NCBI GenBank assembly: GCA_045594665.1
Contig: JAZNYX010000062.1
Location: forward strand, 98,460 to 162,459
Direction of reading: 5' to 3'
Length of the DNA stretch: 64,000 nt
From: Clostridia bacterium
GTDB taxonomy: Bacteria; Bacillota; Clostridia; UMGS1883
Shown here: in pieces, positions 1 through 64,000 of the stretch
Layout of the letters: the number at the start of each line of letters is the position of its first letter
Numbering within the stretch: the stretch's first letter is position 1
Translations under genes and position numbers: made by a program
Notes under the pieces: generated by a model
Seen by the model: the letters and a program-made list of their open reading frames with translations, nothing else
Database searches by the model: none
What the model was told of the DNA's origin: nothing

Positions 1-844
1 GGTTTTCAATATAGTACTCAAAAATTCCTTTTATAACACCGAAAACCTTTTTTTCCTCGTTTTTTGCCGATGAGCCTACATATACAAAATCAAACATATA
101 GTTGCGCAGACGAATCATTGCTTCTTCAACCTCGTGGCTCATGAGGATTTCCTTTTTCCCGTAGGAATTTCTGACAACATCGCATATAAGCGTGTTTATC
201 CTCTCCGAATGGGTTTTTCCCAAGGTATCGGTAATGATTGAGGGAATATCTTTTTCGTTTATTATGCCGCCCCGGCAGGCATCATCTATGTCGTGGTTTA
301 TATATGCGATTCTGTCGGCAATTTTAAGTATGCTTCCCTCAAGGGTGCTTGCCTCATTATCCCCGGGGTGATTTAAGATTCCGTCCTTGACCTCCCATGT
401 GAGGTTAAGGTTTTCCAGTACCTCTACGGTTCTCAGGCTCTGCTCACTGTGCCGAAATCCCATGGAACAAAGCTCGTTTAAAGCCGCTTCACCTGCATGG
501 CCGAAAGGAGTATGCCCCAAATCATGCCCCATAGACATTGCCTCCACCAAATCCTCGTTAAGACGAAGGCTTCGTGCTATAGTTCGTGCAATCTGGGAAA
601 CCTCCAGCGTATGGGTAAGGCGTGTTCTGTAATGGTCGCCCTCGGGGGTAATAAATACCTGGGTTTTATGCTTAAGGCGGCGGAAAGATTTTGAATGAAT
701 TATTTTATCACGGTCACGCTGAAACTCCGTACGCATGTCGCAAAGCTCTGCCTTTTGCGCTCTGCCCTTTGTTTTCTCGGAGAGACACGCATAGGGAGAG
801 AGAGTCTCCCTTTCGATTTTTTCAGTTTGTTCACGTATTGTCAT
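1..844 (-). CDS. dgt: dGTP triphosphohydrolase-like HD-domain protein (Dgt family), 5' part; extends beyond window start
   Basis: Manual minus-strand translation from ATG at 844-842 gives [30 protein letters not shown]...[24 protein letters not shown]...[21 protein letters not shown]...[10 protein letters not shown], the characteristic dGTPase/HD motif set. Absent from the ORF track because it runs off the window edge. Confidence 0.8.
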
Positions 845-932
845 AACAGACCCTCCTGTTCGCATATAATTATACCACAAACAAAAAGCTACCGCAATGC
901 TTTGCGATAGCTTTTTCCAAATAATTCTTTTA

Positions 933-2051
933 TCAGTCACCGAAGCAGATGCCAAGACCTTTTGCCATCTGAACGAGTTCACCGTTGGGGTCAACCTGCT
1001 TATTACCGTTACCGATAACATCTTCCAGAGAAGCACAGTCGATTGTATCACCCTTGAGGATAACCATATTGCCGAACTTACCCTGCATAGCATATTCCAC
1101 TGCGGCGTAGCCGTAGCGTGAAGAAAGAACTCTGTCATGAGCGCTGGTAGAGCCACCGCGCTGTGTGTGGCCGAGAATTGTTGCACGTGCCTCGTTATGG
1201 CAAAGCTCTTCAAGCTGATCTGCAACAACGTTTGCAATACCGCCGAGACGGATGGGGTCGGGACTGTCCTCACGAACTTTAAGGATTACTGCCTCGCCGT
1301 CCTTAGGCTTAGCACCCTCGGCAACGGCAACGATTGCAAAATCCTTACCCTTTGCAAAATCAGATCTGATTTTATCTGCAACCTTGTTAATATCATAAGG
1401 AATTTCGGGAAGAAGAATAACATCTGCCGCACCTGCAATACCGCCGTGAAGAGTGAGCCAACCTGCACCTCTGCCCATAACCTCGGCTACCATAATTCTT
1501 CCGTGACTCTTAGCCGTTGTTCTGAGGCGGTCAAGAGAATCGGAAACAACGTTGATAGCTGTATCGAAACCATAGGTGTAGTCGGTACAACTAAGGTCAT
1601 TATCAATTGTTTTGGGAATACCGATTACGTTTACACCAAGGCGCGCAAAGTCACGGCCGCTGGTAAGCGTACCGTCACCGCCTAAGATAAACAATGCGTC
1701 AATGCCTGCATTCTTAAGGTTCTGAACGCCAACATGTGAAATGTTTTCATAAACGATTTTGCCGTCTTTCTTAACAATTTCACCATTTTCGTCACGAACG
1801 GGATATTTGAAAAGATTGTCTTTATTTGAGCTCTTGAGAATTGTGCCGCCTTCGCCGAGGATTTCCTGAACATTATCAAGTGTCAACTCAACAAAATCCT
1901 TGTGGTAAAGACCGTGGTAACCCTTTCTGATACCTACAACCTCAAGACCATATTTTACAATAGCAGTCTTAACAACAGCACGAATAACTGCGTTAAGTCC
2001 GGGGCAGTCTCCGCCACCGGTTAATATACCGATTTTTTTAATCTCTGCCAT
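933..2051 (-). CDS. pfkA: 6-phosphofructokinase (ATP- or PPi-dependent PFK family)
   Basis: 377-aa ORF with GGDGT, PKTIDND and MGR motifs. GGAGG ribosome-binding site 8 nt upstream of the ATG at 2051 ([10 protein letters not shown]...). Confidence 0.85.
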
Positions 2052-2280
2052 ATCTGTTTCCTCCAACTGGAATATATTTATATTTATTTATTACTGTTAG
2101 CCTGTCCAGTCTATACTACTACAATTTATTTTTGATTTCAAGCAAAAAATTCAAGAAAAACAAAATTTTAGGCAAATATTGCGTTTTTCGCCATTTTTCT
2201 TTTTATTTTTTAAGAAATCATTAGCGTTTTTTCAGTTTTTGCAAAGAAGCTGTGACAAAATGAATGTTTTCAAGCCATTC

Positions 2281-2356
2281 GGGGACGGCTCCTGACAGAC
2301 TTTCTTAGTCTTTTTGCATAAAAACCCGGTTTTTGTGCAAAAACAGGACCGTCCCC
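2281..2356 (-). repeat. long hairpin immediately 3' of clpC; stems ggggacgg(c)tcctg / caggaccgtcccc; inverted copy of the hairpin at 4848-4910
   Basis: ggggacggctcctgacag (2281-2298) pairs with caggaccgtcccc (2344-2356). The same 18-mer occurs as its reverse complement at 4893-4910. Confidence 0.6.
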
Positions 2357-2392
2357 AAAAATGGCTCATTCATTTTGCCATAGCTTCTTTTG

Positions 2393-4834
2393 TTATTTCT
2401 CGCTTTTCTCTATTATTATTTCACCATCTGCGGCTTTTATAACAACATTATCTCCGTTTTGTATTTTTCCGTCCAGGATTTCCTGGGCAAAAAGATCCTC
2501 AACCTTGGACGTAATGGCACGCCTTAATGGTCTTGCTCCGTATACGGGGTCAAAGCCCTCTTTTGCCAAAAGTGCTACCGCACTTTCATCAATATCTGCG
2601 GTAATTTCATTTTGTGCAAGGCGTTTTTTAAGCCCCTCGAGCATTACAAGAGCAATTTTTCCGATTTCTTCTTCGGAAAGCTGTGAAAATACGATAATAT
2701 CGTCAACACGGTTTAAAAATTCAGGTCTGAACATCTTTTTAAGTTCATCGGTAACATTGCTTCTGATATTTTTATTAACCTGCTCCCTTGTTTCGCCTGC
2801 CGAGGCAAAGCCCAAAGATTTTGGCTGAGAAATATTTCTTGCCCCTACGTTACTTGTCATAATTATAACGCAGTTTTTAAAATCCACCCGTCTTCCCTGG
2901 CTGTCGGTAAGCTGACCGTCGTCTAAAATCTGAAGAAGAATGTTAAATACATCGGGGTGTGCCTTTTCAATTTCGTCAAACAGAATTACGCTGTAAGGCT
3001 TTCTGCGGACTTTTTCGGTAAGCTGACCGCCCTCGTCAAAGCCCACATATCCGGGAGGCGAGCCAACCATTTTTGAAACGGAGTGCTTCTCCATATATTC
3101 TGACATATCAATTCTGATAAGGGCATCTTCATCACCGAAAAGTGCCTCGGTAAGAGCCTTGGAAAGCTCCGTCTTTCCTACGCCTGTAGGTCCTAAGAAT
3201 ATGAAAGAGCCTATGGGGCGTTTGGGGTCCTTTAGCCCTACTCTGCCTCTGCGGATTGCTTTTGAAACGGCGCTTACCGCTTCCTCCTGACCGATAACAC
3301 GTTTGTGGAGAACCTCCTCCATATTGCGAAGTCTTTCGCTTTCTTCCTCTGCAAGCTTTTTCACGGGGATTCCCGTCCAGCCTGAAATTATTTCGGCAAT
3401 GTCCTCCTCGCCGATTTCACCCTTGCACTGCTCGTTTTTATTCTTCCATTCATCCCTGAGGGAGTCAAGCTTTTGCTGCATTTCCTTTTCCTTATCACGA
3501 AGAAGTGCCGCTTTTTCAAAATCCTGTGCATTTATGGCTTCTTTTTTTTCTGCCGCAGTGACATCTATAGAGCTTTCAAGCTCCTTTATTTCGGGCGGAG
3601 CTGTAAGCGCTCCTAATCTTACACGGCTGCACGCTTCGTCAACAAGGTCGATTGCCTTATCGGGAAGAAAACGGTCGGTAATATAACGGCTGCTCATTTT
3701 TGCCGCTGCCGAAATTGCCTTGTCGGAAATTTTTACGCCGTGATGAGCCTCATATTTTTCACGGATTCCCTTTAAAATCTCGATGGTTTCCTCCACTGTG
3801 GGTTCGCCCACCGTTACAGGCTGAAAACGGCGTTCCAAAGCCGCATCCTTTTCTACATATTTTCTGTACTCATTAAGGGTAGTTGCACCGATAAGCTGCA
3901 TTTCTCCTCTTGCGAGAGAGGGCTTTAATATATTTGCCGCATCAATAGCACCTTCGGCAGCACCTGCCCCTATTATAGTATGCATTTCATCTATGAAAAG
4001 GATAACGTTGCCGGCCTTGATTATTTCCTCCATTGCTTTTTTGAGGCGTTCTTCAAATTCTCCGCGGTATTTTGCACCTGCAACAACTCCCGAAAGGTCA
4101 AGCGATACAACTCTTTTTCCCCGAAGAAGCTCCGGTACGTTTCCCGATGCAATCTCCTGTGCAAGTCCTTCTGCAACAGCGGTTTTTCCCACGCCCGGTT
4201 CGCCTAAAAGCACGGGATTATTTTTTGTGCGGCGTGAAAGAATCTGAATGACACGCTCTATTTCCTTTTGTCTGCCGATTACAGGGTCAAACTTACCTGC
4301 CTTAGCAAGCTCGGTAAGGTCTCGTCCGAACTGATTAAGGGTTGGTGTATCTCCGCCTTTTTTCCCTGAACGCTTTTCGCTATCGGGAACTTCACCCGAA
4401 AGCTGCCCGGAAATATCCTCGTAAAGATTATTGGGTGCTCCCATTGACATAAGTATTTTAAATGCGATACTGTCACGCTCTCTTGCAAGGGCAAGAAGGA
4501 TATGCTCCGTTCCTATATACTGGCTGTTTGTTTTATGCGCCTCCGCCATGGACTGCTGGAGAGTACGGTTTGTCCTGGGAGTAAACCCTGCAAAATGGCT
4601 TCCCCCGTCAATATTGCTGTTATATTTTATGATTTGCTCTCTGAGCTTTTGAGACGTAATTCCCAGTGCAGACAGGTACTTTGCGGCAAATCCGCTTCCC
4701 TCGTCCAGAAGTCCGCACAAAAGGTGTTCTGTGCCGATGTAGTTACAGCCCGTTTCTCTTGCACATTCCTGTGAAAGAGCAATGGCTCTCTGGGCTTTTT
4801 GTGTGAATTTATTTTCTATACTCATTATTTTCAT
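2393..4834 (-). CDS. clpC: ATP-dependent Clp protease ATP-binding subunit ClpC (double AAA+ domains, Clp N-domain)
   Basis: MSIENKFTQKAQRAIALSQ... Clp_N repeats, two Walker A/B modules and a UVR-like middle domain. The ORF-track start at 4933 is an artefact reading through the upstream hairpin; the start is at 4834 or 4825 with an AAAGGA ribosome-binding site. Confidence 0.9.
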   Translation of the reverse strand: MKIMSIENKFTQKAQRAIALSQECARETGCNYIGTEHLLCGLLDEGSGFAAKYLSALGITSQKLREQIIKYNSNIDGGSHFAGFTPRTNRTLQQSMAEAHKTNSQYIGTEHILLALARERDSIAFKILMSMGAPNNLYEDISGQLSGEVPDSEKRSGKKGGDTPTLNQFGRDLTELAKAGKFDPVIGRQKEIERVIQILSRRTKNNPVLLGEPGVGKTAVAEGLAQEIASGNVPELLRGKRVVSLDLSGVVAGAKYRGEFEERLKKAMEEIIKAGNVILFIDEMHTIIGAGAAEGAIDAANILKPSLARGEMQLIGATTLNEYRKYVEKDAALERRFQPVTVGEPTVEETIEILKGIREKYEAHHGVKISDKAISAAAKMSSRYITDRFLPDKAIDLVDEACSRVRLGALTAPPEIKELESSIDVTAAEKKEAINAQDFEKAALLRDKEKEMQQKLDSLRDEWKNKNEQCKGEIGEEDIAEIISGWTGIPVKKLAEEESERLRNMEEVLHKRVIGQEEAVSAVSKAIRRGRVGLKDPKRPIGSFIFLGPTGVGKTELSKALTEALFGDEDALIRIDMSEYMEKHSVSKMVGSPPGYVGFDEGGQLTEKVRRKPYSVILFDEIEKAHPDVFNILLQILDDGQLTDSQGRRVDFKNCVIIMTSNVGARNISQPKSLGFASAGETREQVNKNIRSNVTDELKKMFRPEFLNRVDDIIVFSQLSEEEIGKIALVMLEGLKKRLAQNEITADIDESAVALLAKEGFDPVYGARPLRRAITSKVEDLFAQEILDGKIQNGDNVVIKAADGEIIIEKSEK

Positions 4835-4847
4835 TCCTTTCTGTTTT

Positions 4848-4910
4848 GGGGACGGACCTGTTTTGGCACCGCAAGCTAAGCCAAAAGCTTCGCTGTCAGG
4901 AGCCGTCCCC
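4848..4910 (-). repeat. long intercistronic hairpin between mcsB and clpC; inverted copy of 2281-2356
   Basis: ggggacggacctg (4848-4860) pairs with ctgtcaggagccgtcccc (4893-4910). Confidence 0.6.
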
Positions 4911-4919
4911 TTAGGTTTG

Positions 4920-5924
4920 TTATTGTAGTACACCTTGTAGGATTTGTGCCCTTTTTATGTCACGTTCCTGAGGAAGTGCCTTTTCCATGTGAGTGCTTAA
5001 TGTAGCAGGCATTGCTGAAAACATTGCTTTTCTTAGCTTCTGGCAGTCTATATTTTTAATTATGCCTGCATTTGCTCCCATGCAAACATTGGAAACGAGA
5101 TTCATTGCCTCTGAGGAGGGAATCATATAGGCATTTTTGAGAATACCCAGGCTGCGAAGGCATTTATCTTTTATTTCATAAGGGTTATTTTCAAATAGCT
5201 GTGCGCTGATTCTTCTTTCCTCGCTGATTAAGCTGCACGCCGCCGCTGTAAATCGGTTTATAATATCCTCTTCGCACACTCCCATGGTAATCTGATTGGA
5301 AAGCTGATAAAGTGCTCCGCTTGCACGGCTTCCCTCTCCAAAAAGCCCCCGTACCGTCATGCCTAAGTTTGCGGCCCATTTTAAAAGGGGATTTACCTGC
5401 TGTGATGCACTTATCGCAGGAAGATGAAGCATTACAGAAGCCCGAAGCCCCGTTCCCGCATTTGTGGGACAGCTTGTGAGATACCCGAATTCATCATCAT
5501 AATCAAAGGCAAGGTTTTCCGAAAGAAGCTTTTCTATTTTTTTTGCCGTGTCATACGCCGACTGTGCGTCAAGCCCGTCGGCAAAAACCTGTATTCTCAG
5601 GTGGTCTTCCTCGTTTACCATTACGCTGATTTTTTCATCATTACTTATTATTGCCACAGACGGCACTTTTGAAGCACAAAGCTCTGAACTTATAAGATGT
5701 TTTTCAATAAGGGCTTTCTTTTCAATCTCCGAAAGCTTTGATATTTCGTATGTTTTAAGGGTGTCCTTTATGGGCGAATTATCAAAAGCACTTCTAACTT
5801 TCTCTATAAGCTCCGTCGCCTGAGAGGCGGTCATCTTCCTCGGATAAGGCGTTTTTTTAATATTTCGGGCAAGCCTTATTCTGGTGGTTACGGCAATATC
5901 GGTTTCGTTTATATTCATATTCAT
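4920..5924 (-). CDS. mcsB: protein-arginine kinase McsB (ATP:guanido phosphotransferase family)
   Basis: 334 aa in the conserved position within ctsR-mcsA-mcsB-clpC; arginine/creatine kinase-like C-terminal domain. Confidence 0.85.
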   Translation of the reverse strand: MNMNINETDIAVTTRIRLARNIKKTPYPRKMTASQATELIEKVRSAFDNSPIKDTLKTYEISKLSEIEKKALIEKHLISSELCASKVPSVAIISNDEKISVMVNEEDHLRIQVFADGLDAQSAYDTAKKIEKLLSENLAFDYDDEFGYLTSCPTNAGTGLRASVMLHLPAISASQQVNPLLKWAANLGMTVRGLFGEGSRASGALYQLSNQITMGVCEEDIINRFTAAACSLISEERRISAQLFENNPYEIKDKCLRSLGILKNAYMIPSSEAMNLVSNVCMGANAGIIKNIDCQKLRKAMFSAMPATLSTHMEKALPQERDIKRAQILQGVLQ

Positions 5925-5926
5925 AA

Positions 5927-6397
5927 TTACTTGCCCTCCTTGCTCTTAATTTGGTCACGGATTACGGCAGCCTCTTCATATTTTTCCTCTGCAATGGCAC
6001 GGGAAAGCTTTTCCTTTAAAATATCAAGCTCGCTTTTTTCCCTTAAAGGCTCTTCTTTTTTAATTTCCTCTGCCTTAATCTTTTCATCTGCCACAGCGTG
6101 AACAGATGTCCCGTGAATTTTCCTGAGCATTGACTTTGCCTGAATACGGAAGGTATCATAACAGCTTCCGCATCCCATTCTGCCCTTTCTCGCAAGCTCC
6201 GCCGCAGTCATACCGCATACGGGGCAAGAGGTTTCGCTCTCACTTCTGCCTCCGAAAGAAAGGAGAGAGCCGAAATTATCAAACAGCGATTCTCCCGATG
6301 CACACTCCGAGCATATATTGAGAGAGCTTTTCTTTCCGTTTACTATTTGTGTATACAGCACCGTTGCGTTTCTTTTTCCGCATTTTTCACATAACAT
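5927..6397 (-). CDS. mcsA: protein-arginine kinase activator McsA (UVR domain, zinc-finger cysteines)
   Basis: 156 aa with two CxxC pairs at each end and a UvrB/C-type motif (EKYEEAAVIRDQI). Confidence 0.8.
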   Translation of the reverse strand: MLCEKCGKRNATVLYTQIVNGKKSSLNICSECASGESLFDNFGSLLSFGGRSESETSCPVCGMTAAELARKGRMGCGSCYDTFRIQAKSMLRKIHGTSVHAVADEKIKAEEIKKEEPLREKSELDILKEKLSRAIAEEKYEEAAVIRDQIKSKEGK

Positions 6398-6415
6398 AGC
6401 TATTCCTCCTTATGC

Positions 6416-6865
6416 CTAACGAATAAGACTCGTTATCATACTTTTAAAAATTCTTGCCCTTACGGCATCCCTTACATCCGCGGTAAAGGGGAGAACCTTA
6501 TCATTCACCGCACCTAAAATTATGTGGGCTTCTCTGGGAGTTATGCATTCATAGTCCAAAAGATTCTGCACGAAAACCGCCGCAGTGCGATAGGAAAGAG
6601 TGCTTCCCACGGCATTTACTATATGCATGGGGTATGTGCTTTTGTCGGTTTTCACCGTCCTGATTCTTACACCGCCGCCGCCACCGCGTCTGCTTTCTAT
6701 TATATATCCGCGTTCAGGCGTAAAACGGGTTTGTATAACATAATTTATCTGGCTGGGAACGCAATTCAGCTCCCCTGCAAGGTTATTTCTCTGTATTTCC
6801 ACCGTGCCGTCGGCTTCCTTGAGCATATCCAAAAGCATTTTTTCTATAATATCCGACATGTTCAT
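6416..6865 (-). CDS. ctsR: class III heat-shock transcriptional repressor CtsR
   Basis: MNMSDIIEKMLLDMLKE... plus the RRGGGGGVRI glycine loop typical of CtsR. The ORF-track start at 6889 would cover the operator, so an internal ATG at 6865 or 6859 is more likely. Confidence 0.85.
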   Translation of the reverse strand: MNMSDIIEKMLLDMLKEADGTVEIQRNNLAGELNCVPSQINYVIQTRFTPERGYIIESRRGGGGGVRIRTVKTDKSTYPMHIVNAVGSTLSYRTAAVFVQNLLDYECITPREAHIILGAVNDKVLPFTADVRDAVRARIFKSMITSLIR

Positions 6866-6891
6866 ACATAAGCACCTCTTTTTCTTCATAA

Positions 6892-6916
6892 TTTGACTTT
6901 GACTTTCTTTGACTTT
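6892..6916 (-). promoter_or_regulatory. CtsR operator: three tandem heptads AGTCAAA-gaa-AGTCAAA-GTCAAA (minus-strand reading)
   Basis: Plus strand reads tttgactttgactttctttgacttt, matching the CtsR box consensus (A/G)GTCAAA-NAN-(A/G)GTCAAA with an extra third repeat. It lies immediately downstream of the -10 of the promoter below. Confidence 0.8.
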
Positions 6917-6945
6917 AATATATCACCTATTTTTTCAAATGTCAA
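6917..6945 (-). promoter_or_regulatory. sigma-A-type promoter of the ctsR operon (TTGACA-17-TATATT)
   Basis: Minus-strand reading ctaTTGACAtttgaaaaaataggtgaTATATTaaagtcaaag...; -35 at 6945-6940, -10 at 6922-6917. Confidence 0.6.
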
Positions 6946-6962
6946 TAGCTTTTAAGAAAAAA

Positions 6963-6995
6963 TTTTGCGTTTTGCGGTCGGTGCAATTTTTGCAC
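6963..6995 (+). repeat. 'motif-1' repeat ttttgcgttttgcggtcGGTGCaatttttGCAC (copies also at 7204-7240, 14118-14143, 14351-14385, 45709-45739; weaker at 58231-58260 and on the minus strand at 36972-37000)
   Basis: The same T-rich lead plus a GGTGC..GCAC hairpin recurs next to every family-1 element. Confidence 0.5.
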
Positions 6996-7018
6996 TTCCT
7001 CGGAAAATGGGATAAAGT

Positions 7019-7154
7019 AGTGCAGAATTCACGAACTGAACCCTTTAGGGCTTGCCCGAAGGCGTACGTGGGTACGTCGAGGGTGAAGTTCGTGGATAGC
7101 AAAACGCATAAAATGCAAAAGGAATCCGCAAAAACGGATTCCTTCCTTGCATTT
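7019..7154 (+). ncRNA. family-1 structured element, copy A (~85-nt three-stem core plus terminator hairpin); candidate small RNA or ribozyme-like repeat
   Basis: Core cagaaTTCACGAACtgaa-[ccctttaggg]-cttgCCCGAAGG-[cgtacgtgggtacg]-tCGAGGGTGAAG-TTCGTG-gaTAGCAAAACG, followed by hairpin aaggaatccgcaaaaacggattcctt + cattttt. Four further copies show compensatory base changes in all three stems. Confidence 0.55.
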
Positions 7155-7246
7155 TAACAGTCGCTTTGTTACGACACTTGATAAAAGGCACATTTCTATT
7201 ATTTTTTTCGCGTTTTGCGGTCGGTGCTGCTTTAGCACATTTTCCT

Positions 7247-7705
7247 TTAATACATGGAGTTTTTTTGCATATAGTCATAAAGCTGCTTTCCATGCTCCTG
7301 CTCTTCCTTTTGTATATGATTTATCTGCTGCCTTATATTATCATCCTTAAACTCAAACACGCAGGTATCATATAAATGGCTTGCGTGCTTTTCCGTGGTA
7401 AGAAGGTCCTGTGCAAGATAAGCGTCCTGCTTTTTTTCCTCCGTTTCTGCCGCACCGTAGCACTCGGTAAAGGTGGGCTTTTGCTGACTCTGGCTTCCTC
7501 CTGAAGAAGATGCAGGCGTCTGCCCGTTTTCAATTTTGGTCAAAGTATCAAGATGCCCCTGCTCTACCTGTGCGATGTGAATGCAGAGCTGTTTAAGCTG
7601 TGGGTCATGGGCATACTCTGCCGCCTTTGTATACTTTTCAATACAAAGCTTCTCCGTGTCCTTCATGTCCTTTAATAAATCTTTTTCCTTTTGGGATAAC
7701 TGCAT
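7247..7705 (-). CDS. spore coat protein F-like / ferritin-like domain protein
   Basis: 152 aa; DLLKDMKDTEKLCIEKYTKAAEYAHDPQLKQLCIHIAQVEQGH resembles the CotF (Coat_F) helical repeat. Two EQGH/EQEH half-sites. Confidence 0.45.
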   Translation of the reverse strand: MQLSQKEKDLLKDMKDTEKLCIEKYTKAAEYAHDPQLKQLCIHIAQVEQGHLDTLTKIENGQTPASSSGGSQSQQKPTFTECYGAAETEEKKQDAYLAQDLLTTEKHASHLYDTCVFEFKDDNIRQQINHIQKEEQEHGKQLYDYMQKNSMY

Positions 7706-7747
7706 AAAAAATCACCTCACAGGTATTTTTTACCTGCGAGGCGGTTT

Positions 7748-10018
7748 TTATTCAAATAATTTCTTAAAGCTGTAAGTTATGGAATTACTTGTAATTTGGA
7801 AAGACAGCCGACATGCATTTTTTATTGAATGAAAAATGCTGTCCTCTTGCCTTGGGTCTGCCACGGTAATATAACGGACACCGTCCGCAATACGGCAGAA
7901 ATTCTCCTCTCCGCCCGAAATTACAAACACATTCTTTTCCACAGCTCCCTCGGAAAGAAGGCTGTGAAACGCCTTGCGGTCAATATCCGATACAAAGCCC
8001 ACGGCTTCATCGGATATAATAAATATATTATCCACAGCACTCTTTAGTGCCTCGGCAAGCTTTTGCCATTGCTCCCCTCGGGAGAATTTGCCCTTGTCCT
8101 GCTTTATTGTAATAACCTTGGAGTTAAAAATATCTCTTTCCCCAAAGGAATCTGTCTTTATTAAACTAAGGCTGTCGGGAGTCAGATCCTCGGGCTTATC
8201 CCCTCCTATAATAACGGAGGCATCCGCCTTTTTCAGTACGTTCATATTATGAGCGTAGGCGGCTCTGTCAAAGAGGGTGTTTACTTTTGAAGAAGCATAG
8301 ATGTCAAACACAAAGCCTGCATCGGACTGCTGTGCCAAGGGGTCTTTCGTAATAGGCTTTTCAGCGTCAATTTCATAATCTCCGCAAATAACCTCAATGC
8401 TTCTTTGAGCATTCCCGTGTATCAGCTTGATTTCACTTGCACCCTCGCTCAGAGCTTTTACCGACCCGTCAAGACTAAGAGACACCAATTTTGAATCAAA
8501 TTTTGGCTGAAGCAGGGTTAAATCCCTGACAACCGCTGTTTTTCCCTGCTTATCAAAAACCTTTATCTGCCCCTCGCCCTTGTAGCTTTCGCCTTTTTTT
8601 AGTGTTATCTCCTTGGGGGCAATAATACCGCTGGCCTCACTTATCATGCTGACGGTGCAGCTATCGGTCTTTTTGCCGCCGCAGTATACGTCGATTACGG
8701 CAGTTTCATTTCCTTGCGGATAGAAGATATTATCCTTTATGCTGCCCTTTCCTTCCGACACGACAAGCTTTATTTTCTCAGTGCCTTTTGAGGGCTTATT
8801 ATAGTTTTTATCATAGGGGGTAACTGTGAGCTTTACGCTGTCCCCCGTTAAAACATAATCATTCTCCGCCTCTATGAAAGCCCCTACAGCCTCGCCGCTT
8901 TTTGCACTGCTCACAATTGCAGGGGCGTTTATCACCTTTCGGTTTTCTATGGGGCTGTTTAGAAAACCGAGGCTATCGTCCTTAAGGGTTTTTCCCACCA
9001 TTTGGGTAGAGCCGCCTCCGTCAAGGTTCAGGGCATTTACGCACCCCAAATCAAGGCATATATCGGCAAGCTCACTAAGAGATACGCCGCGGCTTTCGTT
9101 TTGTCTGCCGTCAACGGTAATAAAATAAACCACCGTTCCGTCCTCGTTTGTTCCCACAACACTTCTCGGGTTATTCCCTGCCACGTTATGGGTAATCTCT
9201 GTTTTTTTGCCGTCCTTTAAAAGAAGCGTACCCCCTCCGAATGCAGTTTCCACATTTTCGATTGAGGGTGTAAATTCAATTTTTGTTTTAACAGCGTCCC
9301 CAAGGTTAAATTTATATTCCAGAAACGGGGTCATATTATCGTCAATTACCAAAATGTACCCATCCTTGGGAATGGGAATGCTCCCCCCCAGACTTACGCC
9401 CTTTGCCGTCACAACATCGTCCGTAACGGTAACTGCCGTGATGCCCTCAGGGAGAAAGGGCGAAGTGCCTGCGTTAAATTCGGGAGTGTACATAAGCACA
9501 GCCCCGTAATAATCGGTGGGTTTATTAATATGTGCTATGGGCATTTTTGTGCCATCGGGTGCTTCTACCTCGCCTTGATAGGTAAGATATGAAAACGAAA
9601 GCACGCTTTCACTTAAAAATCCTGCCGCCATATCTGTATTTATGTGGGACTGCAAAAGCTCCCCGTCCTTAACCTCGATTCCCAAAGAGAAATTCTGGTC
9701 GCCTTTATATGCGGAGAAAAAGTCCCCGTTTATGGCAACAACCGTGTTTTCCTCTTTTTGCGCAAGGTCTTTTACGGTGGCGGTCTTATCACTACCGCCA
9801 CTGTGCTTTAAAAGCTCAAAGCTCAGATTTTCATTTTTCAGATCGGCTGTTACGCAGTTTATATTAAGTGCATAAGAGCCGAAAAATTGCTGCTTCCTCG
9901 TAAGGGTAACACCGCCTGTCACAACCTCTTCCTCCGTGGAAGAATAAAGGGGCGCCCCCGATGCCGAGGCACAAACGTATATAATAAACGCCATAAAAAA
10001 TGCAGTTATTCTTTTCAA
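7748..10018 (-). CDS. secreted phosphodiester glycosidase family protein (NAGPA/DUF2233-like) with Ig-like (Big_2) region
   Basis: 756 aa with an N-terminal signal peptide and the ALNLDGGGSTQM motif typical of the phosphodiester glycosidase domain. Confidence 0.55.
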   Translation of the reverse strand: MKRITAFFMAFIIYVCASASGAPLYSSTEEEVVTGGVTLTRKQQFFGSYALNINCVTADLKNENLSFELLKHSGGSDKTATVKDLAQKEENTVVAINGDFFSAYKGDQNFSLGIEVKDGELLQSHINTDMAAGFLSESVLSFSYLTYQGEVEAPDGTKMPIAHINKPTDYYGAVLMYTPEFNAGTSPFLPEGITAVTVTDDVVTAKGVSLGGSIPIPKDGYILVIDDNMTPFLEYKFNLGDAVKTKIEFTPSIENVETAFGGGTLLLKDGKKTEITHNVAGNNPRSVVGTNEDGTVVYFITVDGRQNESRGVSLSELADICLDLGCVNALNLDGGGSTQMVGKTLKDDSLGFLNSPIENRKVINAPAIVSSAKSGEAVGAFIEAENDYVLTGDSVKLTVTPYDKNYNKPSKGTEKIKLVVSEGKGSIKDNIFYPQGNETAVIDVYCGGKKTDSCTVSMISEASGIIAPKEITLKKGESYKGEGQIKVFDKQGKTAVVRDLTLLQPKFDSKLVSLSLDGSVKALSEGASEIKLIHGNAQRSIEVICGDYEIDAEKPITKDPLAQQSDAGFVFDIYASSKVNTLFDRAAYAHNMNVLKKADASVIIGGDKPEDLTPDSLSLIKTDSFGERDIFNSKVITIKQDKGKFSRGEQWQKLAEALKSAVDNIFIISDEAVGFVSDIDRKAFHSLLSEGAVEKNVFVISGGEENFCRIADGVRYITVADPRQEDSIFHSIKNACRLSFQITSNSITYSFKKLFE

Positions 10019-10070
10019 TTAAATCCCTCCTTTGCTGTGCTTTGTAATAGAAAAGGGGGTTTGCCGAAAA

Positions 10071-10328
10071 TCAGCGGCGAAACATTTCCTCGGGAAGAAC
10101 ACGGATTGCTACATTAAGCTCATTTCCAACTTTTTCAAGCTCTGCCGTAAGCTCCTCCATGCTAAGAGCACTCTTTTCCATATCCACAAGAGCAATCATG
10201 GTAAAGAGATTTTGCATCAGCTTTTGTGAAATATCGAGAATATTGATGTTCTTTTCATAAAAAAGTCCGCTGACTCTTGCAATGATACCCGTCTTATCTT
10301 TTCCTACTACCGTTACTACTGCACGCAT
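10071..10328 (-). CDS. ACT domain-containing protein (UPF0237 family)
   Basis: 85 aa; MRAVVTVVGKDKTGIIARVSG... βαββαβ ACT pattern. Confidence 0.7.
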   Translation of the reverse strand: MRAVVTVVGKDKTGIIARVSGLFYEKNINILDISQKLMQNLFTMIALVDMEKSALSMEELTAELEKVGNELNVAIRVLPEEMFRR

Positions 10329-10341
10329 TTTAATTACTCCT

Positions 10342-11076
10342 TTATAATGAATTTTGCCTTACTGCTTCATAGATAAACAGAGCCGCCGCCACAGAGGCAT
10401 TAAGGGAATTAACGTCGCCTTTCATGGGAATTTTTACCTTGAAATCGCATTTTTCCAGAACAAGGCGGCTGATTCCCTCGCCCTCGGAGCCTATTACAAT
10501 TGCCACAGCTCCTTTAAGGTCGGCATCATAAATATTCTTGTCGCCCGAAGCATCTGCACCGCTTACCCAAATGTTTTTCTTTTTCAAATCGTCAATGGTT
10601 TTTGCAAGGCTTGTTACCCTTGCCACGGGGGTATACTCCACCGCACCTGCACTTGCCTTGGCACAAACGGCGGTAAGCGTTGCCGAATCATGCTTGGAAA
10701 TAATGATTCCGTGTACGCCTGCACAGTTTGCCGTTCTTATAATTGAGCCTAAATTTCGGGGGTCTGCTATGCGGTCAAGAATTACGATAAAGGGAGGCTC
10801 CCCTTTTTCCTCGGCACGCTTTAAAATATCATCAACGGTTGCATATTCTGCCATGGCACACTGGGCGATAACCCCCTGATGTGCCCCCGTAAGGCTCATT
10901 TCGTCAAGTTTCTTTCCGTCTGTTTCCGTAACGGTAATGCCCTTTTCCTTTGCCATGCGGATAATGGGAATTATGCTTCCGTGTCTGTCGCCCTTTTTCA
11001 CATATATTTTATCTATGCTCCTGCCGCTTTTAAGTGCTTCCGCCACAGGATTTCTGCCCTCTATTTTATCATTCAT
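10342..11076 (-). CDS. rlmB: 23S rRNA (guanosine-2'-O)-methyltransferase RlmB (SpoU/TrmH family)
   Basis: 244 aa; N-terminal L30e-like substrate-binding domain plus SPOUT methyltransferase motifs (LDRIADPRNLGSIIRTA..., VIGSEGEGIS). Confidence 0.85.
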   Translation of the reverse strand: MNDKIEGRNPVAEALKSGRSIDKIYVKKGDRHGSIIPIIRMAKEKGITVTETDGKKLDEMSLTGAHQGVIAQCAMAEYATVDDILKRAEEKGEPPFIVILDRIADPRNLGSIIRTANCAGVHGIIISKHDSATLTAVCAKASAGAVEYTPVARVTSLAKTIDDLKKKNIWVSGADASGDKNIYDADLKGAVAIVIGSEGEGISRLVLEKCDFKVKIPMKGDVNSLNASVAAALFIYEAVRQNSL

Positions 11077-11170
11077 GCGGATTCCTCCTTTTTCTACTGC
11101 TTCATTATATCACAACATATGAAAAATTCTATAATTGTAACACAAATTTATTATTCCTTATTCTACCTTA

Positions 11171-11442
11171 GCCGACGGGAAGTCGAACCCCACACGGTTT
11201 TAAGAGGTGAATTTTCCCCAATAGTGCGTTAAAATCCTTGAAAATACGAAAGTATTATCTGCGGATTTTGCCTTCTCTTGAGAAAAATTCATCCTCTTAA
11301 AACTTCTGCGAACCCTGACGTAGGAAAATTTTCATAAGACGGATGCGAAAGTCGCAGATGGGCTGTCGCCCTTCAAGACTGACAAATTCGTATTATGGGA
11401 ATTTAACAAGTCAGAGCGTATGGGGTTCGGCTACCCGTCGGC
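11171..11442 (+). repeat. family-2 long palindromic structured element, copy 1, with a ~190-nt internal insertion
   Basis: Outer arms gccgacggg-aa-gtcgaacccca ... tggggttcggct-a-cccgtcggc. Shares a core (cacggttttaaRaggtga ... gacaaRttcgtattatgggaattta...gtcagRgcgtatgg) with 17937-18036. The arms differ in sequence between copies but stay complementary. Confidence 0.5.
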
Positions 11443-13497
11443 TACTGTAAATTGTTTTTCCCTAAACAGGATTTTGCCGCCCGTAAGAGTGGAAAAATCT
11501 GTCCCTTTCCGAGTAATTCTGTAGGGAATTTTCAGATAGTCGCATTTTATTTTAAATCCCGATTCCAAAAGCTTTTGTGTATCCTTTGCCGTAATTCCCT
11601 GAAGCGATACGAAAACACAATCCTCGTATTCAACACGCACGGCTCGTCCCCTGATGTTTTCAATGGGAAAATATTCTATCCATGCGCCATTAACACAGAT
11701 TCTCTCTGCATCTTTTAAAAATACTGTCCGTATTCCTTTGCGTGATGCCTCTTTCTCAAGCTCAAGCTTTTCCTCGTCTGTTAAAAGGTCGTCGGAAGCA
11801 ATCACCATTTGAGGAAGCTTGCTTTTCAAAAGGGAAAATACATCGCCCTTGGGAAGTGCTGAAATAATAAGGCATTTAACTTCCTCATCAAAATTCTCAC
11901 TTAACTGCACTGCATCATAGTAATCGGGACAATCAATATAGATTAATCCTCCGTCTTTAATCTTAAGAGCAGAAAAGGTGTCCGAGCCATAGTGGGCAAA
12001 GCTCATATTCAATTTTACCCCGTGGTTAAAGGTTGTGGCAATACACATTGCCAAAAGCCATCCGCAGCACAGGCTTTTTAACGCTCCACTTTTTTGGGGA
12101 TAAATATGTATTGCTATAAGAATAAAAACCCAACTTACTGCAAAAAGGATGCCCAATCCCCCTGTTTCCAAGCCTGCCCCCGGCACTCTTGCAACGCCCA
12201 GGCTGACAGCCTCTATAACGTCTGCGGTCCTTTGCAGGGCTATTTGCAAAAAAGCCGAGATAAAAGAGATTTTTGACATTACAAAATACAAAAGTCCCAA
12301 TACCACAAACAGGGAGGAAACGGGGAAAATTAAAATATTTGATATAATCGAATACGGATTAACCGTTCTGAAACTTGCTATCAGAACAGGTATAACAATA
12401 ATTTGTGCGGCAACGCTTACCGCCACCGCATTGCTTGCCCAATCGGGAAGGATACCGTTTATTGCTCCTTTTATTTTATCGGTATAAAGTACAATACCCA
12501 AAACACACAGAAGCGACAGGATAAAGCCCACACTTGCCACATAATACGGATTTAAGGCAAGCATGATGAGTGCCGCGGCGGCAATTGTTGTGTAAGTGTC
12601 GTTGTCACGGTAAAGTATTTTTGAAAGGTGGTATATAACGCACATTATAAGTGCCCTAATTACGCTTGCGCCCATTCCCGTAACAAGCGCTATAAACAAA
12701 GCCCCGAAAAGCACAAGGATGTTTACATAGCGTTTCTTTCCGAATATCTTCCTTAGGAAAAAAGCCATTGCCACAATAATTGCAGATATGTGCATTCCCG
12801 AAACCACGGCAATATGACTGAGTCCGCTTTTTTGGAGGGCATCGTCAAGGTCGTCCGAAAGCAGCCTTTTATCTCCGAACACCATGGCGTTGAAAAGCCC
12901 TCGGCTGTCACCCTGAAAGGCTTTTTCTCCCAAACGGTCCATTTGTGTGCGGATTTTATATATGAATCCTTCTATGCCTTTTGTCATTCGTCCGCTCAGT
13001 TGAAATTTTTCTGCCTCTGCACTAAGGTAAACTCCCTCGCTGTGCATATACGAGGAAAAATCAAAAAGGCTCACCTTTGGCGGAGCATACTCCGAGAGGG
13101 CAAAGCTTCCCCAAAGAATGTCCCCCGGATATAACATAGCATTGGAATTGGTTTTGAGATAAATTTTCACCCTTTTCCCGTTGTCCTTAAAGAAGGCTTC
13201 TGCTCTGCCCCTATCGGAAAAATCGGTAACCGTCACCTGTCCCTGAAAGGTACTTCCGCCATAAATCGCCGACAAGCTCTCTTTTCGGCCTTGGGCAAGC
13301 TCCATTCTGCCAAAGCCCAGCACCATAAAAAGGGAAATCCCCACGCATAGCCATCTTTTATCCCTGTATAGAAGCACGCCCCCTACACAGAGCAGAGCGG
13401 TCATTATGATTATCCAAAAAATGCCGATTCCCACAGCGGAGGAGTATATTCCTGCCATAAAAAGAACCGCCATTAATACAATGGGTCTTACTAACAT
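11431..13497 (-). CDS. comEC: DNA internalization-related competence protein ComEC/Rec2 family
   Basis: 688 aa polytopic membrane protein with the ComEC competence domain pattern and a degenerate C-terminal metallo-β-lactamase-like region. Confidence 0.7.
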   Translation of the reverse strand: MLVRPIVLMAVLFMAGIYSSAVGIGIFWIIIMTALLCVGGVLLYRDKRWLCVGISLFMVLGFGRMELAQGRKESLSAIYGGSTFQGQVTVTDFSDRGRAEAFFKDNGKRVKIYLKTNSNAMLYPGDILWGSFALSEYAPPKVSLFDFSSYMHSEGVYLSAEAEKFQLSGRMTKGIEGFIYKIRTQMDRLGEKAFQGDSRGLFNAMVFGDKRLLSDDLDDALQKSGLSHIAVVSGMHISAIIVAMAFFLRKIFGKKRYVNILVLFGALFIALVTGMGASVIRALIMCVIYHLSKILYRDNDTYTTIAAAALIMLALNPYYVASVGFILSLLCVLGIVLYTDKIKGAINGILPDWASNAVAVSVAAQIIVIPVLIASFRTVNPYSIISNILIFPVSSLFVVLGLLYFVMSKISFISAFLQIALQRTADVIEAVSLGVARVPGAGLETGGLGILFAVSWVFILIAIHIYPQKSGALKSLCCGWLLAMCIATTFNHGVKLNMSFAHYGSDTFSALKIKDGGLIYIDCPDYYDAVQLSENFDEEVKCLIISALPKGDVFSLLKSKLPQMVIASDDLLTDEEKLELEKEASRKGIRTVFLKDAERICVNGAWIEYFPIENIRGRAVRVEYEDCVFVSLQGITAKDTQKLLESGFKIKCDYLKIPYRITRKGTDFSTLTGGKILFREKQFTVADG

Positions 13498-13502
13498 GCT
13501 AC

Positions 13503-13754
13503 TTATTTTATCTCCTGCTCAAGATTATCAAAAAGGTTGGAAGCAAAAAAATCTCTTATATGAAGATTTAATCCGTCACAAATTTTCTTTATTGTAGAAA
13601 TTGTGGCTGAATTATTTCTGCCTCCCACTATATTGCTCAGCGTTGATTGCGTTATTCCGCATATGGTTGCAAGCTTGTTTACAGTAATATTCTTTTCCTT
13701 GCAAAGTTCAAGAATTCTTAGCTTAACTGCTGTTCCGATACTCAAAACAATCAC
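13503..13754 (-). CDS. XRE-family helix-turn-helix transcriptional regulator (small)
   Basis: 83 aa; HTH (ITVNKLATICGITQSTLSNI). C-terminal FDNLEQEIK is shared with the adjacent paralogue. Confidence 0.7.
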   Translation of the reverse strand: MIVLSIGTAVKLRILELCKEKNITVNKLATICGITQSTLSNIVGGRNNSATISTIKKICDGLNLHIRDFFASNLFDNLEQEIK

Positions 13755-13766
13755 CTCAAAAAAGTT

Positions 13767-14009
13767 TTATTTTATTTCTTGTTCCAAATTATCAAATTCA
13801 CGAGTTGAAAAGAACTCTCCTAAAGTAATTTCCAATCCATCGCAAAACTTTTTAATGGTGCGTATTGAAATATCACGGCGTGATTTATCCATCATGCTGT
13901 ATGCCGTAGACGGAGTAACTCCCGACAAGGTTGCAAGCTCATTAATTTTGATTCCCTTTTCTCCGCATAACTCCATAAATCGCTCTACAATAACATCTTT
14001 TATATCCAT
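13767..14009 (-). CDS. XRE-family helix-turn-helix transcriptional regulator (small; tandem paralogue)
   Basis: 80 aa; HTH (IKINELATLSGVTPSTAYSM); same C-terminal FDNLEQEIK tail. Confidence 0.7.
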   Translation of the reverse strand: MDIKDVIVERFMELCGEKGIKINELATLSGVTPSTAYSMMDKSRRDISIRTIKKFCDGLEITLGEFFSTREFDNLEQEIK

Positions 14010-14167
14010 TCCGCTTCACCTCATGGATATTGTATGCGTTTTTACGTTCATGCGTATACGCCCGTGCGTAATTAAGGGCGTTTTTTATGAATAAAAATTG
14101 AATTTTCCATGGGAACATTGGGTCGGTGCTGCTTTATCACATTCCGTCGCCAAGGGGAATCAAAAAT

Positions 14168-14300
14168 GGTGCAGAACGTACAAACGGAAGTCCGCAGGAC
14201 GTCCCGAAGCTGTACATAGGTACAGCGAGAGGTGACGTTTGTGCGTAGCAAAACGCATAAAATGCGAAAGGAATCCGCTCACGGATTCCTTCCTCAAACA
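14168..14300 (+). ncRNA. family-1 structured element, copy C
   Basis: cagaaCGTACAAACGgaa-[gtccgcaggac]-gtCCCGAAGC-[ctgtacataggtacag]-CGAGAGGTGACG-TTTGTGCG-TAGCAAAACG. All three stems carry compensatory changes relative to copy A, including a U-G wobble in the outer stem that fixes the strand. Followed by hairpin ggaatccgctcacggattcc. Confidence 0.55.
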
Positions 14301-14390
14301 ATTCAACGCACTTTGTAAATTTAATTTATTAATAGCACTTCCACTATATATTTTGCGTTTTGCGATCAGTGCCGTTTTTCATTCCCCGCC

Positions 14391-15602
14391 TCAGTCAGCA
14401 AGGTTGAATTTACTGTGTATCGCCCTAACTGCGTTTTCCGCATCCTTTCTGTCAATAAGAACGCTTACGCGGATTTCGCTTGTGGAAATCATCTGAATAT
14501 TGATTCCTGCATCATAAAGAGCCTCAAACATTGTTGCGGCAACACCGGGGTTAGATGTCATACCTGCACCTACGATAGAAATCTTTGATACGTTTTCATC
14601 GTGAATAACCTTCTCGGCACGGATAATTGCATTATTTTCATTGATTACGTTAAGTGCTGTTTCAAGGTCACCTGCACCTACGGTGAAGCTGATATCCTTG
14701 CTTCCGTCACGTCCGATTGACTGAAGAATAATATCAACATTTACTTTCTTCTTTGCTAAAAGCGAGAATATCTGAAATGCCTTTCCGGGCTTATCATCAA
14801 TATTTACAAGAGCAATTCTTGCAACATCATTATCACGGGCAATACCTCTGATTAACATCTTTTCCACTGTGTTTTCCTCCTTAACAATAGTGCCGGGCAC
14901 TTTTTCAAAGCTTGACAGCACTTCCATATTTACATTAAATTTCTTTGCAAGCTCCACGCTTCTGTTATGAAGCACGTTTGCACCTGCACTTGCCAGTTCC
15001 AGCATTTCGTCGTAAGTAATTTCGTTAAGCTTTCTTGCTTCGGGCACGATTCTGGGGTCGGTTGTATACACGCCTGTTACATCGGTGAATATCTGACAAA
15101 GGTCAGCACCCAAAGCCGCCGCAAGAGCAACTGCCGAGGTATCGGAGCCGCCTCGTCCGAGGGTTGTAATATCATCAAACTTATTAATACCCTGGAAGCC
15201 TGCCACGATAACGATTTTCTTTTTATCAAGCTCCAGATGAACTCTCTCGCCGATAATACGCTTAATGCGTGCCTTTGAATAATTGCTGTCGGTATTTACA
15301 CCTGCCTGCCAGCCTGTAAGGGAAACAACGGGTCTGCCCAGCTTTTCAATAGCCATTGCAAGAAGGGACATTGAAATCTGCTCACCTGCCGAGAGAAGAA
15401 CGTCCATTTCTCTTTTTGACGCGTTTTTGTTGATTTCTGCCGCTTTTTCCAGCAAATCATCTGTAGTATCGCCCTGTGCGGAAACTACTACCACAACGTC
15501 GTTACCCTCGTCGTAAGTTTCCACAATACGGCCTGCTACGCGGAAAACTCTTTCCGCATTGGCAACACTGCTGCCGCCGAATTTCTGTACTATTAAACCC
15601 AC
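14391..15602 (-). CDS. lysC: aspartate kinase
   Basis: 403 aa; KFGGSSV N-terminal motif, amino-acid kinase fold and tandem C-terminal ACT domains. Confidence 0.9.
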   Translation of the reverse strand: MGLIVQKFGGSSVANAERVFRVAGRIVETYDEGNDVVVVVSAQGDTTDDLLEKAAEINKNASKREMDVLLSAGEQISMSLLAMAIEKLGRPVVSLTGWQAGVNTDSNYSKARIKRIIGERVHLELDKKKIVIVAGFQGINKFDDITTLGRGGSDTSAVALAAALGADLCQIFTDVTGVYTTDPRIVPEARKLNEITYDEMLELASAGANVLHNRSVELAKKFNVNMEVLSSFEKVPGTIVKEENTVEKMLIRGIARDNDVARIALVNIDDKPGKAFQIFSLLAKKKVNVDIILQSIGRDGSKDISFTVGAGDLETALNVINENNAIIRAEKVIHDENVSKISIVGAGMTSNPGVAATMFEALYDAGINIQMISTSEIRVSVLIDRKDAENAVRAIHSKFNLAD

Positions 15603-15631
15603 TATAATTACCTCCTTGGGATTAGCTTAGC

Positions 15632-16834
15632 TTATTTGTAAAGCCTAATTTTATTTATAACTCCGCCGATTTTTTCAATATCGGCAGCAAGCTTTCCTAT
15701 CTTTATCTCATCGGTTACAAAGCCGTAATCATTAATACCTTTTATAAATTCTCTATCGCCGAAAACCTCTTTTGCCGTGGCAATCTGACTTTCTTCTATA
15801 CGTACAAAGAATTTAGCCTCTATATCCTCATAAGGGATAAAGCTTTCCCTGTCGCTTTCCTCCCAGCTGAAATAGGGATTATATTCTCCGCTGCGGACAA
15901 TATCCACCACATCGCCCACTACTGCACTGGCTGTGGGAAGCTTGCCTGCCCCTCTGCCGTAGAACATAAGGGTATCCACCATGTTCCCTTTTACCATAAC
16001 GCTGTTGAAAACATCTTCTACAGTTGAAAGAGGACAACTTTCGGGGATAAGCATCGGCTCTACGGAAGCATTTACCTTGCCGTCTTTTGTAAATCCGCAT
16101 CCAATCAGCTTGATTGTGCAGCCGATTGCCGCCGCATATGTCACATCTTCTGCACTTATCGTGCGGATACCTGCCGTGTGTACCATTTCGGAAGGAATCT
16201 TTTTCCCTGTAACAAGTGACATAAGAATGGAAATTTTTCTGCATGCATCAAATCCGTCCACGTCTGCCGTGGGGTCCTTTTCGGCATATCCAAGCTCCTG
16301 TGCCGTTTTAAGCGCACCCTCAAAGGACTCGTTTTCCTTAAACATCTTTGTCAGAATATAGTTTGTAGTTCCGTTAAGAATACCCGAAACCTCATAAATG
16401 TCATTTGCCGCCGCATCATTTGCCAGCGGGCGGATAATGGGAATACCGCCGCCTACGCTCGCCTCGTAAAGATAGCGTACATTCTTCTCCTTTGCAATGC
16501 GGAAAAATTCATCGCCGTGTGTGGCAACAAGCTCCTTATTGCTCGTAACAACGCTCTTTCCTGCCATAAGAAGCGCCTTTGTATATTCATAGGCGAATTT
16601 AATACCGCCCATTGTTTCCACCACAATATCAATCTCACTATCTCCCACAAGGTCATTGAAATCCTTTGTGAAAAGATGTGCCTCCTCATGGGCTGAAAAA
16701 TCACGAATGTCAAGAATCCTTTTAACGTCGATTTCCTCGCCTGCTTTTTTTGTGAGAATATCTTTATTTTTCCTTATTATCTCGTATACTCCGGAGCCTA
16801 CAACTCCGAAGCCGATAATTCCGATTTTCTTCAT
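15632..16834 (-). CDS. hom: homoserine dehydrogenase
   Basis: 400 aa; GFGVVGSG NAD-binding motif, central catalytic domain and C-terminal ACT domain. Confidence 0.9.
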   Translation of the reverse strand: MKKIGIIGFGVVGSGVYEIIRKNKDILTKKAGEEIDVKRILDIRDFSAHEEAHLFTKDFNDLVGDSEIDIVVETMGGIKFAYEYTKALLMAGKSVVTSNKELVATHGDEFFRIAKEKNVRYLYEASVGGGIPIIRPLANDAAANDIYEVSGILNGTTNYILTKMFKENESFEGALKTAQELGYAEKDPTADVDGFDACRKISILMSLVTGKKIPSEMVHTAGIRTISAEDVTYAAAIGCTIKLIGCGFTKDGKVNASVEPMLIPESCPLSTVEDVFNSVMVKGNMVDTLMFYGRGAGKLPTASAVVGDVVDIVRSGEYNPYFSWEESDRESFIPYEDIEAKFFVRIEESQIATAKEVFGDREFIKGINDYGFVTDEIKIGKLAADIEKIGGVINKIRLYK

Positions 16835-16848
16835 TTGTATACCTTCCT

Positions 16849-17283
16849 TTATTGTTTTGCGAGTATATTTACCTTGCGCACACCGCGTACCATCTGCAGA
16901 CCCGAAATCAGTCTGTCGGTGCTCAGGCGCATATTTTCCGTCTGAACGGTAACGGTTATATTTGCAACACCGTTTATGGGAACATTCTGATTAATTGTTA
17001 AAATATTGCAGCCGGCATCACTCATGAACGATAACATATCGCTCAGGACACCCTTAAGGTCAATTACTGCTATAAGGAGCGTTAAAATTCCCTGCATCTG
17101 ATTAAAAGGGAAAACGTAGTCCTTATATTTATAATACGCACTTCTTGACACTTCTGCCATATCTGCCGCTTCGTTTACTGTTTCTGCCTCGCCCGATTCC
17201 AAAAGCTCTTTAACCTTTAAAATCTTGTGATAAACAGGAGGAAGCACCGATAAATCGGCAATTACAAGCTTTTTCTGCTCCAT
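16849..17283 (-). CDS. ACT domain-containing protein (UPF0735/PheB-like) upstream of hom
   Basis: Conserved small ACT protein that precedes hom in many Firmicutes. Probable start MEQKK at 17283, with a GGTGG ribosome-binding site. Confidence 0.6.
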   Translation of the reverse strand: MEQKKLVIADLSVLPPVYHKILKVKELLESGEAETVNEAADMAEVSRSAYYKYKDYVFPFNQMQGILTLLIAVIDLKGVLSDMLSFMSDAGCNILTINQNVPINGVANITVTVQTENMRLSTDRLISGLQMVRGVRKVNILAKQ

Positions 17284-17315
17284 GTGTCCACCACCCGTGT
17301 ACATTTGTCTTTTGA

Positions 17316-17344
17316 TATATTACCACGAATGGGGGTAGTTGTCA
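17316..17344 (-). promoter_or_regulatory. sigma-A-type promoter (TTGACA-17-TAATAT) for the ACT-hom-lysC operon
   Basis: Minus-strand reading cTTGACAactacccccattcgtggTAATATatcaaaagacaaATG. Confidence 0.55.
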
Positions 17345-17936
17345 AGCAAAAAATTATACAAAAAACACCAAATTAACATTGGGAATGTAAGAAATTCCAC
17401 GGATGCGTGAAGGCTTATGTTCTTTTGTAACCAAAAGAACCAAAAGTTTTGGGGTTGCGATTCCCCAAACCCCTAAACCGCTCCTATCGGACTAAGTAAT
17501 TGCCTTACCTAATCTTTTAAATAGCGAGTTTTGTTTTTGCGGATTTTAAGCCTTTGTACCGCCGGCTCCAAAGGGAAACCCATTCCCTGTTCCGCCTGAA
17601 ATCGCTCGTCAGCAGCGGAAAATGATACGAGCGATTTCTCAGTAGTCGACTTTAAATCCGCAAAAACCTCACTTCTGTGCTTATTGTTAGATTGATTTTG
17701 TGTGAAAACTATCTTTATATGCACCAAAGTAGTTTTTGAAGCTTCAAGGCTGACTGGTAAAATTCTGTCCACATCAGTTTCCTTTGCAGGTGGACAGAAT
17801 TTAGAAACAGCTGAGGCTGAGTGCCGAATCTGTTTCGGTGACACAAAAGCCGCAGAAGCTTCAAAACGGAATTATATAACTTAGTAGGGTAAACAAGTTT
17901 ATGGTTAAACAACGCCGCCCCTGCGAGGCCGTTTAA

Positions 17937-18036
17937 GCCAACGGGGTGTCAATCTCCGTACGGTTTTAAAAGGTGACAAGTTCGTATTATGGGAATTTAT
18001 TCCGTCAGGGCGTATGGAGATTGGCTCCCCGTTGGC
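17937..18036 (+). repeat. family-2 long palindromic structured element, copy 2 (compact form)
   Basis: gccaacgggg-tg-tcaatctcc-gtacggttttaaaaggtgacaagttcgtattatgggaatttattccgtcagggcgtatgg-agattggct-ccccgttggc. Confidence 0.5.
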
Positions 18037-18145
18037 TGGGTCCGGGGAATCGGAACCCCGGCGGTTTTGGTCCTTTTGGCGGCAAAAGGACATGTCTCTC
18101 ATCGGCACCGATGGAAATGCTTGCAACAAGCCTGTAAGCGGTAGC

Positions 18146-18985
18146 TTATCTCTTATATTCATTATATATATCGCGCTTACTTACGCCGCGATCCTTTGCG
18201 GTCTTTTTCAGGGCTTCCTTTTCGTCAATTCCCTGATTTATGTACATTTCCACATGCTCGGAAACGGACATTTTCTGCCATGCGGCTTCTCTTTCAGCCT
18301 CTATATCCTCGCTCTTTTTTCCCTCGATAACAATAACAAATTCGCCCCGAGGCGGATTTTCTTCATATTTATTTATGGCATCGGAAATGGTTGTGCGTAC
18401 AAATTCCTCGTGGATTTTGGTTATTTCGCGGCAAAGTGCTATCCGCCTGTCACCCAAAATTCCCAGCATATCACGAAGCGTAGAAAGAAGCTTATGGGGT
18501 GCTTCGTAAAAAATCATGGTACGCTGTTCTTCGGAAAGGGATTTAAGATGCTCCGTTCTGCCTCTTTTATTCACCGTAAGAAAGCCCTCAAAGGTAAAGC
18601 GTTGTGTAGAAAATCCGCTTGAAATAAGGGCGTTTATCCCTGCAACCGCACCGGGAACGGGGACAACGTCAATTTCCGCTTCTATGCACATTTTCACCAA
18701 ATCCTCACCGGGGTCACTTACGGCAGGAGTGCCGGCATCACTTACAAGGGCAATGTTTTTTCCCTTTTTCATTTCGGAAATAAGGTACTCTCCCTTTTCC
18801 TTTTTATTATGCTCAAAGTAACTGGTCAGCGGTTTTTCTATATCAAGGTGGTTTAACAGCCCCAAGGTTCTTCGTGTATCCTCCGCCGCAATAAGGTCAA
18901 CACTCCTTAAGGTTTCCACACATCTGTATGTAATATCACCCAAATTTCCTATGGGTGTGGCACATAAATATAATTTTCCGTTCAT
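18146..18985 (-). CDS. rsmI: 16S rRNA (cytidine1402-2'-O)-methyltransferase RsmI
   Basis: 279 aa; LYLCATPIGNLGDIT... tetrapyrrole-methylase fold typical of RsmI. Confidence 0.85.
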   Translation of the reverse strand: MNGKLYLCATPIGNLGDITYRCVETLRSVDLIAAEDTRRTLGLLNHLDIEKPLTSYFEHNKKEKGEYLISEMKKGKNIALVSDAGTPAVSDPGEDLVKMCIEAEIDVVPVPGAVAGINALISSGFSTQRFTFEGFLTVNKRGRTEHLKSLSEEQRTMIFYEAPHKLLSTLRDMLGILGDRRIALCREITKIHEEFVRTTISDAINKYEENPPRGEFVIVIEGKKSEDIEAEREAAWQKMSVSEHVEMYINQGIDEKEALKKTAKDRGVSKRDIYNEYKR

Positions 18986-18997
18986 AACAAATATCCT

Positions 18998-19717
18998 TTA
19001 TTTTAATGATTGTATATAGTTTCCGTCCCTGTCGTACATAAAAACGGCACTCTCAAGCTTAAGCTGAGGCTTTCCATCGAGCGCTCCCTCAATTAAAATC
19101 AGATTTGCCGCCTTTCCCTCGGAGGGGTACACCACGCTGAGGCGCTTGGGCTCAATTTTATATTTTCTGAAAGCTGATATGACATCGCACATGCGGTCAG
19201 CCCTGTGCACCATAAAAAGCTTGCCTCCCGATTTAAGCACTGCCGCCGCACTTTTTACCACTCCGTCCAGAGTGCAGGCAATTTCGTGGCGTGCTATGGC
19301 AAGGGCATCCTTGGGATTTACGATTCCTCCCCCTGCGTTCATATAAGGGGGATTGCAGGTAACCGCATCAAAGACATGCTTCCCGAAAAGTGTGGGGGCA
19401 TCGTTGAGGTCTGCATTATGTACGATTATCTTATCCGACAGATTGTTAATCTCCATAGTCCGCTTTGCCATATTGCTTACTTCGGGGACGATTTCCACCG
19501 CATCAATAGAAGAAGGCTCCTGCATTCCCCACAAAAGCACGGGGATAATCCCTGTTCCCGTACACATATCCAGCACCCTTGCCCCTTTTTTAAGCTTTAC
19601 AAACCTTGAAAGAAGCACCGCATCACTTCCGAAGCAAAAGCCGTCCTTATTTTGTATTATTTTATATCCTTTAAGACCTAAGTCCTCTACTTTTTCATTA
19701 TCTAAAATTAAATCCAT
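18998..19717 (-). CDS. tRNA (adenine37-N6)-methyltransferase TrmN6/YfiC-like (small methyltransferase domain, NPPY)
   Basis: 239 aa; LDMCTGTGII SAM motif and CNPPYM catalytic motif. Confidence 0.7.
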   Translation of the reverse strand: MDLILDNEKVEDLGLKGYKIIQNKDGFCFGSDAVLLSRFVKLKKGARVLDMCTGTGIIPVLLWGMQEPSSIDAVEIVPEVSNMAKRTMEINNLSDKIIVHNADLNDAPTLFGKHVFDAVTCNPPYMNAGGGIVNPKDALAIARHEIACTLDGVVKSAAAVLKSGGKLFMVHRADRMCDVISAFRKYKIEPKRLSVVYPSEGKAANLILIEGALDGKPQLKLESAVFMYDRDGNYIQSLK

Positions 19718-19740
19718 TTTTTTGCTCCTTTTCAGAAAGT

Positions 19741-19775
19741 AAAAGCCGCCGAAAAATTTCAGCGGCTTTTCTTTC
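19741..19775 (-). terminator. rho-independent terminator downstream of the ferredoxin gene
   Basis: aaagccgc-tgaaatttttc-gcggcttt hairpin. Confidence 0.55.
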
Positions 19776-19786
19776 TTAATCTCCGA

Positions 19787-19960
19787 TTATTCAGCGGGGT
19801 TGGGAGCTGCAACAGGGCATACACCTGCACAAGCACCACACTCGATGCAAGCATCAGCGTCGATTTCGTACTTTCCGTCGCACTCTTTAATGCATTCTAC
19901 GGGGCACTCACCTGCGCAAGCACCGCAGCCGATGCACTCTTCGTTAATAATATAAGCCAT
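19787..19960 (-). CDS. fdx: 2x[4Fe-4S] clostridial-type ferredoxin (57 aa)
   Basis: Manual translation gives MAYIINEECIGCGACAGECPVECIKECDGKYEIDADACIECGACAGVCPVAAPNPAE, with two CxxCxxCxxxCP motifs. AGAGGTG ribosome-binding site; -35/-10 promoter upstream. Below the ORF-track length cutoff. Confidence 0.8.
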   Translation of the reverse strand: MAYIINEECIGCGACAGECPVECIKECDGKYEIDADACIECGACAGVCPVAAPNPAE

Positions 19961-20112
19961 TGTCTACACCTCTTTTACATAGATTCTACCTACATTGTAG
20001 CATAAAAATCGTAAATTTCAATAGTTTTTTTTGCTTTTATGCGGTTTTTGCTTGAATATGGCGGTTTTTTTATATATAATATAGGAAATAATCATATGAT
20101 GGGATAGTGTTG

Positions 20113-21180
20113 ATGATGAAAACATTCAAAAAAATTCTTAACCACATTTTTATTGATGGCCTCAGCGGTATGGCATACGGTCTTTTTGCCACGCTGATTG
20201 TGGGAACGATTCTCACGCAGATAAGCACATTTATCGGCGGTAGCGTCGGTAATTTCCTTTTTGTGTTCGGTAAGGTTGCGTCCCTTCTGACAGGTGCAGG
20301 AATCGGTGTGGGCGTGGCATGTAAATTCCATTCATCCCAGCTTACTACCGTAAGTGCCGCAGTTACAGGTATGATTGGTGCTTATGCAGGAAAAATCCTT
20401 GCAGGCACATTTTTCGTAGAAGGTGCATTTGCCATCACTCCCCCGGGAGAGCCGGTAGGTGCATTTCTGGCGGCATATACTGCAATTCTTGTAGGAAAGC
20501 TTGTAAGCGGTAAAACCAAAGTTGACATAATCGTAACTCCCGTTTGTTGCATTGTTTCGGGTGCGACGATCGGACTTCTTGCAGGACCACCTATTTCGGA
20601 GTTCATGGCAGACCTTGGCGGAATGGTAAACTGGGGCGTTGAACAGAATCCCTTCGTAATGGGCATTGTAGTCAGCGTTCTTATGGGAATGTTCCTCACT
20701 CTCCCTATAAGCTCCGCGGCAATCGGTGTTGCACTTAAGTTAAGCGGTCTTGCGGCAGGTGCGGCAACGGTTGGCTGCTGTGCAAATATGATTGGCTTTG
20801 CCGTATGCAGTTACAGGGAAAACAAGGTAGGAGGTCTTTTTGCACAGGGATTAGGTACAAGCATGCTCCAGATTCCCAATATTGTGAGGCATCCGCAAAT
20901 ATGGATTCCTTCCATATTTGCAAGTGCGGTGCTTGGCCCCATTTCCACAATAGTATTCAAAATGCAGAGTAACCCCGTGGGTAGCGGTATGGGTACGGCA
21001 GGTCTCGTAGGTCCTATATCCAGTTTTGAAGTGATGTCTTCTTATATGAATCCCTTAACCGCACTCTTATATAATATTCTGATGTATTTTATCTTCCCTG
21101 CAATAATTTCCCTTGTAATTTCCGAAGGTATGCGGAAGCTCGGTATTATCAGGCAGGGCGATATGAAGCTTAATCTATGA
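20113..21180 (+). CDS. polytopic membrane protein, PTS EIIC_2-like family (putative)
   Basis: ~355 aa, Gly/Ala-rich transmembrane helices. Preceded by a TTGAAT-17-TATAAT promoter at 20053-20081. The family assignment is tentative. Confidence 0.35.
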   Translation: MMKTFKKILNHIFIDGLSGMAYGLFATLIVGTILTQISTFIGGSVGNFLFVFGKVASLLTGAGIGVGVACKFHSSQLTTVSAAVTGMIGAYAGKILAGTFFVEGAFAITPPGEPVGAFLAAYTAILVGKLVSGKTKVDIIVTPVCCIVSGATIGLLAGPPISEFMADLGGMVNWGVEQNPFVMGIVVSVLMGMFLTLPISSAAIGVALKLSGLAAGAATVGCCANMIGFAVCSYRENKVGGLFAQGLGTSMLQIPNIVRHPQIWIPSIFASAVLGPISTIVFKMQSNPVGSGMGTAGLVGPISSFEVMSSYMNPLTALLYNILMYFIFPAIISLVISEGMRKLGIIRQGDMKLNL

Positions 21181-22124
21181 TGAAAATAGGAAATGTATCT
21201 TTAAAAAACAATGTTTTTCTTGCCCCCATGGCAGGGGTTACGGACCTTGCGTTCCGAATTATATGCGACCGCTTCGGGGCAGGTCTTTCCTACACGGAAA
21301 TGGTCAGTGCAAAGGCACTTTCATTTTCCGATAAAAAGACAAACGCCCTCATGCAGACGGATAATCTTCCCACGGCGGTACAGCTTTTCGGAAGCGATGC
21401 ATCCATAATGGCATCTGCCGTGTGCGAGGTGGAAAAGCACGGACTTTTCACCGATATAAACATGGGCTGTCCTGCACCAAAAATTGCAGGCAATGGCGAG
21501 GGAAGCGCCCTCATGCGCGACCTTGACAAAGCGGAAAAAATAATCGGCTCGGTATGCGATAAAGCAACAAAGCCCGTCACCGTAAAAATGCGAAGCGGCT
21601 GGGACAGTGAGCATATAAACGCCGTGGAGCTTGCACGTATTGCCCAAAACTGTGGGGCGGCGGCAGTAACCGTTCATGGGAGAACCCGTGAGCAGTATTA
21701 CAGCGGAAAAGCCGACAGGAGCGTTATCCGAAAGGTGTGCGAGGCGGTAAGTATCCCCGTTATTGCAAACGGCGATATATTTTGTGCCGAGGACGCACAA
21801 AGTATGCTTTCCGAAACAGGGGCGGCAGCCGTTATGATTGGCAGGGGCAGTCAGGGAAACCCGTGGATTTTCAGGCAGATAATCGAGCTTTTTGAGGAAG
21901 GTGAGGTTAAAACAAACCCCACTCCCGAGGAAAGAATTTCCATGGCGATTGAGCATATTACCCTGCTTTGCTCCCTTAAAGGAGAACACAGAGGTATTTT
22001 AGAGGCAAGAAAGCACGCCTCCTGGTATATCAAGGGGCTTAGCGGCGCAGCGCAGCTTCGTAATAAAATTAATACAGCTACCCGACTTCAGGAGATGAGC
22101 AGTATCTTACGGGAGCTTTTGTAA
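21177..22124 (+). CDS. dusB: tRNA-dihydrouridine synthase (Dus family)
   Basis: 315 aa; FLAPMAGVTD FMN-binding TIM-barrel signature. Confidence 0.85.
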   Translation: MMKIGNVSLKNNVFLAPMAGVTDLAFRIICDRFGAGLSYTEMVSAKALSFSDKKTNALMQTDNLPTAVQLFGSDASIMASAVCEVEKHGLFTDINMGCPAPKIAGNGEGSALMRDLDKAEKIIGSVCDKATKPVTVKMRSGWDSEHINAVELARIAQNCGAAAVTVHGRTREQYYSGKADRSVIRKVCEAVSIPVIANGDIFCAEDAQSMLSETGAAAVMIGRGSQGNPWIFRQIIELFEEGEVKTNPTPEERISMAIEHITLLCSLKGEHRGILEARKHASWYIKGLSGAAQLRNKINTATRLQEMSSILRELL

Positions 22125-22128
22125 AGGA

Positions 22129-22920
22129 ATGATTAAAATGCGTATAGCGATAAAAGTCGGAACATCTACTCTTGCCCACAGCACAGGGCATCTTAATATC
22201 CGCCATGTGGAGGATTTGTGCAAGGTTATAAGCGACCTTAAAAATGCGGGAAACGAGATAATCCTTATTTCTTCGGGTGCTATCGGCATGGGCGTGGGTA
22301 AGCTTTCGTTGGGAAAACGCCCCGAGGATATGCCCACAAAGCAGGCGGCTGCAGCAGTGGGTCAGTGCGAGCTGATGTATACATACGATAAGCTTTTCTC
22401 TGAATATAACCACACCGTGGCACAGCTTCTTATCACTTCTCCCGACATTTCCGAAAGCACAAGAAGCGAAAGAGGCGAAAATTTCCGCAATACCGTTCTC
22501 CGTCTTTTAGAGCTTGGCGCACTTCCAATTATTAATGAAAATGACACCGTGGCAACGGAAGAAATATCGGTGGGTGACAATGATACATTAAGCGCCCTTG
22601 TTGCACGTAGCTGTGATGCTGACCTGTTGGTACTCCTTTCCGATATTGACGGACTTTATACCGCCGACCCCCACACCACCCCCGATGCCCGGCTTCTTTC
22701 CGAGGTTTGTGCTATTACGCCTGAAATTATCGCCATGGCAGGCGGTAAGGGAAGCGATTTGGGAACGGGAGGCATGGCTACCAAAATCCGTGCGGCACAA
22801 ATCTGCACCGAAAGCGGAATAGATATGATTATTACAAACGGTGCAAATCCCTATGTCCTCTACGATATAGCAGACGGAAAAAGCATAGGAACAAGATTTA
22901 TTAAGCAAGGTGAAAAATAA
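22129..22920 (+). CDS. proB: glutamate 5-kinase (short form without PUA domain)
   Basis: 263 aa amino-acid kinase fold (KVGTS...SSGAIG...). Confidence 0.85.
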   Translation: MIKMRIAIKVGTSTLAHSTGHLNIRHVEDLCKVISDLKNAGNEIILISSGAIGMGVGKLSLGKRPEDMPTKQAAAAVGQCELMYTYDKLFSEYNHTVAQLLITSPDISESTRSERGENFRNTVLRLLELGALPIINENDTVATEEISVGDNDTLSALVARSCDADLLVLLSDIDGLYTADPHTTPDARLLSEVCAITPEIIAMAGGKGSDLGTGGMATKIRAAQICTESGIDMIITNGANPYVLYDIADGKSIGTRFIKQGEK

Positions 22921-22922
22921 AT

Positions 22923-24170
22923 ATGACAACCAGACAGATACTTGAAAATGCCAAGGCGGCAAAGCTTAGTGCCATGCTCCTTGATACAGATACAAAAAAT
23001 AATGCCCTTCTTTGCATGGCGGATAAGCTTGTTGAGCATACCGATAAAATCCTTTCTGCAAACAGTGTTGATGTGGAAAAGGCAAGGGGAATAATTTCCG
23101 ATGTAATGATTGACCGCCTTTCTCTTTCCAAAGAAAGAATTGCCGCCATGGCACAGGGAATCCGTGACGTGGCATCACTTCCTGACCCTGTGGGGCAGGT
23201 CTTGGAAAGGGTGGAGCGTGAAAACGGACTTGTAATTGAAAAAACCTCTGTTCCCATCGGCGTTACGGCAATAATTTACGAAAGCCGCCCCAATGTAACA
23301 AGCGATGCGGCGGCACTTTCCCTTAAAAGCGGCAACGTGTGCGTGCTTCGCGGGGGGAAAGAGGCATATAACAGCGCAAAAGCCATTGTGGATGCGCTAA
23401 GGGAGGCTCTTTCAGAGTGTAATCTCTCGGAAAATCTGATCAACCTCGTGTCCGACACCACACGTCAAAGCGCAACAGAACTTATGACGGCTGTGGGATA
23501 CGTAGACCTTCTTATTCCTCGTGGTGGAGCAGGTCTTATAAACGCCTGTCTTGAAAACGCAAAGGTTCCCTGTATTCAGACGGGTACGGGGATTTGCCAT
23601 ATTTTTGTTGACGAAAGTGCCGATTTTGAAATGGCACTGGGCATTATAGAAAATGCTAAAACAAGCCGTCCCTCCGTGTGCAATGCGGCTGAAAGCTTGC
23701 TTGTACATAAAAATATTGCAAAGGCTTTTCTTCCTTTGGTAAAAGAAAGACTCTTTGATAACCGAGAGGAAAATCCCGTGGAGCTTCGCTGTGACGAAAA
23801 GGCTTATGAAATTTTAGGCACGAAAAAAGCTTCTCCGGAAGATTTTGACACAGAATTTCTTGACTACATCTTAGCCGTAAGCGTGACGGAGGACGTAAGA
23901 AGTGCCATAGAGCACATTGCACTTCATTCCACGGGGCACAGCGAAAGCATTATTACAAAAAGCGAGGAAAACGCGAAAATCTTTACTGCGGCGGTTGACA
24001 GCTCCTCAGTTTATGTAAATGCCTCCACCCGTTTTACCGACGGAGGCGAATTCGGACTTGGCTGTGAAATGGGAATTTCCACCCAGAAGCTTCACGCAAG
24101 AGGTCCGATGGGACTAAGAGAGCTGAACACATACAAGTATATAATAAAAGGAAACGGACAAGTAAGATAA
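22923..24170 (+). CDS. proA: gamma-glutamyl phosphate reductase
   Basis: 415 aa aldehyde dehydrogenase-fold protein in proB-proA-proC order. Confidence 0.85.
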   Translation: MTTRQILENAKAAKLSAMLLDTDTKNNALLCMADKLVEHTDKILSANSVDVEKARGIISDVMIDRLSLSKERIAAMAQGIRDVASLPDPVGQVLERVERENGLVIEKTSVPIGVTAIIYESRPNVTSDAAALSLKSGNVCVLRGGKEAYNSAKAIVDALREALSECNLSENLINLVSDTTRQSATELMTAVGYVDLLIPRGGAGLINACLENAKVPCIQTGTGICHIFVDESADFEMALGIIENAKTSRPSVCNAAESLLVHKNIAKAFLPLVKERLFDNREENPVELRCDEKAYEILGTKKASPEDFDTEFLDYILAVSVTEDVRSAIEHIALHSTGHSESIITKSEENAKIFTAAVDSSSVYVNASTRFTDGGEFGLGCEMGISTQKLHARGPMGLRELNTYKYIIKGNGQVR

Positions 24171-24176
24171 GGGGGA

Positions 24177-24989
24177 TTGATTAACATGTACACTGCAGGT
24201 TTTATAGGCTGCGGCAATATGGGCGGTGCTCTGGCAAGCGCGGCGGCAAAGGCAATAGGCGGAGAAAGGGTTTACCTTTCTGACTTTTTAGAGGAAAAAG
24301 CAATTGCATTAAGCCGTGAAACAGGAGCAAACAAAGCCTCCAATGATGATATTGCGAAAAATTGCAAATACATTTTTTTAGGTGTTAAACCCCAGGTTAT
24401 ATTCAATACAATTTCCGAAATTGCCCCTGCTTTAAAGAACCGAAGTGACCGCTTCGTTGTGGTTTCCATGGCGGCAGGTATCAGCATCGGTGCAATTAAG
24501 GAGGCTTTCGGAACTGAGGTCCCCGTTATCCGCATTATGCCCAACACCCCCGCATCTGTGGGAAAGGGCGTAATCCTTTATTCATTGGACGGAGAAATCA
24601 CAGAAGATGAGGAAAAGGAATTTTGCGAAATCTTCTCCCTTGCAGGCATCACCGACAAAATTGATGAAAAGCTTATTGACGCAGCAAGCGCACTTTCGGG
24701 ATGCGGCCCTGCCTTTGTATATCTCTTTATTGAGGCACTTGCCGATGGCGCTGTAGATTGCGGACTCCCCAGGGATAAGGCTCTTTCCTATGCGGCAAAC
24801 ACGGTTTTGGGTGCGGCACAAATGGTTATTGACAGCAAAAAGCACCCCGGAGAGCTGAAGGACAATGTCTGCTCCCCCGGAGGAACAACCATTGAGGGAG
24901 TACGTGCACTTGAGGATGGCGGTTTCAGGGCAAATGCAATGAATGCTGTGATAAAAGCATACGAAAAAACCTTGAAATTAAAGAAATAA
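24177..24989 (+). CDS. proC: pyrroline-5-carboxylate reductase
   Basis: 270 aa; GFIGCGNMGGAL Rossmann motif and P5CR dimerisation domain. Confidence 0.85.
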   Translation: MINMYTAGFIGCGNMGGALASAAAKAIGGERVYLSDFLEEKAIALSRETGANKASNDDIAKNCKYIFLGVKPQVIFNTISEIAPALKNRSDRFVVVSMAAGISIGAIKEAFGTEVPVIRIMPNTPASVGKGVILYSLDGEITEDEEKEFCEIFSLAGITDKIDEKLIDAASALSGCGPAFVYLFIEALADGAVDCGLPRDKALSYAANTVLGAAQMVIDSKKHPGELKDNVCSPGGTTIEGVRALEDGGFRANAMNAVIKAYEKTLKLKK

Positions 24990-25084
24990 CGGCTTATTCT
25001 TTGTATATTTACAAAAAACACTTGCAAATTTATACATTTGTCATTATAATTAAAGGGTAATTTATAATATTGGAGGAAACAATT

Positions 25085-25882
25085 ATGAAAAAGATTCTCG
25101 CATTAATACTTGTTCTTGCACTTTCCGTATTTGCTTTTGCAGCTTGCTCAAGCGATGCAGACAAAAAGGGAAACGCAGACGAAAACAAAACCGAAGCTCC
25201 CGTTGAAAAGGAAGCTGAAATCGCAACTCTCAAAATGGCTACAAATGCCGCTTTCCCTCCCTATGAGTATAAGGAAGGCGAAAATTTCGTAGGTATCGAC
25301 GTTGAAATTGCTCGCGAAATCGCGAAGGCTCTTGGCTGTGAGCTTGAAATTATTGATATGGAATTTGATTCCATCATTACATCAGTTAACGCAGGCGAAG
25401 CTGATTTTGGTATGGCAGGAATGACTGTTACAGAAGACAGACTTAAAGAAGTTGACTTCTCCGACAGCTACGCTACGGGCGTTCAGTCAATCATCGTAAA
25501 GAGCGGCAGTGCTATCAAGACTCCCGACGACCTTGCAGATAAGAAAATCGGCGTTCAGCTCGGAACAACAGGCGATATTTACTCCTGCGACGATTTCGGT
25601 GAAGAAAACGTAACAAAGTTCAGCAAGGGTGCTGACGCTGTTTTGGCTCTTAAGGGCGGCGAGGTTGACGCTGTTATCATTGATAACGAGCCTGCAAAGG
25701 CATTCGTTGCGGCAAACGAAGGTCTTGAAATCCTCGGAACAGACTATGCAGTTGAAGATTACGCAATTGCAATCAAGAAGGGCAACACAGAGCTTCTTAC
25801 AAAAATCAATGATGCACTTGCAACCCTTTCTGAAAACGGTACTATTGATACAATTATCGGAAAATATATCTCCGCGAAATAA
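25085..25882 (+). CDS. amino-acid ABC transporter substrate-binding lipoprotein (SBP_bac_3)
   Basis: MKKILALILVLALSVFAFAACSS lipobox signal; periplasmic-binding family-3 fold. Confidence 0.8.
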   Translation: MKKILALILVLALSVFAFAACSSDADKKGNADENKTEAPVEKEAEIATLKMATNAAFPPYEYKEGENFVGIDVEIAREIAKALGCELEIIDMEFDSIITSVNAGEADFGMAGMTVTEDRLKEVDFSDSYATGVQSIIVKSGSAIKTPDDLADKKIGVQLGTTGDIYSCDDFGEENVTKFSKGADAVLALKGGEVDAVIIDNEPAKAFVAANEGLEILGTDYAVEDYAIAIKKGNTELLTKINDALATLSENGTIDTIIGKYISAK

Positions 25883-25904
25883 GATTTTTTATTAAAAGAC
25901 TCTT

Positions 25905-25955
25905 TTTCAAGAGGGGTGTAAAGAAAGCATAGACTTTTTTTACACCCTCTCTTGG
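25905..25955 (+). terminator. intra-operon hairpin/attenuating terminator between the binding-protein and permease genes
   Basis: aagaggggtgtaaagaaagcatagactttttttacaccctctctt + ggctttttt. Confidence 0.5.
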
Positions 25956-25988
25956 CTTTTTTATCAGAAACTTGAAAGGCGGTATACT

Positions 25989-27362
25989 ATGTCCGCAAAA
26001 AAGAAAATTATTATAAGCTTAATATCCTTGATTGTTGCAATAGGCTTGATTTTCACGGGAATATATGCACTAAACAGCAGTTCAAAGGCAGACGAAACAA
26101 ATATAGCTGCTGTAGAGGCTTTTGTAAACGAAGAATTTGACAAAATTGCCGTTTCCCAAATTGCAAAGCTGCTTGCAGAAAAAAACTCAATCACGGTTTA
26201 TAAACTTTCCTACGGAAACCGGAAAGACATTACGTTGGAGTGCAGTGTAGAAACGGTGGATTTACATACGCTTCTTTCTCCCCATTATGATGAATTCCTC
26301 GGAACTTCTCCCAAAAAAGCCACAGGTATGTATAAATCAAAATCAGACCTTGACAGGGAGTTTCGTGAAAAACTTACCGCTCTTATCGAGGACTCGACTA
26401 CAACCGAGCAAAGCTGTACGCTTACCCTTTATCAGACAGATTCGGGGCTTAAAATATATGCAGATAAGGAAACGGCAGATTTTATCTACGGCGGAATCGA
26501 TAAAATAAGGGAAGAAGTTCTTAATAAAACCCATTATACTGATTCTGACGGTACAAAGAAAGAAATCGGCTCTACAAATATTACACGCGGACTTGTTGAG
26601 TGCTTTAAGCTCAGCTATGACGACCGTGTTCCCGACACAGGAAGCCGCATTGTAAGAATGTGGAACAGTTTTAAATACGACTTTAACCGCATTTTTATAG
26701 AGCATGCACGCTGGAAATCAATTTTCACAGGCCTGTGGGTTACTCTTAAGCTTACTTTCTTCGCACTTATAATAGGTATCTTCCTGGGCTTTTTGGTTGC
26801 ATTTATAAGATGCACCGCCATAAAGCTTAAAAAGAAGAATTTCTTTTTATCTCTGCTTGATTTAATCTGCAAGCTTTATATTTCAATAATCCGCGGAACG
26901 CCCGCCATGGTACAGATAATGATTATTTATTTCGTTCTCTTTATGCCTATGGGGGTAAGCAAGTTTATTGCGGCGGTTGTGTGCTTCGGTCTTAATTCGG
27001 GTGCATATGTTGCAGAAATTGTCCGCGGCGGAATTATGAGCGTAGATGAGGGGCAGACGGAGGCAGGAAGAAGCCTCGGTTTTGGATATATGTCGACCAT
27101 GTTCTATATCATTCTTCCCCAGGCATTTAAGGCAGTTCTCCCTGCTTTGGCAAACGAGTTCATTGTGCTTCTGAAAGAAACCTCCATTGCGTTCTATATC
27201 GGTCTTGGCGATTTGATGTACTCAGTAAACGCAATCCGTGCGGCAACCTATACCCAGTTTATGCCTCTTATTGCCGCTGCACTTATATATCTGGTACTTG
27301 TTTTGGTACTTAGTAAGCTTGTAAGCATATTGGAAAGGAGACTTAGAAATAATGAACGATAA
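25989..27362 (+). CDS. amino-acid ABC transporter permease (His/Glu/Gln/Arg family) with a ~230-aa N-terminal extracytoplasmic extension
   Basis: C-terminal half has the EAA-like loop ([20 protein letters not shown]). N-terminal half is a single transmembrane helix plus a soluble domain of unknown function. Confidence 0.75.
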
Positions 27363-28095
27363 TAAACCTGTTATTAAAACACAAAATCTCTCCAAATGCT
27401 TTAAAAGCACCATTCATGCCTTAAACAACGTAAACGCAGAAATAAAAAGAGGCGAGGTCGTTGTTGTAATAGGTCCTTCAGGAAGCGGAAAGTCCACTTT
27501 CCTGCGTTCTTTGACAAGGCTTGAAGAGCCTACGGGCGGGAATATATATTTTGATGATATTGATGTAACCGACTCTAAAACAGACCTTAACATGATTCGC
27601 AGAAGAATGGGTATGGTTTTCCAGCAGTTTAACCTTTTCCCTCATATGACGGTTCTGCGTAATATGACTCTTGCCCCCATGAAGCTTCTTAAAATGAGCA
27701 AGGCGGAGGCGGAGGAAAAAGCCCTTTCACTCCTAAAAAGAGTAGGTTTAGGCGACAGGGCAAATGCATACCCCTCCCAGCTTTCGGGCGGACAGAAGCA
27801 GAGAGTGGCAATTGTGCGTGCTCTGTGCATGAATCCCGAGGTGCTTCTTTTTGACGAACCTACAAGTGCTCTTGACCCCGAAATGGTAGGCGAAGTTCTT
27901 GATGTTATGAAGGAGCTTGCAAAAGAGGGTATGACAATGGTTGTAGTAACCCACGAAATGGGCTTTGCAAGGGAAGTTGCCGACACAGTAATCTTTATGG
28001 ATAACGGCGAGATATTGGCAAAAGGCACTCCCGAAGAAATTTTTGAAAAGAATGAAAACCAGAGACTGAGAGACTTTTTGAGAAAAGTATTGTAA
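27352..28095 (+). CDS. amino-acid ABC transporter ATP-binding protein
   Basis: Walker [20 protein letters not shown] signature, Walker [12 protein letters not shown]. Confidence 0.9.
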
Positions 28096-28107
28096 TTGAA
28101 TATTGAA

Positions 28108-28148
28108 CGAGGGTGTGAAAAACTTTGTTTTTCACACCCTCGTTTTCT
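28108..28148. terminator. bidirectional rho-independent terminator
   Basis: cgagggtgtgaaaaactttgtttttcacaccctcg flanked by T/A runs, between convergent genes. Confidence 0.65.
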
Positions 28149-28183
28149 TGAGGATTGCCAAGGGGTTCCCCCTTGTAAGCCGA

Positions 28184-29506
28184 CTACACTGCTAATGTTC
28201 CCCGTTCATTTTCCAAAAGAATCTGTACGTCCTCCGTGTCTCCCGTCTGCGTGTTTACATAGATAAGAAAGTGCCGTCCCGAAACAACACCTTTAATCTG
28301 ATAACAACAAGCCTCGTTTCCGTCTTCAAGGGGAATTACCGCCATGGAAGTTTCATTAATTTCCAAATCGGGATTCACATTTTTTAAAGCGTCCTCCCGG
28401 GTAATTACAGGCTTGGGAATATTTCTGTAGGTGTGATTCATCACATATCCACGGCTTTCAAATCCGATTATTTCCCCGTCGTCAAGTGCCACCTTTACCT
28501 TGACCAAATCGGGGAAAACAATATATCCGTCCTGCTGATAAGCATAATTTATAACCACGCTTCCGCCCATATTTTCGTAGTAGCTTTCACGCATGTCATT
28601 AAATCCGTTTTCCTTTAAAAATGCGGAGGCTTTTTTCTTTGCATCGGAAACAGACAGCTTTTCTTCCTCTATATGGCGATCCTTCATAAGCATCAGAAGT
28701 ACACCGCCGTGCTTTGTATATTCCGCCACGGCAGAATCTGAATTTATGCTGTAGCAGGGGAGCTTTCCCCCGATTTCGGAAACGCTTGCTTTCTCATCGC
28801 CAATAATTTTCTTTGCTTTCTTTAATGCCTGCTTTTTCGTAAGCTCTGCCTTGCCCTTGGTTAAAAGGGATTCCTTTAAGGTAAGATGTTGTGAAAACGG
28901 CCCGTCATATATAAGGGAGGGATAGTTGTGAAACTCCTCCTCCAATGCCTCAAGCTCGCTTGCCATTGCCGTTTTTCCTCCGCTGAAAGAAGGCAGTGAG
29001 CCGTTTTCTTCGTCAAAAGAAATCTGTCCGTCGTTTATTCCTATGAGCATTTCATCAAGACCACTTTTTAAAGTGTTGGCATACTCTGAAAGCTCCTGCA
29101 TGGTTTGGATTTCTTTCTTTTCAAGCTTTTCTCCCCGAAGCATTTTTTCCGAAATACAGTTTGCATACTCTCCCACTTGGGAAAGAAATTCCGATGTTTT
29201 CTCAAGATTTCTTCCGTTTATGGGGAGAAGGGCTAAATTTGCCTTTGCACCGCTTGCCTGACTGTGTAAATCCGCGGAAAGCTTTGCCATCTGCATGGGC
29301 GTGGATACAACCTGCCCCTTACAAAGCGTTATTTCAAGGTCATCCACATATTCCGTAAGCTCGGCAAAAACCCTGTTATATTCCAAATTTCTGTGGTAAC
29401 TAAGCTCCTCGGCTCTCTTGTACTGAAACAGGGCAAACGCTGTTACAAGAAGCAGGAGCGTGGACAAAAGTAAAAATTGTCTTCGTCTTTTAATATTTTC
29501 ATGCAT
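28184..29506 (-). CDS. ypeB: PepSY-domain germination protein YpeB-like
   Basis: 440 aa; N-terminal transmembrane helix, coiled region, C-terminal PepSY-like repeats. No sleB is adjacent. Confidence 0.5.
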   Translation of the reverse strand: MHENIKRRRQFLLLSTLLLLVTAFALFQYKRAEELSYHRNLEYNRVFAELTEYVDDLEITLCKGQVVSTPMQMAKLSADLHSQASGAKANLALLPINGRNLEKTSEFLSQVGEYANCISEKMLRGEKLEKKEIQTMQELSEYANTLKSGLDEMLIGINDGQISFDEENGSLPSFSGGKTAMASELEALEEEFHNYPSLIYDGPFSQHLTLKESLLTKGKAELTKKQALKKAKKIIGDEKASVSEIGGKLPCYSINSDSAVAEYTKHGGVLLMLMKDRHIEEEKLSVSDAKKKASAFLKENGFNDMRESYYENMGGSVVINYAYQQDGYIVFPDLVKVKVALDDGEIIGFESRGYVMNHTYRNIPKPVITREDALKNVNPDLEINETSMAVIPLEDGNEACCYQIKGVVSGRHFLIYVNTQTGDTEDVQILLENERGTLAV

Positions 29507-29624
29507 TTTACTACACCTCTAAGGCTATTAATTGGCAAATTGGCAAATTTTATTCATTTGCCTTGAAAAAGAAGTTACTTTTTGCTATAATAAAAATAAG
29601 TTTTTTCCGAAAGGACCTGATAAT

Positions 29625-30827
29625 ATGAAACATGTAATCATTCTTACAGACGGTTGTGCCGATTTGCCTGTTGAAAAATTGGGCAATCTTACACCGCTTG
29701 AAAAGAGTAATACCCCCAATATGGACTATTTTGCCGCAAACGGCGATATTTATCTTGTAAAAACCGTTCCCGACTCATTAAAGCCGGGCAGTGACGTGGC
29801 AAACCTTTCCGTAATGGGATATAACCCCCTGGACTGCTATACAGGGCGTTCTCCCTTAGAAGCCGCTTCAATCGGGGTAACGCTTATGGATAATCAGACG
29901 GCGTTTCGTGCAAACCTTGTGACTCTTTCCGATGAAGAAAATTATGAAGATAAAACCATGCTTGATTATTCATCGGGGGAAATTACCACCGAGGAAAGCC
30001 GCGCCCTTATGGCTGAAATTGAAAAGGAGCTTGGCGGCGGAGACATTCATTTTTACGGCGGAGTCAGCTACAGACACCTTTTCGTGTGGGAAAATGCTCC
30101 CGAAAGCTTCACGCTGACCCCTCCCCACGATATTTCCGACAGAAAGATTAAGGATTATCTTCCCTCCGACGAGAGGATTTTGGATTTAATGAAAAAAAGC
30201 GAGAAAATCCTTAAAAACCACCCCATTAACCAAAAGAGAATTGCCGAGGGGAAAAATCCTGCCACCTCCATGTGGATTTGGGGAGAGGGAACAAAGCCTG
30301 CCCTTAATAATTTCTATGAAACCTACGGAAAAAAAGGCGCGGTTGTAAGCGCAGTTGACCTTATCAAAGGTATTGCAATTCTTGCCGGAATGAACAGCAT
30401 TGATGTTGAGGGTGCAACGGGTAACATTCACACTAATTTCGACGGCAAGGCAAAAGCCGCGGCAGACGCCCTTTTAAATGATGGTGCCGACCTTGTGTAT
30501 GTTCATCTTGAAGCTCCCGACGAATGCGGGCATCAGGGCGATGCAGAGGGAAAGGTCCGCTCATTGGAGCTTATTGACGAAAAGGTAATCGGATATATAA
30601 AGGACCGCCTCGAGGAAGCAGGCGAAGATTATGCCTTTTTGGTAATGCCCGATCACCCCACACCCATTGCCACAAAGACACACAGCCGCAAGCCGGTTCC
30701 CTGCGTGATTTATAAAAAGGGTGATAATAACGGAAATAATATCCGTTTCATTGAAAAGGATGCCGAAGAACACGGCACGGTTATCTCCGAAGGCTATAAA
30801 ATTATGAGTATTTTTCTTAATAAATGA
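29625..30827 (+). CDS. apgM: cofactor-independent phosphoglycerate mutase, archaeal-type (ApgM family metalloenzyme)
   Basis: MKHVIILTDGCADLP... metalloenzyme-superfamily pattern. The ORF-track start at 29532 is an upstream extension. Confidence 0.7.
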   Translation: MKHVIILTDGCADLPVEKLGNLTPLEKSNTPNMDYFAANGDIYLVKTVPDSLKPGSDVANLSVMGYNPLDCYTGRSPLEAASIGVTLMDNQTAFRANLVTLSDEENYEDKTMLDYSSGEITTEESRALMAEIEKELGGGDIHFYGGVSYRHLFVWENAPESFTLTPPHDISDRKIKDYLPSDERILDLMKKSEKILKNHPINQKRIAEGKNPATSMWIWGEGTKPALNNFYETYGKKGAVVSAVDLIKGIAILAGMNSIDVEGATGNIHTNFDGKAKAAADALLNDGADLVYVHLEAPDECGHQGDAEGKVRSLELIDEKVIGYIKDRLEEAGEDYAFLVMPDHPTPIATKTHSRKPVPCVIYKKGDNNGNNIRFIEKDAEEHGTVISEGYKIMSIFLNK

Positions 30828-30850
30828 TTAAACCTTTCCTTAAAGGCGTA

Positions 30851-30897
30851 AAATAGAGAATGTAGAAAATTTTGTTTTTTACATTCTCTATTTTTTT
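30851..30897 (+). terminator. rho-independent terminator after apgM
   Basis: aaatagagaatgtagaaaattttgttttttacattctctattttttt. Confidence 0.65.
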
Positions 30898-30944
30898 GTA
30901 CAAACGTAGGGGCGGTTCATGAACCGCCCGCGGGGCATTCGTGA

Positions 30945-32060
30945 ATGCCCCCTACAACAAATTTCGCATTACCGGGAGGTTTTCTTTTGAAACTTATTTC
31001 ATTTAAAACTTTACGTTCCCTTTTTATCGATTTCATCATTTTTTTAGTGCCTGTTTTGCTTCTTATTTGGGCTTTTCCGTATATCTTCAGTATTTTATCT
31101 CCGTTTATAACGGCGTTTTTTCTTTATCTTGCGGCAAATCCCCTAAATAAGCTTCTCAGGAGGAATCATTTAAATCCCACGCTGTCCTCCCTCTTATCCC
31201 TTATTCTGATTTCCTCGGTGTTTTTTATTGTACTTCGTTTCCTTTTAATCACACTTATAAGCGAGCTTTCCTCCCTTGCCGAGAACATAAACTTCTTAAG
31301 CACAGGCACATTTCCCGACATTACGGAAAAAGTATCGGTATTAATTGAAAGAAGCTCCCTGCCCCGAATAGTAAAAACCTCCTCCGACACGTTCCTTCCC
31401 ACGCTTTTTAACGCAGTCCGCGATAATCTTGTACACTTTTTAAAAACGGCAGGGGCTTTTCTTATTGATATTATAAAGAATATCCCCGCTATGGTTATAT
31501 GGCTTTTTACCACCATATTTACAACATTTTTCCTTTTAAAAGAAGAAGACGGTATTGCCTCCTTTTCAAAGGATTTTTTCGGTGAAAAGGTATGCCGCGG
31601 TTTTATGAAAATCAAAAATTCTTTTCTTTCCGTTACATTTTCATATATTAAGGCACAGCTTATTATAGAATCAATTATTTTCGCGGTGCTTTTTACGGGC
31701 TTTTTGCTCCTTAAGATTGATTTTGCCTTTCTTCTGGCACTTATTACGGCGGTTGTGGACGCCGTACCCATTTTAGGCACGGGAACAATTCTTATCCCTT
31801 TTTCCTTGTTCAATTTCGTTTTGGGGGAATACTCCCTGGGCTGGGGGGTTTTGATTCTGTACGGAATCGCAATGGCAACAAGGCAACTGTGCGAGCCTAA
31901 AATCCTTGGAACAAAATTAGGCGTTCACCCTCTTTTCACAGTTTTCTCCATGTATTCGGGAATGAAGCTTTTCGGAATTGCAGGACTTATTTTCGGACCC
32001 ATTGCCGCCATTCTCATAAAAAATCTGATTTCTCCCCGACATGAAAAAGCCTCTTTATAA
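30945..32060 (+). CDS. AI-2E family transporter (YtvI/PerM-like sporulation integral membrane protein); start uncertain
   Basis: ~370 aa, 8 transmembrane helices, ending in the conserved GLIFGPIAAILIKNL motif of the AI-2E family. Confidence 0.65.
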   Translation: MPPTTNFALPGGFLLKLISFKTLRSLFIDFIIFLVPVLLLIWAFPYIFSILSPFITAFFLYLAANPLNKLLRRNHLNPTLSSLLSLILISSVFFIVLRFLLITLISELSSLAENINFLSTGTFPDITEKVSVLIERSSLPRIVKTSSDTFLPTLFNAVRDNLVHFLKTAGAFLIDIIKNIPAMVIWLFTTIFTTFFLLKEEDGIASFSKDFFGEKVCRGFMKIKNSFLSVTFSYIKAQLIIESIIFAVLFTGFLLLKIDFAFLLALITAVVDAVPILGTGTILIPFSLFNFVLGEYSLGWGVLILYGIAMATRQLCEPKILGTKLGVHPLFTVFSMYSGMKLFGIAGLIFGPIAAILIKNLISPRHEKASL

Positions 32061-32079
32061 ATGATACATCCGCAACTTG

Positions 32080-32130
32080 AATAAAAGCCGATACTTACTG
32101 TTTTATTCAGTAAGTATCGGCTTTTATTCA
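32080..32130. terminator. bidirectional terminator marking the left border of the AT-rich island
   Basis: aataaaagccgatacttactg-ttttatt-cagtaagtatcggcttttatt. Confidence 0.65.
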
Positions 32131-32145
32131 AGTATTATTTTCTCA

Positions 32146-32788
32146 CTATTTTTTAAATACAAATAAATATTCGTGTGCAATAAGTAGAAAATTATATTTT
32201 ACACTATTTGTCTTCCAATATCCCGTTGCCTTACAATTATGCTGCTCTTTTATAATAAGTTCTTTCAATTTAAATCCTGCATCTTCAAACATACGCATAA
32301 CATCGAAAGACATTGGTATCATATGACCTTTTTGCCTTGTATCACCCATAAGCACTGCACAAAACTTGTCTTTTTTTAGCACACGATAACTCTCTGTTGC
32401 CACTTTCTTCATTTCTTCAAGAAAGTCCTTTACTTTTAATTGCGACAAATCACCCTCAATGCCATCACTATACTTAATAATATCGGCATATGGCGGATGA
32501 GTACATATCAAATCTATGCTCTCCTCAGGAACAAAATCAAGATTCCTTGCATCACCTTTTTTGATATACACCTTTCCCCTTGCAGGTTCGTAATCAAATG
32601 TCGTTTTTTCTCTGCATCGCTCAAGTGCAGTGTCATTTACATCTACACCAATTATATCACGATTTAAAAGTTTTGCTTCTATAAGAGTTGTACCGCCTCC
32701 GGCAAATTGATCAAGAACCAAATCCCCCTCTTGCGAATATCGTAAAATAATATTTCTTGGTATGTATGGAGACCAATTGCCTCGCCAT
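32146..32788 (-). CDS. small DNA methyltransferase (N6_N4_Mtase fold) with motif I before motif IV (permuted relative to DpnA-type); catalytic motif reads HPPY
   Basis: Extended manually upstream of the ORF-track TTG start to the ATG at 32788 (in-frame TGA at 32798-32800). IHTRKYYFTIFARGDLVLDQFAGGGTT matches the motif X/I helix. SIDLICTHPPYADII...FCAVLMGD...FKLKELII matches the motif IV-VIII half of DpnA-like enzymes. Confidence 0.6.
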
Positions 32789-32790
32789 TG

Positions 32791-32994
32791 CTATATTTCA
32801 ATCCAATCAGGTTTTTCTCTACATGGTGTCACGACAGCCATATGTTTATGCTGAACTTCTCCCGGTTCTAATATAAATTCTCCTTCGTTATACTTTTGGC
32901 GTGCAATCTCTATAGCTTTCTCCTCGTTTTCTGCAATAACTTCAAATTCATCTACAACAGTTTCTTCTATTGCAATAGTATATTTTTTCATCAT
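32791..32994 (-). CDS. DpnD/PcfM-like small protein (function unknown)
   Basis: 67 aa; MKKYTIAIEETVVDEFEVIAENEEKAIEIARQKYNEGEFILEPGEV follows the DpnD/PcfM pattern as I recall it. Confidence 0.45.
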   Translation of the reverse strand: MMKKYTIAIEETVVDEFEVIAENEEKAIEIARQKYNEGEFILEPGEVQHKHMAVVTPCREKPDWIEI

Positions 32995-33701
32995 ATCACT
33001 CTTTCGATTATCCTGTTTTCAATATCATATTGTGTCATTAAAGCGTCGTAATTTACAAAACTAACAATATCTTTTATAGGTGCATATATTGAAGAATTTA
33101 TAATATCATCAAATTGATGTTTTCTTTCTTTAGCAGCTACAATATAAAATTTTGCTCTAAAATCTTGTAATTCGTAGAACTTGTTCAATGAATTTTTAAT
33201 ATCAGTTGAGTGTTCTACTTCGTAAAAAGCACAAGGCATTTTTCGTTCGTTAAACCAAATCGTGTCAACCGTTTTTGCTTTTCTTAAAATTTCGGGATAT
33301 GTAAAATCATAAATCTTATCCGTTGTGGTTATCTCTGATAACTTCGTTTCTAAAAACAATTTGTTTTTATCTTGAGGTGGTACATAAGTATCAAATTTTC
33401 TTAAATTACCTATTTTAACAATAATTCCTTGAAAATATGAATGTGTAAATTCATTTATGCTATTTTCATTTTTAGTATCAATTTTAAATTTTTCTAAAAC
33501 AACCTTTTCATATTCTTTTAATGCCCACAACCCCGATTGCACCCTAAAAAATTCATCATTTGTTTGTACAATTCTTCTTATGGATGCAAAAGGTGTTTTT
33601 GTTCCCCATGTAGAAAAATCTACTAATCCATTCAATTGCTGAAATGTGGCATATCCACCATTTTTCTTCATTGCCTCTATAACATATTCTTTTTGTTTCA
33701 T
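32991..33701 (-). CDS. putative restriction endonuclease: N-terminal HARE-HTH winged helix plus C-terminal nuclease-like domain
   Basis: N-terminus VIEAMKKNGGYATFQQLNGLVDFSTWGTKTPFASIRRIVQTNDEFFRVQSGLWALKEY matches the HARE-HTH pattern as I recall it. C-terminal part has acidic/lysine clusters (VDTIWFNERK, YEVEHSTD) compatible with a PD-(D/E)xK-type site. Confidence 0.45.
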   Translation of the reverse strand: MKQKEYVIEAMKKNGGYATFQQLNGLVDFSTWGTKTPFASIRRIVQTNDEFFRVQSGLWALKEYEKVVLEKFKIDTKNENSINEFTHSYFQGIIVKIGNLRKFDTYVPPQDKNKLFLETKLSEITTTDKIYDFTYPEILRKAKTVDTIWFNERKMPCAFYEVEHSTDIKNSLNKFYELQDFRAKFYIVAAKERKHQFDDIINSSIYAPIKDIVSFVNYDALMTQYDIENRIIERVI

Positions 33702-34648
33702 AGAAAAAGTACTCCATTTCCATCTGAATTGCTAACAACCATTTTAGCACCTTTTTTGTGCATACATTCAACAAATTCAGCAAGTTCAATTTGTTCTTTG
33801 TCATTAAACAAACCCTCTGTATATGCGGTGAAGCTTGCTGTCTCCGTTAAAGGTCTGTAAGGAGGATCAAAATAAACAAAAGTATGCTCATCAATGAACG
33901 CTGCGGATTCTCTATAATCTCCACAAACAATTTTAACATTTTGAAGTTTCCCAGATACAGCTCTTAGATTCTTTTCATCACATATGAGAGGCTTTTTATA
34001 AGAACCCATGGGAACATTAAAGAGACCTTTTTTATTCACTCTAAACAATCCGTTAAAGCAAGTTTTGTTAAGGAATATCATCAACGCTGCTTTTTCAATA
34101 TTTTCAGTCTCGTTACCATTAACTTTCAAACCATTAAATCTATCTCTTTTTGCCATATAGTATGACTTTCTATTTTCTGTTTCAAGAGGAACATACTCTC
34201 TTTGGTATTTTTCAAGCAACTCTATAAGTTCCCCAATATGCTCTCTTATGATAACATAGGTATTTATGAGTTCAGCATTTATATCGCTAATGTAAATCTG
34301 TTCCAAGTCATATTTGCTGAGAATGTCAAAAAGCACAGCACCGCCTCCGACAAATGGCTCCGCATACTTTGTAATAGTACCATTATCAAAAGGATAATAT
34401 TTTTCAATTTCTTTCAAGAGTTGTCCTTTACCGCCTGCCCATTTTAGGAAAGGCTTCACACATTTTTCATCAGTAGCGTTATGTCTTGTACTTCTTGCAT
34501 CACTAGGTTTCTCAGCACTTATAGGAATCAGCCACATATTGCCTAACATTTGAGCATTTGCTATTCTATTTTTAGAACAGAGAACAGCTACACGCCTTTG
34601 GGAGATACCCCACTTATCAGCAGCTTCTCTTGCAGACATAACTTCCAT
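33698..34648 (-). CDS. Dam-family (D12 class) N6-adenine DNA methyltransferase with an N-terminal excisionase-like HTH
   Basis: FLKWAGGKGQLL (motif I) and VYFDPPY (motif IV) of the MethyltransfD12 family. The first ~55 aa (MSAREAADKWGISQRRVAVLCSKNRIANAQMLGNMWLIPI) look like an HTH_17-type DNA-binding domain. Confidence 0.7.
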   Translation of the reverse strand: MEVMSAREAADKWGISQRRVAVLCSKNRIANAQMLGNMWLIPISAEKPSDARSTRHNATDEKCVKPFLKWAGGKGQLLKEIEKYYPFDNGTITKYAEPFVGGGAVLFDILSKYDLEQIYISDINAELINTYVIIREHIGELIELLEKYQREYVPLETENRKSYYMAKRDRFNGLKVNGNETENIEKAALMIFLNKTCFNGLFRVNKKGLFNVPMGSYKKPLICDEKNLRAVSGKLQNVKIVCGDYRESAAFIDEHTFVYFDPPYRPLTETASFTAYTEGLFNDKEQIELAEFVECMHKKGAKMVVSNSDGNGVLFL

Positions 34649-34808
34649 AAAACTAAACTCCTTATCCTTTATTAACTATATTATATTCTAAAGCTCGAAT
34701 AAAAGCAATACCATTTTAATTTTTTTCACAAAAATGCGAACATTTGTTTGCATTTTTTATTTTTTTGTGCTATACTGTTTCTACAACACTGAAAAAGAGG
34801 TGTATTCT

Positions 34809-36122
34809 ATGGAGCTTATGGAGAAACTCAAGATTCTTGCAGACAGTGCCAAATACGATGCCTCCTGTTCTTCAAGCGGAAGCTCGCGCACTACAGATTA
34901 CGGAGGCATTGGCTCGCCCACTGCGGCAGGCTGCTGCCACGCCTTTTCCGCAGACGGCAGATGCATTTCCCTTTTAAAGGTGCTGTTTACAAACTATTGC
35001 ATCAATGATTGCAAATATTGCCACAACCGAATTTCCAACGACATTCCCAGGGCAACGTTTACTCCCGAAGAACTGTCGGAGCTGTGTATTGATTTTTACA
35101 GGCGTAATTATATAGAGGGTCTTTTTCTAAGCTCGGGAATCATAAAATCCCCCGACTATACGGCGGAGCTTCTCCTTAAAACATTGCAGCTTCTCCGCTT
35201 TAAATACGGGTTTAACGGATATATCCATGTAAAAGGGATTCCCGGAGCCTCGGAAAGGCTCATCCGTGAAATAGGCTTTCTTGCCGACAGAATGAGCGTC
35301 AACATTGAGCTTCCCAGCGAAAAGGGGCTAAGGCTTTTAGCTCCGCAGAAAACCAGGGAAAGCGTGCTTTCTCCCATGAAGCTTATAAAGGAAACAATTT
35401 CCGAGGTAACGGAGACTTCCCTTATCACACGACACAAACAGCATTTTGTCCCTGCAGGGCAAAGCACTCAAATGATAATCGGCGCAACGGGCGATTCCGA
35501 CCATCATATTTTAAGCTTAACACAGGCTCTTTATAATAAATATGCCCTTAAAAGAGTGTATTTTTCCGCATATATCCCCGTAGGCAACCACCCTGCACTG
35601 CCAAAGGATATTCCTCCTCCGCTTCTTCGGGAGCACAGACTTTACCAAGCTGACTGGCTCATGCGTTTCTATGGCTTTGAGGCAAAAGAAATTCTTGACG
35701 AGGGGGAGTCCTTTGACCCTCTTTTGGACCCTAAATGCAACTGGGCAATGAAAAACATTCACCTTTTCCCCGTGGAAATAAACACAGCCCCCTATGAAAT
35801 GCTCCTGAGGGTGCCGGGAATAGGCGTTGTCAGTGCCAAAAGGATATATCGGGCAAGAAAAGTATGCACTCTTGATTTTGAGGATTTGAAAAAACTGCGT
35901 GTTGTCCTAAAAAGGGCGGCGTACTTTATTACCTGCAAGGGGAAATACATGTATAACTCATTCAAAATGAACGAAGCCTTTATCTATGATTCCCTGGTGC
36001 ATACAAGCCCAATGCTTGAATCGGTAAGAAGGATGCAGCAGCTTTCATTTTTTGACGGAAGCTACGACCATCTTCTGCCTCCGCCTGTCGAGAGGCTTAC
36101 GGCAGTTTCGGGACAACTATAA
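34809..36122 (+). CDS. putative DNA modification/repair radical SAM protein (TIGR03916-like)
   Basis: MELMEKLKILADSAKYDASC... N-terminus and radical-SAM cysteine triad (CINDCKYCHN). Paired with the downstream DUF4130 gene, as is typical of this family. Confidence 0.7.
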   Translation: MELMEKLKILADSAKYDASCSSSGSSRTTDYGGIGSPTAAGCCHAFSADGRCISLLKVLFTNYCINDCKYCHNRISNDIPRATFTPEELSELCIDFYRRNYIEGLFLSSGIIKSPDYTAELLLKTLQLLRFKYGFNGYIHVKGIPGASERLIREIGFLADRMSVNIELPSEKGLRLLAPQKTRESVLSPMKLIKETISEVTETSLITRHKQHFVPAGQSTQMIIGATGDSDHHILSLTQALYNKYALKRVYFSAYIPVGNHPALPKDIPPPLLREHRLYQADWLMRFYGFEAKEILDEGESFDPLLDPKCNWAMKNIHLFPVEINTAPYEMLLRVPGIGVVSAKRIYRARKVCTLDFEDLKKLRVVLKRAAYFITCKGKYMYNSFKMNEAFIYDSLVHTSPMLESVRRMQQLSFFDGSYDHLLPPPVERLTAVSGQL

Positions 36123-36196
36123 TAAATGCGGAGTGCGGAATTATAATTATGAAACAGGATAATACATTTCAGTTTTAATGAAAAGGGGTGATTTTT

Positions 36197-36964
36197 ATGA
36201 ATTACAGTGAAATAACAGACAATTCTTCAATTTATTATCTTTATGACGGGAGCTTTGACGGGCTTTTAACTGTGGTGTATCAGGCAGTTTATTCCCGGAT
36301 AACTCCCTGTGGGATAGGCACGGAGAAAAACCTCCAGCTTAGCTTTGGCACCCGTTACGCAGAGGTAATTACAAACAAAAATTATGCACGCAGGGTGTAC
36401 AGTGCACTTTATAAAAAAATAGGCTCTTTCGGGCTTCGCCGCATTTACTACATTTTTTTAAGCAACGACAGCCAAAAGGACCTCATTATATACAAATATA
36501 TGATGCTGGGCTTTAAAAACGGACAAAAGACCAATTCAGCTCTTTCCGACGATACAGTTTCCGCCGCATTTCAGATTGCACAGAATGTTTCACGTGAAAC
36601 AGAGAAATATCGTCAGTTCACACGGTTTAGCGTTATGGATTGGGGTGTTCAATATGCCAAGATAACTCCTCAAAACAACCTTCTGCCTGTTCTTACCCCG
36701 TTTTTTATACAGCGGCTTAAGGTTATTCCCTTTGTTCTGCACGATGCCACGCATAACCTTTGTGCCGTCTATGACACCAAGGACTGGCATGTTTCCTCCA
36801 GCGAGGGGCTAACTTCGCCCTCTAAAAGCACCCGTGAAGAAGATGTGGAAAAGCTTTGGAAAACCTTTTTTGATGCCATCGCCATAAAAGAAAGATACAA
36901 CACCAAGCTTCAAAAACAAAACATGCCGTCGGTGTACTTCAAAAGCGTATGGAGCATAAGATAA
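36197..36964 (+). CDS. DUF4130 probable DNA-metabolism protein (TIGR03915-like partner of the radical SAM enzyme)
   Basis: 256 aa, YLYDGSFDGLLTVVYQA... Conserved partner of TIGR03916 radical-SAM proteins. AAAGGGG ribosome-binding site before the ATG at 36197. Confidence 0.6.
   Translation: MNYSEITDNSSIYYLYDGSFDGLLTVVYQAVYSRITPCGIGTEKNLQLSFGTRYAEVITNKNYARRVYSALYKKIGSFGLRRIYYIFLSNDSQKDLIIYKYMMLGFKNGQKTNSALSDDTVSAAFQIAQNVSRETEKYRQFTRFSVMDWGVQYAKITPQNNLLPVLTPFFIQRLKVIPFVLHDATHNLCAVYDTKDWHVSSSEGLTSPSKSTREEDVEKLWKTFFDAIAIKERYNTKLQKQNMPSVYFKSVWSIR
36586..36601. promoter_or_regulatory. parS centromere-like site (perfect TGTTTCACGTGAAACA) inside the DUF4130 gene
   Basis: Exact 16-bp palindromic consensus. 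Confidence 0.85.
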
Positions 36965-37056
36965 ATGGGGATGTAAAAAAACTCCAGACCGCAAAAAGGC
37001 AACTAAAATACAAAATACAGATGTCTTAATAATTAAAGAATCCAATATTATTGTTG

Positions 37057-37180
37057 AAAAACCGTATAACTACGGTTTTTCTTCGTTTGAAGCCTTTTTG
37101 CTACGAACAAACTTCACCTCTCGCTGTATACACATACAGCTTCGGGCAAGCCCCTTCGGGGTTCAGTTTGTCCGTTCTGG
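37057..37180 (-). ncRNA. family-1 structured element, copy E (minus strand)
   Basis: Minus-strand reading cagaaCGGACAAACtgaa-[ccccgaagggg]-cttgCCCGAAGC-[ctgtatgtgtatacag]-CGAGAGGTGAAG-TTTGTTCG-TAGCAAAAAGgct, followed by hairpin aaaaaccgtagttatacggttttt. Confidence 0.55.
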
Positions 37181-37206
37181 AGCCTTTTTTCCTATCCCCA
37201 ACAAAA

Positions 37207-37241
37207 AGAGGTGTAAAAAAGTCAGACTTTTTTACACCTCT
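37207..37241. terminator. bidirectional terminator; terminates serS on the minus strand
   Basis: agaggtgtaaaaaagtc-agac-ttttttacacctct with T runs on both sides. Confidence 0.65.
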
Positions 37242-37252
37242 TTTTATTTTTT

Positions 37253-38524
37253 TTATTTGATTACTGTCTTTCCGCCCATATAAGGAACAAGTACTTCGGG
37301 AATGGTGATGCTTCCGTCCTCGTTCTGGTAATTTTCAAGGATTGCCGCCACAGTTCTTCCTACTGCAACACCGCTACCGTTAAGGGTATGAACAAACTGT
37401 GCTTTTCCGCCCTGTCCGTCCTTGTATTTGATATTTGCTCTTCTTGCCTGGAAGTCCTCGAAGTTACTGCATGAAGAAATCTCAACATATCTGTTGTAAG
37501 AGGGCATCCATACCTCTATATCATACTTCTTTGCCGCTGTAAAGCCAAGGTCTCCGATACAGATTTGTACTACTCTGTAGGGAAGTCCCAATCCCTGAAG
37601 AACCCTTTCCGCATCATTTGTAAGCTTTTCAAGCTCTTCATAGGAATCTTCGGGCTTTGTAAATTTAACAAGCTCTACCTTGTTGAACTGATGCTGGCGG
37701 ATAAGACCTCTTGTATCACGCCCTGCACTTCCTGCTTCTGCACGGAAGCAAGCGGTGTATGCAACGTGCTTTATGGGAAGCTGATTTCCGTCAAGAATCT
37801 GTTCACGGTACATATTTGTTACGGGAACCTCTGCAGTGGGAACAAGGAAATACTCCGTTCCCGCTACCTTAAACGCATCCTCCTCAAACTTGGGAAGCTG
37901 ACCTGTTCCCACCATAGAATTTCTATGCACCATAAAGGGAGGGAAAACCTCTGTATATCCGTGTTTTTCAGTATGTGTGTCAAGATAATAGTTAATAACG
38001 GCTCTTTCAAGTCTTGCACCGATATCCTTATAAACGGTGAAGCGTGCACCTGTAATTTTTGCGGCTGTGTCGGGGTCGAGAACGCCCAAATCCTTACCCA
38101 AATCCCAGTGCGCCTTAGGCTCAAAGCCGAAATTCTTAGGCTCACCGAACTTTCTGATTTCTATATTATCCTCATCTGTATCACCGTCGGGAACGGAATC
38201 ATGAGGAATATTGGGAATGGTAAGCATCATACGGTTAAGCTCGTCCTCAACCTCACGTACCTCGGCATCAAGAGACTTGATTTTTTCGGATATTTCTTTC
38301 ATTTCGGCAAAAACCGCAGTGGTGTCCTCGCCTGCTTTTTTCATGGCAGGGATTTTCTTTGTAACCTCATTCTGCTTCGCTTTAAGCCCCTCTACCTCAA
38401 CCAAAAGAGCACGTCTTTTATCGTCTGCGGCAATAACTGCATCAATATCAACGTTTTCCTTTCTTCTTCCGAGAGCAGCCTTAACCTTTTCGGTTTCTCC
38501 TCTGATAAGTTTAAGATCCAACAT
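37253..38524 (-). CDS. serS: seryl-tRNA synthetase
   Basis: 423 aa; N-terminal coiled-coil arm and class II aaRS motifs. Confidence 0.9.
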
Positions 38525-38565
38525 TTACAAAACTTCCTTTCGTATTAAACGCCTTGCGGCCAATT

Positions 38566-39405
38566 TTAATTCAATATATCTACAATCCTTGTTAAATCAG
38601 CTACGGAATAAAACTCAATTTCAATTTTACCCTTACGATTTCCCTTTATACGTACCTTTGTTCCATATTTTTGGGACAAATCACGCTCTACATCGGGATA
38701 TACACTTTCCTTGCTTCCTCTTTTTTTCTTAGGCTCTGTCGGTTTTTCCTGTCCGAGAGCTTCGGCTTGTCTTACATTAAGCCCCTCGGAAATTATTCTC
38801 TTTGCCGCTTCCACGCGACCTTTTCCCTCAGGGAGAGAAAGAAGTGCTCTGGCATGTCCCATAGTAAGCTTATTTTGAGCAAGCATTTCCTTTATTTCAT
38901 CCTCCAAGGATAAAAGTCTTAGCATGTTTGCTATATTACTGCGGCTTTTTCCCACTCTTTCGCTTACCTTGTCCTGAGTCATTGAAAATCTGTCTATCAA
39001 TGTCTTATATCCCAGGGCTTCTTCTATGGGGTTAAGATCCTCTCTCTGTAAATTCTCAATGAGAGCTACCTCAGCTATCTGAATTTCATCATAAGTTCTG
39101 ATTATTGCAGGGATTTCTGATAAATTGGCAAGTTTACTCGCCCTCCATCTTCTTTCACCGGCTATAATGCTGTAATAACCGTTTTGCCCCGGTGTTACTA
39201 TAATGGGCTGAATTACTCCGTGTTCTGCAATTGAATTTGCAAGTGCCTGGAGCTGTTCTCGGTCAAAATTCTTTCTGGGCTGGTCACGCCTTGGCTCTAC
39301 GAGGCTTATTTTCAGCATTTTTACCTCGTCCTGTTTTGCCTCTTGTACGGCATCGCCACTGCGTGAAAAAAGCGCATCAAGCCCTTGTCCCAAAACTCTT
39401 TTCAT
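38566..39405 (-). CDS. parB: chromosome partitioning protein ParB/Spo0J
   Basis: MKRVLGQGLDALFS start, GERRWRAS motif and HTH. Confidence 0.9.
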   Translation of the reverse strand: MKRVLGQGLDALFSRSGDAVQEAKQDEVKMLKISLVEPRRDQPRKNFDREQLQALANSIAEHGVIQPIIVTPGQNGYYSIIAGERRWRASKLANLSEIPAIIRTYDEIQIAEVALIENLQREDLNPIEEALGYKTLIDRFSMTQDKVSERVGKSRSNIANMLRLLSLEDEIKEMLAQNKLTMGHARALLSLPEGKGRVEAAKRIISEGLNVRQAEALGQEKPTEPKKKRGSKESVYPDVERDLSQKYGTKVRIKGNRKGKIEIEFYSVADLTRIVDILN

Positions 39406-40186
39406 CTAAGCTCTCCTGCCCTTCTTTATTATTTTCGGCTACTTCGTCCGCCAGTTCCATATAGGCTGCGGCACCCTTTGACGATTCGTCATAGTATATA
39501 ACGGGTTTTCCGAATCCCGGTGCTTCGCTTATCCTCACATTTCTCGGGATAATAGTCTTATACACTTTTCCGGGGAAAAACCGCTTAACCTCATCAACAA
39601 CCTGTACCGCAAGGTTTGTCCTGGCGTCATACATGGTCATAACAATTCCCTCTATATATAAAGTGGGATTAAGGGCTTTTTTTATTCTTTTTACTGTTTC
39701 CACAAGCTGGCTTACTCCCTCCAGTGCGTAAAATTCACACTGAATGGGGATTATAATGCTGTTTGCCGCCGTTAAAGTATTTATTGTAATAAGTCCTAAT
39801 GAGGGCGGCGAATCAATAAGAATAAAATCATATTCATCTTTTACCGACTCAAGGCTTTCTTTAAGCCTGTTTTCCCGTCCCATTACGCTTATAAGCTCTA
39901 TTTCAGCACCCGAAAGGTCTAAGTTCGACGGACAGAGACTGAGGTTTTCATATTGGGTAGTAATTGCAGCTTCGCTCATGGGGGTTTCGTTTACAAGGCA
40001 ATCATACACGGTTTTTTCGCATCTTCTTTTATCTACACCAAGTCCGCTTGTGGAATTTCCCTGCGGGTCTATATCAATCAGCAAAACCTTTTTTCCCATC
40101 TTTGCAAGACCTGCCGCAAGATTAACCGTTGTGGTCGTTTTTCCAACGCCGCCTTTCTGATTTGCCACGGCTATTATTTTGCTCAA
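39377..40186 (-). CDS. parA: chromosome partitioning ATPase ParA/Soj
   Basis: KGGVGKTTT deviant Walker A. Confidence 0.9.
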   Translation of the reverse strand: MSKIIAVANQKGGVGKTTTTVNLAAGLAKMGKKVLLIDIDPQGNSTSGLGVDKRRCEKTVYDCLVNETPMSEAAITTQYENLSLCPSNLDLSGAEIELISVMGRENRLKESLESVKDEYDFILIDSPPSLGLITINTLTAANSIIIPIQCEFYALEGVSQLVETVKRIKKALNPTLYIEGIVMTMYDARTNLAVQVVDEVKRFFPGKVYKTIIPRNVRISEAPGFGKPVIYYDESSKGAAAYMELADEVAENNKEGQESLDEKSFGTRA

Positions 40187-40229
40187 TTCTGTCCCTCCTT
40201 TTTTCGTTTTCTACATTATAACACAAAAA

Positions 40230-40245
40230 TGTTTCACGTGAAACA
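40230..40245. promoter_or_regulatory. parS site (perfect TGTTTCACGTGAAACA)
   Basis: Exact consensus between soj and the noc-like gene. Confidence 0.85.
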
Positions 40246-40275
40246 CTTTTTTACGTTTTTTTCTAAAAAATACTA

Positions 40276-40291
40276 TGTTTCACGTGAAACA
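40276..40291. promoter_or_regulatory. parS site (perfect TGTTTCACGTGAAACA, within an extended palindrome actaTGTTTCACGTGAAACAtagt)
   Basis: Exact consensus. Confidence 0.85.
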
Positions 40292-40304
40292 TAGTATTTT
40301 TCTG

Positions 40305-41066
40305 TCATTTATACACCTTTATTGTGTATTCTATGCAATTTTCCGTCTCTTTTTCCTCCACATGCGTCCTTGCACCGTTTCTTTTAAGCAGATTTATCGT
40401 GTTTTTTACAGTGTTCTTATATAGAAGTGTATTTGCACCTTTCTTCTTTTCGTGCTTTTTTCTTTCTTTCCCTTCCTCTGAAAGCTCCCTTTGAATTTGC
40501 CGTACAAGCTGCAGTGTCTCCTTTTTGGTTAATTCCTGCTCTTTTATGGTTTCTATTACTTTCAGTCTACTTTCCTCATCATGAAGCTTGAGAATATCGG
40601 AAAGCATGTCCTCATTTATATTATATTCTTCTATTTTATAGCGTTCCTTTTCGGAAAAACGAAGAAGCTGTAGTTTTTTTCCTAACTGTGCGCCGTTTTC
40701 AAGAAAGAGGCTTATAATGCGTTCTTTTTTTAAGTTATGATAGGATAAAAGATTAAAAAATCCTTCTGCCTCCTCGTATTTGGTAAGATTTGTACGGCAT
40801 AGATTTTCCTCCAGGCTCATAACGGCACATTTGGAATCATTTGCTCTTATTATTATTGCAGGCACGCTCTCCATATTAACCATTCTTGCCGCAATAATTC
40901 TTCTTTGTCCACATATAATCTCATATCCGTTTAACGACGGTCTTAATACTACAGGGGAAATCATCCCCGAATTTTTTATTGACTGACAAAGAAAAAGAAG
41001 CTCTTTTTGGTTGAAGTTACAGCGTAATTGATAAGGATTTGGTAAAATGTCTTTTATATTAATCAT
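40305..41066 (-). CDS. ParB-like nucleoid-occlusion (Noc)-like paralogue
   Basis: ParB N-terminal domain carrying GQRR instead of the canonical GERRxRA. Sits in the Noc position between rsmG and soj. Lys/Glu-rich C-terminus. Confidence 0.6.
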   Translation of the reverse strand: MINIKDILPNPYQLRCNFNQKELLFLCQSIKNSGMISPVVLRPSLNGYEIICGQRRIIAARMVNMESVPAIIIRANDSKCAVMSLEENLCRTNLTKYEEAEGFFNLLSYHNLKKERIISLFLENGAQLGKKLQLLRFSEKERYKIEEYNINEDMLSDILKLHDEESRLKVIETIKEQELTKKETLQLVRQIQRELSEEGKERKKHEKKKGANTLLYKNTVKNTINLLKRNGARTHVEEKETENCIEYTIKVYK

Positions 41067-41220
41067 CTTTATCTTTTGACCACTACGTATCATCAGAAAA
41101 CTTCCTTTCGGCTAAAGCTTTATATTTCTTTTTCAATTTTATCATAAAAAAGACTTATAATAAATAGAAAGTTTTCGCCTTATTACAGGCATTTACGGCG
41201 TGTTTTCCTTTAATAGAACA

Positions 41221-41256
41221 AAAAAGACAACCCTTTAACAAAGGCTGTCTTTTTTC
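41221..41256. terminator. bidirectional terminator downstream of rsmG
   Basis: aaaaaagacaaccctttaacaaaggctgtctttttt. Confidence 0.6.
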
Positions 41257-41267
41257 GATTTATTTTT

Positions 41268-41972
41268 TTACCTGATTGGGCTTTTGCGCGGTGTTCCCGC
41301 TTTTCTCGGATACTTTGACGGAGTATTTTTTACCTTTTTTATAATTACAATACAGTGGTTAATTCCCGACGGAAGCGTAATTTCTTTTACGCTTTCAATT
41401 TCTCCGCCCATTTCTTTTATTGCTTTTTTTGCACCATTAATTTCTTCTTCGGGTGCATTTCCCTTCATTGCAACAAAATATCCGCCTAACCTTACAAAAG
41501 GCAGTGCATATTCCGATAAAACCGAAAGGTCTGCAACGGCTCTGGCGGTTGCTATGTCAAACTTTTCTCTTAAATCCTTGTTTTTTCCGCCGTCTTCTGC
41601 ACGCGAGTGGATTGCTCTTATTTTATCAAGTCCAAGCTCTCTTATAACATCATTTAAAAAGTTAATTCTTTTATTGAGAGAATCAAGCATTGTTACATCT
41701 AAATCCTCTCTTACGATTTTAACCGGCAGAGAGGGAAAGCCTGCTCCTGCACCGATGTCTATCAGACTGCATCCTTTTTCAAGCTTTTCACTAAGGAGCA
41801 AGGTTATTGAATCAAGAAAGTGCTTTTCTTTTACTTCTTCCGGCTCTGTTATGGCGGTTAAATTCATAAATTCATTATAATGAAGCAGCATTTTTGCGTA
41901 CTTTGCAAACATTTCATTTGCTTTTTCGCTGACCTCTATACCGAATTTTTTTGCTTCTTCTATAAGATTCAT
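41268..41972 (-). CDS. rsmG: 16S rRNA (guanine527-N7)-methyltransferase RsmG (GidB)
   Basis: 234 aa GidB-family methyltransferase. Confidence 0.9.
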   Translation of the reverse strand: MNLIEEAKKFGIEVSEKANEMFAKYAKMLLHYNEFMNLTAITEPEEVKEKHFLDSITLLLSEKLEKGCSLIDIGAGAGFPSLPVKIVREDLDVTMLDSLNKRINFLNDVIRELGLDKIRAIHSRAEDGGKNKDLREKFDIATARAVADLSVLSEYALPFVRLGGYFVAMKGNAPEEEINGAKKAIKEMGGEIESVKEITLPSGINHCIVIIKKVKNTPSKYPRKAGTPRKSPIR

Positions 41973-41984
41973 TCTTTCACCTTC

Positions 41985-43850
41985 TTACTTTCTTTCACTT
42001 GCAAGATATATTAGAAGTACGCCTATGTCTGCCGGGCTTACTCCGCTTATTCTGCTTGCTCTTCCTATATTTTCGGGACGCATTTTCTCAAGCTTTTGTC
42101 TTGCTTCCGTTCTGAGACCGTATACCTTTGAATAATCTATGTCCTCAGGAATCAGTTTTTTCTCATTTTTAGCGAATTTTTCCACCTGCTCAAACTGTCT
42201 TTTTATATATCCCTCATATTTTACGGCTATTTCCGCTTGTTGCCATTCCTCTTTTTTAAGAACAGGTCTTTCCTTATCAAATGGGGCGAGAGATTCATAG
42301 TCAAGCTCGGGTCTTCTTATTAATTCAGCTAATTTTATACCTGTTGAAAGGGTTTGACTTCCATTTTTTTCCAAATATTGGTTGATTTCCTTGCTTGGGG
42401 GTATATTTACGGAGTTTATTCTTTCAATTTCTTTTTCTATATTTGCTTTCTTTTCAAGGAATTTATTATATCTTTCCTCGGAAATAAGTCCTATTTCATG
42501 TCCCGTGGGAGTAAGACGCAGATCTGCATTATCCTGACGGAGCAAAAGCCTGTATTCAGCACGCGAGGTAAGCATTCTGTAAGGCTCGTTTGTACCCTTT
42601 GTCACCAAATCATCTATAAGAACACCTATATAAGCTTCGCTTCTGTCGAAAATAACAGGGGAGAGGCCCTTTAATTTTCTCGCAGCGTTTATACCTGCAA
42701 TAAGTCCCTGTGCCGCCGCTTCCTCGTAACCGCTGGTACCGTTAAACTGACCTGCTCCGTAGAGATTGGGGATTTCCCTCATTTCAAGGGAGGGTTTAAG
42801 CTGCAAGGGATTACAGCAATCGTACTCAATTGCATATGCACTTCGCATTATTTCAACGTTTTCCAAGCCTTCCATAGTTCTGAGCATTGAAAGCTGAACA
42901 TCTTCGGGAAGACTTGTGCTCATTCCCTGCAAATACATTTCCTCTGTCGTAAGTCCCATAGGCTCAATGAATACCTGATGGCGCTCACGGTCGCTGAAGC
43001 GCACCACCTTATCCTCAATTGAGGGACAGTATCTGGGACCCACACCGTCAATCAAGCCGTTAAAAAGAGGGCTTCTGTGCAGATTTTCTCTTATTATGTC
43101 ATGAGTTTTTGTATTTGTGTACGTAAGATAGCAGGAAACTTTATTTTCCGCCTTTTCCTCTGTTTCAAAGGAAAAGGGAATAATATCCTCGTCCCCCTCC
43201 TGAATTTCAAGCCTTGAAAAATCAATGCTTCTTCTGTGAACACGTGTGGGCGTACCGGTTTTAAAACGCATCATTTCCACGCCTAACTTTTGAAGGCTTT
43301 CGCTAAGACCGCTTGATGGGAAAAGCCCGTCAGGACCTCCGCTGTAGGCACATTCACCGATTATTATTTTTCCCTCCATATAAGTTCCCGTGGATAAAAT
43401 TACGCTTTTTGCGTAAAATTTTGTTCCCGTATGTATGGTAAGGACAAAATTTTCTCCGTCCTTTTCAACTGTCTTTACTTCTGCCTGCCTTATATAGAGA
43501 TTTTCCTGATTTTCCAGTCTTTTTTTCATCTCTATCTGATATGCACGCCTGTCAGACTGCGCACGAAGTGAATGAACGGCAGGGCCTTTTCTTAAATTCA
43601 ACATTCTTGTCTGAATTTTGGTAAGGTCGGCTACCTTTCCCATTTCTCCGCCGAGTGCATCTATTTCGCGAACAAGATGCCCCTTTGCAGTGCCTCCGAT
43701 TGAGGGGTTGCAGGGCATATTTGCAATTGAATCAAGGTTTATTGTGAGAATAATCGTTCTCATTCCCAGTCTTGCAGATGCAAGTGCAGCTTCACAGCCT
43801 GCATGCCCTGCTCCCACAACGGCTATATCAAAATTAAATGTGTTGTCCAT
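41985..43850 (-). CDS. mnmG: tRNA uridine-5-carboxymethylaminomethyl modification enzyme MnmG (GidA)
   Basis: 621 aa; FAD-binding [10 protein letters not shown]. Confidence 0.95.
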
Positions 43851-43884
43851 ATAAATGTCACCCTTCTTTTTTTAAATGAAATAT

Positions 43885-44063
43885 AGGGGATTGTTAAGGG
43901 GTTGCCCCTTGACATAAATTCTGTCAAAAACGGGGGCGTGTACCTCGTTTTTGACTCCTTGCAGGGGCTACTGCGGTGAGCGGTGCGTGAGCGAAAGCCC
44001 CTCTCTCGAAGCGAAATATTTTCGTAAGAAACTTTTCGCTTCGAAAGGATGGCGTTGCCATCC
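43885..44063 (+). repeat. ~180-bp hairpin-rich element, copy 1 (mnmE-mnmG spacer); inverted partner at 54533-54724
   Basis: ~92% identical to the reverse complement of 54533-54724. Contains hairpins aaggggttgcccctt, gacataaattctgtc, caaaaacg..cgtttttg, tcgaagcgaaa..tttcgcttcga and ggatggcgttgccatcc. Confidence 0.7.
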
Positions 44064-44067
44064 GCCT

Positions 44068-45408
44068 TTATTTTCCGAGACAGAATTTTTCAAATATCCT
44101 GTTTACAGTTTCCTGATTTATGCTTATTCCCTCGGCTTCTCCCAAAAATTCTATTGCATTACCTATGTCTATTGCCGCAAGGTCGCTGAAAAAGCCTTCC
44201 TCCATTGTTTTTATTGCCTTTTCAATGCTTTCATATGCCCTTACCACGGCTTCAAACTGTCTTTCATTTGCTATAAAAGCGGTGCTTTCCGTGTTTCCTA
44301 CTATGTCAGACACTGCTTTTTTAACCTTTTCTATACCGTCATTTTCCTTTGCACTGATTTCAATATACCCTTCTTTTCCCTTTTCGTCAAGGTCTTTTTT
44401 ATTTGCTACAAGAATATATTCTTTTTCTTTTATTCTTTCGAGGATTTCTTCTTCTTCCTTTGTTAAATCCCTGCCGCATTCCGTTACAAATATACATATA
44501 TCGGCATTTTTAATGTAGTCGTAGCTTAAATCCACACCTATTTTTTCAACTACGTCATCACTTTGGCGGATTCCTGCTGTATCCCCGAATTTTACGGGAA
44601 TGCCGTCTATATCGGCATATTCCTCTACCACATCACGGGTTGTGCCGGCAATATTTGTAACAATAGCTTTCTTTTTCTCCACAAGGGCATTAAGGAGCGA
44701 GCTTTTACCCGTATTGGGTATTCCGCATATGGCACAATTTATACCGCTGTTTAAAGCTTCGCCTCTCCTTGCGCTTTTCTTAAGTTCTGAAAGCTCATTT
44801 TTTATATTGCGGAGTTTTCCTGATAATTCTCCGCCTGCAAATGTATCAATATCTTCTTCGGGAAAATCGCTTGCAACCTGTATTGATGCCAATAAATCAA
44901 GAAGCTCCTCACGTATTTTTATAATAGGCTTTGTTATGCCGCCCTCAAGTCTGTTCACGGCGGCATAAAGTGCGGCGTCCGTCTTGGATTCTATAATATC
45001 GCTTACGGCTTCCGCCTGGGTGAGGCTCATTTTACCGTTTAAAAAGGCTCTTTTTGTAAACTCTCCCTTTTGAGCCATTGAGCAGCCTGCCTGAAGAAGT
45101 GCATCTATTATTCTTTCCACGCTGACGGGAGAACCGTGGCAGCTTATTTCACATACATTTTCCCCGGTGAAGGAATTGGGTGTTCTGAAAACACTTACCA
45201 ATACTTCATCTATTTCATTTTTTTCACACATTGCCTTTCCGTAAACAATGGTATATCCTTCGGCTTCGGTTATTTTTTTATTGGATTTTACAACTTTTTG
45301 TGTAATTTCAAGGGCTTTTTCGCCGCTTACTCTTATTACGGAAATTCCTCCTTTTCCACGTGGAGTGGAAAGAGCGCAAATTGTATTGTTTTCTATCATT
45401 TTTATCAC
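44068..45408 (-). CDS. mnmE: tRNA modification GTPase MnmE (TrmE)
   Basis: G-domain motifs (GIPNTGKSSL, DTAG) and C-terminal FCLGK. Confidence 0.95.
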   Translation of the reverse strand: MIKMIENNTICALSTPRGKGGISVIRVSGEKALEITQKVVKSNKKITEAEGYTIVYGKAMCEKNEIDEVLVSVFRTPNSFTGENVCEISCHGSPVSVERIIDALLQAGCSMAQKGEFTKRAFLNGKMSLTQAEAVSDIIESKTDAALYAAVNRLEGGITKPIIKIREELLDLLASIQVASDFPEEDIDTFAGGELSGKLRNIKNELSELKKSARRGEALNSGINCAICGIPNTGKSSLLNALVEKKKAIVTNIAGTTRDVVEEYADIDGIPVKFGDTAGIRQSDDVVEKIGVDLSYDYIKNADICIFVTECGRDLTKEEEEILERIKEKEYILVANKKDLDEKGKEGYIEISAKENDGIEKVKKAVSDIVGNTESTAFIANERQFEAVVRAYESIEKAIKTMEEGFFSDLAAIDIGNAIEFLGEAEGISINQETVNRIFEKFCLGK

Positions 45409-45527
45409 CTAAAAAATAAGAGGCAAAAGTATACTTCTCATAAGATTTTATCTTATAAGAAAGACCTTTCACCTCTTTCTTTCTTTATTTATTTGATTTT
45501 AATCACAATCCGAAAAGGCTCAAAAGT

Positions 45528-45648
45528 AGTACAGAATTCGCGAACAGAACCCTTTAGGGCTTGCCCGAAGGCGTACGTTGGTACGTCGAGGGTGAAGTTC
45601 GTGGATAGCAAAACGATTAAATTCAGAAATTCGCAATAGCGAATTTCT
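45528..45648 (+). ncRNA. family-1 structured element, copy B
   Basis: Nearly identical to copy A (cagaaTTCGCGAACagaa-[ccctttaggg]-cttgCCCGAAGG-[cgtacgttggtacg]-tCGAGGGTGAAG-TTCGTG-gaTAGCAAAACG), then hairpin gaaattcgcaatagcgaatttc. Confidence 0.55.
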
Positions 45649-45745
45649 TCATTAAACTATAAAAGTTTATTTGTAAACCTTTCAAAGAAAATCACTAAAC
45701 ATTTTTTCTTTTTCGTTTTGCGGTCTGTGCTGCTTTTCAGGCTTT

Positions 45746-46438
45746 TTACACGCCTTCAAGTTCGTTCTCTTTACGGTTATATCTGTACTTTGAAACGTAT
45801 CCTTCACCGTATTCTCTCTTTTTCGTTGTAATTACAACAGAGCGGTTGGGGTCTTTTCCCGTTGAATAAGTAGTTACGTTTCTGTATTCCTGAAGTGCAG
45901 AATGAATAATTCTTCTTTCGTTGGGGTTCATGGGATCAAGCGTTATGCTCTTTCTTGTTCTTGCCACAATGCCTGCCATTCTCTTTGCAAGCTTTATAAG
46001 AGTTTCTTCTCTTTTTCCGCGGTAATTTTCCGTATCGATAGTAACTCTGATGTAATTTTCCTCACCCTTATTTACAACCAAGGATGTGAGATACTGGAGG
46101 GCATCGAGAGTATCGCCTCTTCTTCCGATAACCTTTCCTACTTCCTCGCTGTCGCCGATGATTTCAATATTTACTGTTTCATCCTCATAAGAAGCCTTAA
46201 TTTCTACATCAATACCAAAACTTCCCATTACGCTTTTAACGTACTTTTCAGCTTTACTTAAAGGGGTTTCCTCCATTTTAACCCTTACCTTTGCTTCTTC
46301 GGAGCCGATTCCTAAAATACCGCGCTTTCCCTCGTTAATAACTTCGATTTCTACTTCTTCTTTTGTTACTCCGAGTTCTATAAGCGCCGCATTTACTGCA
46401 TCATCAATTGTTTTTGCGCTTTTTTCTATTATTATCAT
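45746..46438 (-). CDS. jag: Jag/SpoIIIJ-associated RNA-binding protein (KH and R3H domains)
   Basis: 230 aa in the conserved position downstream of yidC. Confidence 0.85.
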   Translation of the reverse strand: MIIIEKSAKTIDDAVNAALIELGVTKEEVEIEVINEGKRGILGIGSEEAKVRVKMEETPLSKAEKYVKSVMGSFGIDVEIKASYEDETVNIEIIGDSEEVGKVIGRRGDTLDALQYLTSLVVNKGEENYIRVTIDTENYRGKREETLIKLAKRMAGIVARTRKSITLDPMNPNERRIIHSALQEYRNVTTYSTGKDPNRSVVITTKKREYGEGYVSKYRYNRKENELEGV

Positions 46439-46439
46439 T

Positions 46440-47291
46440 TTATTTTTTTCCTTTCAGAGTTATTTCCGATTGTATTTTATTAGTTATAGCCTTGTTAATA
46501 ACTGTTTGCTGTAATAATTGCAATGCTGTTGATACAAACCAATAAAGTGACATTGCAATAGGCATCATAAATATGAAGAACAATGTCATTGCAGGCATCA
46601 TCCATATCATTGTATTTCCCATGCTTGCTGCCTGTTCGTTACCCTTGCTCTGGGCTTGCATCTGCTTTTTTGTAAGAAGTGAAGATGCAACCGTTGATAA
46701 AAATGCAAGTGCAGGGAACACCCACTGCATCAGATCTTTACTTCCCGAAGGAATCTGAGAAAGGTCAATTCCTAAAAGTTTAAAATTTATAGTATATCCC
46801 TTTATGGATTCAATCGCTTCTTTTACACCATTCATGCCGCAGATATTAACGTCCTGCCCTTTAATTTTTCTTACGGCATCAATCCATTCTTTATTCTGAC
46901 CAAGCTCTTTCATTTCTTTTATAATGCTTGCTTTGTCAAGCTGAAGAATACACTCGACGGGATTATAAATAACACCGATAAATCCGAAAAGAATAAGCAT
47001 CTGAAGAATAAGGGGGAGACATCCGCCCAAAGGGTTAACGTCATACTTCTTATAAATCTTCTGCATTTCTCTTGCAAGAGTATCACGGTCGTTTTTATAC
47101 TTATTTTGAAGCTTCATTATTTCAGGCTGAATAAGCTGTGTTTTCGTAGTATTTTTCTGACTTTTTATAGTAAGCGGAATTGTGAGAAGTCTTACAAGTA
47201 TTGTAGCTACTATAAGCGTAATACCGTAGTTACCTATTAAGTTATAAATAGGTCTTATTATAAAAGCCAGCGGATCTTTTAAAATGTACAT
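46440..47291 (-). CDS. yidC: membrane protein insertase YidC/SpoIIIJ (Oxa1 family)
   Basis: Signal/lipobox-like N-terminus, 5 transmembrane helices, Lys-rich C-terminal tail. Likely start is MYILKDP at 47291. Confidence 0.9.
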   Translation of the reverse strand: MYILKDPLAFIIRPIYNLIGNYGITLIVATILVRLLTIPLTIKSQKNTTKTQLIQPEIMKLQNKYKNDRDTLAREMQKIYKKYDVNPLGGCLPLILQMLILFGFIGVIYNPVECILQLDKASIIKEMKELGQNKEWIDAVRKIKGQDVNICGMNGVKEAIESIKGYTINFKLLGIDLSQIPSGSKDLMQWVFPALAFLSTVASSLLTKKQMQAQSKGNEQAASMGNTMIWMMPAMTLFFIFMMPIAMSLYWFVSTALQLLQQTVINKAITNKIQSEITLKGKK

Positions 47292-47316
47292 ATTTTCTCT
47301 CCTTTTAGTATTCCTT

Positions 47317-47529
47317 TTAAGGAACCGGGTCATATCCGCCTTTGCAAAACGGATTGCATCTTAAAATTCTTCTTACAGACAAATAAAGCCCCTTTATAAC
47401 ACCATGCTTTCTAAATGCTTCCAAAGCATATTCAGAGCATGTGGGCGTAAAGCGGCAACAAGGTTTTTTAAGCGGTGAAATATATTTTCTGTAAAATTTT
47501 ATTAAACCTATAAAAACGTTCTTAATCAA
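47317..47529 (-). CDS. yidD: membrane protein insertion efficiency factor YidD
   Basis: 70 aa; [23 protein letters not shown] signature. Confidence 0.9.
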
Positions 47530-47857
47530 TTAAATTCAGCCCGCTTTCTCCAAGCGCACCTTCTAAATCTCTCCCAATTTCATGAAATGTTGCCTTAGCA
47601 CTGCTTGTGCGTGCCACCAAAACCAAATCATATCCTTGGGGTATACCTTGCAAAAGTCTGTAATTTTCTTTTAAAAGCCTTCTTACTCTGTTTCTTGTAA
47701 CGGCACATCCCACCTTTGGAGAAACCGTTATACCCAGTCTTGTAAAAGAATATCTGTTCTTTCTGTAATATAAAACCAGTCTCTTTTTTACAACTGATTT
47801 TCCTCTGTAATAAAGTCTTTTAAAATCGCTGTTTTCTTTGATGGAAATAATTTTCAT
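47522..47857 (-). CDS. rnpA: ribonuclease P protein component
   Basis: 111 aa, basic; [24 protein letters not shown] motif. Confidence 0.9.
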
Positions 47858-47984
47858 TTTAATTCATTTTGTGTTCTTTCCGCAAAATAAAATCTTTTAT
47901 TCCATTAAATGTATTTATGCCGGGCGGCATTAAAACCGCCCGAAGCATACTTTTACATTTTAAAAGGAATCCTTAAAAGATTAA

Positions 47985-48119
47985 TTACGCAGAAAGTACA
48001 CGTCTGCCTCTCTGACGGCGTCTTCTGAGAACCTTTCTTCCGTTAGCGGTACTCATTCTTTTTCTGAAACCGTGATCCTTTTTTCTCTTTCTTACATTAG
48101 GCTGATAAGTTCTGAGCAT
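47985..48119 (-). CDS. rpmH: 50S ribosomal protein L34
   Basis: Manual translation gives [44 protein letters not shown] (44 aa). Below the ORF-track cutoff. Confidence 0.95.
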
Positions 48120-48179
48120 CTTGTGCACCTCCTTAAATTTATAAAGCCCTTATGGGGCATTCTACCATAACGATACCAA

Positions 48180-48430
48180 TTTAGTATACATAAAGATACC
48201 TTTTTTGTCAACAATTTTTTTATTTTTTTAATTTTAGTCCATATTTTAGTTGAATTTCGTCTTTATATTTGTTATAATATATTAGATAGTATAATTATAT
48301 ATAAGGGCATTTATTAACAGTTTTTGTGTTTATTTTTTTATTATTAACAGCTTTGAAGCCCTTATATCCCTATAAAACGTGACTTATTAACAGGTTTTTT
48401 TAACAACCTTGTTAATAACTGTTAAAAAAT
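48180..48430. promoter_or_regulatory. oriC upstream box cluster with AT-rich unwinding region; four TTATTAACA repeats (48311-48319, 48341-48349, 48384-48392, and inverted at 48410-48418)
   Basis: rpmH-dnaA intergenic location; ~30-bp-spaced 9-mers resembling DnaA boxes (TTATNNACA); >85% AT stretch at 48200-48300. Confidence 0.6.
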
Positions 48431-48452
48431 TTTTTTGAAGGAATGTTTACTT

Positions 48453-49754
48453 ATGACATCTGATTTAATGCAGTTATGGACAGAGTGTCTTATTCTCATG
48501 GAGGACGAGGTTACGCCCGTAGGTTTTTCCACATGGATTAAAGACATTAAACCCGTTAAAATCAAGGATAATGTTTTAACCCTTTCCGTAAGCACAAACA
48601 TTATTAAAAACATGGTGGAGCTTCGTTACAGCGACCTTATAAAGAATACACTTACCGAAATAACAGGAAGATATTTTGAGGTTGAGTTTGTTATAGGCGA
48701 TAATTTTTATGAAAAAAGAAGACCTGCCTATTCAAATACATACGAAAAATATACCTTTGATAATTTCGTTGTAGGTAATTCAAACAGGTTCGCACAGAGT
48801 GCTTCTCTTGCGGTTGCAGAGGCTCCTGCTTATGCTTACAATCCTCTTTTCCTCTATGGAGGAGTAGGTCTTGGTAAGACGCATCTGATGCATGCTATCG
48901 GAAATTATATAAAGAGCAATAATCCTGATGCAAGGATTGAGTTTTTAAGTGCGGAAACCTTTACCAATGAGCTTATAAATTCAATTAAGGATAATACAAA
49001 CCAGGAATTTCGTGATAAGTACAGAAATATAGATGTTCTCTTGGTGGACGATATTCAGTTTATTGCAGGCAAAACTACTACAGAGGAAGAATTTTTCCAT
49101 ACATTTAACGCTCTGCATGAAGCAAATAAGCAGATAGTACTTACAAGTGACCGTCCTCCCAGCGAAATTAAAACATTGGAGGAAAGGCTTCGCAGTAGAT
49201 TTGGATGGGGACTGATGTGCGAAATACAAAGCCCCGATTACGAAACGAGAATGGCTATTTTAAGAAAAAAAGCCCAGGATGACGGAGTCCTCATAAGCGA
49301 CGATATAATTGAATTTATTGCACAAAAAATAAAATCAAATATACGTGAGCTTGAAGGAGTATTTAACAGAGTTGTTGCTTACCGCGGACTTATTAACAAG
49401 GAAATAACAATTGACGTTGCAATGGAGGCCCTTAAGGATTACGGGGATTCAAAGGAAAAGAAAATAACTCCCGAATATATAATAGAGGCCTGTGCAAATT
49501 TTTATAATGTTAAGAAAGAAGATATTTTTTCCGAAAAAAGGACAAAGGATGTGGCATTTGCCCGTCAGGTTTCTATTTATATAATAAGAGAAATTACTAA
49601 TTTCTCATTTCCTAAAATAGGCTCTTTCTTCGGAAAAGACCATGCTACAGCCATTTACGCCATAAAGCAGGTTACAAAAGCAATGGAAAATGATATAGGT
49701 ATAAAAGTTAACATTGAAGGTCTTATAAATGATATTAAAGGATCTAATAACTAA
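48453..49754 (+). CDS. dnaA: chromosomal replication initiator protein DnaA
   Basis: AAA+ motifs (GGVGLGKTHL, VDDIQF) and C-terminal DNA-binding domain. GAAGGA ribosome-binding site before the ATG at 48453. Confidence 0.95.
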   Translation: MTSDLMQLWTECLILMEDEVTPVGFSTWIKDIKPVKIKDNVLTLSVSTNIIKNMVELRYSDLIKNTLTEITGRYFEVEFVIGDNFYEKRRPAYSNTYEKYTFDNFVVGNSNRFAQSASLAVAEAPAYAYNPLFLYGGVGLGKTHLMHAIGNYIKSNNPDARIEFLSAETFTNELINSIKDNTNQEFRDKYRNIDVLLVDDIQFIAGKTTTEEEFFHTFNALHEANKQIVLTSDRPPSEIKTLEERLRSRFGWGLMCEIQSPDYETRMAILRKKAQDDGVLISDDIIEFIAQKIKSNIRELEGVFNRVVAYRGLINKEITIDVAMEALKDYGDSKEKKITPEYIIEACANFYNVKKEDIFSEKRTKDVAFARQVSIYIIREITNFSFPKIGSFFGKDHATAIYAIKQVTKAMENDIGIKVNIEGLINDIKGSNN

Positions 49755-49875
49755 CAGTTTTCTGTTAATTAACAGTCAGCCTTAAAAACTTTCAAATTTT
49801 ATTTACAGCTTTTTTAACAGGGTTATTGTTTTATAAATCCTTTTATAAAGTACCTTTTGAAAGTTATTGACAGTT
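49745..49875. promoter_or_regulatory. oriC downstream box cluster (dnaA-dnaN spacer): TAACTAACA, palindromic TGTTAATTAACA, TTTTAACAG, TTATTGACA
   Basis: Repeated TTAT/TAAT-NNACA 9-mers in the classic second oriC region. Confidence 0.5.
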
Positions 49876-49951
49876 TAAACCTTACTACTGTTACTCTATT
49901 ATTTAATATTATTATATATTATATATTCGGTCTGAAAGGATGAAATAAAAA

Positions 49952-51052
49952 ATGAAATTTTTCTGTGATACAAAAGCTTTTTCGGAAGCAATAAATATTG
50001 TTTCAAAGGCAGTTGCCGTTAAATCTCCCATTCCTCATTTAGAAGGAATCCTTCTTGATGCAAAGGGAGGTACTCTTACTCTTTTATCAAATAACCTTGA
50101 AATTTCAATTAAGACTTCCATAAGTGCAAATATAAGCGAGGAAGGAAGAATTGTTCTTAACGCAAAAATGCTTAATGATATTGTAAGAAAGCTTCCCCAG
50201 GATGTTTGTGAAGTTAATACAAATGAAAAATATAATGTTTCTATTATATGCAAAAACGCAGACTACAAAATTGTGGGACTTAATGCTGATGAATTTCCTC
50301 AGCCTCCCATGGTTGCAAAAAAAAGCAGTGTTACATTAAAAAGCGAAAAGCTTCGTGAAATAATAGGGAAAACTCTTTTTGCAGTATCTCTTGACAATGC
50401 AAGAAAGATTTTAACAGGTTCTCTTTATGAAATAGAAAATAATACCCTTACCGTTGTAGCCGTTGACGGCTACAGACTTGCTCTTACAAAAATGGAGCTT
50501 GAGGGTGAGTATGAGGATGCTAAATTCATAATTCCCGGAAAAACACAAAGCGAAATTTCAAAAATTATCAGCGGAAACAAGGAAGATGATATAAAAATAT
50601 CCTTCAGTGAAAATTATGCTCTTATAGAGGGTGAAGGAGTTACAATTACATCACGCCTTATAGAGGGTGAATTTTTCTCGTACCGCAACACAATCCCCGC
50701 AGAATCAAAATATATTGTTAAAACGGACTCGTATGCCTTTACAAAGGCTATTGAGCGTGTAGAGCCTATTATAGACGAAGTAAGCAAAAACTGCGTCAGA
50801 TTTAAATTTGGTGACGGAAATATAGTTATAAGCTGTGAAACAGTTTTAGGTAAAGTAAATGATGTTGTTGAATGTGATTACTTTGGCGAAGCTGTGGAAA
50901 TTGGTTTTAACTATAAATATCTCCATGATGCAGTTTCAAGATGTGAGGGAGACGAAATAGAGCTTAAAATGAATTCTCCTTTTAATCCTCTTATAATTAA
51001 TTCAGTAGATGACGAGAGCTGTCTTTTCATGGTTCTTCCCGTGAGAATATAA
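49952..51052 (+). CDS. dnaN: DNA polymerase III beta sliding clamp
   Basis: 366 aa, three-domain clamp, conserved position after dnaA. Confidence 0.95.
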   Translation: MKFFCDTKAFSEAINIVSKAVAVKSPIPHLEGILLDAKGGTLTLLSNNLEISIKTSISANISEEGRIVLNAKMLNDIVRKLPQDVCEVNTNEKYNVSIICKNADYKIVGLNADEFPQPPMVAKKSSVTLKSEKLREIIGKTLFAVSLDNARKILTGSLYEIENNTLTVVAVDGYRLALTKMELEGEYEDAKFIIPGKTQSEISKIISGNKEDDIKISFSENYALIEGEGVTITSRLIEGEFFSYRNTIPAESKYIVKTDSYAFTKAIERVEPIIDEVSKNCVRFKFGDGNIVISCETVLGKVNDVVECDYFGEAVEIGFNYKYLHDAVSRCEGDEIELKMNSPFNPLIINSVDDESCLFMVLPVRI

Positions 51053-51063
51053 GAGGTAAAAAA

Positions 51064-51270
51064 ATGGAAAAAATAGAAATAACAACAGAATTTATAAAGC
51101 TTGACAGTGCTCTTAAATTCTCAGGTATAGCAGAAAACGGAGTACATGCAAAGGAGCTTATTTTAGATGGAGAAGTAGAGGTAAACGGAGAAATAGAGCT
51201 TCGCCGCGGAAAAAAGCTTTATAAAGGTGATAAATTTAAAATTTTTGATGAGGAATATGAAATAGGATGA
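51064..51270 (+). CDS. yaaA: S4-domain RNA-binding protein YaaA
   Basis: 68 aa between dnaN and recF. Confidence 0.8.
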   Translation: MEKIEITTEFIKLDSALKFSGIAENGVHAKELILDGEVEVNGEIELRRGKKLYKGDKFKIFDEEYEIG

Positions 51271-52346
51271 GAGCCTCAGAGTTAAATCTTTATAATTTCA
51301 GAAACTATGAAAACGAAAAAATTTCTTTCGGCGATGAAGTAAATATAATATACGGTGACAACGGTATGGGTAAAACCAATATACTCGAGGCTGTTTATTA
51401 TTTTTCATACGGAAGAAGCTTCAGAAACGTAGGACGGGAAATTATAAAAGACGGTGAAAAAGAAAGTGCCATATCCCTTAATTTTGAAAATGAAGACAGA
51501 AAATATGAGGGCAGAATAAAATTTTTAGGCGGAAAAAGAAAAGAAATATATATAAACGACATTGAATTAAAAAAGACAAGTGAACTTTTGGGAAATTTTA
51601 TATGTGTTCTTTTTACTCCCGATGAGATGAGTATTATAAAGGGAATGCCTGAAATGAGGAGAAAATTTTGCGACAGTGCAATAATGCCTCTTCGTCCCGG
51701 ATTTATAAAAGAGCTGATAAGATACAGAAATATAGTTAATCAGAAAACGGCTCTTTTAAAATCAAGAGATTATAAAACTCTCGATATATGGAATGAAAAG
51801 CTCTCGGAATCGGGAAGTAAAATAATGATGATGAGGTCAAGCTATATAGAAAGAGTAAAGGAAAAGGCAAAGGAAATACAAAAAGAAATTTCAAAGGAAA
51901 AAGAGGACCTTGAAATTATATATAATCCGTCTGTTAAAATTGGTGATGATATTACAAAAACCAAAGAAAATTATATAAAAAAATTAAATGAATATACAGA
52001 AAAAGAAAAAGAAAATTTTTTCTGTATGGCGGGCGTTCACAGGGACGAAATAGACTTTTTTATAAACGGAAAAAACGCAAAAAATTATGCAAGTCAGGGC
52101 CAGATAAGGACAGCAGTTTTATGTCTTAAAACAGCCCAGATGGAGATAATAAAGGAAGAAACGGGAAATTATCCCGTAATGCTTTTAGATGATATATTAA
52201 GTGAGCTTGATAAAAAAAGGCGTGATTTTTTAACAAGTCAGATAAAAGGAAAACAGATAATAATAACATGTACCGATATTGAAAATTCATTTATAAGTGA
52301 AAATTCAAATATTATACAAATCAAAGACGGCAAAAAGGTGATATAA
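51267..52346 (+). CDS. recF: DNA replication and repair protein RecF
   Basis: Walker A GDNGMGKTN, SMC-like signature region. Confidence 0.9.
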   Translation: MRASELNLYNFRNYENEKISFGDEVNIIYGDNGMGKTNILEAVYYFSYGRSFRNVGREIIKDGEKESAISLNFENEDRKYEGRIKFLGGKRKEIYINDIELKKTSELLGNFICVLFTPDEMSIIKGMPEMRRKFCDSAIMPLRPGFIKELIRYRNIVNQKTALLKSRDYKTLDIWNEKLSESGSKIMMMRSSYIERVKEKAKEIQKEISKEKEDLEIIYNPSVKIGDDITKTKENYIKKLNEYTEKEKENFFCMAGVHRDEIDFFINGKNAKNYASQGQIRTAVLCLKTAQMEIIKEETGNYPVMLLDDILSELDKKRRDFLTSQIKGKQIIITCTDIENSFISENSNIIQIKDGKKVI

Positions 52347-52348
52347 AA

Positions 52349-52621
52349 ATGTTTATTCATATTGGAGAGGGAAAAGTTTTAAGAAAAAAAGAAATAGTTG
52401 GAATCTTTGATCTGGAAAACACGTCGGTAAGCAAAAAAACAAGAGAATTTCTCCGCAAAAGCGAAAAAGAAAAAAAAGTTGAGTACTTAGGGGAAGAAAT
52501 TCCAAGGACATATGTGGTAACAAAGTCGAAAGAGAAAAAGAGTGTTTATATGACGCAGATTTCTGTACAGACACTTATTAAAAGAGCAGAAAGGAATGAG
52601 TCTATTGGAACAGAAAGTTAA
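52349..52621 (+). CDS. DUF370 protein (RemB/YaaB-like) between recF and gyrB
   Basis: 90 aa, conserved syntenic small protein. Confidence 0.7.
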
Positions 52622-54542
52622 TAATTCATATGACGAAACCCAAATTCAGGTATTGGAGGGTCTTGAAGCCGTAAGAAAAAGACCCGGTATGTACATCGGT
52701 TCTACATCTGCAAGGGGTCTTCATCACCTTGTTTACGAAATAGTGGACAACAGTATAGATGAAGCATTGGCAGGATACTGTACGCAAATCGATGTTACAA
52801 TAAATGAGGACAATTCAATTACCGTAAAGGATAACGGACGAGGTATGCCCCACGGTATTCATCCGAAAATGGGAATTTCCACAATAGACGTTATTTTTAC
52901 GGTGCTTCATGCGGGCGGAAAGTTCGGCGGCGGCGGATATAAGGTTTCGGGCGGTCTTCACGGCGTTGGTGCTTCTGTTGTAAATGCTCTTTCCACAAAG
53001 CTTGAGGTAGAGGTACACGACGGTGAAAATATATGGTTCCAGAGCTATAAGAGAGGTGTTCCCGACGGAGAAGTTCATACTATAGGAAAAACCGACAGAA
53101 CGGGTACACAGGTTACTTTCTGGGCGGACGGAGAAATTTTTGAGGAAACTGTTTACGATTATGATATTCTTCTTAAAAGGCTTCGTGAACAGGCATTCTT
53201 AAACGGCGGTATAAAAATTATTTTCAAGGATGAAAGAGAAGAAAAGAGAGAGGAAATTCTTCATTACGACGGAGGTATAAAGAACTTCGTTTCTTATCTT
53301 CTTGACGATAAAAAGAGCAGAAAAGATACACTTTCCGAGATTCATCCCGAGGTAATATATGTAAGCGGAGAGAAAAACGGCTCTATGGCAGAGGTTGCTC
53401 TTCAGTGGAATAACGGGTATGATGAAGTAATTGAGTCTTTTGCAAATAATATTTCAACAACCGAGGGCGGTACTCACGAAACAGGCTTTAAAGCGGCTCT
53501 TACAAAGGTACTTGTTGAATACGGAAAAAAATATAAAATAATAAAGGATAATGAGGAGCTAACGGGTGAGGACGCAAGAGAAGGTCTTATAGCCGTAATT
53601 TCCGTAAAGCTTGAAGAACCTCAGTTTGAGGGACAAACCAAGACAAAGCTCGGAAACAGCGAAATACGCGGACTTGTGGAAAACATGCTCCGTGAAAAGC
53701 TTGCAGATTTTCTTGAGGAAAATCCCGTTGTCGGTAAAACGATAATTGAAAAAGCCCTTATGGCATCCCGTGCGAGAATTGCGGCAAGAAAGGCACGTGA
53801 AGCAAACAGAAAAACGCCATTGGGTTCAAGCAGCCTTCCCGGTAAGCTTACCGACTGTATCGTAAAAGACCCCACAATGACGGAAATTTATATCGTCGAG
53901 GGTGATAGTGCCGGAGGCAGTGCTAAAAGCGGCCGTGACAGTAAATATCAGGCAATTCTTCCTCTCTGGGGTAAGATGCTTAATGTTGAAAAGGCGAGAG
54001 AGGACAAGGTATACGGAAACGATAAGCTCACTCCCGTAATCCAAGCATTGGGAACAGGTATAGGAGCAGAATTCAATATTGAAAAGCTCCGTTACGATAA
54101 GGTTATTATAATGGCCGATGCCGACGTTGACGGTGCTCATATTCAGACGCTTCTTCTTACATTCTTCTTCAGATTCATGCGTGAACTTGTGGAACAAGGT
54201 CATATATACCTTGCAAAACCTCCGCTTTATAAGGTTTCAAGAGGAAAGAGAAGTCAGGTGGCATTCAGTGATGAAGAAAGAGATAAAATAAGTGAAGAAC
54301 TTAAAAACGGTGATTTAAATGCAAAGGTTGATATAAGCCGTTACAAAGGTCTTGGTGAAATGGACCCCGACGAGCTCTGGGAAACAACAATGGATCCAAA
54401 GAGCAGAATTCTTCTCAAGGTTACATTGGAGGATGCACAAAAAGCTGACGAAATATTCAGTATTCTCATGGGCGATGAGGTAGAGCCGAGACGCCAATTT
54501 ATTGAAGAAAATGCACAGTACGTTACCAATTTGGATGTATAA
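52596..54542 (+). CDS. gyrB: DNA gyrase subunit B
   Basis: GHKL ATPase motifs, Toprim (EGDSAGG), [13 protein letters not shown]-like region. Confidence 0.95.
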
Positions 54543-54724
54543 CATCCTTTCGAAGCGAAAAGTTTCTTTCGAAAATATTTCGCTTCGAGTAAGGGGCTTT
54601 CGCTCGCGCACCGCTCACCGCGGTAGCCCCTGCAAGGAGTCAAAAACGAGGTTCACGCCCCCGTTTTTGACAAATTTAATTGTCAAGGGGTAAACCCCTT
54701 AACAAACCCCACATTCTATGGGGA
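54533..54724 (-). repeat. ~180-bp hairpin-rich element, copy 2 (gyrB-gyrA spacer); inverted partner of 43885-44063
   Basis: Reverse complement aligns with copy 1 at ~92% identity; most differences fall in loops. Its first hairpin (ggatgtataacatcc) contains the gyrB stop codon. Confidence 0.7.
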
Positions 54725-54743
54725 GCGAAAGGAAATAAATGAT

Positions 54744-57269
54744 ATGGCTAAGAACAAAAAATACGAAGATTCCCATTTTGAGGAATATTTTGATACACAA
54801 ACCATTGTTGATATAGACATTGAAAAAAGAATGAAGGAGGCATTTATTGATTACGCTATGAGCGTTATCGTAAGCCGTGCACTCCCCGACGTGCGTGACG
54901 GTTTAAAGCCCGTTCACAGAAGAATTCTTTATTCAATGTATGAAGAAAATCTTACTCACGACAAGCCTTTCTTCAAATCGGCTACAACCGTAGGTAATGT
55001 TATCGGTAGGTATCACCCCCATGGTGATGCTTCGGTTTACGATGCACTTGTAAGAATGGCGCAGGATTTCTCTATGCGTTATCCGCTTATAGAAGGTCAC
55101 GGAAACTTTGGTAGCGTGGACGGAGACCCGCCTGCTGCATACCGTTACACGGAAGCAAGAATGAGCAAGCTTTCAAATGTTCTTCTCGAAAATATTGAAA
55201 AGGACACTGTTGATTTTGCTCCCAACTTTGATGAAAAGAGAAAGGAGCCTACCATTCTTCCCACAAGAATCCCTACACTTTTGGTTAACGGAAGCAGCGG
55301 TATTGCCGTTGGTATGGCTACAAATATTCCCCCTCACAACCTTACGGAAGTTCTTAATGGTGCAATGGCACAGATTGATAATCCCGATATAACCGTAGAG
55401 GAGCTTATGGAGCATATTCAGGGTCCCGACTTCCCCACAAGCGGTACAATTATGGGCAGAAGCGGTATCAGAAGTGCGTACAACACCGGCAGAGGAAAGG
55501 TTGTAATCCGTGCAAAGGCTGATATTGAAGAGCATAAGGATGGAACAAGCTCTATTATAGTTACACAGCTTCCTTATCAGGTTAATAAAAAAATGCTGGT
55601 TGAATCCATTGCGGCACTTGTTAAGGATAAGAAGATTGAAGGTCTTTCTGACATAGATGACCATTCTTCAGACCGTGTCGGTATACGTCTTGAAATTTTC
55701 TTAAAGAGAGATGCAAACCCCCACGTTGTACTTAATCAGCTTTATAAATATACAAGGCTTCAGGACAGTTTCAGTATAAACTTACTCGCAATTTGTGACG
55801 GTAAGCCCAAAACAATGGGTCTTAAAGAGGTTCTTGATAATTTCATCAACTTCCAGAAAGAAATAGTTACACGCCGTACAAAATATGACCTTGCAAAAGC
55901 AGAAGCAAGAATGCATATATTGGAAGGCCTCCGCATTGCACTTGCAAATATTGATGAAGTTATTGAAGTAATCAGAAATTCCTATGATGATGCTAAGGAA
56001 AATCTGATGGCTCGCTTCGGACTTTCCGAAATTCAGGCACAGAGCGTTCTTGATATGCGTCTGGCACAGCTCCAGAAACTGAACGGCGAAAAGATTGACG
56101 AAGAATTTAACGAGCTTACACTCAGAGTGGAGCAGTTTAAGGCACTTCTTGCCGATGAGCATCTTCTTATGGAGCAGATTAAGAAGGAGCTTACAGAAAT
56201 CCGCGATAAATTCGGTGATGAAAGAAAGACAGCCATTGAAAATGTAATGACTGAAATTGATATAGAGGACCTTATTGAAGAGGAAGAAAGTGTATATACC
56301 CTTACAAACAGCGGATATATAAAGAGAATCCCTGCCTCCACATACCAGAGCCAGCACCGAGGCGGCAAGGGAATCAAGGGTATGGGAACAAAGGAAGAGG
56401 ACTTTGTAGAAAGCATTATTGTGGCATCAACCCATGACCACATGCTGTTCTTCTCCTCAAAGGGCAGAATGTACAGAATGAAGGGTTATCAGATTCCCGA
56501 AGCAAGCCGTCAGGCAAAGGGAAGCGCTATTGTAAACCTTCTTCCCATTGAAAAGGACGAAAAGATAACTGCCGTAATTGCACTTCGCGAGTTTGAGGAT
56601 GATAAGTATCTTCTTATGTGTACAAGAAACGGCGTTATAAAGAAAACTGCCGTAACAGATTATGATACCTCAAGAAAAGGCGGTATTATAGGTATTTCCC
56701 TTGATGAGGGCGACGAGCTTATTAAGGTTGAGCTTACAAACGGTGAAAATGAAGTAATCGTAGGTACCTATAACGGTATGGCAATCAGGTTCAATGAGAA
56801 AGATGTACGCTCCATGGGCAGAGTAACAAGAGGCGTTAAAGCCATTACCCTCCGCGGTGACGACTATATTATAGGAATGTGCCTTGCAACAGAGGATACA
56901 CAGCTTCTTGCCGTAACGGAAAACGGCTACGGAAAGAGAACCGAGCTTTCCGAATACCGTGTGCAGAGCCGCGGCGGCGTAGGTATAAAGACCTATAAGT
57001 GCAGCGAAATAACGGGTAACGTAATAGGAATAAGATCCGTAAAGGACGGAGAAGATATTATTATGATTACCTCTGAGGGAATAATTATAAGGATTCCCGC
57101 AAGCGGTATAAGCACCATAGGAAGAAGTACAAAGGGTGTAAGACTGATGCGACTAAATGACGGCGTAAAGGTTGTTTCCATGGGCATTACCGAGCATGAG
57201 GAAGAAGAGGAAGAAGCAGAGGAAACAGACGCACAGCTCCCCGAGGAAAATGAATCTATAGAGGAATAA
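54744..57269 (+). CDS. gyrA: DNA gyrase subunit A
   Basis: Active-site region (AAMRYTE-like ...[11 protein letters not shown]), β-pinwheel C-terminal domain, acidic tail. Confidence 0.95.
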
Positions 57270-57272
57270 ATT

Positions 57273-57977
57273 ATGAATAATAAAGATAATGAAGAAACCA
57301 TGATTTTTACTCCTGTAGAGAAACAGGCGGATTCAGATGAAAATGCCTTGGAATTTAACGATGATTACATTGAAGAAGAGCTTATGAATAAAGAAGAACC
57401 CGTGGAAAAGGGAAATAAAGCTCTTATATACACTCTTGTGATTCTTTGTATTCTTCTTGTTATTGCAATAAGTGCAGTATTTCTGCTTTTAAGCACAAGC
57501 AGCCGGGAAAAAAACGAAAACCAAAATCAGGGCGGAGATATAATTTTGGAGGAAAAAGAGCCTTCCGAAGAAAAAGAAGAAGAGGAAGAAGCGGTAGAAA
57601 TTATCTCCTGCAGTATTGTTTTTTACGGCGAGAGTGCGGTGGAAAGTGACGAAGGCTATGTAATTACCGCAAAAGTAACCGATAATAAAACACAAAGGCA
57701 GAAAAAAAAGCATCTTTTGATAGATGACGATACGGAAATCAGAATCAATGGAAAAAGAGTGGCACCGGATTCCTTTATATATCTTCTGGAAGAAAAAAAT
57801 GAGGAAGCCTTGGTCTTTGATTCAAAGGTTGATGAGGAAAATGAGTATATAACCTATATTTCATTTGACGGCGATCTGAGCGAAAAAGAAGAAGAGGAAG
57901 AAGAACCTCCCGCAGAAGAAACTGAGGAAAATCCCGAAGAAGAGGAAATTATAGAGGGAATTAATTTACAAGAATAA
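57273..57977 (+). CDS. hypothetical single-pass membrane protein with highly acidic low-complexity segments
   Basis: 234 aa, one transmembrane helix (LIYTLVILCILLVIAISAVFLLL), E-rich repeats. Confidence 0.4.
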   Translation: MNNKDNEETMIFTPVEKQADSDENALEFNDDYIEEELMNKEEPVEKGNKALIYTLVILCILLVIAISAVFLLLSTSSREKNENQNQGGDIILEEKEPSEEKEEEEEAVEIISCSIVFYGESAVESDEGYVITAKVTDNKTQRQKKKHLLIDDDTEIRINGKRVAPDSFIYLLEEKNEEALVFDSKVDEENEYITYISFDGDLSEKEEEEEEPPAEETEENPEEEEIIEGINLQE

Positions 57978-57978
57978 A

Positions 57979-58020
57979 AGAAGGATGTACCTAATTAAAG
58001 GTACATCCTTCTTTTTATTT
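57979..58020 (+). terminator. rho-independent terminator
   Basis: aaggatgtacctaattaaaggtacatcctt + ctttttattttt. Confidence 0.65.
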
Positions 58021-58043
58021 TTAGGGGATCGGAAAAAATGATT

Positions 58044-58175
58044 CAGAACGGACAAACTGAGCCACGGCTTGCCGTGGGTTACCCGAAGGCGTACGTGGGT
58101 ACGTCGAGAGGCGAAGTTTGTTCGTAGCAAAAAGGCTTAAAAAACATCGAAAAATCGAAAAAATGAGATTTTTCA
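58044..58175 (+). ncRNA. family-1 structured element, copy D
   Basis: cagaaCGGACAAACtgag-[ccacggcttgccgtgg]-gttaCCCGAAGG-[cgtacgtgggtacg]-tCGAGAGGCGAAG-TTTGTTCG-TAGCAAAAAGgctt, then hairpin gaaaaatc..gatttttc. Confidence 0.55.
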
Positions 58176-58264
58176 ACCAAATTAAGAGCTTCTACAAAAT
58201 ACAAACAAGCTTAATTCCATATTATTATCGCCTTTTTGCGTTCTGGACTTTTTTTACATCCCCA

Positions 58265-59296
58265 TTACACAAGTGCATCGGCGATTGTATATATCAGCTT
58301 TTCGCTCTTTTCCCAGCCAAGGCAGGGGTCTGTAATTGATTTTCCGTAGATTCCCTCCTCAATTTTTTGACATCCGTCCTCAATATAGCTTTCAATCATA
58401 AGGCCTTTAACAAGCTTTTTAATATCGGATGAATGATTCATGCTGTAAAGAACATCCTTAGAGATTCTGATTTGCTCCATATATTTTTTTCCCGAATTAG
58501 CATGGTTTGCATCCACTATAACAGCAGGATTCTTAAGGTTTCTTTCTGCGTAAAGAGAGCAAAGCTCCATCAGATTTTCGTAATGATAATTGGGGTAGGA
58601 ATGACCCATATTGTCCACATATCCGCGAAGAATAGCATGTGTAAGGTCATTACCGGTACTCTTTACCTCCCAACCTCTGTAAAGGAAGGTGTGTCCGCTT
58701 TGCCCTGCGGTAATGGAATTCATCATAACGCTAAGGTCTCCGCCTGTGGGATTTTTCATACCCACGGGAACGTCAATGGCACTTGCGGTTAAGCGGTGCT
58801 GCTGATTCTCGGTGCTTCTTGCTCCCACGGCTACGTAGGAAAGAAGGTCTGAAAGGTATCTGTAATTTTCCGGATAAAGCATCTCATCGGCACAGGTAAA
58901 TCCCGTTTCCTTAATTGCACGCATATGAATGTCACGGATTGCGATAATGCCCTTTAACATATCAGCCTCTGCTCCGGGGTCGGGAGAATGAAGCATGCCC
59001 TTGTAACCGCTTCCCGTGGTACGGGGCTTATTGGTATAAATTCGGGGGATAATTATTATCTTATCCTTTACCTTTTCCTGCACGCCGACAAGCCTTGAAA
59101 TATAGTCAAGCACGCTGTCCTCATTATCGGCAGAGCAGGGCCCTATTATAAGCAGAAATTTATCGCTTTCGCCCCTTAAAACCTTTGAAATTTCATTATC
59201 TCTTTCTTCTTTTATTTTCTTCATGCTGTCTGTGAGAGGATACATCTCCTTTATTTCTACAGGCATGGGTAATTTTCTTTTAAATTCACAGTTCAT
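58265..59296 (-). CDS. aroG: 3-deoxy-7-phosphoheptulonate (DAHP) synthase, class I
   Basis: 343 aa; KPRTS, GARSTENQQHR-like class-I DAHPS motifs. Confidence 0.85.
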   Translation of the reverse strand: MNCEFKRKLPMPVEIKEMYPLTDSMKKIKEERDNEISKVLRGESDKFLLIIGPCSADNEDSVLDYISRLVGVQEKVKDKIIIIPRIYTNKPRTTGSGYKGMLHSPDPGAEADMLKGIIAIRDIHMRAIKETGFTCADEMLYPENYRYLSDLLSYVAVGARSTENQQHRLTASAIDVPVGMKNPTGGDLSVMMNSITAGQSGHTFLYRGWEVKSTGNDLTHAILRGYVDNMGHSYPNYHYENLMELCSLYAERNLKNPAVIVDANHANSGKKYMEQIRISKDVLYSMNHSSDIKKLVKGLMIESYIEDGCQKIEEGIYGKSITDPCLGWEKSEKLIYTIADALV

Positions 59297-59494
59297 ATTT
59301 TTTGCCTCCTTAAATATATTTTAAAGGGAAAAAATAATATTTTCAAGCTGTTTTTCCGTTTTCACACAATATATTTTTAACGAAAATCTTCAAAAGGAAA
59401 AATAAAATACATTTTTTTACATAAAATACTTGTTTTTGTCATTATTATACGTTATAATTGAATCAACAAATAAATTTTGAAAGGAGAAAAAACA

Positions 59495-60109
59495 ATGGAT
59501 TTCAATCAGATTATTAAAAAAATCGGTAAGAAGAATCTTCTCATCAGTGCTGTTGCGTTTCTTTCCCTTCTTTTCTACTGCTTCGCTTCATACATGAAGA
59601 CAAGCGTACAGGCAATGGGTCAGTCACAGAGCGAGGGTGCAGGTTTCTTATCAGACATTCTCTTTGAGGATGGTTTTATGCTCGTTTCACTGGTAGGTAT
59701 TCTTACAATTCTCGCAGCAATAGCTATTATTGTAACTGCTGTACGTGGAATGAAGAAGGAAAATCTTCTCTGCACATATGCAGGCGCAGGACTTGGCGTG
59801 CTTTCTATTATCTGCACAATGATTAAGGGAGCAAGCATGGAGGAAGAACTTGGTGCATTTTTGGGCGGCGGCAGCAGCATGTTCGGCGGTGTATCATATA
59901 ACGTTGGTACAGCTTGGGGACTTTGGTTCGCAGTAATCTGTCTTATCGGTTGTGCGGCAGTTGCTCACTTCGTTACGGAAGAGGCTTTGGAAAAAGCTAT
60001 AGCAAAGGCTCCCGTAGCCGAGGCTCCTGTAGAATTTGTTCCCGCAGCAGTGGAAGAAGTTGCAGTTGAAACTGTAGAAGAAGCTACAGAGGAACAGACA
60101 CAGGAATAA
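59495..60109 (+). CDS. hypothetical membrane protein with Ala/Glu-rich C-terminal tail
   Basis: AAAGGAG ribosome-binding site before the ATG at 59495; 3-4 transmembrane helices. Confidence 0.45.
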   Translation: MDFNQIIKKIGKKNLLISAVAFLSLLFYCFASYMKTSVQAMGQSQSEGAGFLSDILFEDGFMLVSLVGILTILAAIAIIVTAVRGMKKENLLCTYAGAGLGVLSIICTMIKGASMEEELGAFLGGGSSMFGGVSYNVGTAWGLWFAVICLIGCAAVAHFVTEEALEKAIAKAPVAEAPVEFVPAAVEEVAVETVEEATEEQTQE

Positions 60110-60147
60110 TTTTCTGTAAAGATTAAAAGAAGGCGTTTAAAGCCAAT

Positions 60148-60222
60148 CAAAAAAGACGAGGATTTCCTCGTCTTTTTTATGTTGTATACAAAAAACAAAA
60201 ACCTCGGATTTTCCGAGGTTTT
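60148..60222. terminator. pair of terminator hairpins (60148-60178 plus-facing; 60196-60222 serving rpsI on the minus strand)
   Basis: aaaagacgaggatttcctcgtctttttt and aaaacctcggattttccgaggttttt. Confidence 0.6.
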
Positions 60223-60245
60223 TGAAAACAATATAAATCGTTTGG

Positions 60246-60641
60246 TTATCTCTTTGAGAACTGAGGTGCACGACGAGCGCCTTTGAGACCGTATTTCTTT
60301 CTTTCCTTCATTCTGGGGTCACGAGTAAGGAAGCCAGCCTGCTTAAGTACAGATCTGTAAGCTTCTTCGTCAACCTTAAGAAGTGCACGTGCGATACCGT
60401 GACGGATAGCACCTGCCTGGCCTGTGAAACCACCGCCCTGAACATTGCAGATTACGTCAAACTTACCCTCTGTGTTTGTAGCAACGAGGGGCTGACGAAG
60501 AATCGCCTTAAGTGTCTCAAGACCGAAATAATCATCAATAGATCTCTTGTTGATTGTGATTTCGCCTTTACCGGGAACGAGGCGAACACGAGCAACAGAC
60601 TTCTTTCTTCTACCTGTTCCGAAATACTGTGTGATTGCCAT
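60246..60641 (-). CDS. rpsI: 30S ribosomal protein S9
   Basis: 131 aa; ...[15 protein letters not shown]-terminus. Confidence 0.95.
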
Positions 60642-60656
60642 TTAATTCACCCTCCC

Positions 60657-61094
60657 TTATTTAATGTCGCGAGTCCAAACCTCGGGCATTTGTGCCGCGT
60701 GGTTGTGTTCGCTACCCTTGTAAACTCTGAGTCTTGTAAGAGCGCTTCTGCCGATTGTTGTAGCGGGAAGCATACCCTTGATTGCAAGATACATAGCTCT
60801 GTCGGAATTCTTTTCCATCATATCCTTTGCACTAACAGTCTTAAGACCGCCAATCCAACCTGTATGACGATAGTAATTCTTCTGAAGAAGCTTGTTTCCT
60901 GTAAATACTGCCTTGTCACAGTTGAGAACGATTACATGATCGCCGCAATCAACGTGGGGAGTGTAAGTAACTTTTTCCTTACCGCGAAGGATGCTTGCAG
61001 CAGCTGCAGCAACACGACCAACACTCTTACCGGTTGCATCGATAATGTACCATTTTCTCTGAACCTGACCTGCTTTTTCCATAGTGGTCTTCAT
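60657..61094 (-). CDS. rplM: 50S ribosomal protein L13
   Basis: 145 aa; [10 protein letters not shown]-terminal signature. Confidence 0.95.
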
Positions 61095-61298
61095 GTGGTT
61101 TTCCTCCTAAAATTTAGATTTTTCTTTTCAGCATGAGTTATTGTAATACATAAAAGCCGCTTTGTCAACACTTTTTTTAAAATAAATCAACTTATAAAGT
61201 AAATACTCGTTAAACCTCTTGTTTTCTCTTTAAATCTCTTGTTTTCTCACGTGGCAAAAACAAAAAATTTTTAAAATTGTGCTTTTTTAAGCAGAATA

Positions 61299-62072
61299 TT
61301 GAATTGGGAACAAATTTATAGTATAATGAAAAAAGAGATTTTCAGAGGTGACGATATGCAGAAATTACTAAGCTACATTCGCCGCGGCGTGGATGATTAC
61401 AAAATGATAAATGAAAATGACCATATTACCGTGGGCGTATCGGGTGGTAAGGACAGCCTGGCTCTCCTTGTAGGGCTGGCAAATCTGAGGCGGTTTTATC
61501 CCAATTCTTTTAAGCTTTCCGCCGTAACCCTTGATATGGGCTTTGGGATGGATTTTACGCCTGTGGCACAGCTTTGTGATGAGCTTGAGGTGGAATATGT
61601 ACTGAAAAAGACCGACATTGCCCAAATTCTCTTCGATATAAGGAAAGAAACAAATCCCTGCTCCCTTTGTGCGAAAATGAGGAGGGGCGCACTTCACGAT
61701 GCGGCGTTGGAGCTTGGCAGTCATAAGGTGGCATTAGGTCATCATAATGACGATGCCTTAGATACCTTTATGCTTTCATTGGTGTATGAGGGGAGAGTAA
61801 ACTGCTTTTCCCCCGTGACATACCTTGACAGAAAGGATATTACCCTTATCCGCCCGATGATATATGCTCCCGAAAATTATGTAATCGGTTTTGCGAAAAG
61901 GTATGAGCTTCCCATTGTGAAAAACCGCTGCCCCGAGGATAAGCGGACAAAGAGGGAATATGCAAAAAACCTTATAAAGCAGCTTGAACGAGAAAACCCC
62001 GGATTCAAGACACGCCTTTTTACGGCGATTGAGGGAAGCCATGCGGGAAATTTCGGTGTTTTCCCTGAATAA
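61299..62072 (+). CDS. ttcA: PP-loop ATPase, TtcA-like tRNA 2-thiocytidine biosynthesis protein
   Basis: SGGKDS PP-loop, CxxC pairs. TTGAAT-17-TATAAT promoter at 61291-61319. The start could also be MQKLLSY at 61356. Confidence 0.7.
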   Translation: MNWEQIYSIMKKEIFRGDDMQKLLSYIRRGVDDYKMINENDHITVGVSGGKDSLALLVGLANLRRFYPNSFKLSAVTLDMGFGMDFTPVAQLCDELEVEYVLKKTDIAQILFDIRKETNPCSLCAKMRRGALHDAALELGSHKVALGHHNDDALDTFMLSLVYEGRVNCFSPVTYLDRKDITLIRPMIYAPENYVIGFAKRYELPIVKNRCPEDKRTKREYAKNLIKQLERENPGFKTRLFTAIEGSHAGNFGVFPE

Positions 62073-62128
62073 ATATGAACCTTTTGTGTACAGGTATTGA
62101 CAAATAAAACCAATAATGATAAACTATA

Positions 62129-62155
62129 TTAGCACTCCAAGTTGAAGAGTGCTAA
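62129..62155 (+). promoter_or_regulatory. CIRCE (HrcA operator) TTAGCACTC-N9-GAGTGCTAA upstream of htpG
   Basis: Perfect inverted repeat with 9-nt spacer, directly after a TTGACA-17-TAAACT promoter-like sequence. Confidence 0.85.
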
Positions 62156-62185
62156 TATTTGTTTTTCAGAAAGGAAGTTTTTATC

Positions 62186-64000
62186 ATGGCAAAAAAGCAG
62201 TTTAAAGCAGAATCAAAAAAGCTTTTGGATATGATGATTAACTCAATTTATACGCATAAGGAGATTTTTCTTCGTGAAATTATATCAAACTCCTCCGATG
62301 CACTGGACAAGCTTTGCTATAAGTCCCTTACAGAGGACGGCGTGGGAGTAAGCCGCGAGGATCTTTACATAAAGGTAACAATTGACAAGGAAAACAGAAT
62401 CGTAAAAGTAAGCGACAACGGTATCGGGATGACCGAGGAAGAGCTTGAAAAGAACCTTGGCACAATCGCAAGAAGTGGCTCGCTTAACTTCAAAAACGAT
62501 ATGGAGAAAAAAGAAGAAATCGATATCATCGGTCAGTTTGGCGTAGGCTTTTACAGTGCTTTCATGGTTGCGGACAAGGTAAGTGTTATCACAAAGGCAT
62601 TTGGCTCGGACAAGGCGTACTGCTGGGAGTCAAACGGAGCAGACGGGTATACAATTACCGAAACAGGCAAAGAAGGACACGGTACCGATATATATATGAA
62701 GCTTAAAGAGGATGGGGAAGATGAACGCTACAGCGACTACCTTGAAATCTATATGCTTCGCTCTCTTATCAAGAAGTATTCCGATTATATCCGCTATCCT
62801 ATTAAGATGGATATTGAAAAGTCCAGAAAAATTGAAAAGCCCGACTCAGAAAAGCCCGAATACGAAAAGTATATTGAGGAGGAAACCATTAACAGCATGG
62901 TTCCCCTGTGGCAGAGAGGTAAGGACGAGGTTACAGAGGAAGACCTTAACAACTTCTACAAGGAAAAGTATTTTGATACAAAGGACCCTGCCCTTACAAT
63001 CCGTGCAGATGTCGAGGGTGCATTTTCCTACAAGGCACTTTTGTTCATTCCCGAAAACACCCCTATGGGCTATTACACAAAGGAATATCAAAAGGGGCTT
63101 GAGCTTTATTCATCGGGCGTTATGATAATGGATAGCTGTGAGGACCTTATCCCCGAACATTTCAGATTCGTAAAGGGTGTTGTTGATTCACAGGATTTGT
63201 CCCTTAACATTTCCCGTGAAATGCTTCAGCACAACCGCCAGCTTACTGCTATTAAGAATAATATCGAAAAGAAGGTTAAGCAGGAACTTAAAAAGCTCCT
63301 TAATAACGACCCCGAAAGATACGAAAGATTCTGGCAGAGCTTCGGTTTGCAGCTCAAGTACGGCATTGTGGCAGATTATGGCGCACATCGCGAGCTGCTC
63401 AAGGATTTGATTCTCTATTATTCTTCCAATGAAAAGAAACTTGTAACTCTTCAGCGTTATATTGAAACAATGCCCGAGGGTCAGCAGTATATTTATTATG
63501 CTTGCGGAGAATCTGTTTCAAAGATAGATAATCTTCCCCAGACAGAGCCTCTTAAGGATAAGGGATATTCAATCCTTTATATGACTGATGAGGTAGACGA
63601 ATTTGTTATTAATATGCTGGGAGAAATAGACGGCAAGAAATTCAAGAGCATTAACGACAAGGATTTGGGAATTGAAACAGAGGAAGAAAAGAGCGATATA
63701 GAGGCAAAGCAGGAGGAAAATCAGGTAATGCTTGATTATCTTCGTGACTGCCTTGACGGAAAGGTAGTTGCGGTAAGGCTTTCCAACAAGCTTAAATCCC
63801 ATCCCGTGTGCCTGACAACGGACGGTGAGGTTTCTCTTGAAATGGAGAAATATTTTGCCACAATCCCGGGCGATCACCCCGATATAAAGGCACAGAGAGT
63901 TCTGGAAATAAATCCCACACACAAAGCGTTTTATATGCTTTTGGATACATGGCAGCTTGACAAGGACAGATGTGCAAAGCTTGGTAAGCTTCTTTATAAC
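62186..64000 (+). CDS. htpG: molecular chaperone HtpG (Hsp90), 3'-truncated by window end
   Basis: Manual translation gives MAKKQFKAESKKLLDMMINSIYTHKEIFLREIISNSSDALDK... (GHKL ATPase). No stop within the window, so it is absent from the ORF track. Confidence 0.9.
   Translation, partial: MAKKQFKAESKKLLDMMINSIYTHKEIFLREIISNSSDALDKLCYKSLTEDGVGVSREDLYIKVTIDKENRIVKVSDNGIGMTEEELEKNLGTIARSGSLNFKNDMEKKEEIDIIGQFGVGFYSAFMVADKVSVITKAFGSDKAYCWESNGADGYTITETGKEGHGTDIYMKLKEDGEDERYSDYLEIYMLRSLIKKYSDYIRYPIKMDIEKSRKIEKPDSEKPEYEKYIEEETINSMVPLWQRGKDEVTEEDLNNFYKEKYFDTKDPALTIRADVEGAFSYKALLFIPENTPMGYYTKEYQKGLELYSSGVMIMDSCEDLIPEHFRFVKGVVDSQDLSLNISREMLQHNRQLTAIKNNIEKKVKQELKKLLNNDPERYERFWQSFGLQLKYGIVADYGAHRELLKDLILYYSSNEKKLVTLQRYIETMPEGQQYIYYACGESVSKIDNLPQTEPLKDKGYSILYMTDEVDEFVINMLGEIDGKKFKSINDKDLGIETEEEKSDIEAKQEENQVMLDYLRDCLDGKVVAVRLSNKLKSHPVCLTTDGEVSLEMEKYFATIPGDHPDIKAQRVLEINPTHKAFYMLLDTWQLDKDRCAKLGKLLYN

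Follow-up and report, generated by a model that had tools for sequence, protein, structure and literature searches.

A candidate class of structured, Y-shaped palindromic repeats interspersed at gene ends in gut Clostridia

On balance, the five intergenic motifs in the window (the whole 64,000-nucleotide stretch of Clostridia bacterium DNA analysed here) are probably the conserved cores of a larger non-coding, non-autonomous interspersed palindromic repeat of about 235–245 bp, whose fold would be under selection, most likely as RNA. The repeat is best read as a new, structured member of the MITE/REPIN/ERIC class. Each motif of about 100 nt forms one branch of a Y-shaped imperfect palindrome of about 235–245 nt, with its parts in the order leader, core, arm, T2 hairpin, spacer, arm', trailer. 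The closing stem of the Y is formed by pairing of the 5' leader with the 3' trailer. In the second branch the 10–12 nt directly after the core (the arm) pair with a segment about 90 nt downstream (arm'), and this helix of 10–12 bp encloses the terminator-like hairpin T2 and an AT-rich spacer. The copies in the window and their parts were as follows.

7002..7245, plus strand: copy A, whole element; the full-length fold is the Y (MFE −99.4 kcal/mol, z −7.3); the trailer ends 1 nt before the TAA (7247–7249, minus strand) of a CotF-domain gene
7027..7097, plus strand: copy A, core (covariance-model match 7016–7109, 108 bits)
7119..7144, plus strand: copy A, internal hairpin T2, terminator-like on both strands, with the better tail on the minus strand, the direction of the abutting gene
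7210..7245, plus strand: copy A, arm' (7210–7218, complementary to the arm at 7099–7107) and trailer (7219–7245, complementary to the leader at 7002–7026)
6965..7001, plus strand: orphan half-element (arm' and trailer) immediately preceding copy A, detected with the trailer profile in nhmmer (E 2e-4) and of the same form as the half-site in locus L126
14154..14387, plus strand: copy B, whole element (MFE −87.6, z −6.1); the trailer ends 3 nt before the TGA (14391–14393, minus strand) of aspartokinase
14176..14246, plus strand: copy B, core (match 14165–14258, 97 bits)
14354..14387, plus strand: copy B, arm' and trailer (pairing and trailer-profile search)
36967..37199, minus strand: copy C, whole element (MFE −94.9, z −7.6), abutting the TAA (36962–36964) of a DUF4130 gene
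37103..37175, minus strand: copy C, core (match 37091–37186, 103 bits)
37056..37081, minus strand: copy C, internal hairpin T2, terminator-like on the plus strand only, the direction of the abutting DUF4130 gene
36967..37000, minus strand: copy C, arm' (36991–37000) and trailer
37203..37245, no strand assigned: T1, the pre-existing serS/DUF4130 terminator hairpin beside the copy C leader; its orthologue in L155 is the single hairpin of the empty site there
45512..45747, plus strand: copy D, whole element (MFE −88.6, z −11.1), antisense in the jag–mnmE spacer; the trailer overlaps the TAA of jag (45746–45748)
45536..45606, plus strand: copy D, core (match 45525–45618, 103 bits)
45713..45747, plus strand: copy D, arm' and trailer (pairing and trailer-profile search)
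45412..45490, minus strand: jag's own long terminator hairpin and U-run on the leader side of copy D (fold z −6.2), invariant in 7 related loci
58024..58263, plus strand: copy E, whole element (MFE −79.4, z −5.4), ending 1 nt before the TAA (58265–58267, minus strand) of DAHP synthase
58048..58125, plus strand: copy E, core (match 58037–58137, 102 bits)
58230..58263, plus strand: copy E, arm' and trailer (pairing and trailer-profile search)
57976..58015, no strand assigned: T1, shared bidirectional terminator beside the copy E leader, terminator-like on both strands and also found at empty sites

On inspection of the window sequence all five motif copies lay where the first-pass annotation had placed them. 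A covariance model built from the five scored 97–108 bits on these copies, and with filters off nothing else in the 64 kb exceeded 13 bits; a second model, from an alignment of 110 copies (the window copies and loci in MAGs), gave 81–102 bits on the same five, with the next best match at 15. The layout described earlier, CAGAA-P1-uGAr-P2-CCCGAAG-P3-CGAGrGGyGAmG-P1'-TAGCAAAA, was correct in the alignment, as were the quoted variants of P1, P2 and P3, and the multi-copy family with a conserved fold is real. The joiners are indeed invariant among the window copies; beyond the window their invariance is partly an artefact of construction because the MAG copies were fetched using a pattern demanding CCCGAAG and CGAG.GGYGAMGTT, which leaves stem covariation unaffected. 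No counterpart was found in Rfam 15, searched with the whole window at gathering thresholds and with the surroundings of copy A at E≤10, in keeping with the earlier failure to match the motif to hammerhead, twister, group II domain V or a riboswitch consensus.

The compensatory changes proposed for P1, P2 and P3 were borne out as strong covariation in the 110 copies. In the core 97.5% of cells were paired, double changes were seen at 17 of 24 pairs, and 308 compensatory cells were counted against 72 ± 19 in shuffles, while slid controls of the core stems gave only 32–44% pairing. The earlier strand assignment was confirmed, since G-U is the commonest state at two core pairs (63 and 51 sequences). 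One joiner required correction: the purine that follows CUGA is base-paired, its partner being the Y of GGYGA (AU 52, GC 47). The most likely partner of the CC(C) in CCCGAAG is the GG of GAGnGG, and with both pairings the core would be a rod carrying two tandem G.A motifs. The core measures 70–115 nt and comprises an 11-bp P1, the two tandem G.A motifs, P3, and P2 as an optional side branch (missing in about 12 copies); in copy A the order is P1, tandem G.A, R:Y, P2, CCC/GG, tandem G.A, P3, P1'. An RTAG motif stands 3' of P1'. Identity between window copies is 75% in the core, 46% in T2 plus spacer and about 32% in the flanks.

The hairpin following the core had been described as an independent terminator-like hairpin; it lies instead inside the second branch of the larger element, the outer helices of which covary. 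Pair counting gave 97.6% pairing in the arm helix, with double changes at 10 of 10 pairs, and 79.9% in the inner closing stem, with double changes at 7 of 9. There are 45 distinct arm sequences, every one complementary to its own partner; arm 10-mers match their own arm' at 9.75 of 10 positions, whereas arms taken from other subfamilies reach 6.6, and arm' never lies beyond about 115 nt. Mismatches of the G-U type outnumbered those of the A-C type both in leader/trailer (193 vs 55) and in the arm (23 vs 5). Folding energy favours the sense over the antisense strand in all 81 of 81 copies (−82.5 vs −72.0 kcal/mol), and the MFE structure of the full-length sense strand gives back the Y shape.

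The position of the element relative to genes is regular. In 55 of 81 copies a gene on the opposite strand has its stop codon next to the trailer end; this convergent stop falls 13–36 nt from the arm' end with a peak at 22–32, the trailer end. The abutting stop is TAA in 47 of 56 cases (84%), compared with 337 of 715 (47%) in the background. The leader begins directly after the terminator T-run of another gene in 51 of 80 copies. Comparison of three window loci with relatives showed that the element separates the stop codon of a gene from the terminator belonging to that gene, and that it lies antisense to the gene. The earlier statement that copies sit between convergent genes holds for C and E only; A, B and D are antisense to both neighbours, which run in the same direction on the minus strand. 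All five window copies are antisense to the abutting gene, and to the left of dnaA they occur on both strands (A, B and D plus, C minus), independent of the direction of replication. Simple terminator criteria are satisfied by T2 in 37 of 78 copies in the gene direction and in 25 of 78 in the element direction, and judged on its sequence T2 often looks able to terminate the abutting gene. Terminator-like hairpins bound the structured part on both sides, T1 beside the leader and T2 within the element, and would keep its transcription low from either direction, a point against the favoured reading.

Besides the five in the window, at least 105 copies were found in MAG loci of uncultured gut Clostridia (Acutalibacteraceae, Oscillospiraceae, Congzhengia and unclassified "Clostridia bacterium" MAGs), and two further copies in one phage contig with terminase, portal and capsid genes. 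MAG copies are often at contig ends, and tandem and half copies occur. Filled or empty orthologous sites were seen among close relatives at three window loci. The DAHP-synthase site is filled in the window and empty in L159–L161 and L163 (four assemblies) at 94–95% protein identity, with flanks otherwise identical and the empty sites free of any remnant. The DUF4130/serS site, filled in the window by copy C, is empty in the relatives L152, L154 and L155. The jag site is filled in the window, L120, L124, L125 and L127, half-deleted in L126 and empty in L128. L126 and L125 encode an identical Jag protein, and the difference between them has ragged ends and looks like deletion rather than clean excision. 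The left junction of the jag-site copy is common to lineages with Jag proteins only 85% identical; there the core is kept, the arms differ and P2 is absent. These sequence comparisons show that the element is gained and lost between close relatives and that internal deletions reduce it to half-sites. The copies showed no target-site duplication. The genes neighbouring about 100 copies were ordinary: no transposase or reverse transcriptase recurred among them, and none was a Y1, HUH or integrase gene. Neither an autonomous partner nor an enzyme that would mobilise the element was found, and there is no ORF inside the element.

Selection would act on the single-stranded fold of the strand antisense to the abutting gene. 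That form is most likely RNA, made by low-level read-through from the leader side, because orientation tracks the direction of the gene and not that of replication. As RNA, the core may be a platform recognised or processed by a factor encoded elsewhere, whether the enzyme responsible for the spread of the element or a protein with RNA-binding or RNase activity, and the element may act, as a by-product, as an extra terminator and insulator at gene ends. Spread could be owed partly to recombination between similar terminator palindromes instead of transposition.

An unlikely alternative is that the element is a cis-acting gene-end module of the host that does not transpose, i.e. an elaborated bidirectional terminator or insulator or a 3'-end RNA stabiliser, spread from site to site as similar terminator palindromes recombine or undergo gene conversion, its core binding a host protein such as an RNase or termination factor. 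This would suit the location between stop codon and terminator at gene 3' ends, the bias of T2 toward the abutting gene, the core conserved across lineages at an orthologous site, and the lack of both target-site duplication and transposase. The outer-stem sequence GGATGT...ACATCC is also common to plain terminators at empty or neighbouring sites (L155, L156 and the T1 hairpins of the window), and between identical flanks T1 of copy E carries six paired substitutions that bring it closer to that sequence than its empty-site orthologue is. Against such a module, however, stand the clean filled/empty polymorphism without remnant, the copies in a phage contig, the many subfamilies with co-varying arms across several bacterial families, and the frequent tandem copies and contig-end positions typical of proliferating repeats; a core of 70–115 nt with invariant loops would be superfluous for termination.

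It is distinctly unlikely that the element works at the DNA level, folding in single-stranded DNA and being recognised by an HUH/Y1 transposase, as REPIN/RAYT or IS200/IS605-derived elements are, or by a folded-single-strand recombinase, as are integron attC sites. The missing target-site duplication, the strand-specific structure with G.T-type mismatches and the pocket shielded by terminators on either side are all consistent with it. The RTAG after P1' loosely resembles the GTAG that stands next to E. coli REPs. Integron attC sites are imperfect palindromes with variable terminal structure that lie directly after a stop codon and fold on the strand antisense to that gene, and in position and strand, though only in these, the element is similar. 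However, it stands beside scattered chromosomal housekeeping genes without cassette arrays or an integrase, and the R'/R'' core-site consensus was not noticed in it by eye. Orientation in the window ignores replication and is in all five copies antisense to the abutting gene, Y1, HUH and integrase genes are absent near about 100 copies, and the hairpin sites of known transposases or recombinases are smaller and simpler than the core, whose two tandem G.A motifs and three-way junction are more typical of RNA.

The first-pass annotation had proposed a discrete small-RNA gene of about 120–150 nt, but the core is embedded in a palindrome of about 240 nt with no fixed promoter and a dispersed-repeat distribution, and a free-standing small-RNA gene is not supported. 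It is very unlikely that the motifs form a family of small RNA or self-cleaving ribozyme genes, each with its own promoter and an RNA ending at the post-core hairpin that acts in trans or cleaves itself: a conserved fold, invariant unpaired bases, tandem G.A motifs and, after the arm, a hairpin with a T-run (passing terminator criteria in the element direction in the 25 copies noted above) would fit, and the lack of an Rfam match would make such an RNA new, but no sigma-70-type promoter was found at any fixed position on either strand in 81 copies (scores were no better than in shuffles), none was called upstream of copies C and E, the leader often follows another gene's T-run, and the core matches none of the known self-cleaving ribozyme classes. 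In addition, arm' and trailer, beyond the hairpin, covary with sequence before and after the core, which a transcript ending at the hairpin would not need.

As an interspersed palindromic repeat, the element resembles REP/BIME and REPIN sequences (with RAYT transposases; mainly Proteobacteria), which are likewise high-copy, non-coding extragenic palindromes at gene 3' ends, often tandem or clustered, without target-site duplication and with the enzyme, if any, encoded elsewhere. REPs of 20–40 nt and REPINs of about 100 nt are simple hairpins, whereas the Clostridia element of about 240 nt has a conserved three-way-junction core that sits asymmetrically in one of its arms, and it contains a terminator-like hairpin; no RAYT was found for it, the host group is another, and we know of no sequence relation between them. 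ERIC/IRU elements of enterobacteria are also imperfect palindromes conserved across species in transcribed intergenic DNA. Compensatory change in ERIC suggests RNA-level constraint, and longer variants arise from insertions at fixed internal sites. ERIC differs in its length of about 127 bp and its phylum, and is not known to have a branched conserved core or a fixed relation to stop codons. Correia (NEMIS), RUP, BOX and bcr1 repeats and MITEs are similarly small, non-autonomous and dispersed, with inverted termini, fold as RNA and affect the transcripts of neighbouring genes. However, target duplications (TA or TTTAT) can be recognised at Correia, RUP and bcr1 repeats, which also have a cognate IS family; neither feature was found here, and none of these repeats is known to have a covarying core of 70–115 nt with invariant loops. 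Group IIC introns are comparable in target choice only, inserting beside intrinsic-terminator hairpins in a single orientation; the element has no group II domains (no Rfam match) and no reverse transcriptase, falls far short of such an intron in size, and lies on the side of the terminator that faces the stop codon. The likeness to retron msr-msd RNA is one of topology, the paired ends a1/a2 resembling leader and trailer around a conserved structured part followed by a long variable hairpin, but retrons are single-copy and followed by a reverse transcriptase, whereas the element has many copies and none nearby.

The CtsR operator reported near copy A is present, with the ctsR promoter, about 60–110 bp away, and its closeness looks incidental.

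The five intergenic copies recorded in the first-pass annotation were present and read as described there, with 78% mean column identity over the core, the conserved motif of ~70–115 nt that comprises stems P1, P2 and P3 and their joiners. The core was found to be part of a dispersed, polymorphic, non-coding palindrome of ~235–245 nt (the element), in which leader, core, arm, T2 hairpin, spacer, arm' and trailer follow in that order. One strand of the element has a selected Y-shaped fold, and the element is placed in one orientation at the junction of a stop codon and a terminator. In the window, 0–3 nt separated the trailer end of each copy from the stop codon of an opposite-strand gene.

7002–7245, plus strand: copy A, abutting the CotF-domain gene (opposite strand)
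14154–14387, plus strand: copy B, abutting the aspartokinase gene (opposite strand)
36967–37199, minus strand: copy C, abutting the DUF4130 gene (opposite strand)
45512–45747, plus strand: copy D, abutting jag (opposite strand)
58024–58263, plus strand: copy E, abutting the DAHP synthase gene (opposite strand)

A covariance model (R1) was built from the five window copies and run on the window with filters off. Copies A–E scored 97–108 bits and the rest of the 64 kb 13 bits or less. A second model (R2) of 110 sequences, from the window and from loci in metagenome-assembled genomes (MAGs), gave 81–102 bits for the five copies and 15 for the next match. The gap in both models indicates exactly five copies in the window and zero degenerate ones. 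One genome per species was then scanned with the pattern CCCGAAG-N(12–24)-CGAG-N(0–1)-GGYGAMGTT, which gave at least 119 loci, with ~95 true copies among the matches listed. Hosts among these matches were ruminant and human gut MAGs labelled Clostridia bacterium, Acutalibacteraceae, Oscillospiraceae, Congzhengia and Fimenecus; the window proteins were 82–96% identical to those of 'Clostridia bacterium' MAGs. Contig-end positions were common among the listed MAG copies, as expected of an assembly-breaking repeat, and the element is of practical interest as an abundant repeat that breaks MAG assemblies in a large uncultured branch of gut Clostridia. Tandem copies occurred at three loci (L065, L088 and L090; L-numbers designate comparison loci). 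Rearranged and nested copies are exemplified by L080 7650–7700, where one trailer runs directly into the truncated P1 start (cagattggacaaa) of a second copy and an ordinary terminator comes next.

Compensatory changes in P1, P2 and P3, first proposed from the five copies, were borne out in alignment A3, which held 110 copies from the window and from loci among the matches listed (covariance model search). Standard pairs filled 97.5% of the cells, both-sided changes were present at 17 of the 24 pairs, and compensatory cells numbered 308 vs 72 ± 19 in column shuffles. When partner columns were slid by 1–3 positions, pairing fell to 32–44%. Double changes were found at 8 pairs of P1 (11 bp) and at 5 pairs of P3; P2 changed completely in sequence and length and was absent in ~12 copies. 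The joiners CCCGAAG and CGAG.GGYGAMGTT were required by the scan pattern, so their invariance outside the window holds by construction; the only copies free of this ascertainment are four that the model recovered and the pattern did not, and small deviations in the joiners were seen there.

A pair forms between the Y of GGYGA and the purine that follows CUGA (AU 52, GC 47, GU 3, other 3), so that P1 continues through a tandem G.A/A.G into that pair. Opposite the CC of CCCGAAG lies the GG of GAGnGG, its sole partner in P2-less copies; both are invariant and therefore give no covariation signal. The CGAA/GAG(n) loop that is left can, by inspection, accommodate a C-G pair, a second tandem G.A and a bulged A. 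Because of the purine:Y pair, the CC/GG pairing and the optional P2, the core is modelled as a bent rod with P2 as an optional side branch. G-U was the most frequent state at two core pairs (63 and 51 sequences), with non-pairs rare, and this preference fixes the functional strand as the one originally named. Covariation of the base after CCCGAAG as the first pair of P3 led to rejection of a local CC-CGAA-GG mini-hairpin and, for the opposite strand, of a C(UUCG)G tetraloop. Nor is the core a canonical K-turn, both G.A tandems being (by inspection) without a 3-nt bulge.

The fold of the core is as strongly backed as that of many accepted RNA families, yet it is uncatalogued. In agreement with the earlier failure to place it, Rfam 15 gave no match in the whole window at gathering thresholds, and at E ≤ 10 on 6900–7300 only chance-level matches were obtained, none over the core. 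The families covered were riboswitches, sRNAs, hammerhead, twister, twister-sister, hatchet, pistol, HDV-like ribozymes, group I/II introns, HEARO, IS605-orfB, retron-like RNAs and others. The 64-kb window contained no tRNA (ARAGORN), no rRNA and no Rfam match of any kind. No published description of the element was found in the literature searched, including by exact sequence and in a microbiome RNA-motif supplement.

Outside the core, the 10–12 nt following P1' (TAGCAAAAAGGC and variants) find their complement 60–115 nt downstream, in a segment that always has a GGTCTG-like sequence after it. Among the 81 copies with enough flank there were 45 different arm 10-mers, and an arm paired with its own arm' at 9.75 of 10 positions vs 6.6 for partners from other subfamilies (arm/arm' examples: GCAAAAAGGC/GCCTTTTTGC, GCATAAAGCA/TGCTTTATGC, ACACAAGGCA/TGCCTTGTGT and GTTTATTGGC/GCCAATAAAC). 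The leader (~25 nt before P1, e.g. GGGGATAGGAAAAAATGATTCAGA) pairs with the trailer (~25 nt after arm', e.g. TCTGGACTTTTTTTACATCCCC). These outer helices were counted by pair-counting on an ungapped segment alignment (A7). The arm helix was 97.6% paired with double changes at 10/10 pairs, a result that is partly circular as complementarity had served to identify arm'; the closing stem's inner 9 bp, free of such selection, were 79.9% paired, 7 pairs had double changes and many were G-U (A7). Leader/trailer mismatches were of the G-U type in 193 cases vs 55 of the A-C type, and those of the arms in 23 vs 5. Folding of the full ~240 nt reproduced the Y shape. The sense strand was more stable than the antisense in 81/81 copies (mean −82.5 vs −72.0 kcal/mol), and fold z-scores of the five window copies ranged from −5.4 to −11.

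Between the arms lie a short A-rich linker, the T2 hairpin and ~55 nt of AT-rich, poorly conserved DNA. Nearly all copies have T2 downstream of the arm; an A-run lies 5' and a T-run 3' of this hairpin. The "terminator-like hairpin" previously placed after the motif is this T2; it exists, and it is internal to the larger palindrome, between arm and arm'. The part between the arms is dispensable: the arm loops straight to arm' in L102, is minimal in L070, and only leader, core and trailer are present in L048. The inverted termini (leader/trailer plus arm/arm') measure ~35–40 nt and are imperfect, the left one being interrupted by the core. Identity among the window copies was 75% in the core, 46% in T2 and spacer and ~32% in the flanks.

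A phage or plasmid origin was set aside, with no BLAST match in INPHARED or PLSDB. In some copies a reading frame is open from a leader ATG/GTG to the TAG that follows P1'; as a hidden small ORF it was rejected because P2 varies in length (0–30 nt) and a 1-nt indel occurs in CGAG(n)GG, so that the frame is not kept. No ORF lay between the arms in any copy examined among the loci listed, and an autonomous copy with such an ORF was likewise not found among them. When all ORFs of at least 120 aa from the loci were clustered and compared with Pfam, no recurrent neighbouring transposase or reverse transcriptase was seen among the clusters; the largest were AraC regulators, ABC and MatE transporters, amidohydrolase, UDG and GNAT. 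The genes between two inverted copies in L069 were ordinary.

Promoters were sought with a PWM scan of the 81 copies, in which no sigma-70-like promoter at a fixed position and no positional peak was found on either strand (mean best score 7.0 vs 7.7 in shuffles). A separate promoter-tool scan found none upstream of C or E; around copy A it returned the ctsR promoter on the other strand (11/12 matches) and three weak 9/12 plus-strand matches, none of them upstream of the core. The stand-alone small-RNA gene put forward initially is thus not borne out: no sigma-70-like promoter of their own was found in the 81 copies, the point on which the element differs from a bacterial sRNA gene, and the core is a module of a larger palindrome. 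What survives of that interpretation is a structured, novel and strand-specific family, now seen as part of a mobile-like palindromic repeat.

The same placement was seen in the wider set of copies. The right-hand neighbour was the stop of a convergent ORF, the 3' end of an ordinary gene, in 61/81 copies; in 55 of those 61 the stop lay 13–36 nt from the end of arm', with a peak at 22–32, which is the trailer end. Stops were offset by 0 to 6 nt from the end of the palindrome. Leader-side distances were broad by comparison, and the reverse arrangement (leader abutting a gene's stop) occurred in ~4 cases. The abutting stop was TAA in 47/56 cases vs 337/715 long ORFs of the same loci. On the leader side a T-run lay just upstream in 51/80 copies and a stable hairpin in 52/80. 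No consistent direct repeat flanked the 41 copies with clear ends, and no target-site duplication was found on comparing filled with empty sites; a duplication of 2–3 nt could hide in T-rich flanks. Copies lie on both strands to the left of dnaA in the window, indicating that orientation follows the abutting gene and not replication direction; a link to the replication strand was not consistent within the window. The window (1–64000) is origin-proximal, with ctsR-clpC, serS, jag, rnpA, dnaA, dnaN, gyrB and gyrA; the gene after gyrA (57273–57977, 234 aa) is without a Pfam domain, yet conserved in relatives.

The DAHP synthase site was empty in four assemblies (protein 94–95% identical), with a 50-nt spacer made up of TAA, 12 nt, one bidirectional terminator and then the stop of a convergent 233-aa gene. 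These flanks recur in the window, where the element starts 1 nt past the TAA. At the DUF4130/serS site, relatives at 89% and 77% identity had empty spacers of 60 and 43 nt. L155 had a single hairpin after the DUF4130 TAA, orthologous to T1, the pre-existing gene terminator hairpin beside the leader, at copy C. The jag-mnmE site was filled in the window, L120, L124, L125 and L127 and empty in L128. In L126, whose Jag protein is identical to that of L125, just the trailer and a portion of arm' remain, with ragged breakpoints, and this allele looks like a deletion product. Insertion into a T-tract right beside the neighbouring terminator was considered and is only partly right, because the empty sites put the element beside the stop codon, 7–12 nt from the terminator. 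All three sites fit one rule, with the element placed antisense to a gene, between its stop codon and its own terminator.

An orphan half-element, consisting of arm' and trailer, was located at 6965–7001 (plus strand) directly upstream of copy A and has the same form as the half-deleted L126 allele. It lies just upstream of the ctsR promoter (TTGACA-17-TATATT, 6945–6917, minus strand) and the CtsR-box repeats at ~6893–6915. In L123, whose Jag is identical to that of the element-carrying L124, the same jag-mnmE spacer holds an unrelated GC-rich, hairpin-rich insert of ~200 nt (JAZPYX010000097.1, 3195–3385), which may be a second kind of intergenic repeat.

On the leader side of copy D, at 45412–45490 (minus strand), a 70-nt block (AAGAAAGAGGTGAAAGGTC...CTTTTGCCTCTTATTTTTT) upstream of mnmE was invariant in seven related loci with Jag proteins only 85–96% identical. 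It folds as a long hairpin with a U-run (z −6.2), has no real Rfam match, and is probably the terminator of jag or an attenuator for mnmE. The left junction at the jag site is common to the window and L125, though their Jag proteins are only 85% identical. Between these two the core is kept while the arms differ (GCAAAACGA vs GCATTGGGC), L125 lacks P2 and the spacers cannot be aligned, a pattern that indicates long-term constraint on the fold or repeated conversion.

T2 satisfied simple terminator rules in the direction of the abutting gene in 37/78 copies and in the element's direction in 25/78; in copies A and C the terminator scan called it in the gene's direction. From these calls, T2 plausibly ends the transcript of the abutting gene, with the old terminator T1 shielding the other side. 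The element rewrites the 3' ends of ordinary genes, where it probably supplies or duplicates terminators. The outer-stem sequence GGATGT...ACATCC was common to some plain terminators (L155, L156 and two T1 hairpins of the window), and the L156 terminator also has a TIR-like loop sequence. T1 beside copy E (57976–58015), a bidirectional terminator, differed from its empty-site orthologue (L159–L161, 2340–2380) by six paired, compensatory substitutions with identical flanks (GTATACACC/GGTGTATAC -> GGATGTACC/GGTACATCC), toward the outer stem of the element. This handful of cases suggests that elements exchange sequence with, or convert, ordinary terminators, or that elements decay into terminators. 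The L155, L156 and window T1 hairpins give rise to the suggestion that many plain terminators may be collapsed copies; a profile search for short leader/trailer hairpins returned one clear half-element in the window. Terminators right after the DUF4130 stop in L156 (2268–2300) and L155 (2268–2296) look like collapsed element termini (GAAGGATGTAAAAAGTC/TACATCCTTC and GAGGATGTC-TGCA-GACATCCTC).

The fold would form in RNA made by read-through past T1 or, in cases like copies A, B and D, in RNA from a divergent promoter region. RNA is preferred over DNA because orientation is tied to the gene and not to replication, because of the G-U bias, and because of the junction; a three-way junction with tandem G.A pairs is an architecture typical of RNA. 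Some doubt attaches to the RNA reading, as the structured half sits in a pocket between two terminator-like hairpins. Since the unpaired core bases are conserved, they would be expected to contact a specific partner, which may be the machinery of the element's spread or a host factor that binds or processes RNA.

Known classes were compared in turn. A retron is not indicated, the downstream neighbour being an ordinary convergent gene (61/81) with no reverse transcriptase among recurrent neighbours. An IS200/IS605-derived (PATE) element or a TnpB/IscB scaffold is also not indicated: no tnpA, tnpB or iscB ORF adjoined the copies, the HEARO and IS605-orfB Rfam models were without a match in the window, and the element occurs on both strands on one side of dnaA. 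As regards REP/REPIN-RAYT systems, no Y1 transposase lay beside any copy examined. The element resembles a MITE in being ~240 bp long and non-coding, with five copies per 64 kb, over 100 in MAGs, and inverted termini; it differs in that no target-site duplication was seen. No cognate autonomous IS with the same termini was found in ~95 eight-kb loci or the window. Its behaviour places it with the bacterial interspersed palindromes (REP/BIME/REPIN, ERIC, Correia, BOX, RUP and bcr1). It is set apart from all of them by a large core that covaries and forms a three-way junction with invariant loops, by the terminator-like hairpin inside it, and by a precise antisense position after a mostly TAA stop.

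Were the element no more than a decorated terminator, it would still show clearly how a selfish palindrome is turned into gene-end punctuation. A more novel reading, which we regard as rather unlikely, is that core, closing stem and arm helix are the scaffold of a new non-autonomous structured mobile element. An RNA (or folded single strand) would then be recognised or processed by an enzyme encoded elsewhere and might itself be catalytic, and the element would be delivered specifically to the junction of a (mostly TAA) stop codon with the terminator of the gene. The scaffold reading, if true, would bring a new mobility or targeting mechanism, as with the orphan HEARO repeats, which turned out to be guide-RNA scaffolds. 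A core serving as a protein- or enzyme-recognition scaffold, or as a ribozyme, would define a new class of structured mobile element.

Viral sequences gave 22 pattern matches, with true copies in only one contig, the phage contig IMGVR_UViG_3300029860_000340 (L151). It carries terminase, portal and capsid genes and two full P2-less elements, both co-directional with those genes; no DNA similar to the phage-contig element was found in collections of annotated phages or plasmids. Both copies also have in common a repeat of ~120 nt (gcggctgtgtgcggtatttg...gccgcaaaacggc) that precedes them, at 2850–2960 and 7590–7700 of L151, and downstream of one copy lies a near-consensus promoter (TTTACA-17-TATAAT) for the phage gene that comes next.

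Follow-up and report, generated by a model that had tools for sequence, protein, structure and literature searches.

The 64,000-nucleotide stretch of Clostridia bacterium DNA analysed here (hereafter the window) contains an AT-rich island encoding two DNA methyltransferase-like proteins, a putative nuclease and a DpnD-like protein. An initial annotation, made from the sequence, considered the four genes as a novel restriction-modification (R-M) variant, and also suggested modification-dependent restriction with co-resident methyltransferases. Which of these does the locus encode, and where did it come from? We found that the two methyltransferase genes are what is left, on either side, of a single DpnII-type cassette whose centre was replaced, and that the second suggestion points in the right direction.

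Organization and composition of the island

The island is comprised of four tightly packed ORFs on the minus strand, in the order A (34648-33698), B (33701-32991), C (32994-32791) and D (32790, or 32721 from the first start codon, to 32146); recomputation of the coordinates confirmed the four genes first described. The AT-rich dip exists, but the contrast that had been reported, 30% against 45-50%, was exaggerated: the G+C content is 0.330 for the island and 0.43 for its flanks (0.414 for the whole window), with 0.278 for gene B and 0.353-0.356 for both methyltransferase pieces. The strong hairpin noted beside the island is a perfect 26-bp stem with A and T runs on either side (32075-32133; dG -39.7 kcal/mol, z -11.7), which is likely a bidirectional terminator, and is located in host DNA just beyond the end of the cassette homology (32147-32150).

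An intact cassette (locus L006) encodes a Dam methyltransferase with an N-terminal helix-turn-helix (HTH-Dam), a DpnII endonuclease (PF04556, 6.3e-111) and a second methyltransferase. Two segments of the window, 34713-33722 and 32789-32150, show 82-85% DNA identity with it; the promoter and the outer parts of both methyltransferase genes are DNA-homologous, and the island thus descends from a DpnII-type cassette. Between these segments lies a 931-bp module (32791-33721, minus strand, G+C content 0.294) that cannot be aligned with L006. It includes the genes for B and DpnD as well as an RBS (GGAG), and takes the place of the DpnII endonuclease gene plus the inner end of each methyltransferase gene. 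No DpnII-family endonuclease (PF04556) was found in the island or the rest of the 64-kb window, nor any further Dam or N6_N4 gene elsewhere in the window.

Homology to other cassettes starts at approximately 34713-34716 and includes a promoter block of 30-40 nt, which is kept in intact as well as truncated cassettes across many genomes, Selenomonas included. As read from the sequence (34680-34708, minus strand), it consists of a -35 box (TTGCTT, 34708-34703), a 17-nt spacer and a -10 box (TATAAT, 34685-34680), overlaid by an operator-like inverted repeat (TATTC-N8-GAATA, 34701-34684), and would serve as a promoter with operator function. An RBS (AAGGAG) is present at 34663-34658.

Both methyltransferase genes are truncated

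ORF A (33698-34648, minus strand, 316 aa) is, based on profile and homologue comparison, a 3'-truncated HTH-Dam gene of the D12 class, with an HTH at residues 1-55 (34484-34648) and a methyltransferase domain at residues 62-309 (33722-34465). Its description as a D12 methyltransferase with an excisionase-type HTH stands on the matches to MethyltransfD12 (Pfam, 2.5e-59) and to a PHROG excisionase (8.6e-7), but the Pfam matches of the HTH itself (HTH_59, 1.2e-4; HTH_17, 1.5e-3) are under the thresholds of that database. Coverage of the Dam models and of DpnM stops at about 85% of their length: positions 1-228 of 267 in TIGR00571, up to 231 of 253 in another Dam profile, and 10-242 of 284 in DpnM (2dpm, 3.6e-47), the closest solved relative. 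Nearly all homologues of 80-91% identity are 356 aa long, and the homology of ORF A to these intact genes ends after the residues VSNSD at codon 309, its final seven codons and stop being derived from the inserted DNA. The gene is therefore not a full-length D12-class gene, ending at the equivalent of 309/356, and the 47 missing C-terminal residues are nearly invariant across the Dam family. Modelling the full-length 356-aa Dam with AF2 gave a poor structure (pLDDT 67, with 44-61 for the C-terminus), on which the lost part could not be mapped.

ORF D (32146-32790, minus strand) is the counterpart at the other end, a permuted N6_N4 methyltransferase gene truncated at its 5' side. It matches residues 36-249 of the 249-aa PADLOC profile PDLC03376 (3.6e-125), homologues being 248-249 aa long, and is thus likewise not a full-length gene. 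The N6_N4 assignment of the initial annotation is correct, as is the location of motif I (FAGGGTT) before motif IV (HPPY), but the protein is without its 35 N-terminal residues and its start. The junction itself offers no start codon; the 214 aa first reported were counted from the codon following the in-frame TAG of the DpnD gene, and the earliest in-frame start, a TTG at 32721, gives 191 aa. The truncation of both genes (ORF A at its 3' end and ORF D at its 5' end) had been overlooked, and with both truncated their products are most likely inactive remnants.

Features that had been presented as unusual turned out to be family traits. HTH-Dam fusions occur family-wide in intact cassettes, and the permuted motif order and HPPY are properties of the intact second methyltransferase, with HPPY found in 66/66 homologues; none of the three is therefore peculiar to the window locus.

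Sister cassettes and exchange between alleles

The likeness to Dpn cassettes that had been remarked upon is borne out by sister loci, which carry DpnII-type as well as DpnI plus DpnD forms. In a survey of 80 species genomes, sampled for the presence of a close Dam homologue, 72 encode a full-length Dam; 47 of these have the order Dam, DpnII endonuclease, second methyltransferase, while in another 12 genomes a different gene is located where the DpnII endonuclease would sit. DpnI follows all six truncated Dam genes in this survey and none of the 72 full-length ones. Locus L007 is illustrative for the DpnI type: it encodes Dam(1-309), DpnI (PF06044 'Dam-replacing family', 1.3e-82) and DpnD, together with what is left of the second methyltransferase, and the module of the window has its breakpoints in common with this locus. 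In the window, L001, L007 and L020, divergence from intact Dam begins directly past codon 309, with an RBS-like GGAGT common to all. L001 and L007 resume the second methyltransferase at codon ~31, straight after the DpnD stop, and the window has an additional 11-nt deletion at this junction.

The cassette occupies different chromosomal sites in different genomes. The four-gene island of the window recurs in L001 next to different flanking genes, a sign of mobility, and the genes flanking it in the window were found in none of the loci compared. Pseudogene decay was examined through dN/dS, and no relaxed selection was detected in either remnant: values for the arms are 0.03-0.10, equal to those between intact genes, and the arms of the window have no frameshifts. 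These arms are mosaic, and all the way to the breakpoint their identity to intact genes from other genomes reaches 98-99%. As such recombination with intact alleles explains the low dN/dS, the latter cannot decide whether the remnants function. The remnants appear dispensable, since the second is shrunk to about 30 residues in L020 and L033, and since a frameshift in the Dam remnant of L088 separates its HTH and methyltransferase parts.

Protein B in the position of DpnI

ORF B (32991-33701, minus strand), whose ATG overlaps the stop codon of ORF A (ATGA), encodes a 236-aa putative modification-dependent endonuclease. The protein is well supported as a winged helix (residues 1-65, 33507-33701) joined to a PD-(D/E)XK cleavage domain of the NmeDI_C type (residues about 79-236, 32994-33467): its AF2 model has a pLDDT of 95.6, PF27126 (NmeDI_C) is annotated on all its close homologues, and it matches PADLOC REase_II PDLC03534 (3e-6) at positions 230-297 of the 351-position profile. 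Conserved residues are H87, Q91, D111, D146 and E161-x-E163; D146, E161 and E163 are retained in every homologue whose sequence spans those sites, and the winged helix is conserved as strongly as the nuclease domain.

The initial reading of B as a HARE-HTH nuclease holds for the winged-helix fold and for the nuclease C-terminus, but not for the family: B has no Pfam match at E<=0.1, HARE-HTH and PF06044/PF17726 included, in a library that detects HARE-HTH at 4.9e-10 in a protein of locus L009. Alignment of its winged helix with a true HARE-HTH domain (PF05066) is in register but weak. Searches against the PDB with single sequence and profile found nothing, and Pfam, NCBIfam and PHROGs gave nothing useful. 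Judged by PF06044 and PF17726, B is not a DpnI-family endonuclease either. Compared by hhalign, the B family and DpnI have no sequence similarity (probability 0.1%), similarity between the two winged helices is undetectable, and gene B does not align at the DNA level with the DpnI gene of the sister loci.

ORF C (32791-32994, minus strand) is the DpnD gene. Its 67-aa product was correctly recognized as DpnD/PcfM-like (Pfam DpnD-PcfM, 8.9e-10), and the gene can be aligned, as DNA, with its DpnD counterpart in L007, the DpnI-type locus. It is located directly 3' of the endonuclease gene, as in DpnI-type cassettes, its start overlapping the stop of B by 4 nt (ATGA), and the closest-clade homologues of B have a DpnD ORF downstream with the identical overlap. 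A literature search on the function of DpnD returned nothing relevant.

A proposed switch from methylating to restricting methylated DNA

We consider the island to be a gutted DpnII cassette in which B acts as a non-homologous stand-in for DpnI, the locus having switched to the restriction of methylated DNA (probability roughly 0.5). The ancestor would have consisted of the promoter/operator, an HTH-Dam gene (M1, 356 aa), a DpnII-family endonuclease gene and a second, permuted N6_N4 methyltransferase gene (M2, 249 aa). A two-gene module of the DpnI type, comprising a methylation-dependent endonuclease and DpnD, would then have supplanted the centre, with loss of the endonuclease gene, of 47 codons from the 3' end of M1 and of ~31-35 codons from the 5' end of M2. 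A second swap in the window presumably placed B, unrelated in sequence, in the DpnI slot. With host GATC methylation gone, the winged helix of B, acting as the reader, would bind incoming methylated DNA, most likely at Dam-type Gm6ATC, and its non-specific PD-(D/E)XK domain, of the FokI/NmeDI_C kind, would cut nearby. The locus would thereby flip from methylating self and cutting unmethylated DNA to staying unmethylated and cutting methylated DNA. The methyltransferase remnants would serve as homology arms, through which cassette types are exchanged between genomes by recombination, as with pneumococcal DpnI/DpnII. In this scheme the dependence of B on methylation and the role of DpnD are putative, and for the exact target (Gm6ATC or another modification) we consider the odds about level.

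The old Dam promoter probably drives B and DpnD, with translational coupling to the truncated Dam ORF, and the HTH of the latter may still autoregulate the operon. That the Dam remnant has been kept for such a non-methylation use, as an HTH autoregulator or to provide B and DpnD with a promoter and a leader for translational coupling, is compatible with the switch proposed above and a possibility we hold tentatively. The inverted repeat is conserved 5' of all HTH-Dam genes, intact or truncated; the Dam remnant is kept in every DpnI-type and B-type locus of the cassette, and the second remnant is often lost; and the ATGA overlap of ORFs A and B is suggestive of coupling. Against an HTH role, L124 and L166 have Dam remnants before gene B that stem from Dam genes without HTH, the L088 frameshift splits the HTH from the rest, and binding of the repeat by the HTH is itself a prediction.

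Genomic contexts of B and its target

The B family comprises more than 4,000 proteins. Several loci have, immediately upstream of B and in the same orientation, a 5' remnant of Dam; at least three or four different breakpoints are represented (window/L001/L088, L124, L166 and L117), and M1, the double-strand methyltransferase, is destroyed or absent beside B in about 14 loci and intact in one. In the closest clade, which is Ruminococcus bromii-like, B and DpnD stand alone, and of the B loci 62/82 are free of methyltransferase and endonuclease relics over 4 kb.

Several contexts fit a different, though unlikely, explanation, in which B is a type IV nuclease for a mark other than Gm6ATC (modified cytosines, or m6A elsewhere) that landed in a defence-gene hot spot, the methyltransferase stubs being left from an earlier DpnI replacement and uninformative on its target. 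In L146, B and DpnD are located directly upstream of an apparently intact system of Dam, DpnII endonuclease and N6_N4 methyltransferase; in L145 and L149, B and DpnD are accompanied by a second methyltransferase that is intact and by a DpnII endonuclease gene with an open frame; full-length methyltransferases adjoin B in L167, L135 and L148; and in a clade of 63% identity B is found beside type I HsdR genes. All B copies near intact methyltransferases keep the conserved catalytic residues, so that they cannot be dismissed as dead, and with these residues and the winged helix conserved in the L146- and L145-type loci, a Gm6ATC-dependent B should clash with its neighbours. Such a clash would be avoided by regulated expression, or by a second methyltransferase that, like DpnA, modifies single-stranded DNA only. 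In addition, the position between the methyltransferases in intact cassettes is also occupied by Mrr_cat, TIR, HARE-HTH, MutH-like and PDDEXK_11 genes, and B's presence there therefore does not by itself fix its specificity; the weak alignment with HARE-HTH, a domain argued to read cytosine modifications (PMC11037411), would agree with such a mark. This explanation leaves unaccounted for the repeated loss of M1 beside B through several independent breakpoints, as well as the DpnD partnership and the exact DpnI position of B. Moreover, the fraction of conflicting neighbourhoods is similar, below 10%, among validated Gm6ATC-dependent winged-helix enzymes (PMC11037411).

It is improbable that B is a type II/IIS endonuclease of the conventional, methylation-sensitive sort, with a cognate protective methyltransferase encoded elsewhere in the genome. 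Its nuclease domain and REase_II match recall R.NmeDI, a classical type II enzyme (PMC2095814), and the methyltransferases adjoining B in L135 and L148 are of the N6_N4 type, but the rarity of methyltransferase relics near B would be unusual for type II, both methyltransferases adjoining B in the island are truncated, and sister loci carry on the same scaffold DpnI, which needs an unmethylated host. The strong GATC depletion of the window (O/E 0.22) might be taken in favour of such an enzyme, but depletion is similar in the hosts of intact DpnII-type (0.32) and of DpnI-type cassettes (0.18), and so reflects lineage history and discriminates between no hypotheses. Least probable of all is a working four-gene R-M variant with both methyltransferases active alongside the nuclease, as initially envisaged: four open frames, intact catalytic motifs (FxGxG, DPPY, HPPY), a low dN/dS that fits retained function too and the recurrence of the arrangement in L001 are outweighed by the loss of 47 conserved residues from Dam, the loss of 35 residues and the start codon from the second enzyme, the dispensability of the remnants elsewhere, and recombination as the source of the low dN/dS.

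A broader form of the proposed switch is somewhat less probable than the switch itself. B and its relatives would then be endonucleases dependent on N6-methyladenine at Dam sites, a family that had so far escaped recognition, with an N-terminal winged-helix reader, a FokI/NmeDI-like cleavage domain and, in the closest clades, DpnD as partner; B and DpnI would be interchangeable 'Dam-replacing' modules with methyltransferase stubs as recombination arms, through which gut Clostridia flip between methylating GATC and restricting methylated GATC. If true, the DpnI/DpnII switch would be a widespread modular strategy of gut anaerobes and not a one-species curiosity, and the stubs would double as recombination handles. 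Relatives of B abound in R. bromii, a keystone species of the gut; a B-type enzyme would be expected to bar dam+ E. coli DNA from transforming this species and its relatives, and might be usable as a new m6A detection reagent. Literature on the R. bromii methylome yielded nothing relevant. Stubs such as those of the island are automatically annotated as 'DNA methyltransferases', which would mislead predictions of the methylome for such genomes.

Comparison with known restriction systems

In Streptococcus pneumoniae, DpnI and DpnII are alternative cassettes at one locus (PMC3573125), dpnC-dpnD versus dpnM-dpnA-dpnB. As here, a GATC-methylating set of two methyltransferases and the DpnII endonuclease is opposed to a methyl-dependent endonuclease with DpnD, and the sets are mutually exclusive and swapped through homologous recombination. 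The arms are neutral flanks in pneumococcus and truncated methyltransferase genes here. The cassettes described here further differ by their order (M1, endonuclease, M2), by the N-terminal HTH of M1, by M2 being a permuted HPPY enzyme instead of DpnA, by a chromosomal site that varies between genomes and, in the window, by the replacement of DpnI with the unrelated B.

The neisserial drg gene (NmeBII; PF06044) offers a second parallel: dam+ and drg+ are mutually exclusive, the drg product cuts GmeATC, and, like here, an endonuclease gene replaced a Dam gene on inserted DNA that is lower in G+C content than the host (PMC516771, PMC4269198). Unlike B, Drg is homologous to DpnI, and in Neisseria an orphan dam was replaced instead of a two-methyltransferase R-M cassette.

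Helbrecht et al. (2024, PMC11037411) characterized winged-helix fusion endonucleases as type IV enzymes dependent on N6-methyladenine. Like B, they combine a small winged-helix reader with a nuclease and mostly stand alone without methyltransferase; cleavage outside the recognised site and occasional adjacent methyltransferases that are inactivated were noted, and frameshifted methyltransferases are a precedent next to DpnI-like enzymes (PMC11037411). The architecture of B, with the winged helix at the N-terminus and an NmeDI_C-type PD-(D/E)XK domain after it, is absent from these enzymes (PMC11037411), and the accessible part of the supplements of that study holds no R. bromii entry; the B family thus provides candidate methylation-dependent restriction enzymes absent from the published winged-helix screens. 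R.NmeDI, finally, is a 351-aa type II enzyme that recognizes RCCGGY and cuts on both sides of it (PMC2095814). It has a C-terminal nuclease domain homologous to that of B (PF27126 on B homologues), but its N-terminal part is different and larger, and its cognate methyltransferase is a C5 enzyme; B, by contrast, has 236 aa, a winged helix and usually no methyltransferase nearby.

Organization and genomic location of the island

The island consists of four close-packed ORFs on the minus strand, spanning 34648-32146: ORF A (34648-33698, 316 aa), ORF B (33701-32991, 236 aa), ORF C (32994-32791, 67 aa) and ORF D (open frame 32790-32146), with an ATGA overlap at both the A/B and the B/C boundaries. 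As the TAG stop of ORF C is in frame with ORF D, the latter had originally been read as a protein of 214 aa; where this frame opens after the TAG a start codon is lacking, and the first one, a TTG at 32721, gives a product of 191 aa. The G+C content of the island as a whole is 0.330 (ORF B, 0.278; ORFs A and D, 0.353-0.356), as against 0.43 on either flank. A perfect hairpin of 26 bp (32075-32133; dG -39.7 kcal/mol, z -11.7) is located just beyond the edge of the island. On the other side, at normal G+C content (34734-36964), the island adjoins a 462-aa ORF encoding a radical SAM and helix-hairpin-helix protein and a gene for a 258-aa DUF4130 protein, a conserved-looking pair outside the cassette that may act on DNA.

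Region 37253-57269 carries genes which, based on N-terminal sequences read by eye, we take to be serS, parB/parA/noc-like genes, rsmG, mnmG, mnmE, jag, yidC, rnpA (47522-47857), dnaA (48435-49754), dnaN, recF, gyrB and gyrA. The window would contain the neighbourhood of the chromosomal origin, with approximately 14 kb separating the island from the putative dnaA, and the island would reside on the chromosome, on neither a plasmid nor a phage. Across the window (1-64000), the observed/expected ratio is 0.03 for CTAG (one copy in 64 kb), 0.16 for GGCC, 0.26 for CCGG and 0.22 for GATC (31 observed versus 142 expected), whereas CATG, TGCA and GTAC are near 0.8-1.0. This extreme depletion of short palindromes suggests that the lineage has long been exposed to several restriction systems.

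Methyltransferase genes

Judged against their homologues, the methyltransferase genes A and D are both truncated. ORF A matches the Pfam family MethyltransfD12 (2.5e-59) over positions 1-231 of 253 and TIGR00571 over positions 1-228 of 267 only, and its match to the closest solved relative, DpnM (2dpm), stops at residue 242 of 284. Almost all of its best 120 homologues (80-91% identical) are 356 aa long, and the 47 residues absent from A are nearly invariant across this 356-aa family. Its N-terminal HTH gave sub-threshold matches to HTH_59 and HTH_17, and ORF A has an excisionase match in PHROG (8.6e-7). ORF D encodes an N6_N4 methyltransferase that matches the Pfam model with its two halves exchanged, motif I preceding motif IV. 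Read from the junction, D covers positions 36-249 of 249 of the PADLOC model PDLC03376 (3.6e-125), and its homologues have 248-249 aa. The HTH-Dam fusion and the HPPY tetrapeptide, both regarded as unusual in the initial annotation, turn out to be family-wide traits, since the fusion is standard in the 356-aa Dam family and HPPY is found in 66 of 66 homologues of the second methyltransferase, intact ones included.

Comparison with intact and DpnI-type cassettes

We consider it highly probable (approximately 0.9) that a DpnII-type cassette was gutted here and carries a DpnI-type module with B in place of DpnI; the architecture and history of the island are well supported. ORF C matches DpnD-PcfM in Pfam (8.9e-10). 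The intact cassette is represented by locus L006, which encodes an HTH-Dam of 356 aa, a DpnII endonuclease (PF04556, 6.3e-111) and a second methyltransferase of 249 aa. In locus L007, Dam (1-309) precedes a genuine DpnI (PF06044 'Dam-replacing family', 1.3e-82; DpnI_C), after which come DpnD and what is left of the second methyltransferase. Locus L001 shares all four genes of the island, with a B 96% identical, but has them between different host flanking genes. By blastn, the window is homologous to L006 over 34713-33722 and 32789-32150, and the 931 bp separating these stretches are unrelated. On the left, L007 leaves L006 where the window does; on the right, it rejoins directly after the DpnD stop. 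When the window is aligned with L007, DpnD matches and B does not match DpnI. In junction alignments, every truncated copy departs from the intact gene after ...VSNSD, and a GGAGT ribosome-binding motif is common to all. The second methyltransferase is rejoined at codon ~31 in L001 and L007; in the window, 11 further nucleotides are deleted at this junction. Only ~30 residues of the protein are left in L020 and L033.

A survey of 80 species genomes holding a close Dam homologue identified full-length Dam in 72, of which 47 show the canonical order of Dam, DpnII endonuclease and second methyltransferase, 12 hold a different gene at the centre, and 13 are incomplete or otherwise arranged; contig ends cut two of the 80 cassettes. 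In these counts, which are phylogenetically non-independent and stem from at least two groups (Clostridia and Selenomonas), Dam was truncated in six genomes and followed by DpnI in all six, and DpnI was found beside none of the 72 full-length Dam genes. The Selenomonas loci L078 and L082 encode a truncated Dam followed by a DpnI 49% identical to the L007 enzyme, and an apparently full-length second methyltransferase (residues 4-249). The latter may be compatible with a methyl-dependent neighbour, as would be expected of a single-strand methylase like DpnA.

Among the surveyed loci (L008-L087), the centre of intact cassettes, between Dam and the second methyltransferase, is a hot spot for genes that accompany the DpnII endonuclease or substitute for it. 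Among their products are a 178-aa PDDEXK_11 protein (12 loci) and MutH/Sau3AI-like (five) and Mrr_cat (four) proteins. L009 and L015 have a genuine HARE-HTH protein of 307-315 aa in this position, L028 one with a TIR domain and L044 DUF6996/DUF6997, and two further families found there are uncharacterised.

Allele exchange and history of the locus

Each truncated Dam arm is nearer to an intact gene of another genome than to the other truncated arms, with a dS of, for example, 0.115 between L001 and L006 versus 0.67 to >3 for truncated-versus-truncated pairs. In sliding windows the arms are mosaic, with 98-99% identity to intact genes up to the breakpoint, and the dN/dS of both arms (0.03-0.10) is the same as that of intact-versus-intact pairs. 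We read this pattern as ongoing recombination between cassette types, which would exchange homologously via their methyltransferase arms; given recombination with intact alleles, dN/dS is uninformative as to whether the stubs are functionless. A promoter block (TTGCTT, 17 nt, TATAAT), with TATTC-N8-GAATA within the spacer, is conserved before intact and truncated forms, and the HTH of the Dam stub may still regulate the operon. In the simplest history, DpnI and DpnD would have taken over the centre of an ancestral cassette once, after which DpnI would have been exchanged for B, the module would have spread to other cassettes, and local deletions would have occurred, such as that of most of the second methyltransferase in L020 and L033.

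Among known systems, the pneumococcal Dpn cassettes and the neisserial dam-replacing gene come closest (PMC3573125, PMC516771, PMC4269198). In contrast to these, the window locus uses methyltransferase stubs as arms and has a non-homologous endonuclease, and cassettes of its type are located at variable chromosomal sites.

Protein B and its family

In the Pfam version searched locally, no family matches B, HARE-HTH included. The alignment of B to a genuine HARE-HTH protein is weak but in register. B matches the PADLOC model REase_II PDLC03534 (3e-6), and PF27126 'NmeDI_C', a newer Pfam family, is found on its homologues. A word-indexed search returned 4,362 homologues at E<=0.001, nearly all of ~236 aa and including clusters observed on over 1,000 contigs of R. 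bromii. An exhaustive search of 50%-identity cluster representatives yielded 674 representatives. Residues H87, Q91 and D146 are invariant and D111, E161 and E163 nearly so, and the AF2 model of B is confident (pLDDT 95.6). No sequence relation was found between B and DpnI.

Modification-dependent enzymes are typically built from a small reader and a non-specific cutter, usually with no methyltransferase near (PMC11037411). B, which has the same build, is probably modification-dependent, and the chances that its target is Dam-type Gm6ATC appear about even. Its combination of an N-terminal winged helix with NmeDI_C is not among the architectures listed in that publication.

Genomic contexts of B

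Contexts were compared for 80 metagenome loci and the other loci of this study. No methyltransferase or endonuclease relic lies within 4 kb of B in 62 of 82 loci, and in the closest clade (71-76% identity, R. bromii-like) B and DpnD stand alone. In the window, L001, L088/89, L124, L166 and L117, B is directly preceded by a co-oriented Dam 5' stub, with differing breakpoints that reflect several independent events; the second methyltransferase is often kept downstream (L134, L157, L166 and L145-type loci). Counter-examples to a Gm6ATC target are L146, where a complete system (Dam, DpnII endonuclease, N6_N4) follows B and DpnD, L145 and L149, where B and DpnD are accompanied by an open gene for the DpnII endonuclease and by a second methyltransferase, and L167, L135 and L148, with B beside full-length methyltransferases; all B copies of these loci keep the conserved residues. 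Since validated Dam-dependent winged-helix enzymes show apparent conflicts in somewhat fewer than 10% of cases (PMC11037411), and single-stranded DNA is the substrate of DpnA-like second methyltransferases (PMC3573125), these loci weaken rather than exclude the Gm6ATC reading.

Loci ordered B, DpnD, DpnII endonuclease, N6_N4 methyltransferase (L145 5076-5400, L147, L149, L151, L152, L156) contain a ~300-bp internal segment of the endonuclease gene between 17-bp perfect inverted repeats (CCGATATTTTCACTCTT). This segment is in reading orientation in two contigs and inverted, breaking the gene, in four; it is 84% identical between its two orientations, the flanks being 95-97% identical, and may constitute an on/off switch of the restriction enzyme that works by inversion.

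In a distant B clade (L124 4708-5070, L132, L164, L165, L166 1380-1799), B is followed by no recognisable DpnD, and the next gene encodes a small protein of 70-139 aa (motif like ...EG...PN...EN.Q.LG...G....A...L...N.WI...GF) that may be a DpnD analogue. Another family, of 65-70 aa, follows B in L139, L143, L155 and L162; neither family has a Pfam match. The haloarchaeal megaplasmid pSTJ001 of Halobacterium hubeiense encodes a full-length homologue of B with 44% identity (L168, 244995-245723), there annotated as hypothetical, and no methyltransferase is annotated within 6 kb of it; the family thus spans the boundary between bacteria and archaea. Directly downstream of the B homologue in L135 (1548-2522) and L125 lies a gene for a 324-aa N6_N4 methyltransferase, whose N-terminal extension resembles, by eye, the winged helix of B (...ESIRARIYEKIG..FERVAKGVYR); in these loci, the endonuclease may have a reader domain in common with the methyltransferase.

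Follow-up and report, generated by a model that had tools for sequence, protein, structure and literature searches.

Biology comparable to that of the elements described here has been documented for ERIC, NEMIS, REP and bcr repeats (PMC2229807, PMC3184786, PMC3733652, PMC3446304). ERIC/IRU elements (127 bp) are small, non-coding and highly base-paired, lie in the transcribed intergenic spacers of operons with which they are co-transcribed, leave filled and empty sites between related strains, and affect mRNA stability in an orientation-dependent manner (PMC2229807). The Correia/NEMIS elements of Neisseria (~100–155 bp) often lie beside coding regions, vary in length by internal modules, and are transcribed into long stem-loops that serve as RNase III substrates (PMC2229807). 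REP/BIME sequences lie for the most part 3' of coding regions, where the neighbouring ORFs are unidirectional or convergent; they are plausibly RNA elements and may overlap or supply a stop codon (PMC3733652), and REP stem-loops stabilise the upstream mRNA (PMC3184786). Among Firmicutes, the bcr1–bcr18 repeats of the Bacillus cereus group (~155 bp) vary in distribution between close strains, are transcribed as UTRs or operon spacers, and keep their structure by compensatory changes, with some copies losing stability (PMC3184786, PMC3446304).

Here we analysed a pair of inverted repeats in a 64-kb stretch of Clostridia DNA (hereafter the window), which probably belong to a new family of insertion elements of the ERIC/Correia/bcr kind, small and structured, that vary between strains and occupy transcribed intergenic spacers. 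This family, termed A, would consist of non-coding, strongly structured elements of ~150–195 nt that are gained and lost by related uncultured gut or rumen Clostridia. It resembles ERIC in size, base-pairing and filled/empty polymorphism, and its co-transcription is likely; however, ERIC carries short terminal inverted repeats (TIRs), TA termini and a target-site duplication (TSD), and occurs in both orientations in proteobacteria, whereas family A has neither TIR nor TSD and is always sense-oriented and abuts a stop codon. It is modular like Correia, in that hairpins 5 and 6 may be present or absent and a copy in genome L005 contains a 113-nt nested insert, but shows none of the 24-bp TIRs, TA duplication, IHF sites, promoters and hundreds of copies of Correia. 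Its hairpin 1 overlaps the gyrB stop codon, reminiscent of REP; unlike REP, which are single palindromes of 20–40 bp with a GTAG or CGTC tag, high copy number and RAYT transposases, it is a low-copy chain of five different hairpins of 150–195 nt. The 5-bp flanking direct repeat and tens to ~100 copies of bcr1 set it apart from family A, and Rfam and BLAST searches yielded no sequence similarity of family A to bcr. A ~190-bp repeat in the 1997 Bacillus subtilis genome paper, said to occur in ~10 copies that flank the origin on both sides and lie inside transcription units, reportedly has a structure conserved by compensatory mutations and was proposed to be a structural RNA; it is likened to family A by this description, not by sequence.

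The two repeats (43886–44051 and 54710–54543; blastn) are inverted and 92.9% identical over 169 nt (E=1e-63), and a repeat finder returned 138-nt arms (43914–44051/54543–54680) that are 93% complementary. A covariance-model search of the window with filters off retrieved these two copies only, at 43876–44066 (227.5 bits, copy 1) and 54530–54719 (211 bits, copy 2), the next-best score being below 30 bits. Comparison of filled with empty sites places copy 1 at ~43880–44067 on the minus strand in the mnmE–mnmG spacer (empty in L005, L006, L130 and L132), where it starts 1 nt past the mnmE TAA (44068–44070) and ends ~12 nt ahead of the mnmG Shine–Dalgarno (SD) sequence. Copy 2 occupies 54543–54726 on the plus strand, directly 3' of the gyrB TAA (54540–54542), in a spacer that is 20–21 nt in L002, L003 and L004. 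Pfam identified mnmG (41985–43850) and mnmE (44068–45408) on the minus strand, dnaA (48435–49754), gyrB (52596–54542) and gyrA (54744–57269) on the plus strand, and jag, yidC, rnpA, recF and a RemA-like ORF between mnmE and gyrB; yidD (47317–47529, minus), rpmH (47985–48128, minus), dnaN and yaaA (51064–51270, plus) were named from ORF and translation only. The midpoint of the pair (~49.3 kb) lies inside dnaA, and the cumulative GC skew reaches its minimum at ~48–50 kb. Both copies are sense-oriented relative to their own operons and differ at 12 positions, 11 of which fall in loops or linkers; the twelfth gives copy 1 a C·A mismatch in its hairpin 3. The spurious peptide LTPCRGY... is an antisense frame of both copies. 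In all these respects, namely the ~92% identity, the flanking genes, the midpoint near dnaA, the shared orientation, the differences concentrated in loops and the common peptide, a previous sequence-only reading of this locus proved accurate.

Structural analysis revealed a chain of hairpins in each copy. Hairpin 1 of copy 1 (44047–44063, minus; GGATGGC-AAC-GCCATCC) has a stem whose sequence varies among copies while pairing is kept (4/6 pairs compensated). In copy 2 (54533–54547, plus; GGATGT-ATA-ACATCC), the final codons of gyrB with the TAA (54533–54542) supply its left arm and loop, and the insert opens with the 5 nt of its right arm (CATCC). The L005 counterpart is GGACGTATAACGTCC, in which a synonymous gyrB change has its match in the insert; in L130, an unrelated insert pairs with this end of gyrB as a perfect hairpin of 13 bp. 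Hairpin 2 (44005–44045, minus; 54549–54589, plus) comprises in copy 1 a 12-bp stem, an internal loop and a 4-bp apical stem, and its variants AAG/CTT, CAA/TTG and CAATT/AATTG all retain pairing. Hairpin 3 (43963–44002, minus; 54592–54631, plus) has in copy 1 an outer stem (A)GGGGCU/AGCCCC(U) and an inner stem ACCGC/GCGGU, with a conserved UCACC loop; the inner stem in L009 is GGCAC/GUGCC, giving three compensated pairs. Hairpin 4 is preceded by a conserved single-stranded linker, UGCAAGGA; in copy 1 (43923–43955, minus) it pairs GUCAAAAACG with CGUUUUUGAC around a nearly invariant 13-nt loop, AGGUACACGCCCC, which is conserved in every intact copy and in which copy 2 (54639–54671, plus) differs by one base (A to U). 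Hairpin 5 of copy 1 (43892–43914, minus; UGUCAAGGGG-CAA-CCCCUUAACA) is followed by a C-rich tail, AAUCCCC (43882–43891, minus); the jag–mnmE copy of L005 and the mnmE–mnmG copy of L134 lack this 3' module. Copy 2 carries hairpin 5 at 54680–54705 and, in addition, hairpin 6 at 54707–54723 (both plus; the latter CCCCACAUUCUAUGGGG). Hairpin 6 is present in the gyrB–gyrA copies of the window, L005 and L132, and has a diverged 3' arm (GGAT for GGGG) in that of L133.

The predicted folds are far more stable than those of shuffled sequences (copy 1, –74 kcal/mol, z = –5.6; copy 2, –80.8 kcal/mol, z = –6.8). In an alignment of nine copies, 98% of cells are paired and 16 of 52 pairs show changes on both sides; none of 500 shuffled alignments equalled any pairing measure, and slid controls pair at 38–54%. 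Thus five hairpins are preserved by compensatory substitutions and their loops are conserved. Template-switch 'correction' of quasipalindromes is a mutational mechanism yielding compensatory changes, and the changes seen here could have come from it rather than from selection.

Occupancy was compared among ten related genomes with GyrB 92–98% identical. Their mnmE–mnmG and gyrB–gyrA spacers are either empty (8–39 nt) or hold family A or unrelated structured inserts. Between mnmE and mnmG, the window, L002 and L134 carry family A, L133 has a fragment comprising hairpin 1, L003/L004 and L131 carry a second family (B), and the spacer is only 8–22 nt in L005, L006, L130 and L132. Between gyrB and gyrA, family A is present in the window, in L005 (where it contains the nested insert), in L132 (in decayed form) and in L133; L130 and L131 have inserts unrelated to it, and the spacer is 20–39 nt in L002, L003, L004, L006 and L134, the first three of which have 98% identical GyrB. 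Further copies of family A lie in jag–mnmE (L005; the window and L133 have family B here), dnaN–yaaA (L132 and L134, plus a 35-nt fragment in L002), grpE–dnaK (L007) and ybaB–recR (L009). Four origin-proximal sites are therefore polymorphic, filled in some genomes and empty in others, and two further sites lie elsewhere; occupancy of the gyrB–gyrA spacer, whose conservation had been suggested before as a check, turned out to be variable, as did that of the mnmE–mnmG spacer, several of the ten genomes being empty. Scans with 25-mers matched one locus in 185,579 species genomes, and scans with 21-mers matched three in a metagenome collection, which points to a low-copy, narrow-range family rather than a classic high-copy MITE.

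The copies differ in history. The flanking genes of the window and L002 differ at ~8.6% of positions, whereas the L002 counterpart of copy 1 is 99.5% identical and the 300 nt at 43807–44106 (the element and ~40 nt of each flank) contain 2 differences (binomial P ~8e-10; flanks alone, P ~0.005), indicating a recently shared allele. In contrast, the gyrB–gyrA copy, with same-site counterparts in L005, L132 and L133, differs between the window and L133 at 28 of 184 nt, a rate close to that of the flanking genes (25–26 per 200 nt). By this comparison it looks old and vertically inherited, and an old copy with its structure kept also fits a retained function. Family A copies decay by internal deletion; the dnaN fragment of L002 and the mnmE fragment of L133 both end at an AAAAG microhomology.

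All 13 family A copies or fragments, at six sites, are sense-oriented and begin 0–4 nt past an upstream TAA or TGA. Family B follows the same rule in the window, where 5 of 5 copies are sense-oriented and begin at the stop codon of the gene before them, including two copies that follow head-on genes (copies at 36964–37205, plus, left of oriC, and 58018–58266, minus, right of oriC); orientation thus tracks transcription, not replication. Since all family A sites are probably in genes pointing the same way as replication, this argument draws on family B only. One family A copy would by chance have entered the leftward operon and one the rightward operon, and because these operons diverge from oriC, two sense copies automatically form an inverted pair seemingly centred on the origin. 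The mirror symmetry about oriC, noted previously, is therefore most likely incidental, and nothing found here supports it as a designed feature.

Family A elements are likely co-transcribed with their operons, and any action would be that of an RNA, a chain of stem-loops between cistrons or in a 3'-UTR. As with ERIC, Correia/NEMIS and REP, such a chain would protect the 3' end of the upstream cistron or offer processing sites for an endonuclease of the RNase III or RNase Y type. We infer that the sense-only orientation and stop-codon adjacency largely reflect selection. Empty spacers of ~8–40 nt hold the stop, SD and ATG, so that the only harmless position would be directly past the stop; moreover, terminator-like sites are predicted only on the antisense strand of both copies, and such hairpins would be polar inside an operon. 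Neither promoters nor sense-strand terminators were predicted in either window copy. Spread between lineages appears to involve homologous recombination of element-bearing alleles, and presence or absence could come largely from recombination and deletion. TIR scores of family A equal the shuffled null, no TSD was found at its sites, no target motif precedes it apart from the stop codon, no transposase was found nearby in ~250 kb of the window and relatives, and searches of plasmids, phages and viral contigs gave no match; transposition of family A is therefore only putative. Of the earlier suggestion of a mobile MITE, the small mobile element is upheld in substance, with filled and empty sites and at least six insertion sites, but the plain MITE falls, given the lack of TIR and TSD and a copy number that looks low.

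It is unlikely, though possible, that family A is a non-autonomous single-stranded DNA element mobilised in trans by an HUH-type enzyme, in the manner of an IS200/IS605-derived PATE or IS91. Its hairpins would then be DNA recognition structures, and its active strand would have to be the lagging-strand template, giving the copies their uniform orientation and making the oriC symmetry real. Like PATEs, family A is hairpin-rich and strand-specific and has no TIR or TSD; its hairpins are compensated with conserved loops, its 5' end is sharper than its 3' end (hairpin 5 lost in some copies, hairpin 6 added in others), its sense strand is the lagging-strand template in both window copies (oriC ~48–50 kb), and G·T-tolerant pairs favour the sense strand (13 versus 5 A·C). 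However, neither a partner TnpA or other transposase nor a conserved target of 4–5 nt was found, the left- and right-end hairpins are unrelated in sequence, and large genome scans returned very few copies. Furthermore, its sister family B behaves alike, yet 2 of 5 copies are on the leading-strand template, following transcription rather than replication, unlike PATEs.

A dedicated cis-regulatory RNA, tuning gyrA:gyrB and mnmG:mnmE by attenuation, processing or translational control, is doubtful. The strong, covarying structure, the age of the gyrB–gyrA copy, and the predicted pairings over SD regions (C-rich tail of copy 1 with that of mnmG; TCCTTT...AAAGGA over that of gyrA in relatives) would agree with such a role. 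But the gyrB–gyrA spacer is only 20–21 nt in the closest relatives, the mnmE–mnmG spacer 8–22 nt in four genomes, and L130, L131 and L003 have unrelated inserts instead. The element also precedes mnmE, yaaA, dnaK and recR, is anchored at the upstream stop rather than the downstream start, and has no predicted sense-strand terminator, so the attenuation or processing element once proposed for mnmG and gyrA is not upheld.

C-rich sRNAs of Firmicutes (RsaE/RoxS-type) pair with SD regions of target mRNAs. A trans-acting or 3'-UTR-derived sRNA whose conserved, unpaired C-rich motifs (the loop of hairpin 4, ACACGCCCC, and the tail, AAUCCCC) would pair likewise seems improbable, its sole footing being this resemblance. 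From copy to copy the stems vary but loops and tail are conserved, and a 27-nt stretch of the hairpin 4 stem-loop recurs identically in L008, an unrelated gut contig rich in GC; against this, no sense-strand promoter or terminator is predicted, Rfam holds no matching family, and a regulator would not usually occur in several copies that differ between strains.

Least probable is a functional pair that promotes inversion of the origin segment by RecA, as once suggested, or its gene conversion, although the arms are inverted, 93% identical and 10.5 kb apart. Genes keep one order and orientation across the window and 10/10 relatives, including L005 with its own inverted family A pair, the longest exact run is 30 nt, and the pairing is not maintained, one or both copies being absent from most relatives. 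The centre of copy 2 is 95–97% identical to copy 1 and 86–92% to own-site copies elsewhere, while the ends of copy 2 are closer to own-site copies in other genomes than to copy 1, a pattern compatible with gene conversion between the two window copies.

A hairpin-chain repeat, hereafter family A, occupies the mnmE|mnmG spacer of the window at 43880–44067 on the minus strand (copy 1) and the gyrB|gyrA spacer at 54543–54726 on the plus strand (copy 2). A repeat search of the window revealed inverted arms at 43914–44051 and 54543–54680 (138 nt, 93% complementary), and blastn aligned 43886–44051 with 54710–54543 at 92.9% identity across 169 nt (E=1e-63), in agreement with the inverted pair of about 92% identity claimed by a sequence-only reading of this DNA. 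With a covariance model made from six copies and run with filters off, only these two places in the 64-kb window were assigned to family A (227 and 211 bits); the remaining matches scored below 30 bits and correspond to generic palindromes or to these hairpins read on the opposite strand. The genes mnmG, mnmE, jag, yidC, rnpA, dnaA, recF, a RemA-like ORF, gyrB and gyrA were identified via Pfam, and yidD, rpmH, dnaN and yaaA were recognised by ORF translation. Given the minimum of the cumulative GC skew at about 48–50 kb, the pair brackets the origin region, as had been proposed, with its midpoint within dnaA. The same reading held that the copies share one orientation relative to the local operon, differ mostly in loops and yield a common spurious peptide. 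Indeed, both copies read in the same direction on the transcribed strand of their own operon, 11 of the 12 differences between them fall in loops or linkers, and the peptide comes from an antisense frame of both.

Comparison with the origin regions of ten relatives demonstrated that family A is a strain-variable, dispersed, structured and non-coding insert in operon spacers. These relatives, selected from a GyrB search that yielded many close ones, are 92%–98% identical in GyrB, with nucleotide identity of 71%–92% for the seven aligned by blastn. The gyrB|gyrA spacer, whose conservation in relatives had been suggested as a check, harbors family A in the window and in relatives L005, L133 and L132 (interrupted by a 113-nt nested insert in L005 and decayed in L132), structured inserts that are unrelated to it in L130 and L131, and short or empty sequence in L002, L003 and L004 (20–21 nt) and in L134 and L006 (36–39 nt). 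At mnmE|mnmG, family A is found in the window, L002 and L134, with a 5′ fragment in L133; L003/L004 and L131 carry a second structured repeat, family B, and the spacer is empty (8–22 nt) in L005, L006, L130 and L132. The jag|mnmE spacer contains family A in L005 and family B in the window and L133, and dnaN|yaaA contains family A in L132 and L134 plus a 35-nt 5′ fragment in L002. Two extra copies, at grpE|dnaK (contig L007) and ybaB|recR (contig L009), were found in a metagenome assembly with a 21-mer query taken from the hairpin that is best conserved, so that family A has at least six insertion sites. The presence of family A is out of step with the relatedness order based on GyrB. When a collection with one genome for each species was scanned with a 25-mer, a single locus was returned, in the Clostridia MAG JAZTXM010000005.1; this query is specific to the window-type variant and says little on copy number in other species. 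The nested insert of L005 (L005:12027–12140) is a hairpin-rich segment standing in place of the 3′ arm of hairpin 3, and has no second copy among the loci compared.

All 13 copies or fragments lie in sense orientation relative to the flanking genes, and each starts 0–4 nt past the upstream stop codon (TAA or TGA). Were orientation random and six sites independent, the chance of an all-sense set would be about 0.016. The copies span 150–195 nt and hold no conserved ORF; a small ORF was rejected as a candidate, since copy 2 has ATT where copy 1 has the ATG. With hairpins numbered 5′ to 3′ along the sense strand, the 3′ end proved variable: hairpin 5 is missing in some copies, and a sixth hairpin is added at the gyrB|gyrA site. 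The fragments of L002 and L133 retain the whole of hairpin 1 but only the beginning of hairpin 2, stop at an AAAAG microhomology, and thus represent deletion remnants with the 5′ part kept. No intrinsic terminator was predicted on the sense strand, and terminator-like sites are confined to the antisense strand of both window copies. An internal promoter was likewise rejected, as none was predicted within the element.

The consensus fold derived from nine copies comprises 52 pairs in five main hairpins, with standard pairing in 98% of the sequence-by-pair cells and changes on both sides in 16 pairs. None of 500 column shuffles matched the observed value on any of five measures, and sliding the partners by 1–3 columns lowered pairing to 38%–54%. 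Compensatory maintenance of base pairs exceeds these controls, as in a structured RNA or ssDNA, with the reservation that the nine sequences are few and related and that the alignment tested is also the one from which the structure was obtained. Compared with shuffled sequence, the two window copies fold with z = −5.6 and −6.8. Hairpin 2 occurs in three variants, all paired (TCGAAGCGAAA/TTTCGCTTCGA, TCGCAACGAAA/TTTCGTTGCGA and TCGCAATTAAA/TTTAATTGCGA); the inner stem of hairpin 3 occurs in two, both paired (ACCGC/GCGGT and GGCAC/GTGCC), and hairpin 4 appears as GTCAAAAACG or GTTAAAATCG, the partner arm matching in both cases. Loops and linkers are conserved as well, namely AGGTACACGCCCC in the loop of hairpin 4, TCACC in that of hairpin 3, and TGCAAGGA as a linker. 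On the sense strand there are 13 G·U pairs versus 5 A·C mismatches, an excess that weakly favors folding of this strand. Intrastrand template switching at quasipalindromes can also yield paired changes without selection. A different hairpin-chain element on a human-gut contig from a GC-rich organism (L008:2860–3016) reached 33 bits when scored by the model of family A, and shares with hairpin 4 an identical stretch of 27 nt, including the 13-nt loop (AAAAACGAGGTACACGCCCCCGTTTTT); this identity suggests that the hairpin 4 module is common to distant hosts. Upstream of that element, a frame that stays open for 80 codons or more ends in TAG at 2857–2859, with no ORF bearing a start codon there, so that its location directly behind a gene is uncertain.

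Family B is about 220–260 nt long, and its copies are 68%–80% mutually identical. A blastn-type comparison of the window gave five copies, at 6976–7233, 14121–14378, 36964–37205, 45523–45736 and 58018–58266, the upstream genes being a cotF-like gene and those of aspartate kinase, DUF4130, Jag and DAHP synthase. All five are in sense orientation and begin where the upstream gene ends, at its stop codon, and family B is also present or absent among the relatives. Two of them lie behind head-on genes, DUF4130 (plus strand, left of oriC) and DAHP synthase (minus strand, right of oriC); the orientation of family B therefore tracks transcription, not replication.

Small structured intergenic repeats are a known and heterogeneous kind, among which we class family A as a new family. 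Rfam gave nothing in the window at gathering thresholds, and family A, family B and the L130 insert were unmatched at gathering and permissive thresholds alike; at the latter, the best matches were hairpin-only chance hits such as Clostridiales-2 (15.4 bits versus a gathering score of 58.6). Nothing similar to family A was found by BLAST against plasmids and phages or by a pattern scan of viral contigs; a 15-mer viral scan, its query too short, gave 120 chance loci (L010–L129) and no real copy. Six-frame translations of the element, used as protein queries for spurious ORF calls elsewhere, had no matches, and the loci compared contain no transposase. Among known mobile classes, an element derived from IS200/IS605 (PATE) fits partly. 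Family A resembles it in lacking terminal inverted repeats and target-site duplications and in having subterminal hairpins (hairpin 1 on the 5′ side and, on the 3′ side, hairpin 5 or 6), but differs in having no fixed 4–5-nt target, only the stop codon (TAA/TGA) being common and the preceding bases differing, and in its dissimilar end hairpins, the sequences of hairpins 1 and 5 being unrelated. The mobile MITE of the sequence-only reading holds insofar as family A is small, non-coding and dispersed, with filled and empty sites between genomes of 92%–98% GyrB identity, but fails on the ends that define such elements: in local alignments for five copies, the 35 nt at the 5′ end and the reverse-complemented 35 nt from the 3′ end scored at the shuffled mean, and filled/empty comparisons at four sites gave no duplication beyond ambiguous A runs. 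A lagging-strand (ssDNA transposon) rule would suit both window copies of family A as well as a transcription rule does, none of the recovered family A copies lying behind a head-on gene; by analogy, the behavior of family B in its two informative cases weakens it. REP/BIME elements are single palindromes of 20–40 bp, high in copy number and carrying GTAG or CGTC as a terminal tag (PMC3733652), unlike the chain of 150–195 nt with 5–6 different hairpins and two copies in 64 kb seen here. A gene-specific cis-regulatory leader or attenuator is not supported, because most relatives lack family A, or carry something else, at both spacers. Origin symmetry as a feature and specific gyrA/mnmG regulation are without support. 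The inverted repeat symmetric about dnaA is most likely not origin architecture, but a by-product of sense-only insertion into diverging operons. Nor is the pair supported as a substrate for inversion of the origin segment, given that gene order is identical and collinear in 10 of 10 relatives and that the longest exact run common to the two copies is 30 nt.

The two window copies differ in apparent age. Between the window and L002, about 8.6% of positions differ in mnmG and mnmE, whereas the tract at 43807–44106, covering the element and about 40 nt of each flank, shows 2 differences in 300 nt (P about 8e-10, or about 0.005 for the flanks by themselves). Since this low-divergence tract extends beyond the element, a recently shared allele via homologous recombination is likelier than constraint on the element alone, which indicates a probable recent exchange of the copy 1 allele between lineages about 92% identical here. 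The gyrB|gyrA copies of the window and L133 differ at 28 of 184 nt, against 25–26 per 200 nt in flanking coding DNA, and site-specific 3′ features are common to the window, L005, L132 and partly L133; on both grounds this copy looks old. The center of copy 2 is nearer to copy 1 and both its ends are nearer to the other gyrB|gyrA copies, a pattern that hints, on small counts, at gene conversion between the window copies.

At most sites hairpin 1 is element-borne, for example GGATGGC-AAC-GCCATCC. At gyrB|gyrA, its left arm and loop are instead the last codons of gyrB and the stop codon. The gyrB end is GGATGTATAA followed by CATCC in the window and GGACGTATAA followed by CGTCC in L005, so that a synonymous change in gyrB has its counterpart in the insert. 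Furthermore, the unrelated insert of L130 pairs with this gyrB end in a perfect hairpin of 13 bp, GGATGTATAATGC-TAAAC-GCATTATACATCC. Hairpin 1 at gyrB could reflect templated mutation, selection that favors a stem around the stop codon, or the signature of an insertion mechanism. Building on the GGAYG...CRTCC covariation of family A at gyrB and on the L130 hairpin, one may even envisage that both families, together with the unrelated inserts in the same spacers of relatives, form a class actively targeted, in sense, to the first nucleotides past the stop codon by a transcription- or translation-coupled mechanism (e.g., via an RNA or R-loop intermediate), with the first hairpin copied from or paired with the last host codons; we consider this very unlikely, but if true, non-autonomous elements of bacteria would have a way of choosing targets that is new. 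The sense-only orientation, the stop-codon adjacency and the first hairpin from host codons are the distinctive features of family A and deserve follow-up. The L130 insert itself (L130:11938–12182, 235 nt) continues after its first hairpin as a chain of short hairpins, every one of them flanked by CGATAT/ATATCG, with no further copy in the sequences compared. In addition, the Shine-Dalgarno sequence GAAAGGA of gyrA is preceded by a complementary TCCTTT (or TCCTT/CCTTT) in L005, L132, L130, L131 and L006, with or without family A, and lacks it in the window copy; this complement may form a hairpin that sequesters the Shine-Dalgarno sequence.

These features enable us to propose a putative mode of action. 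Given that neither a promoter nor a sense-strand terminator is predicted, and terminator-like hairpins are antisense only, family A would be co-transcribed with its operon. Its position and sense bias would arise through selection: the empty spacers hold only the stop codon, the Shine-Dalgarno sequence and the ATG, so the point directly past the stop would be the sole harmless one, and an inverted copy would be polar. In the transcript, the chain of stems might shield the 3′ end of the upstream cistron, or offer double- or single-strand sites to endonucleases, thereby uncoupling the stability of the two cistrons. In this respect family A may be likened to ERIC, Correia, bcr and REP-type small repeats; effects on cistron stability have been reported for ERIC, NEMIS and REP (PMC2229807, PMC3184786, PMC3733652), and repeats of this kind in B. 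cereus are transcribed as UTRs or operon spacers (PMC3446304). The present families represent previously undescribed structured insertions in uncultured gut or rumen Clostridia, which repeatedly occupy the junctions of stop codon and Shine-Dalgarno sequence in essential operons (gyrB-gyrA, mnmE-mnmG, dnaN-yaaA, grpE-dnaK and ybaB-recR). Close genomes differing only by hairpin chains of about 190 nt provide natural filled/empty pairs, with which the effect of intercistronic structure on the stoichiometry of gyrase subunits or of MnmE/MnmG could be tested. For work on MAGs, such elements can create spurious ORFs, disrupt synteny-based comparison of spacers and serve as strain markers.

Several other structures were observed in the window. 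Directly upstream of mnmE, at about 45412–45483 on the minus strand in jag|mnmE, a terminator-like structure of about 70 nt folds into three stems with a U run at its end (GAAAGAGGTGAAAGG...CTTTTGCCTCTTATTTTTT). Unlike the surrounding repeats, it is conserved in L002, L003, L005, L130, L131, L133 and L134, and it may be an attenuator or leader of mnmE-mnmG. A 64-nt direct repeat at 11380–11443 and 17974–18037 (83% identical, 5′ end TGACAA..TATTATGGGAAT) may represent a common promoter or leader. Perfect or almost perfect palindromes of 30–59 nt, 84%–100% self-complementary, are located at 32075–32133, 37200–37248, 40266–40301, 57976–58015, 28106–28144, 30850–30894 and 60149–60178, and are probably bidirectional terminators; the two compared with the ORF map, at 37200–37248 and 57976–58015, both sit between convergent genes.
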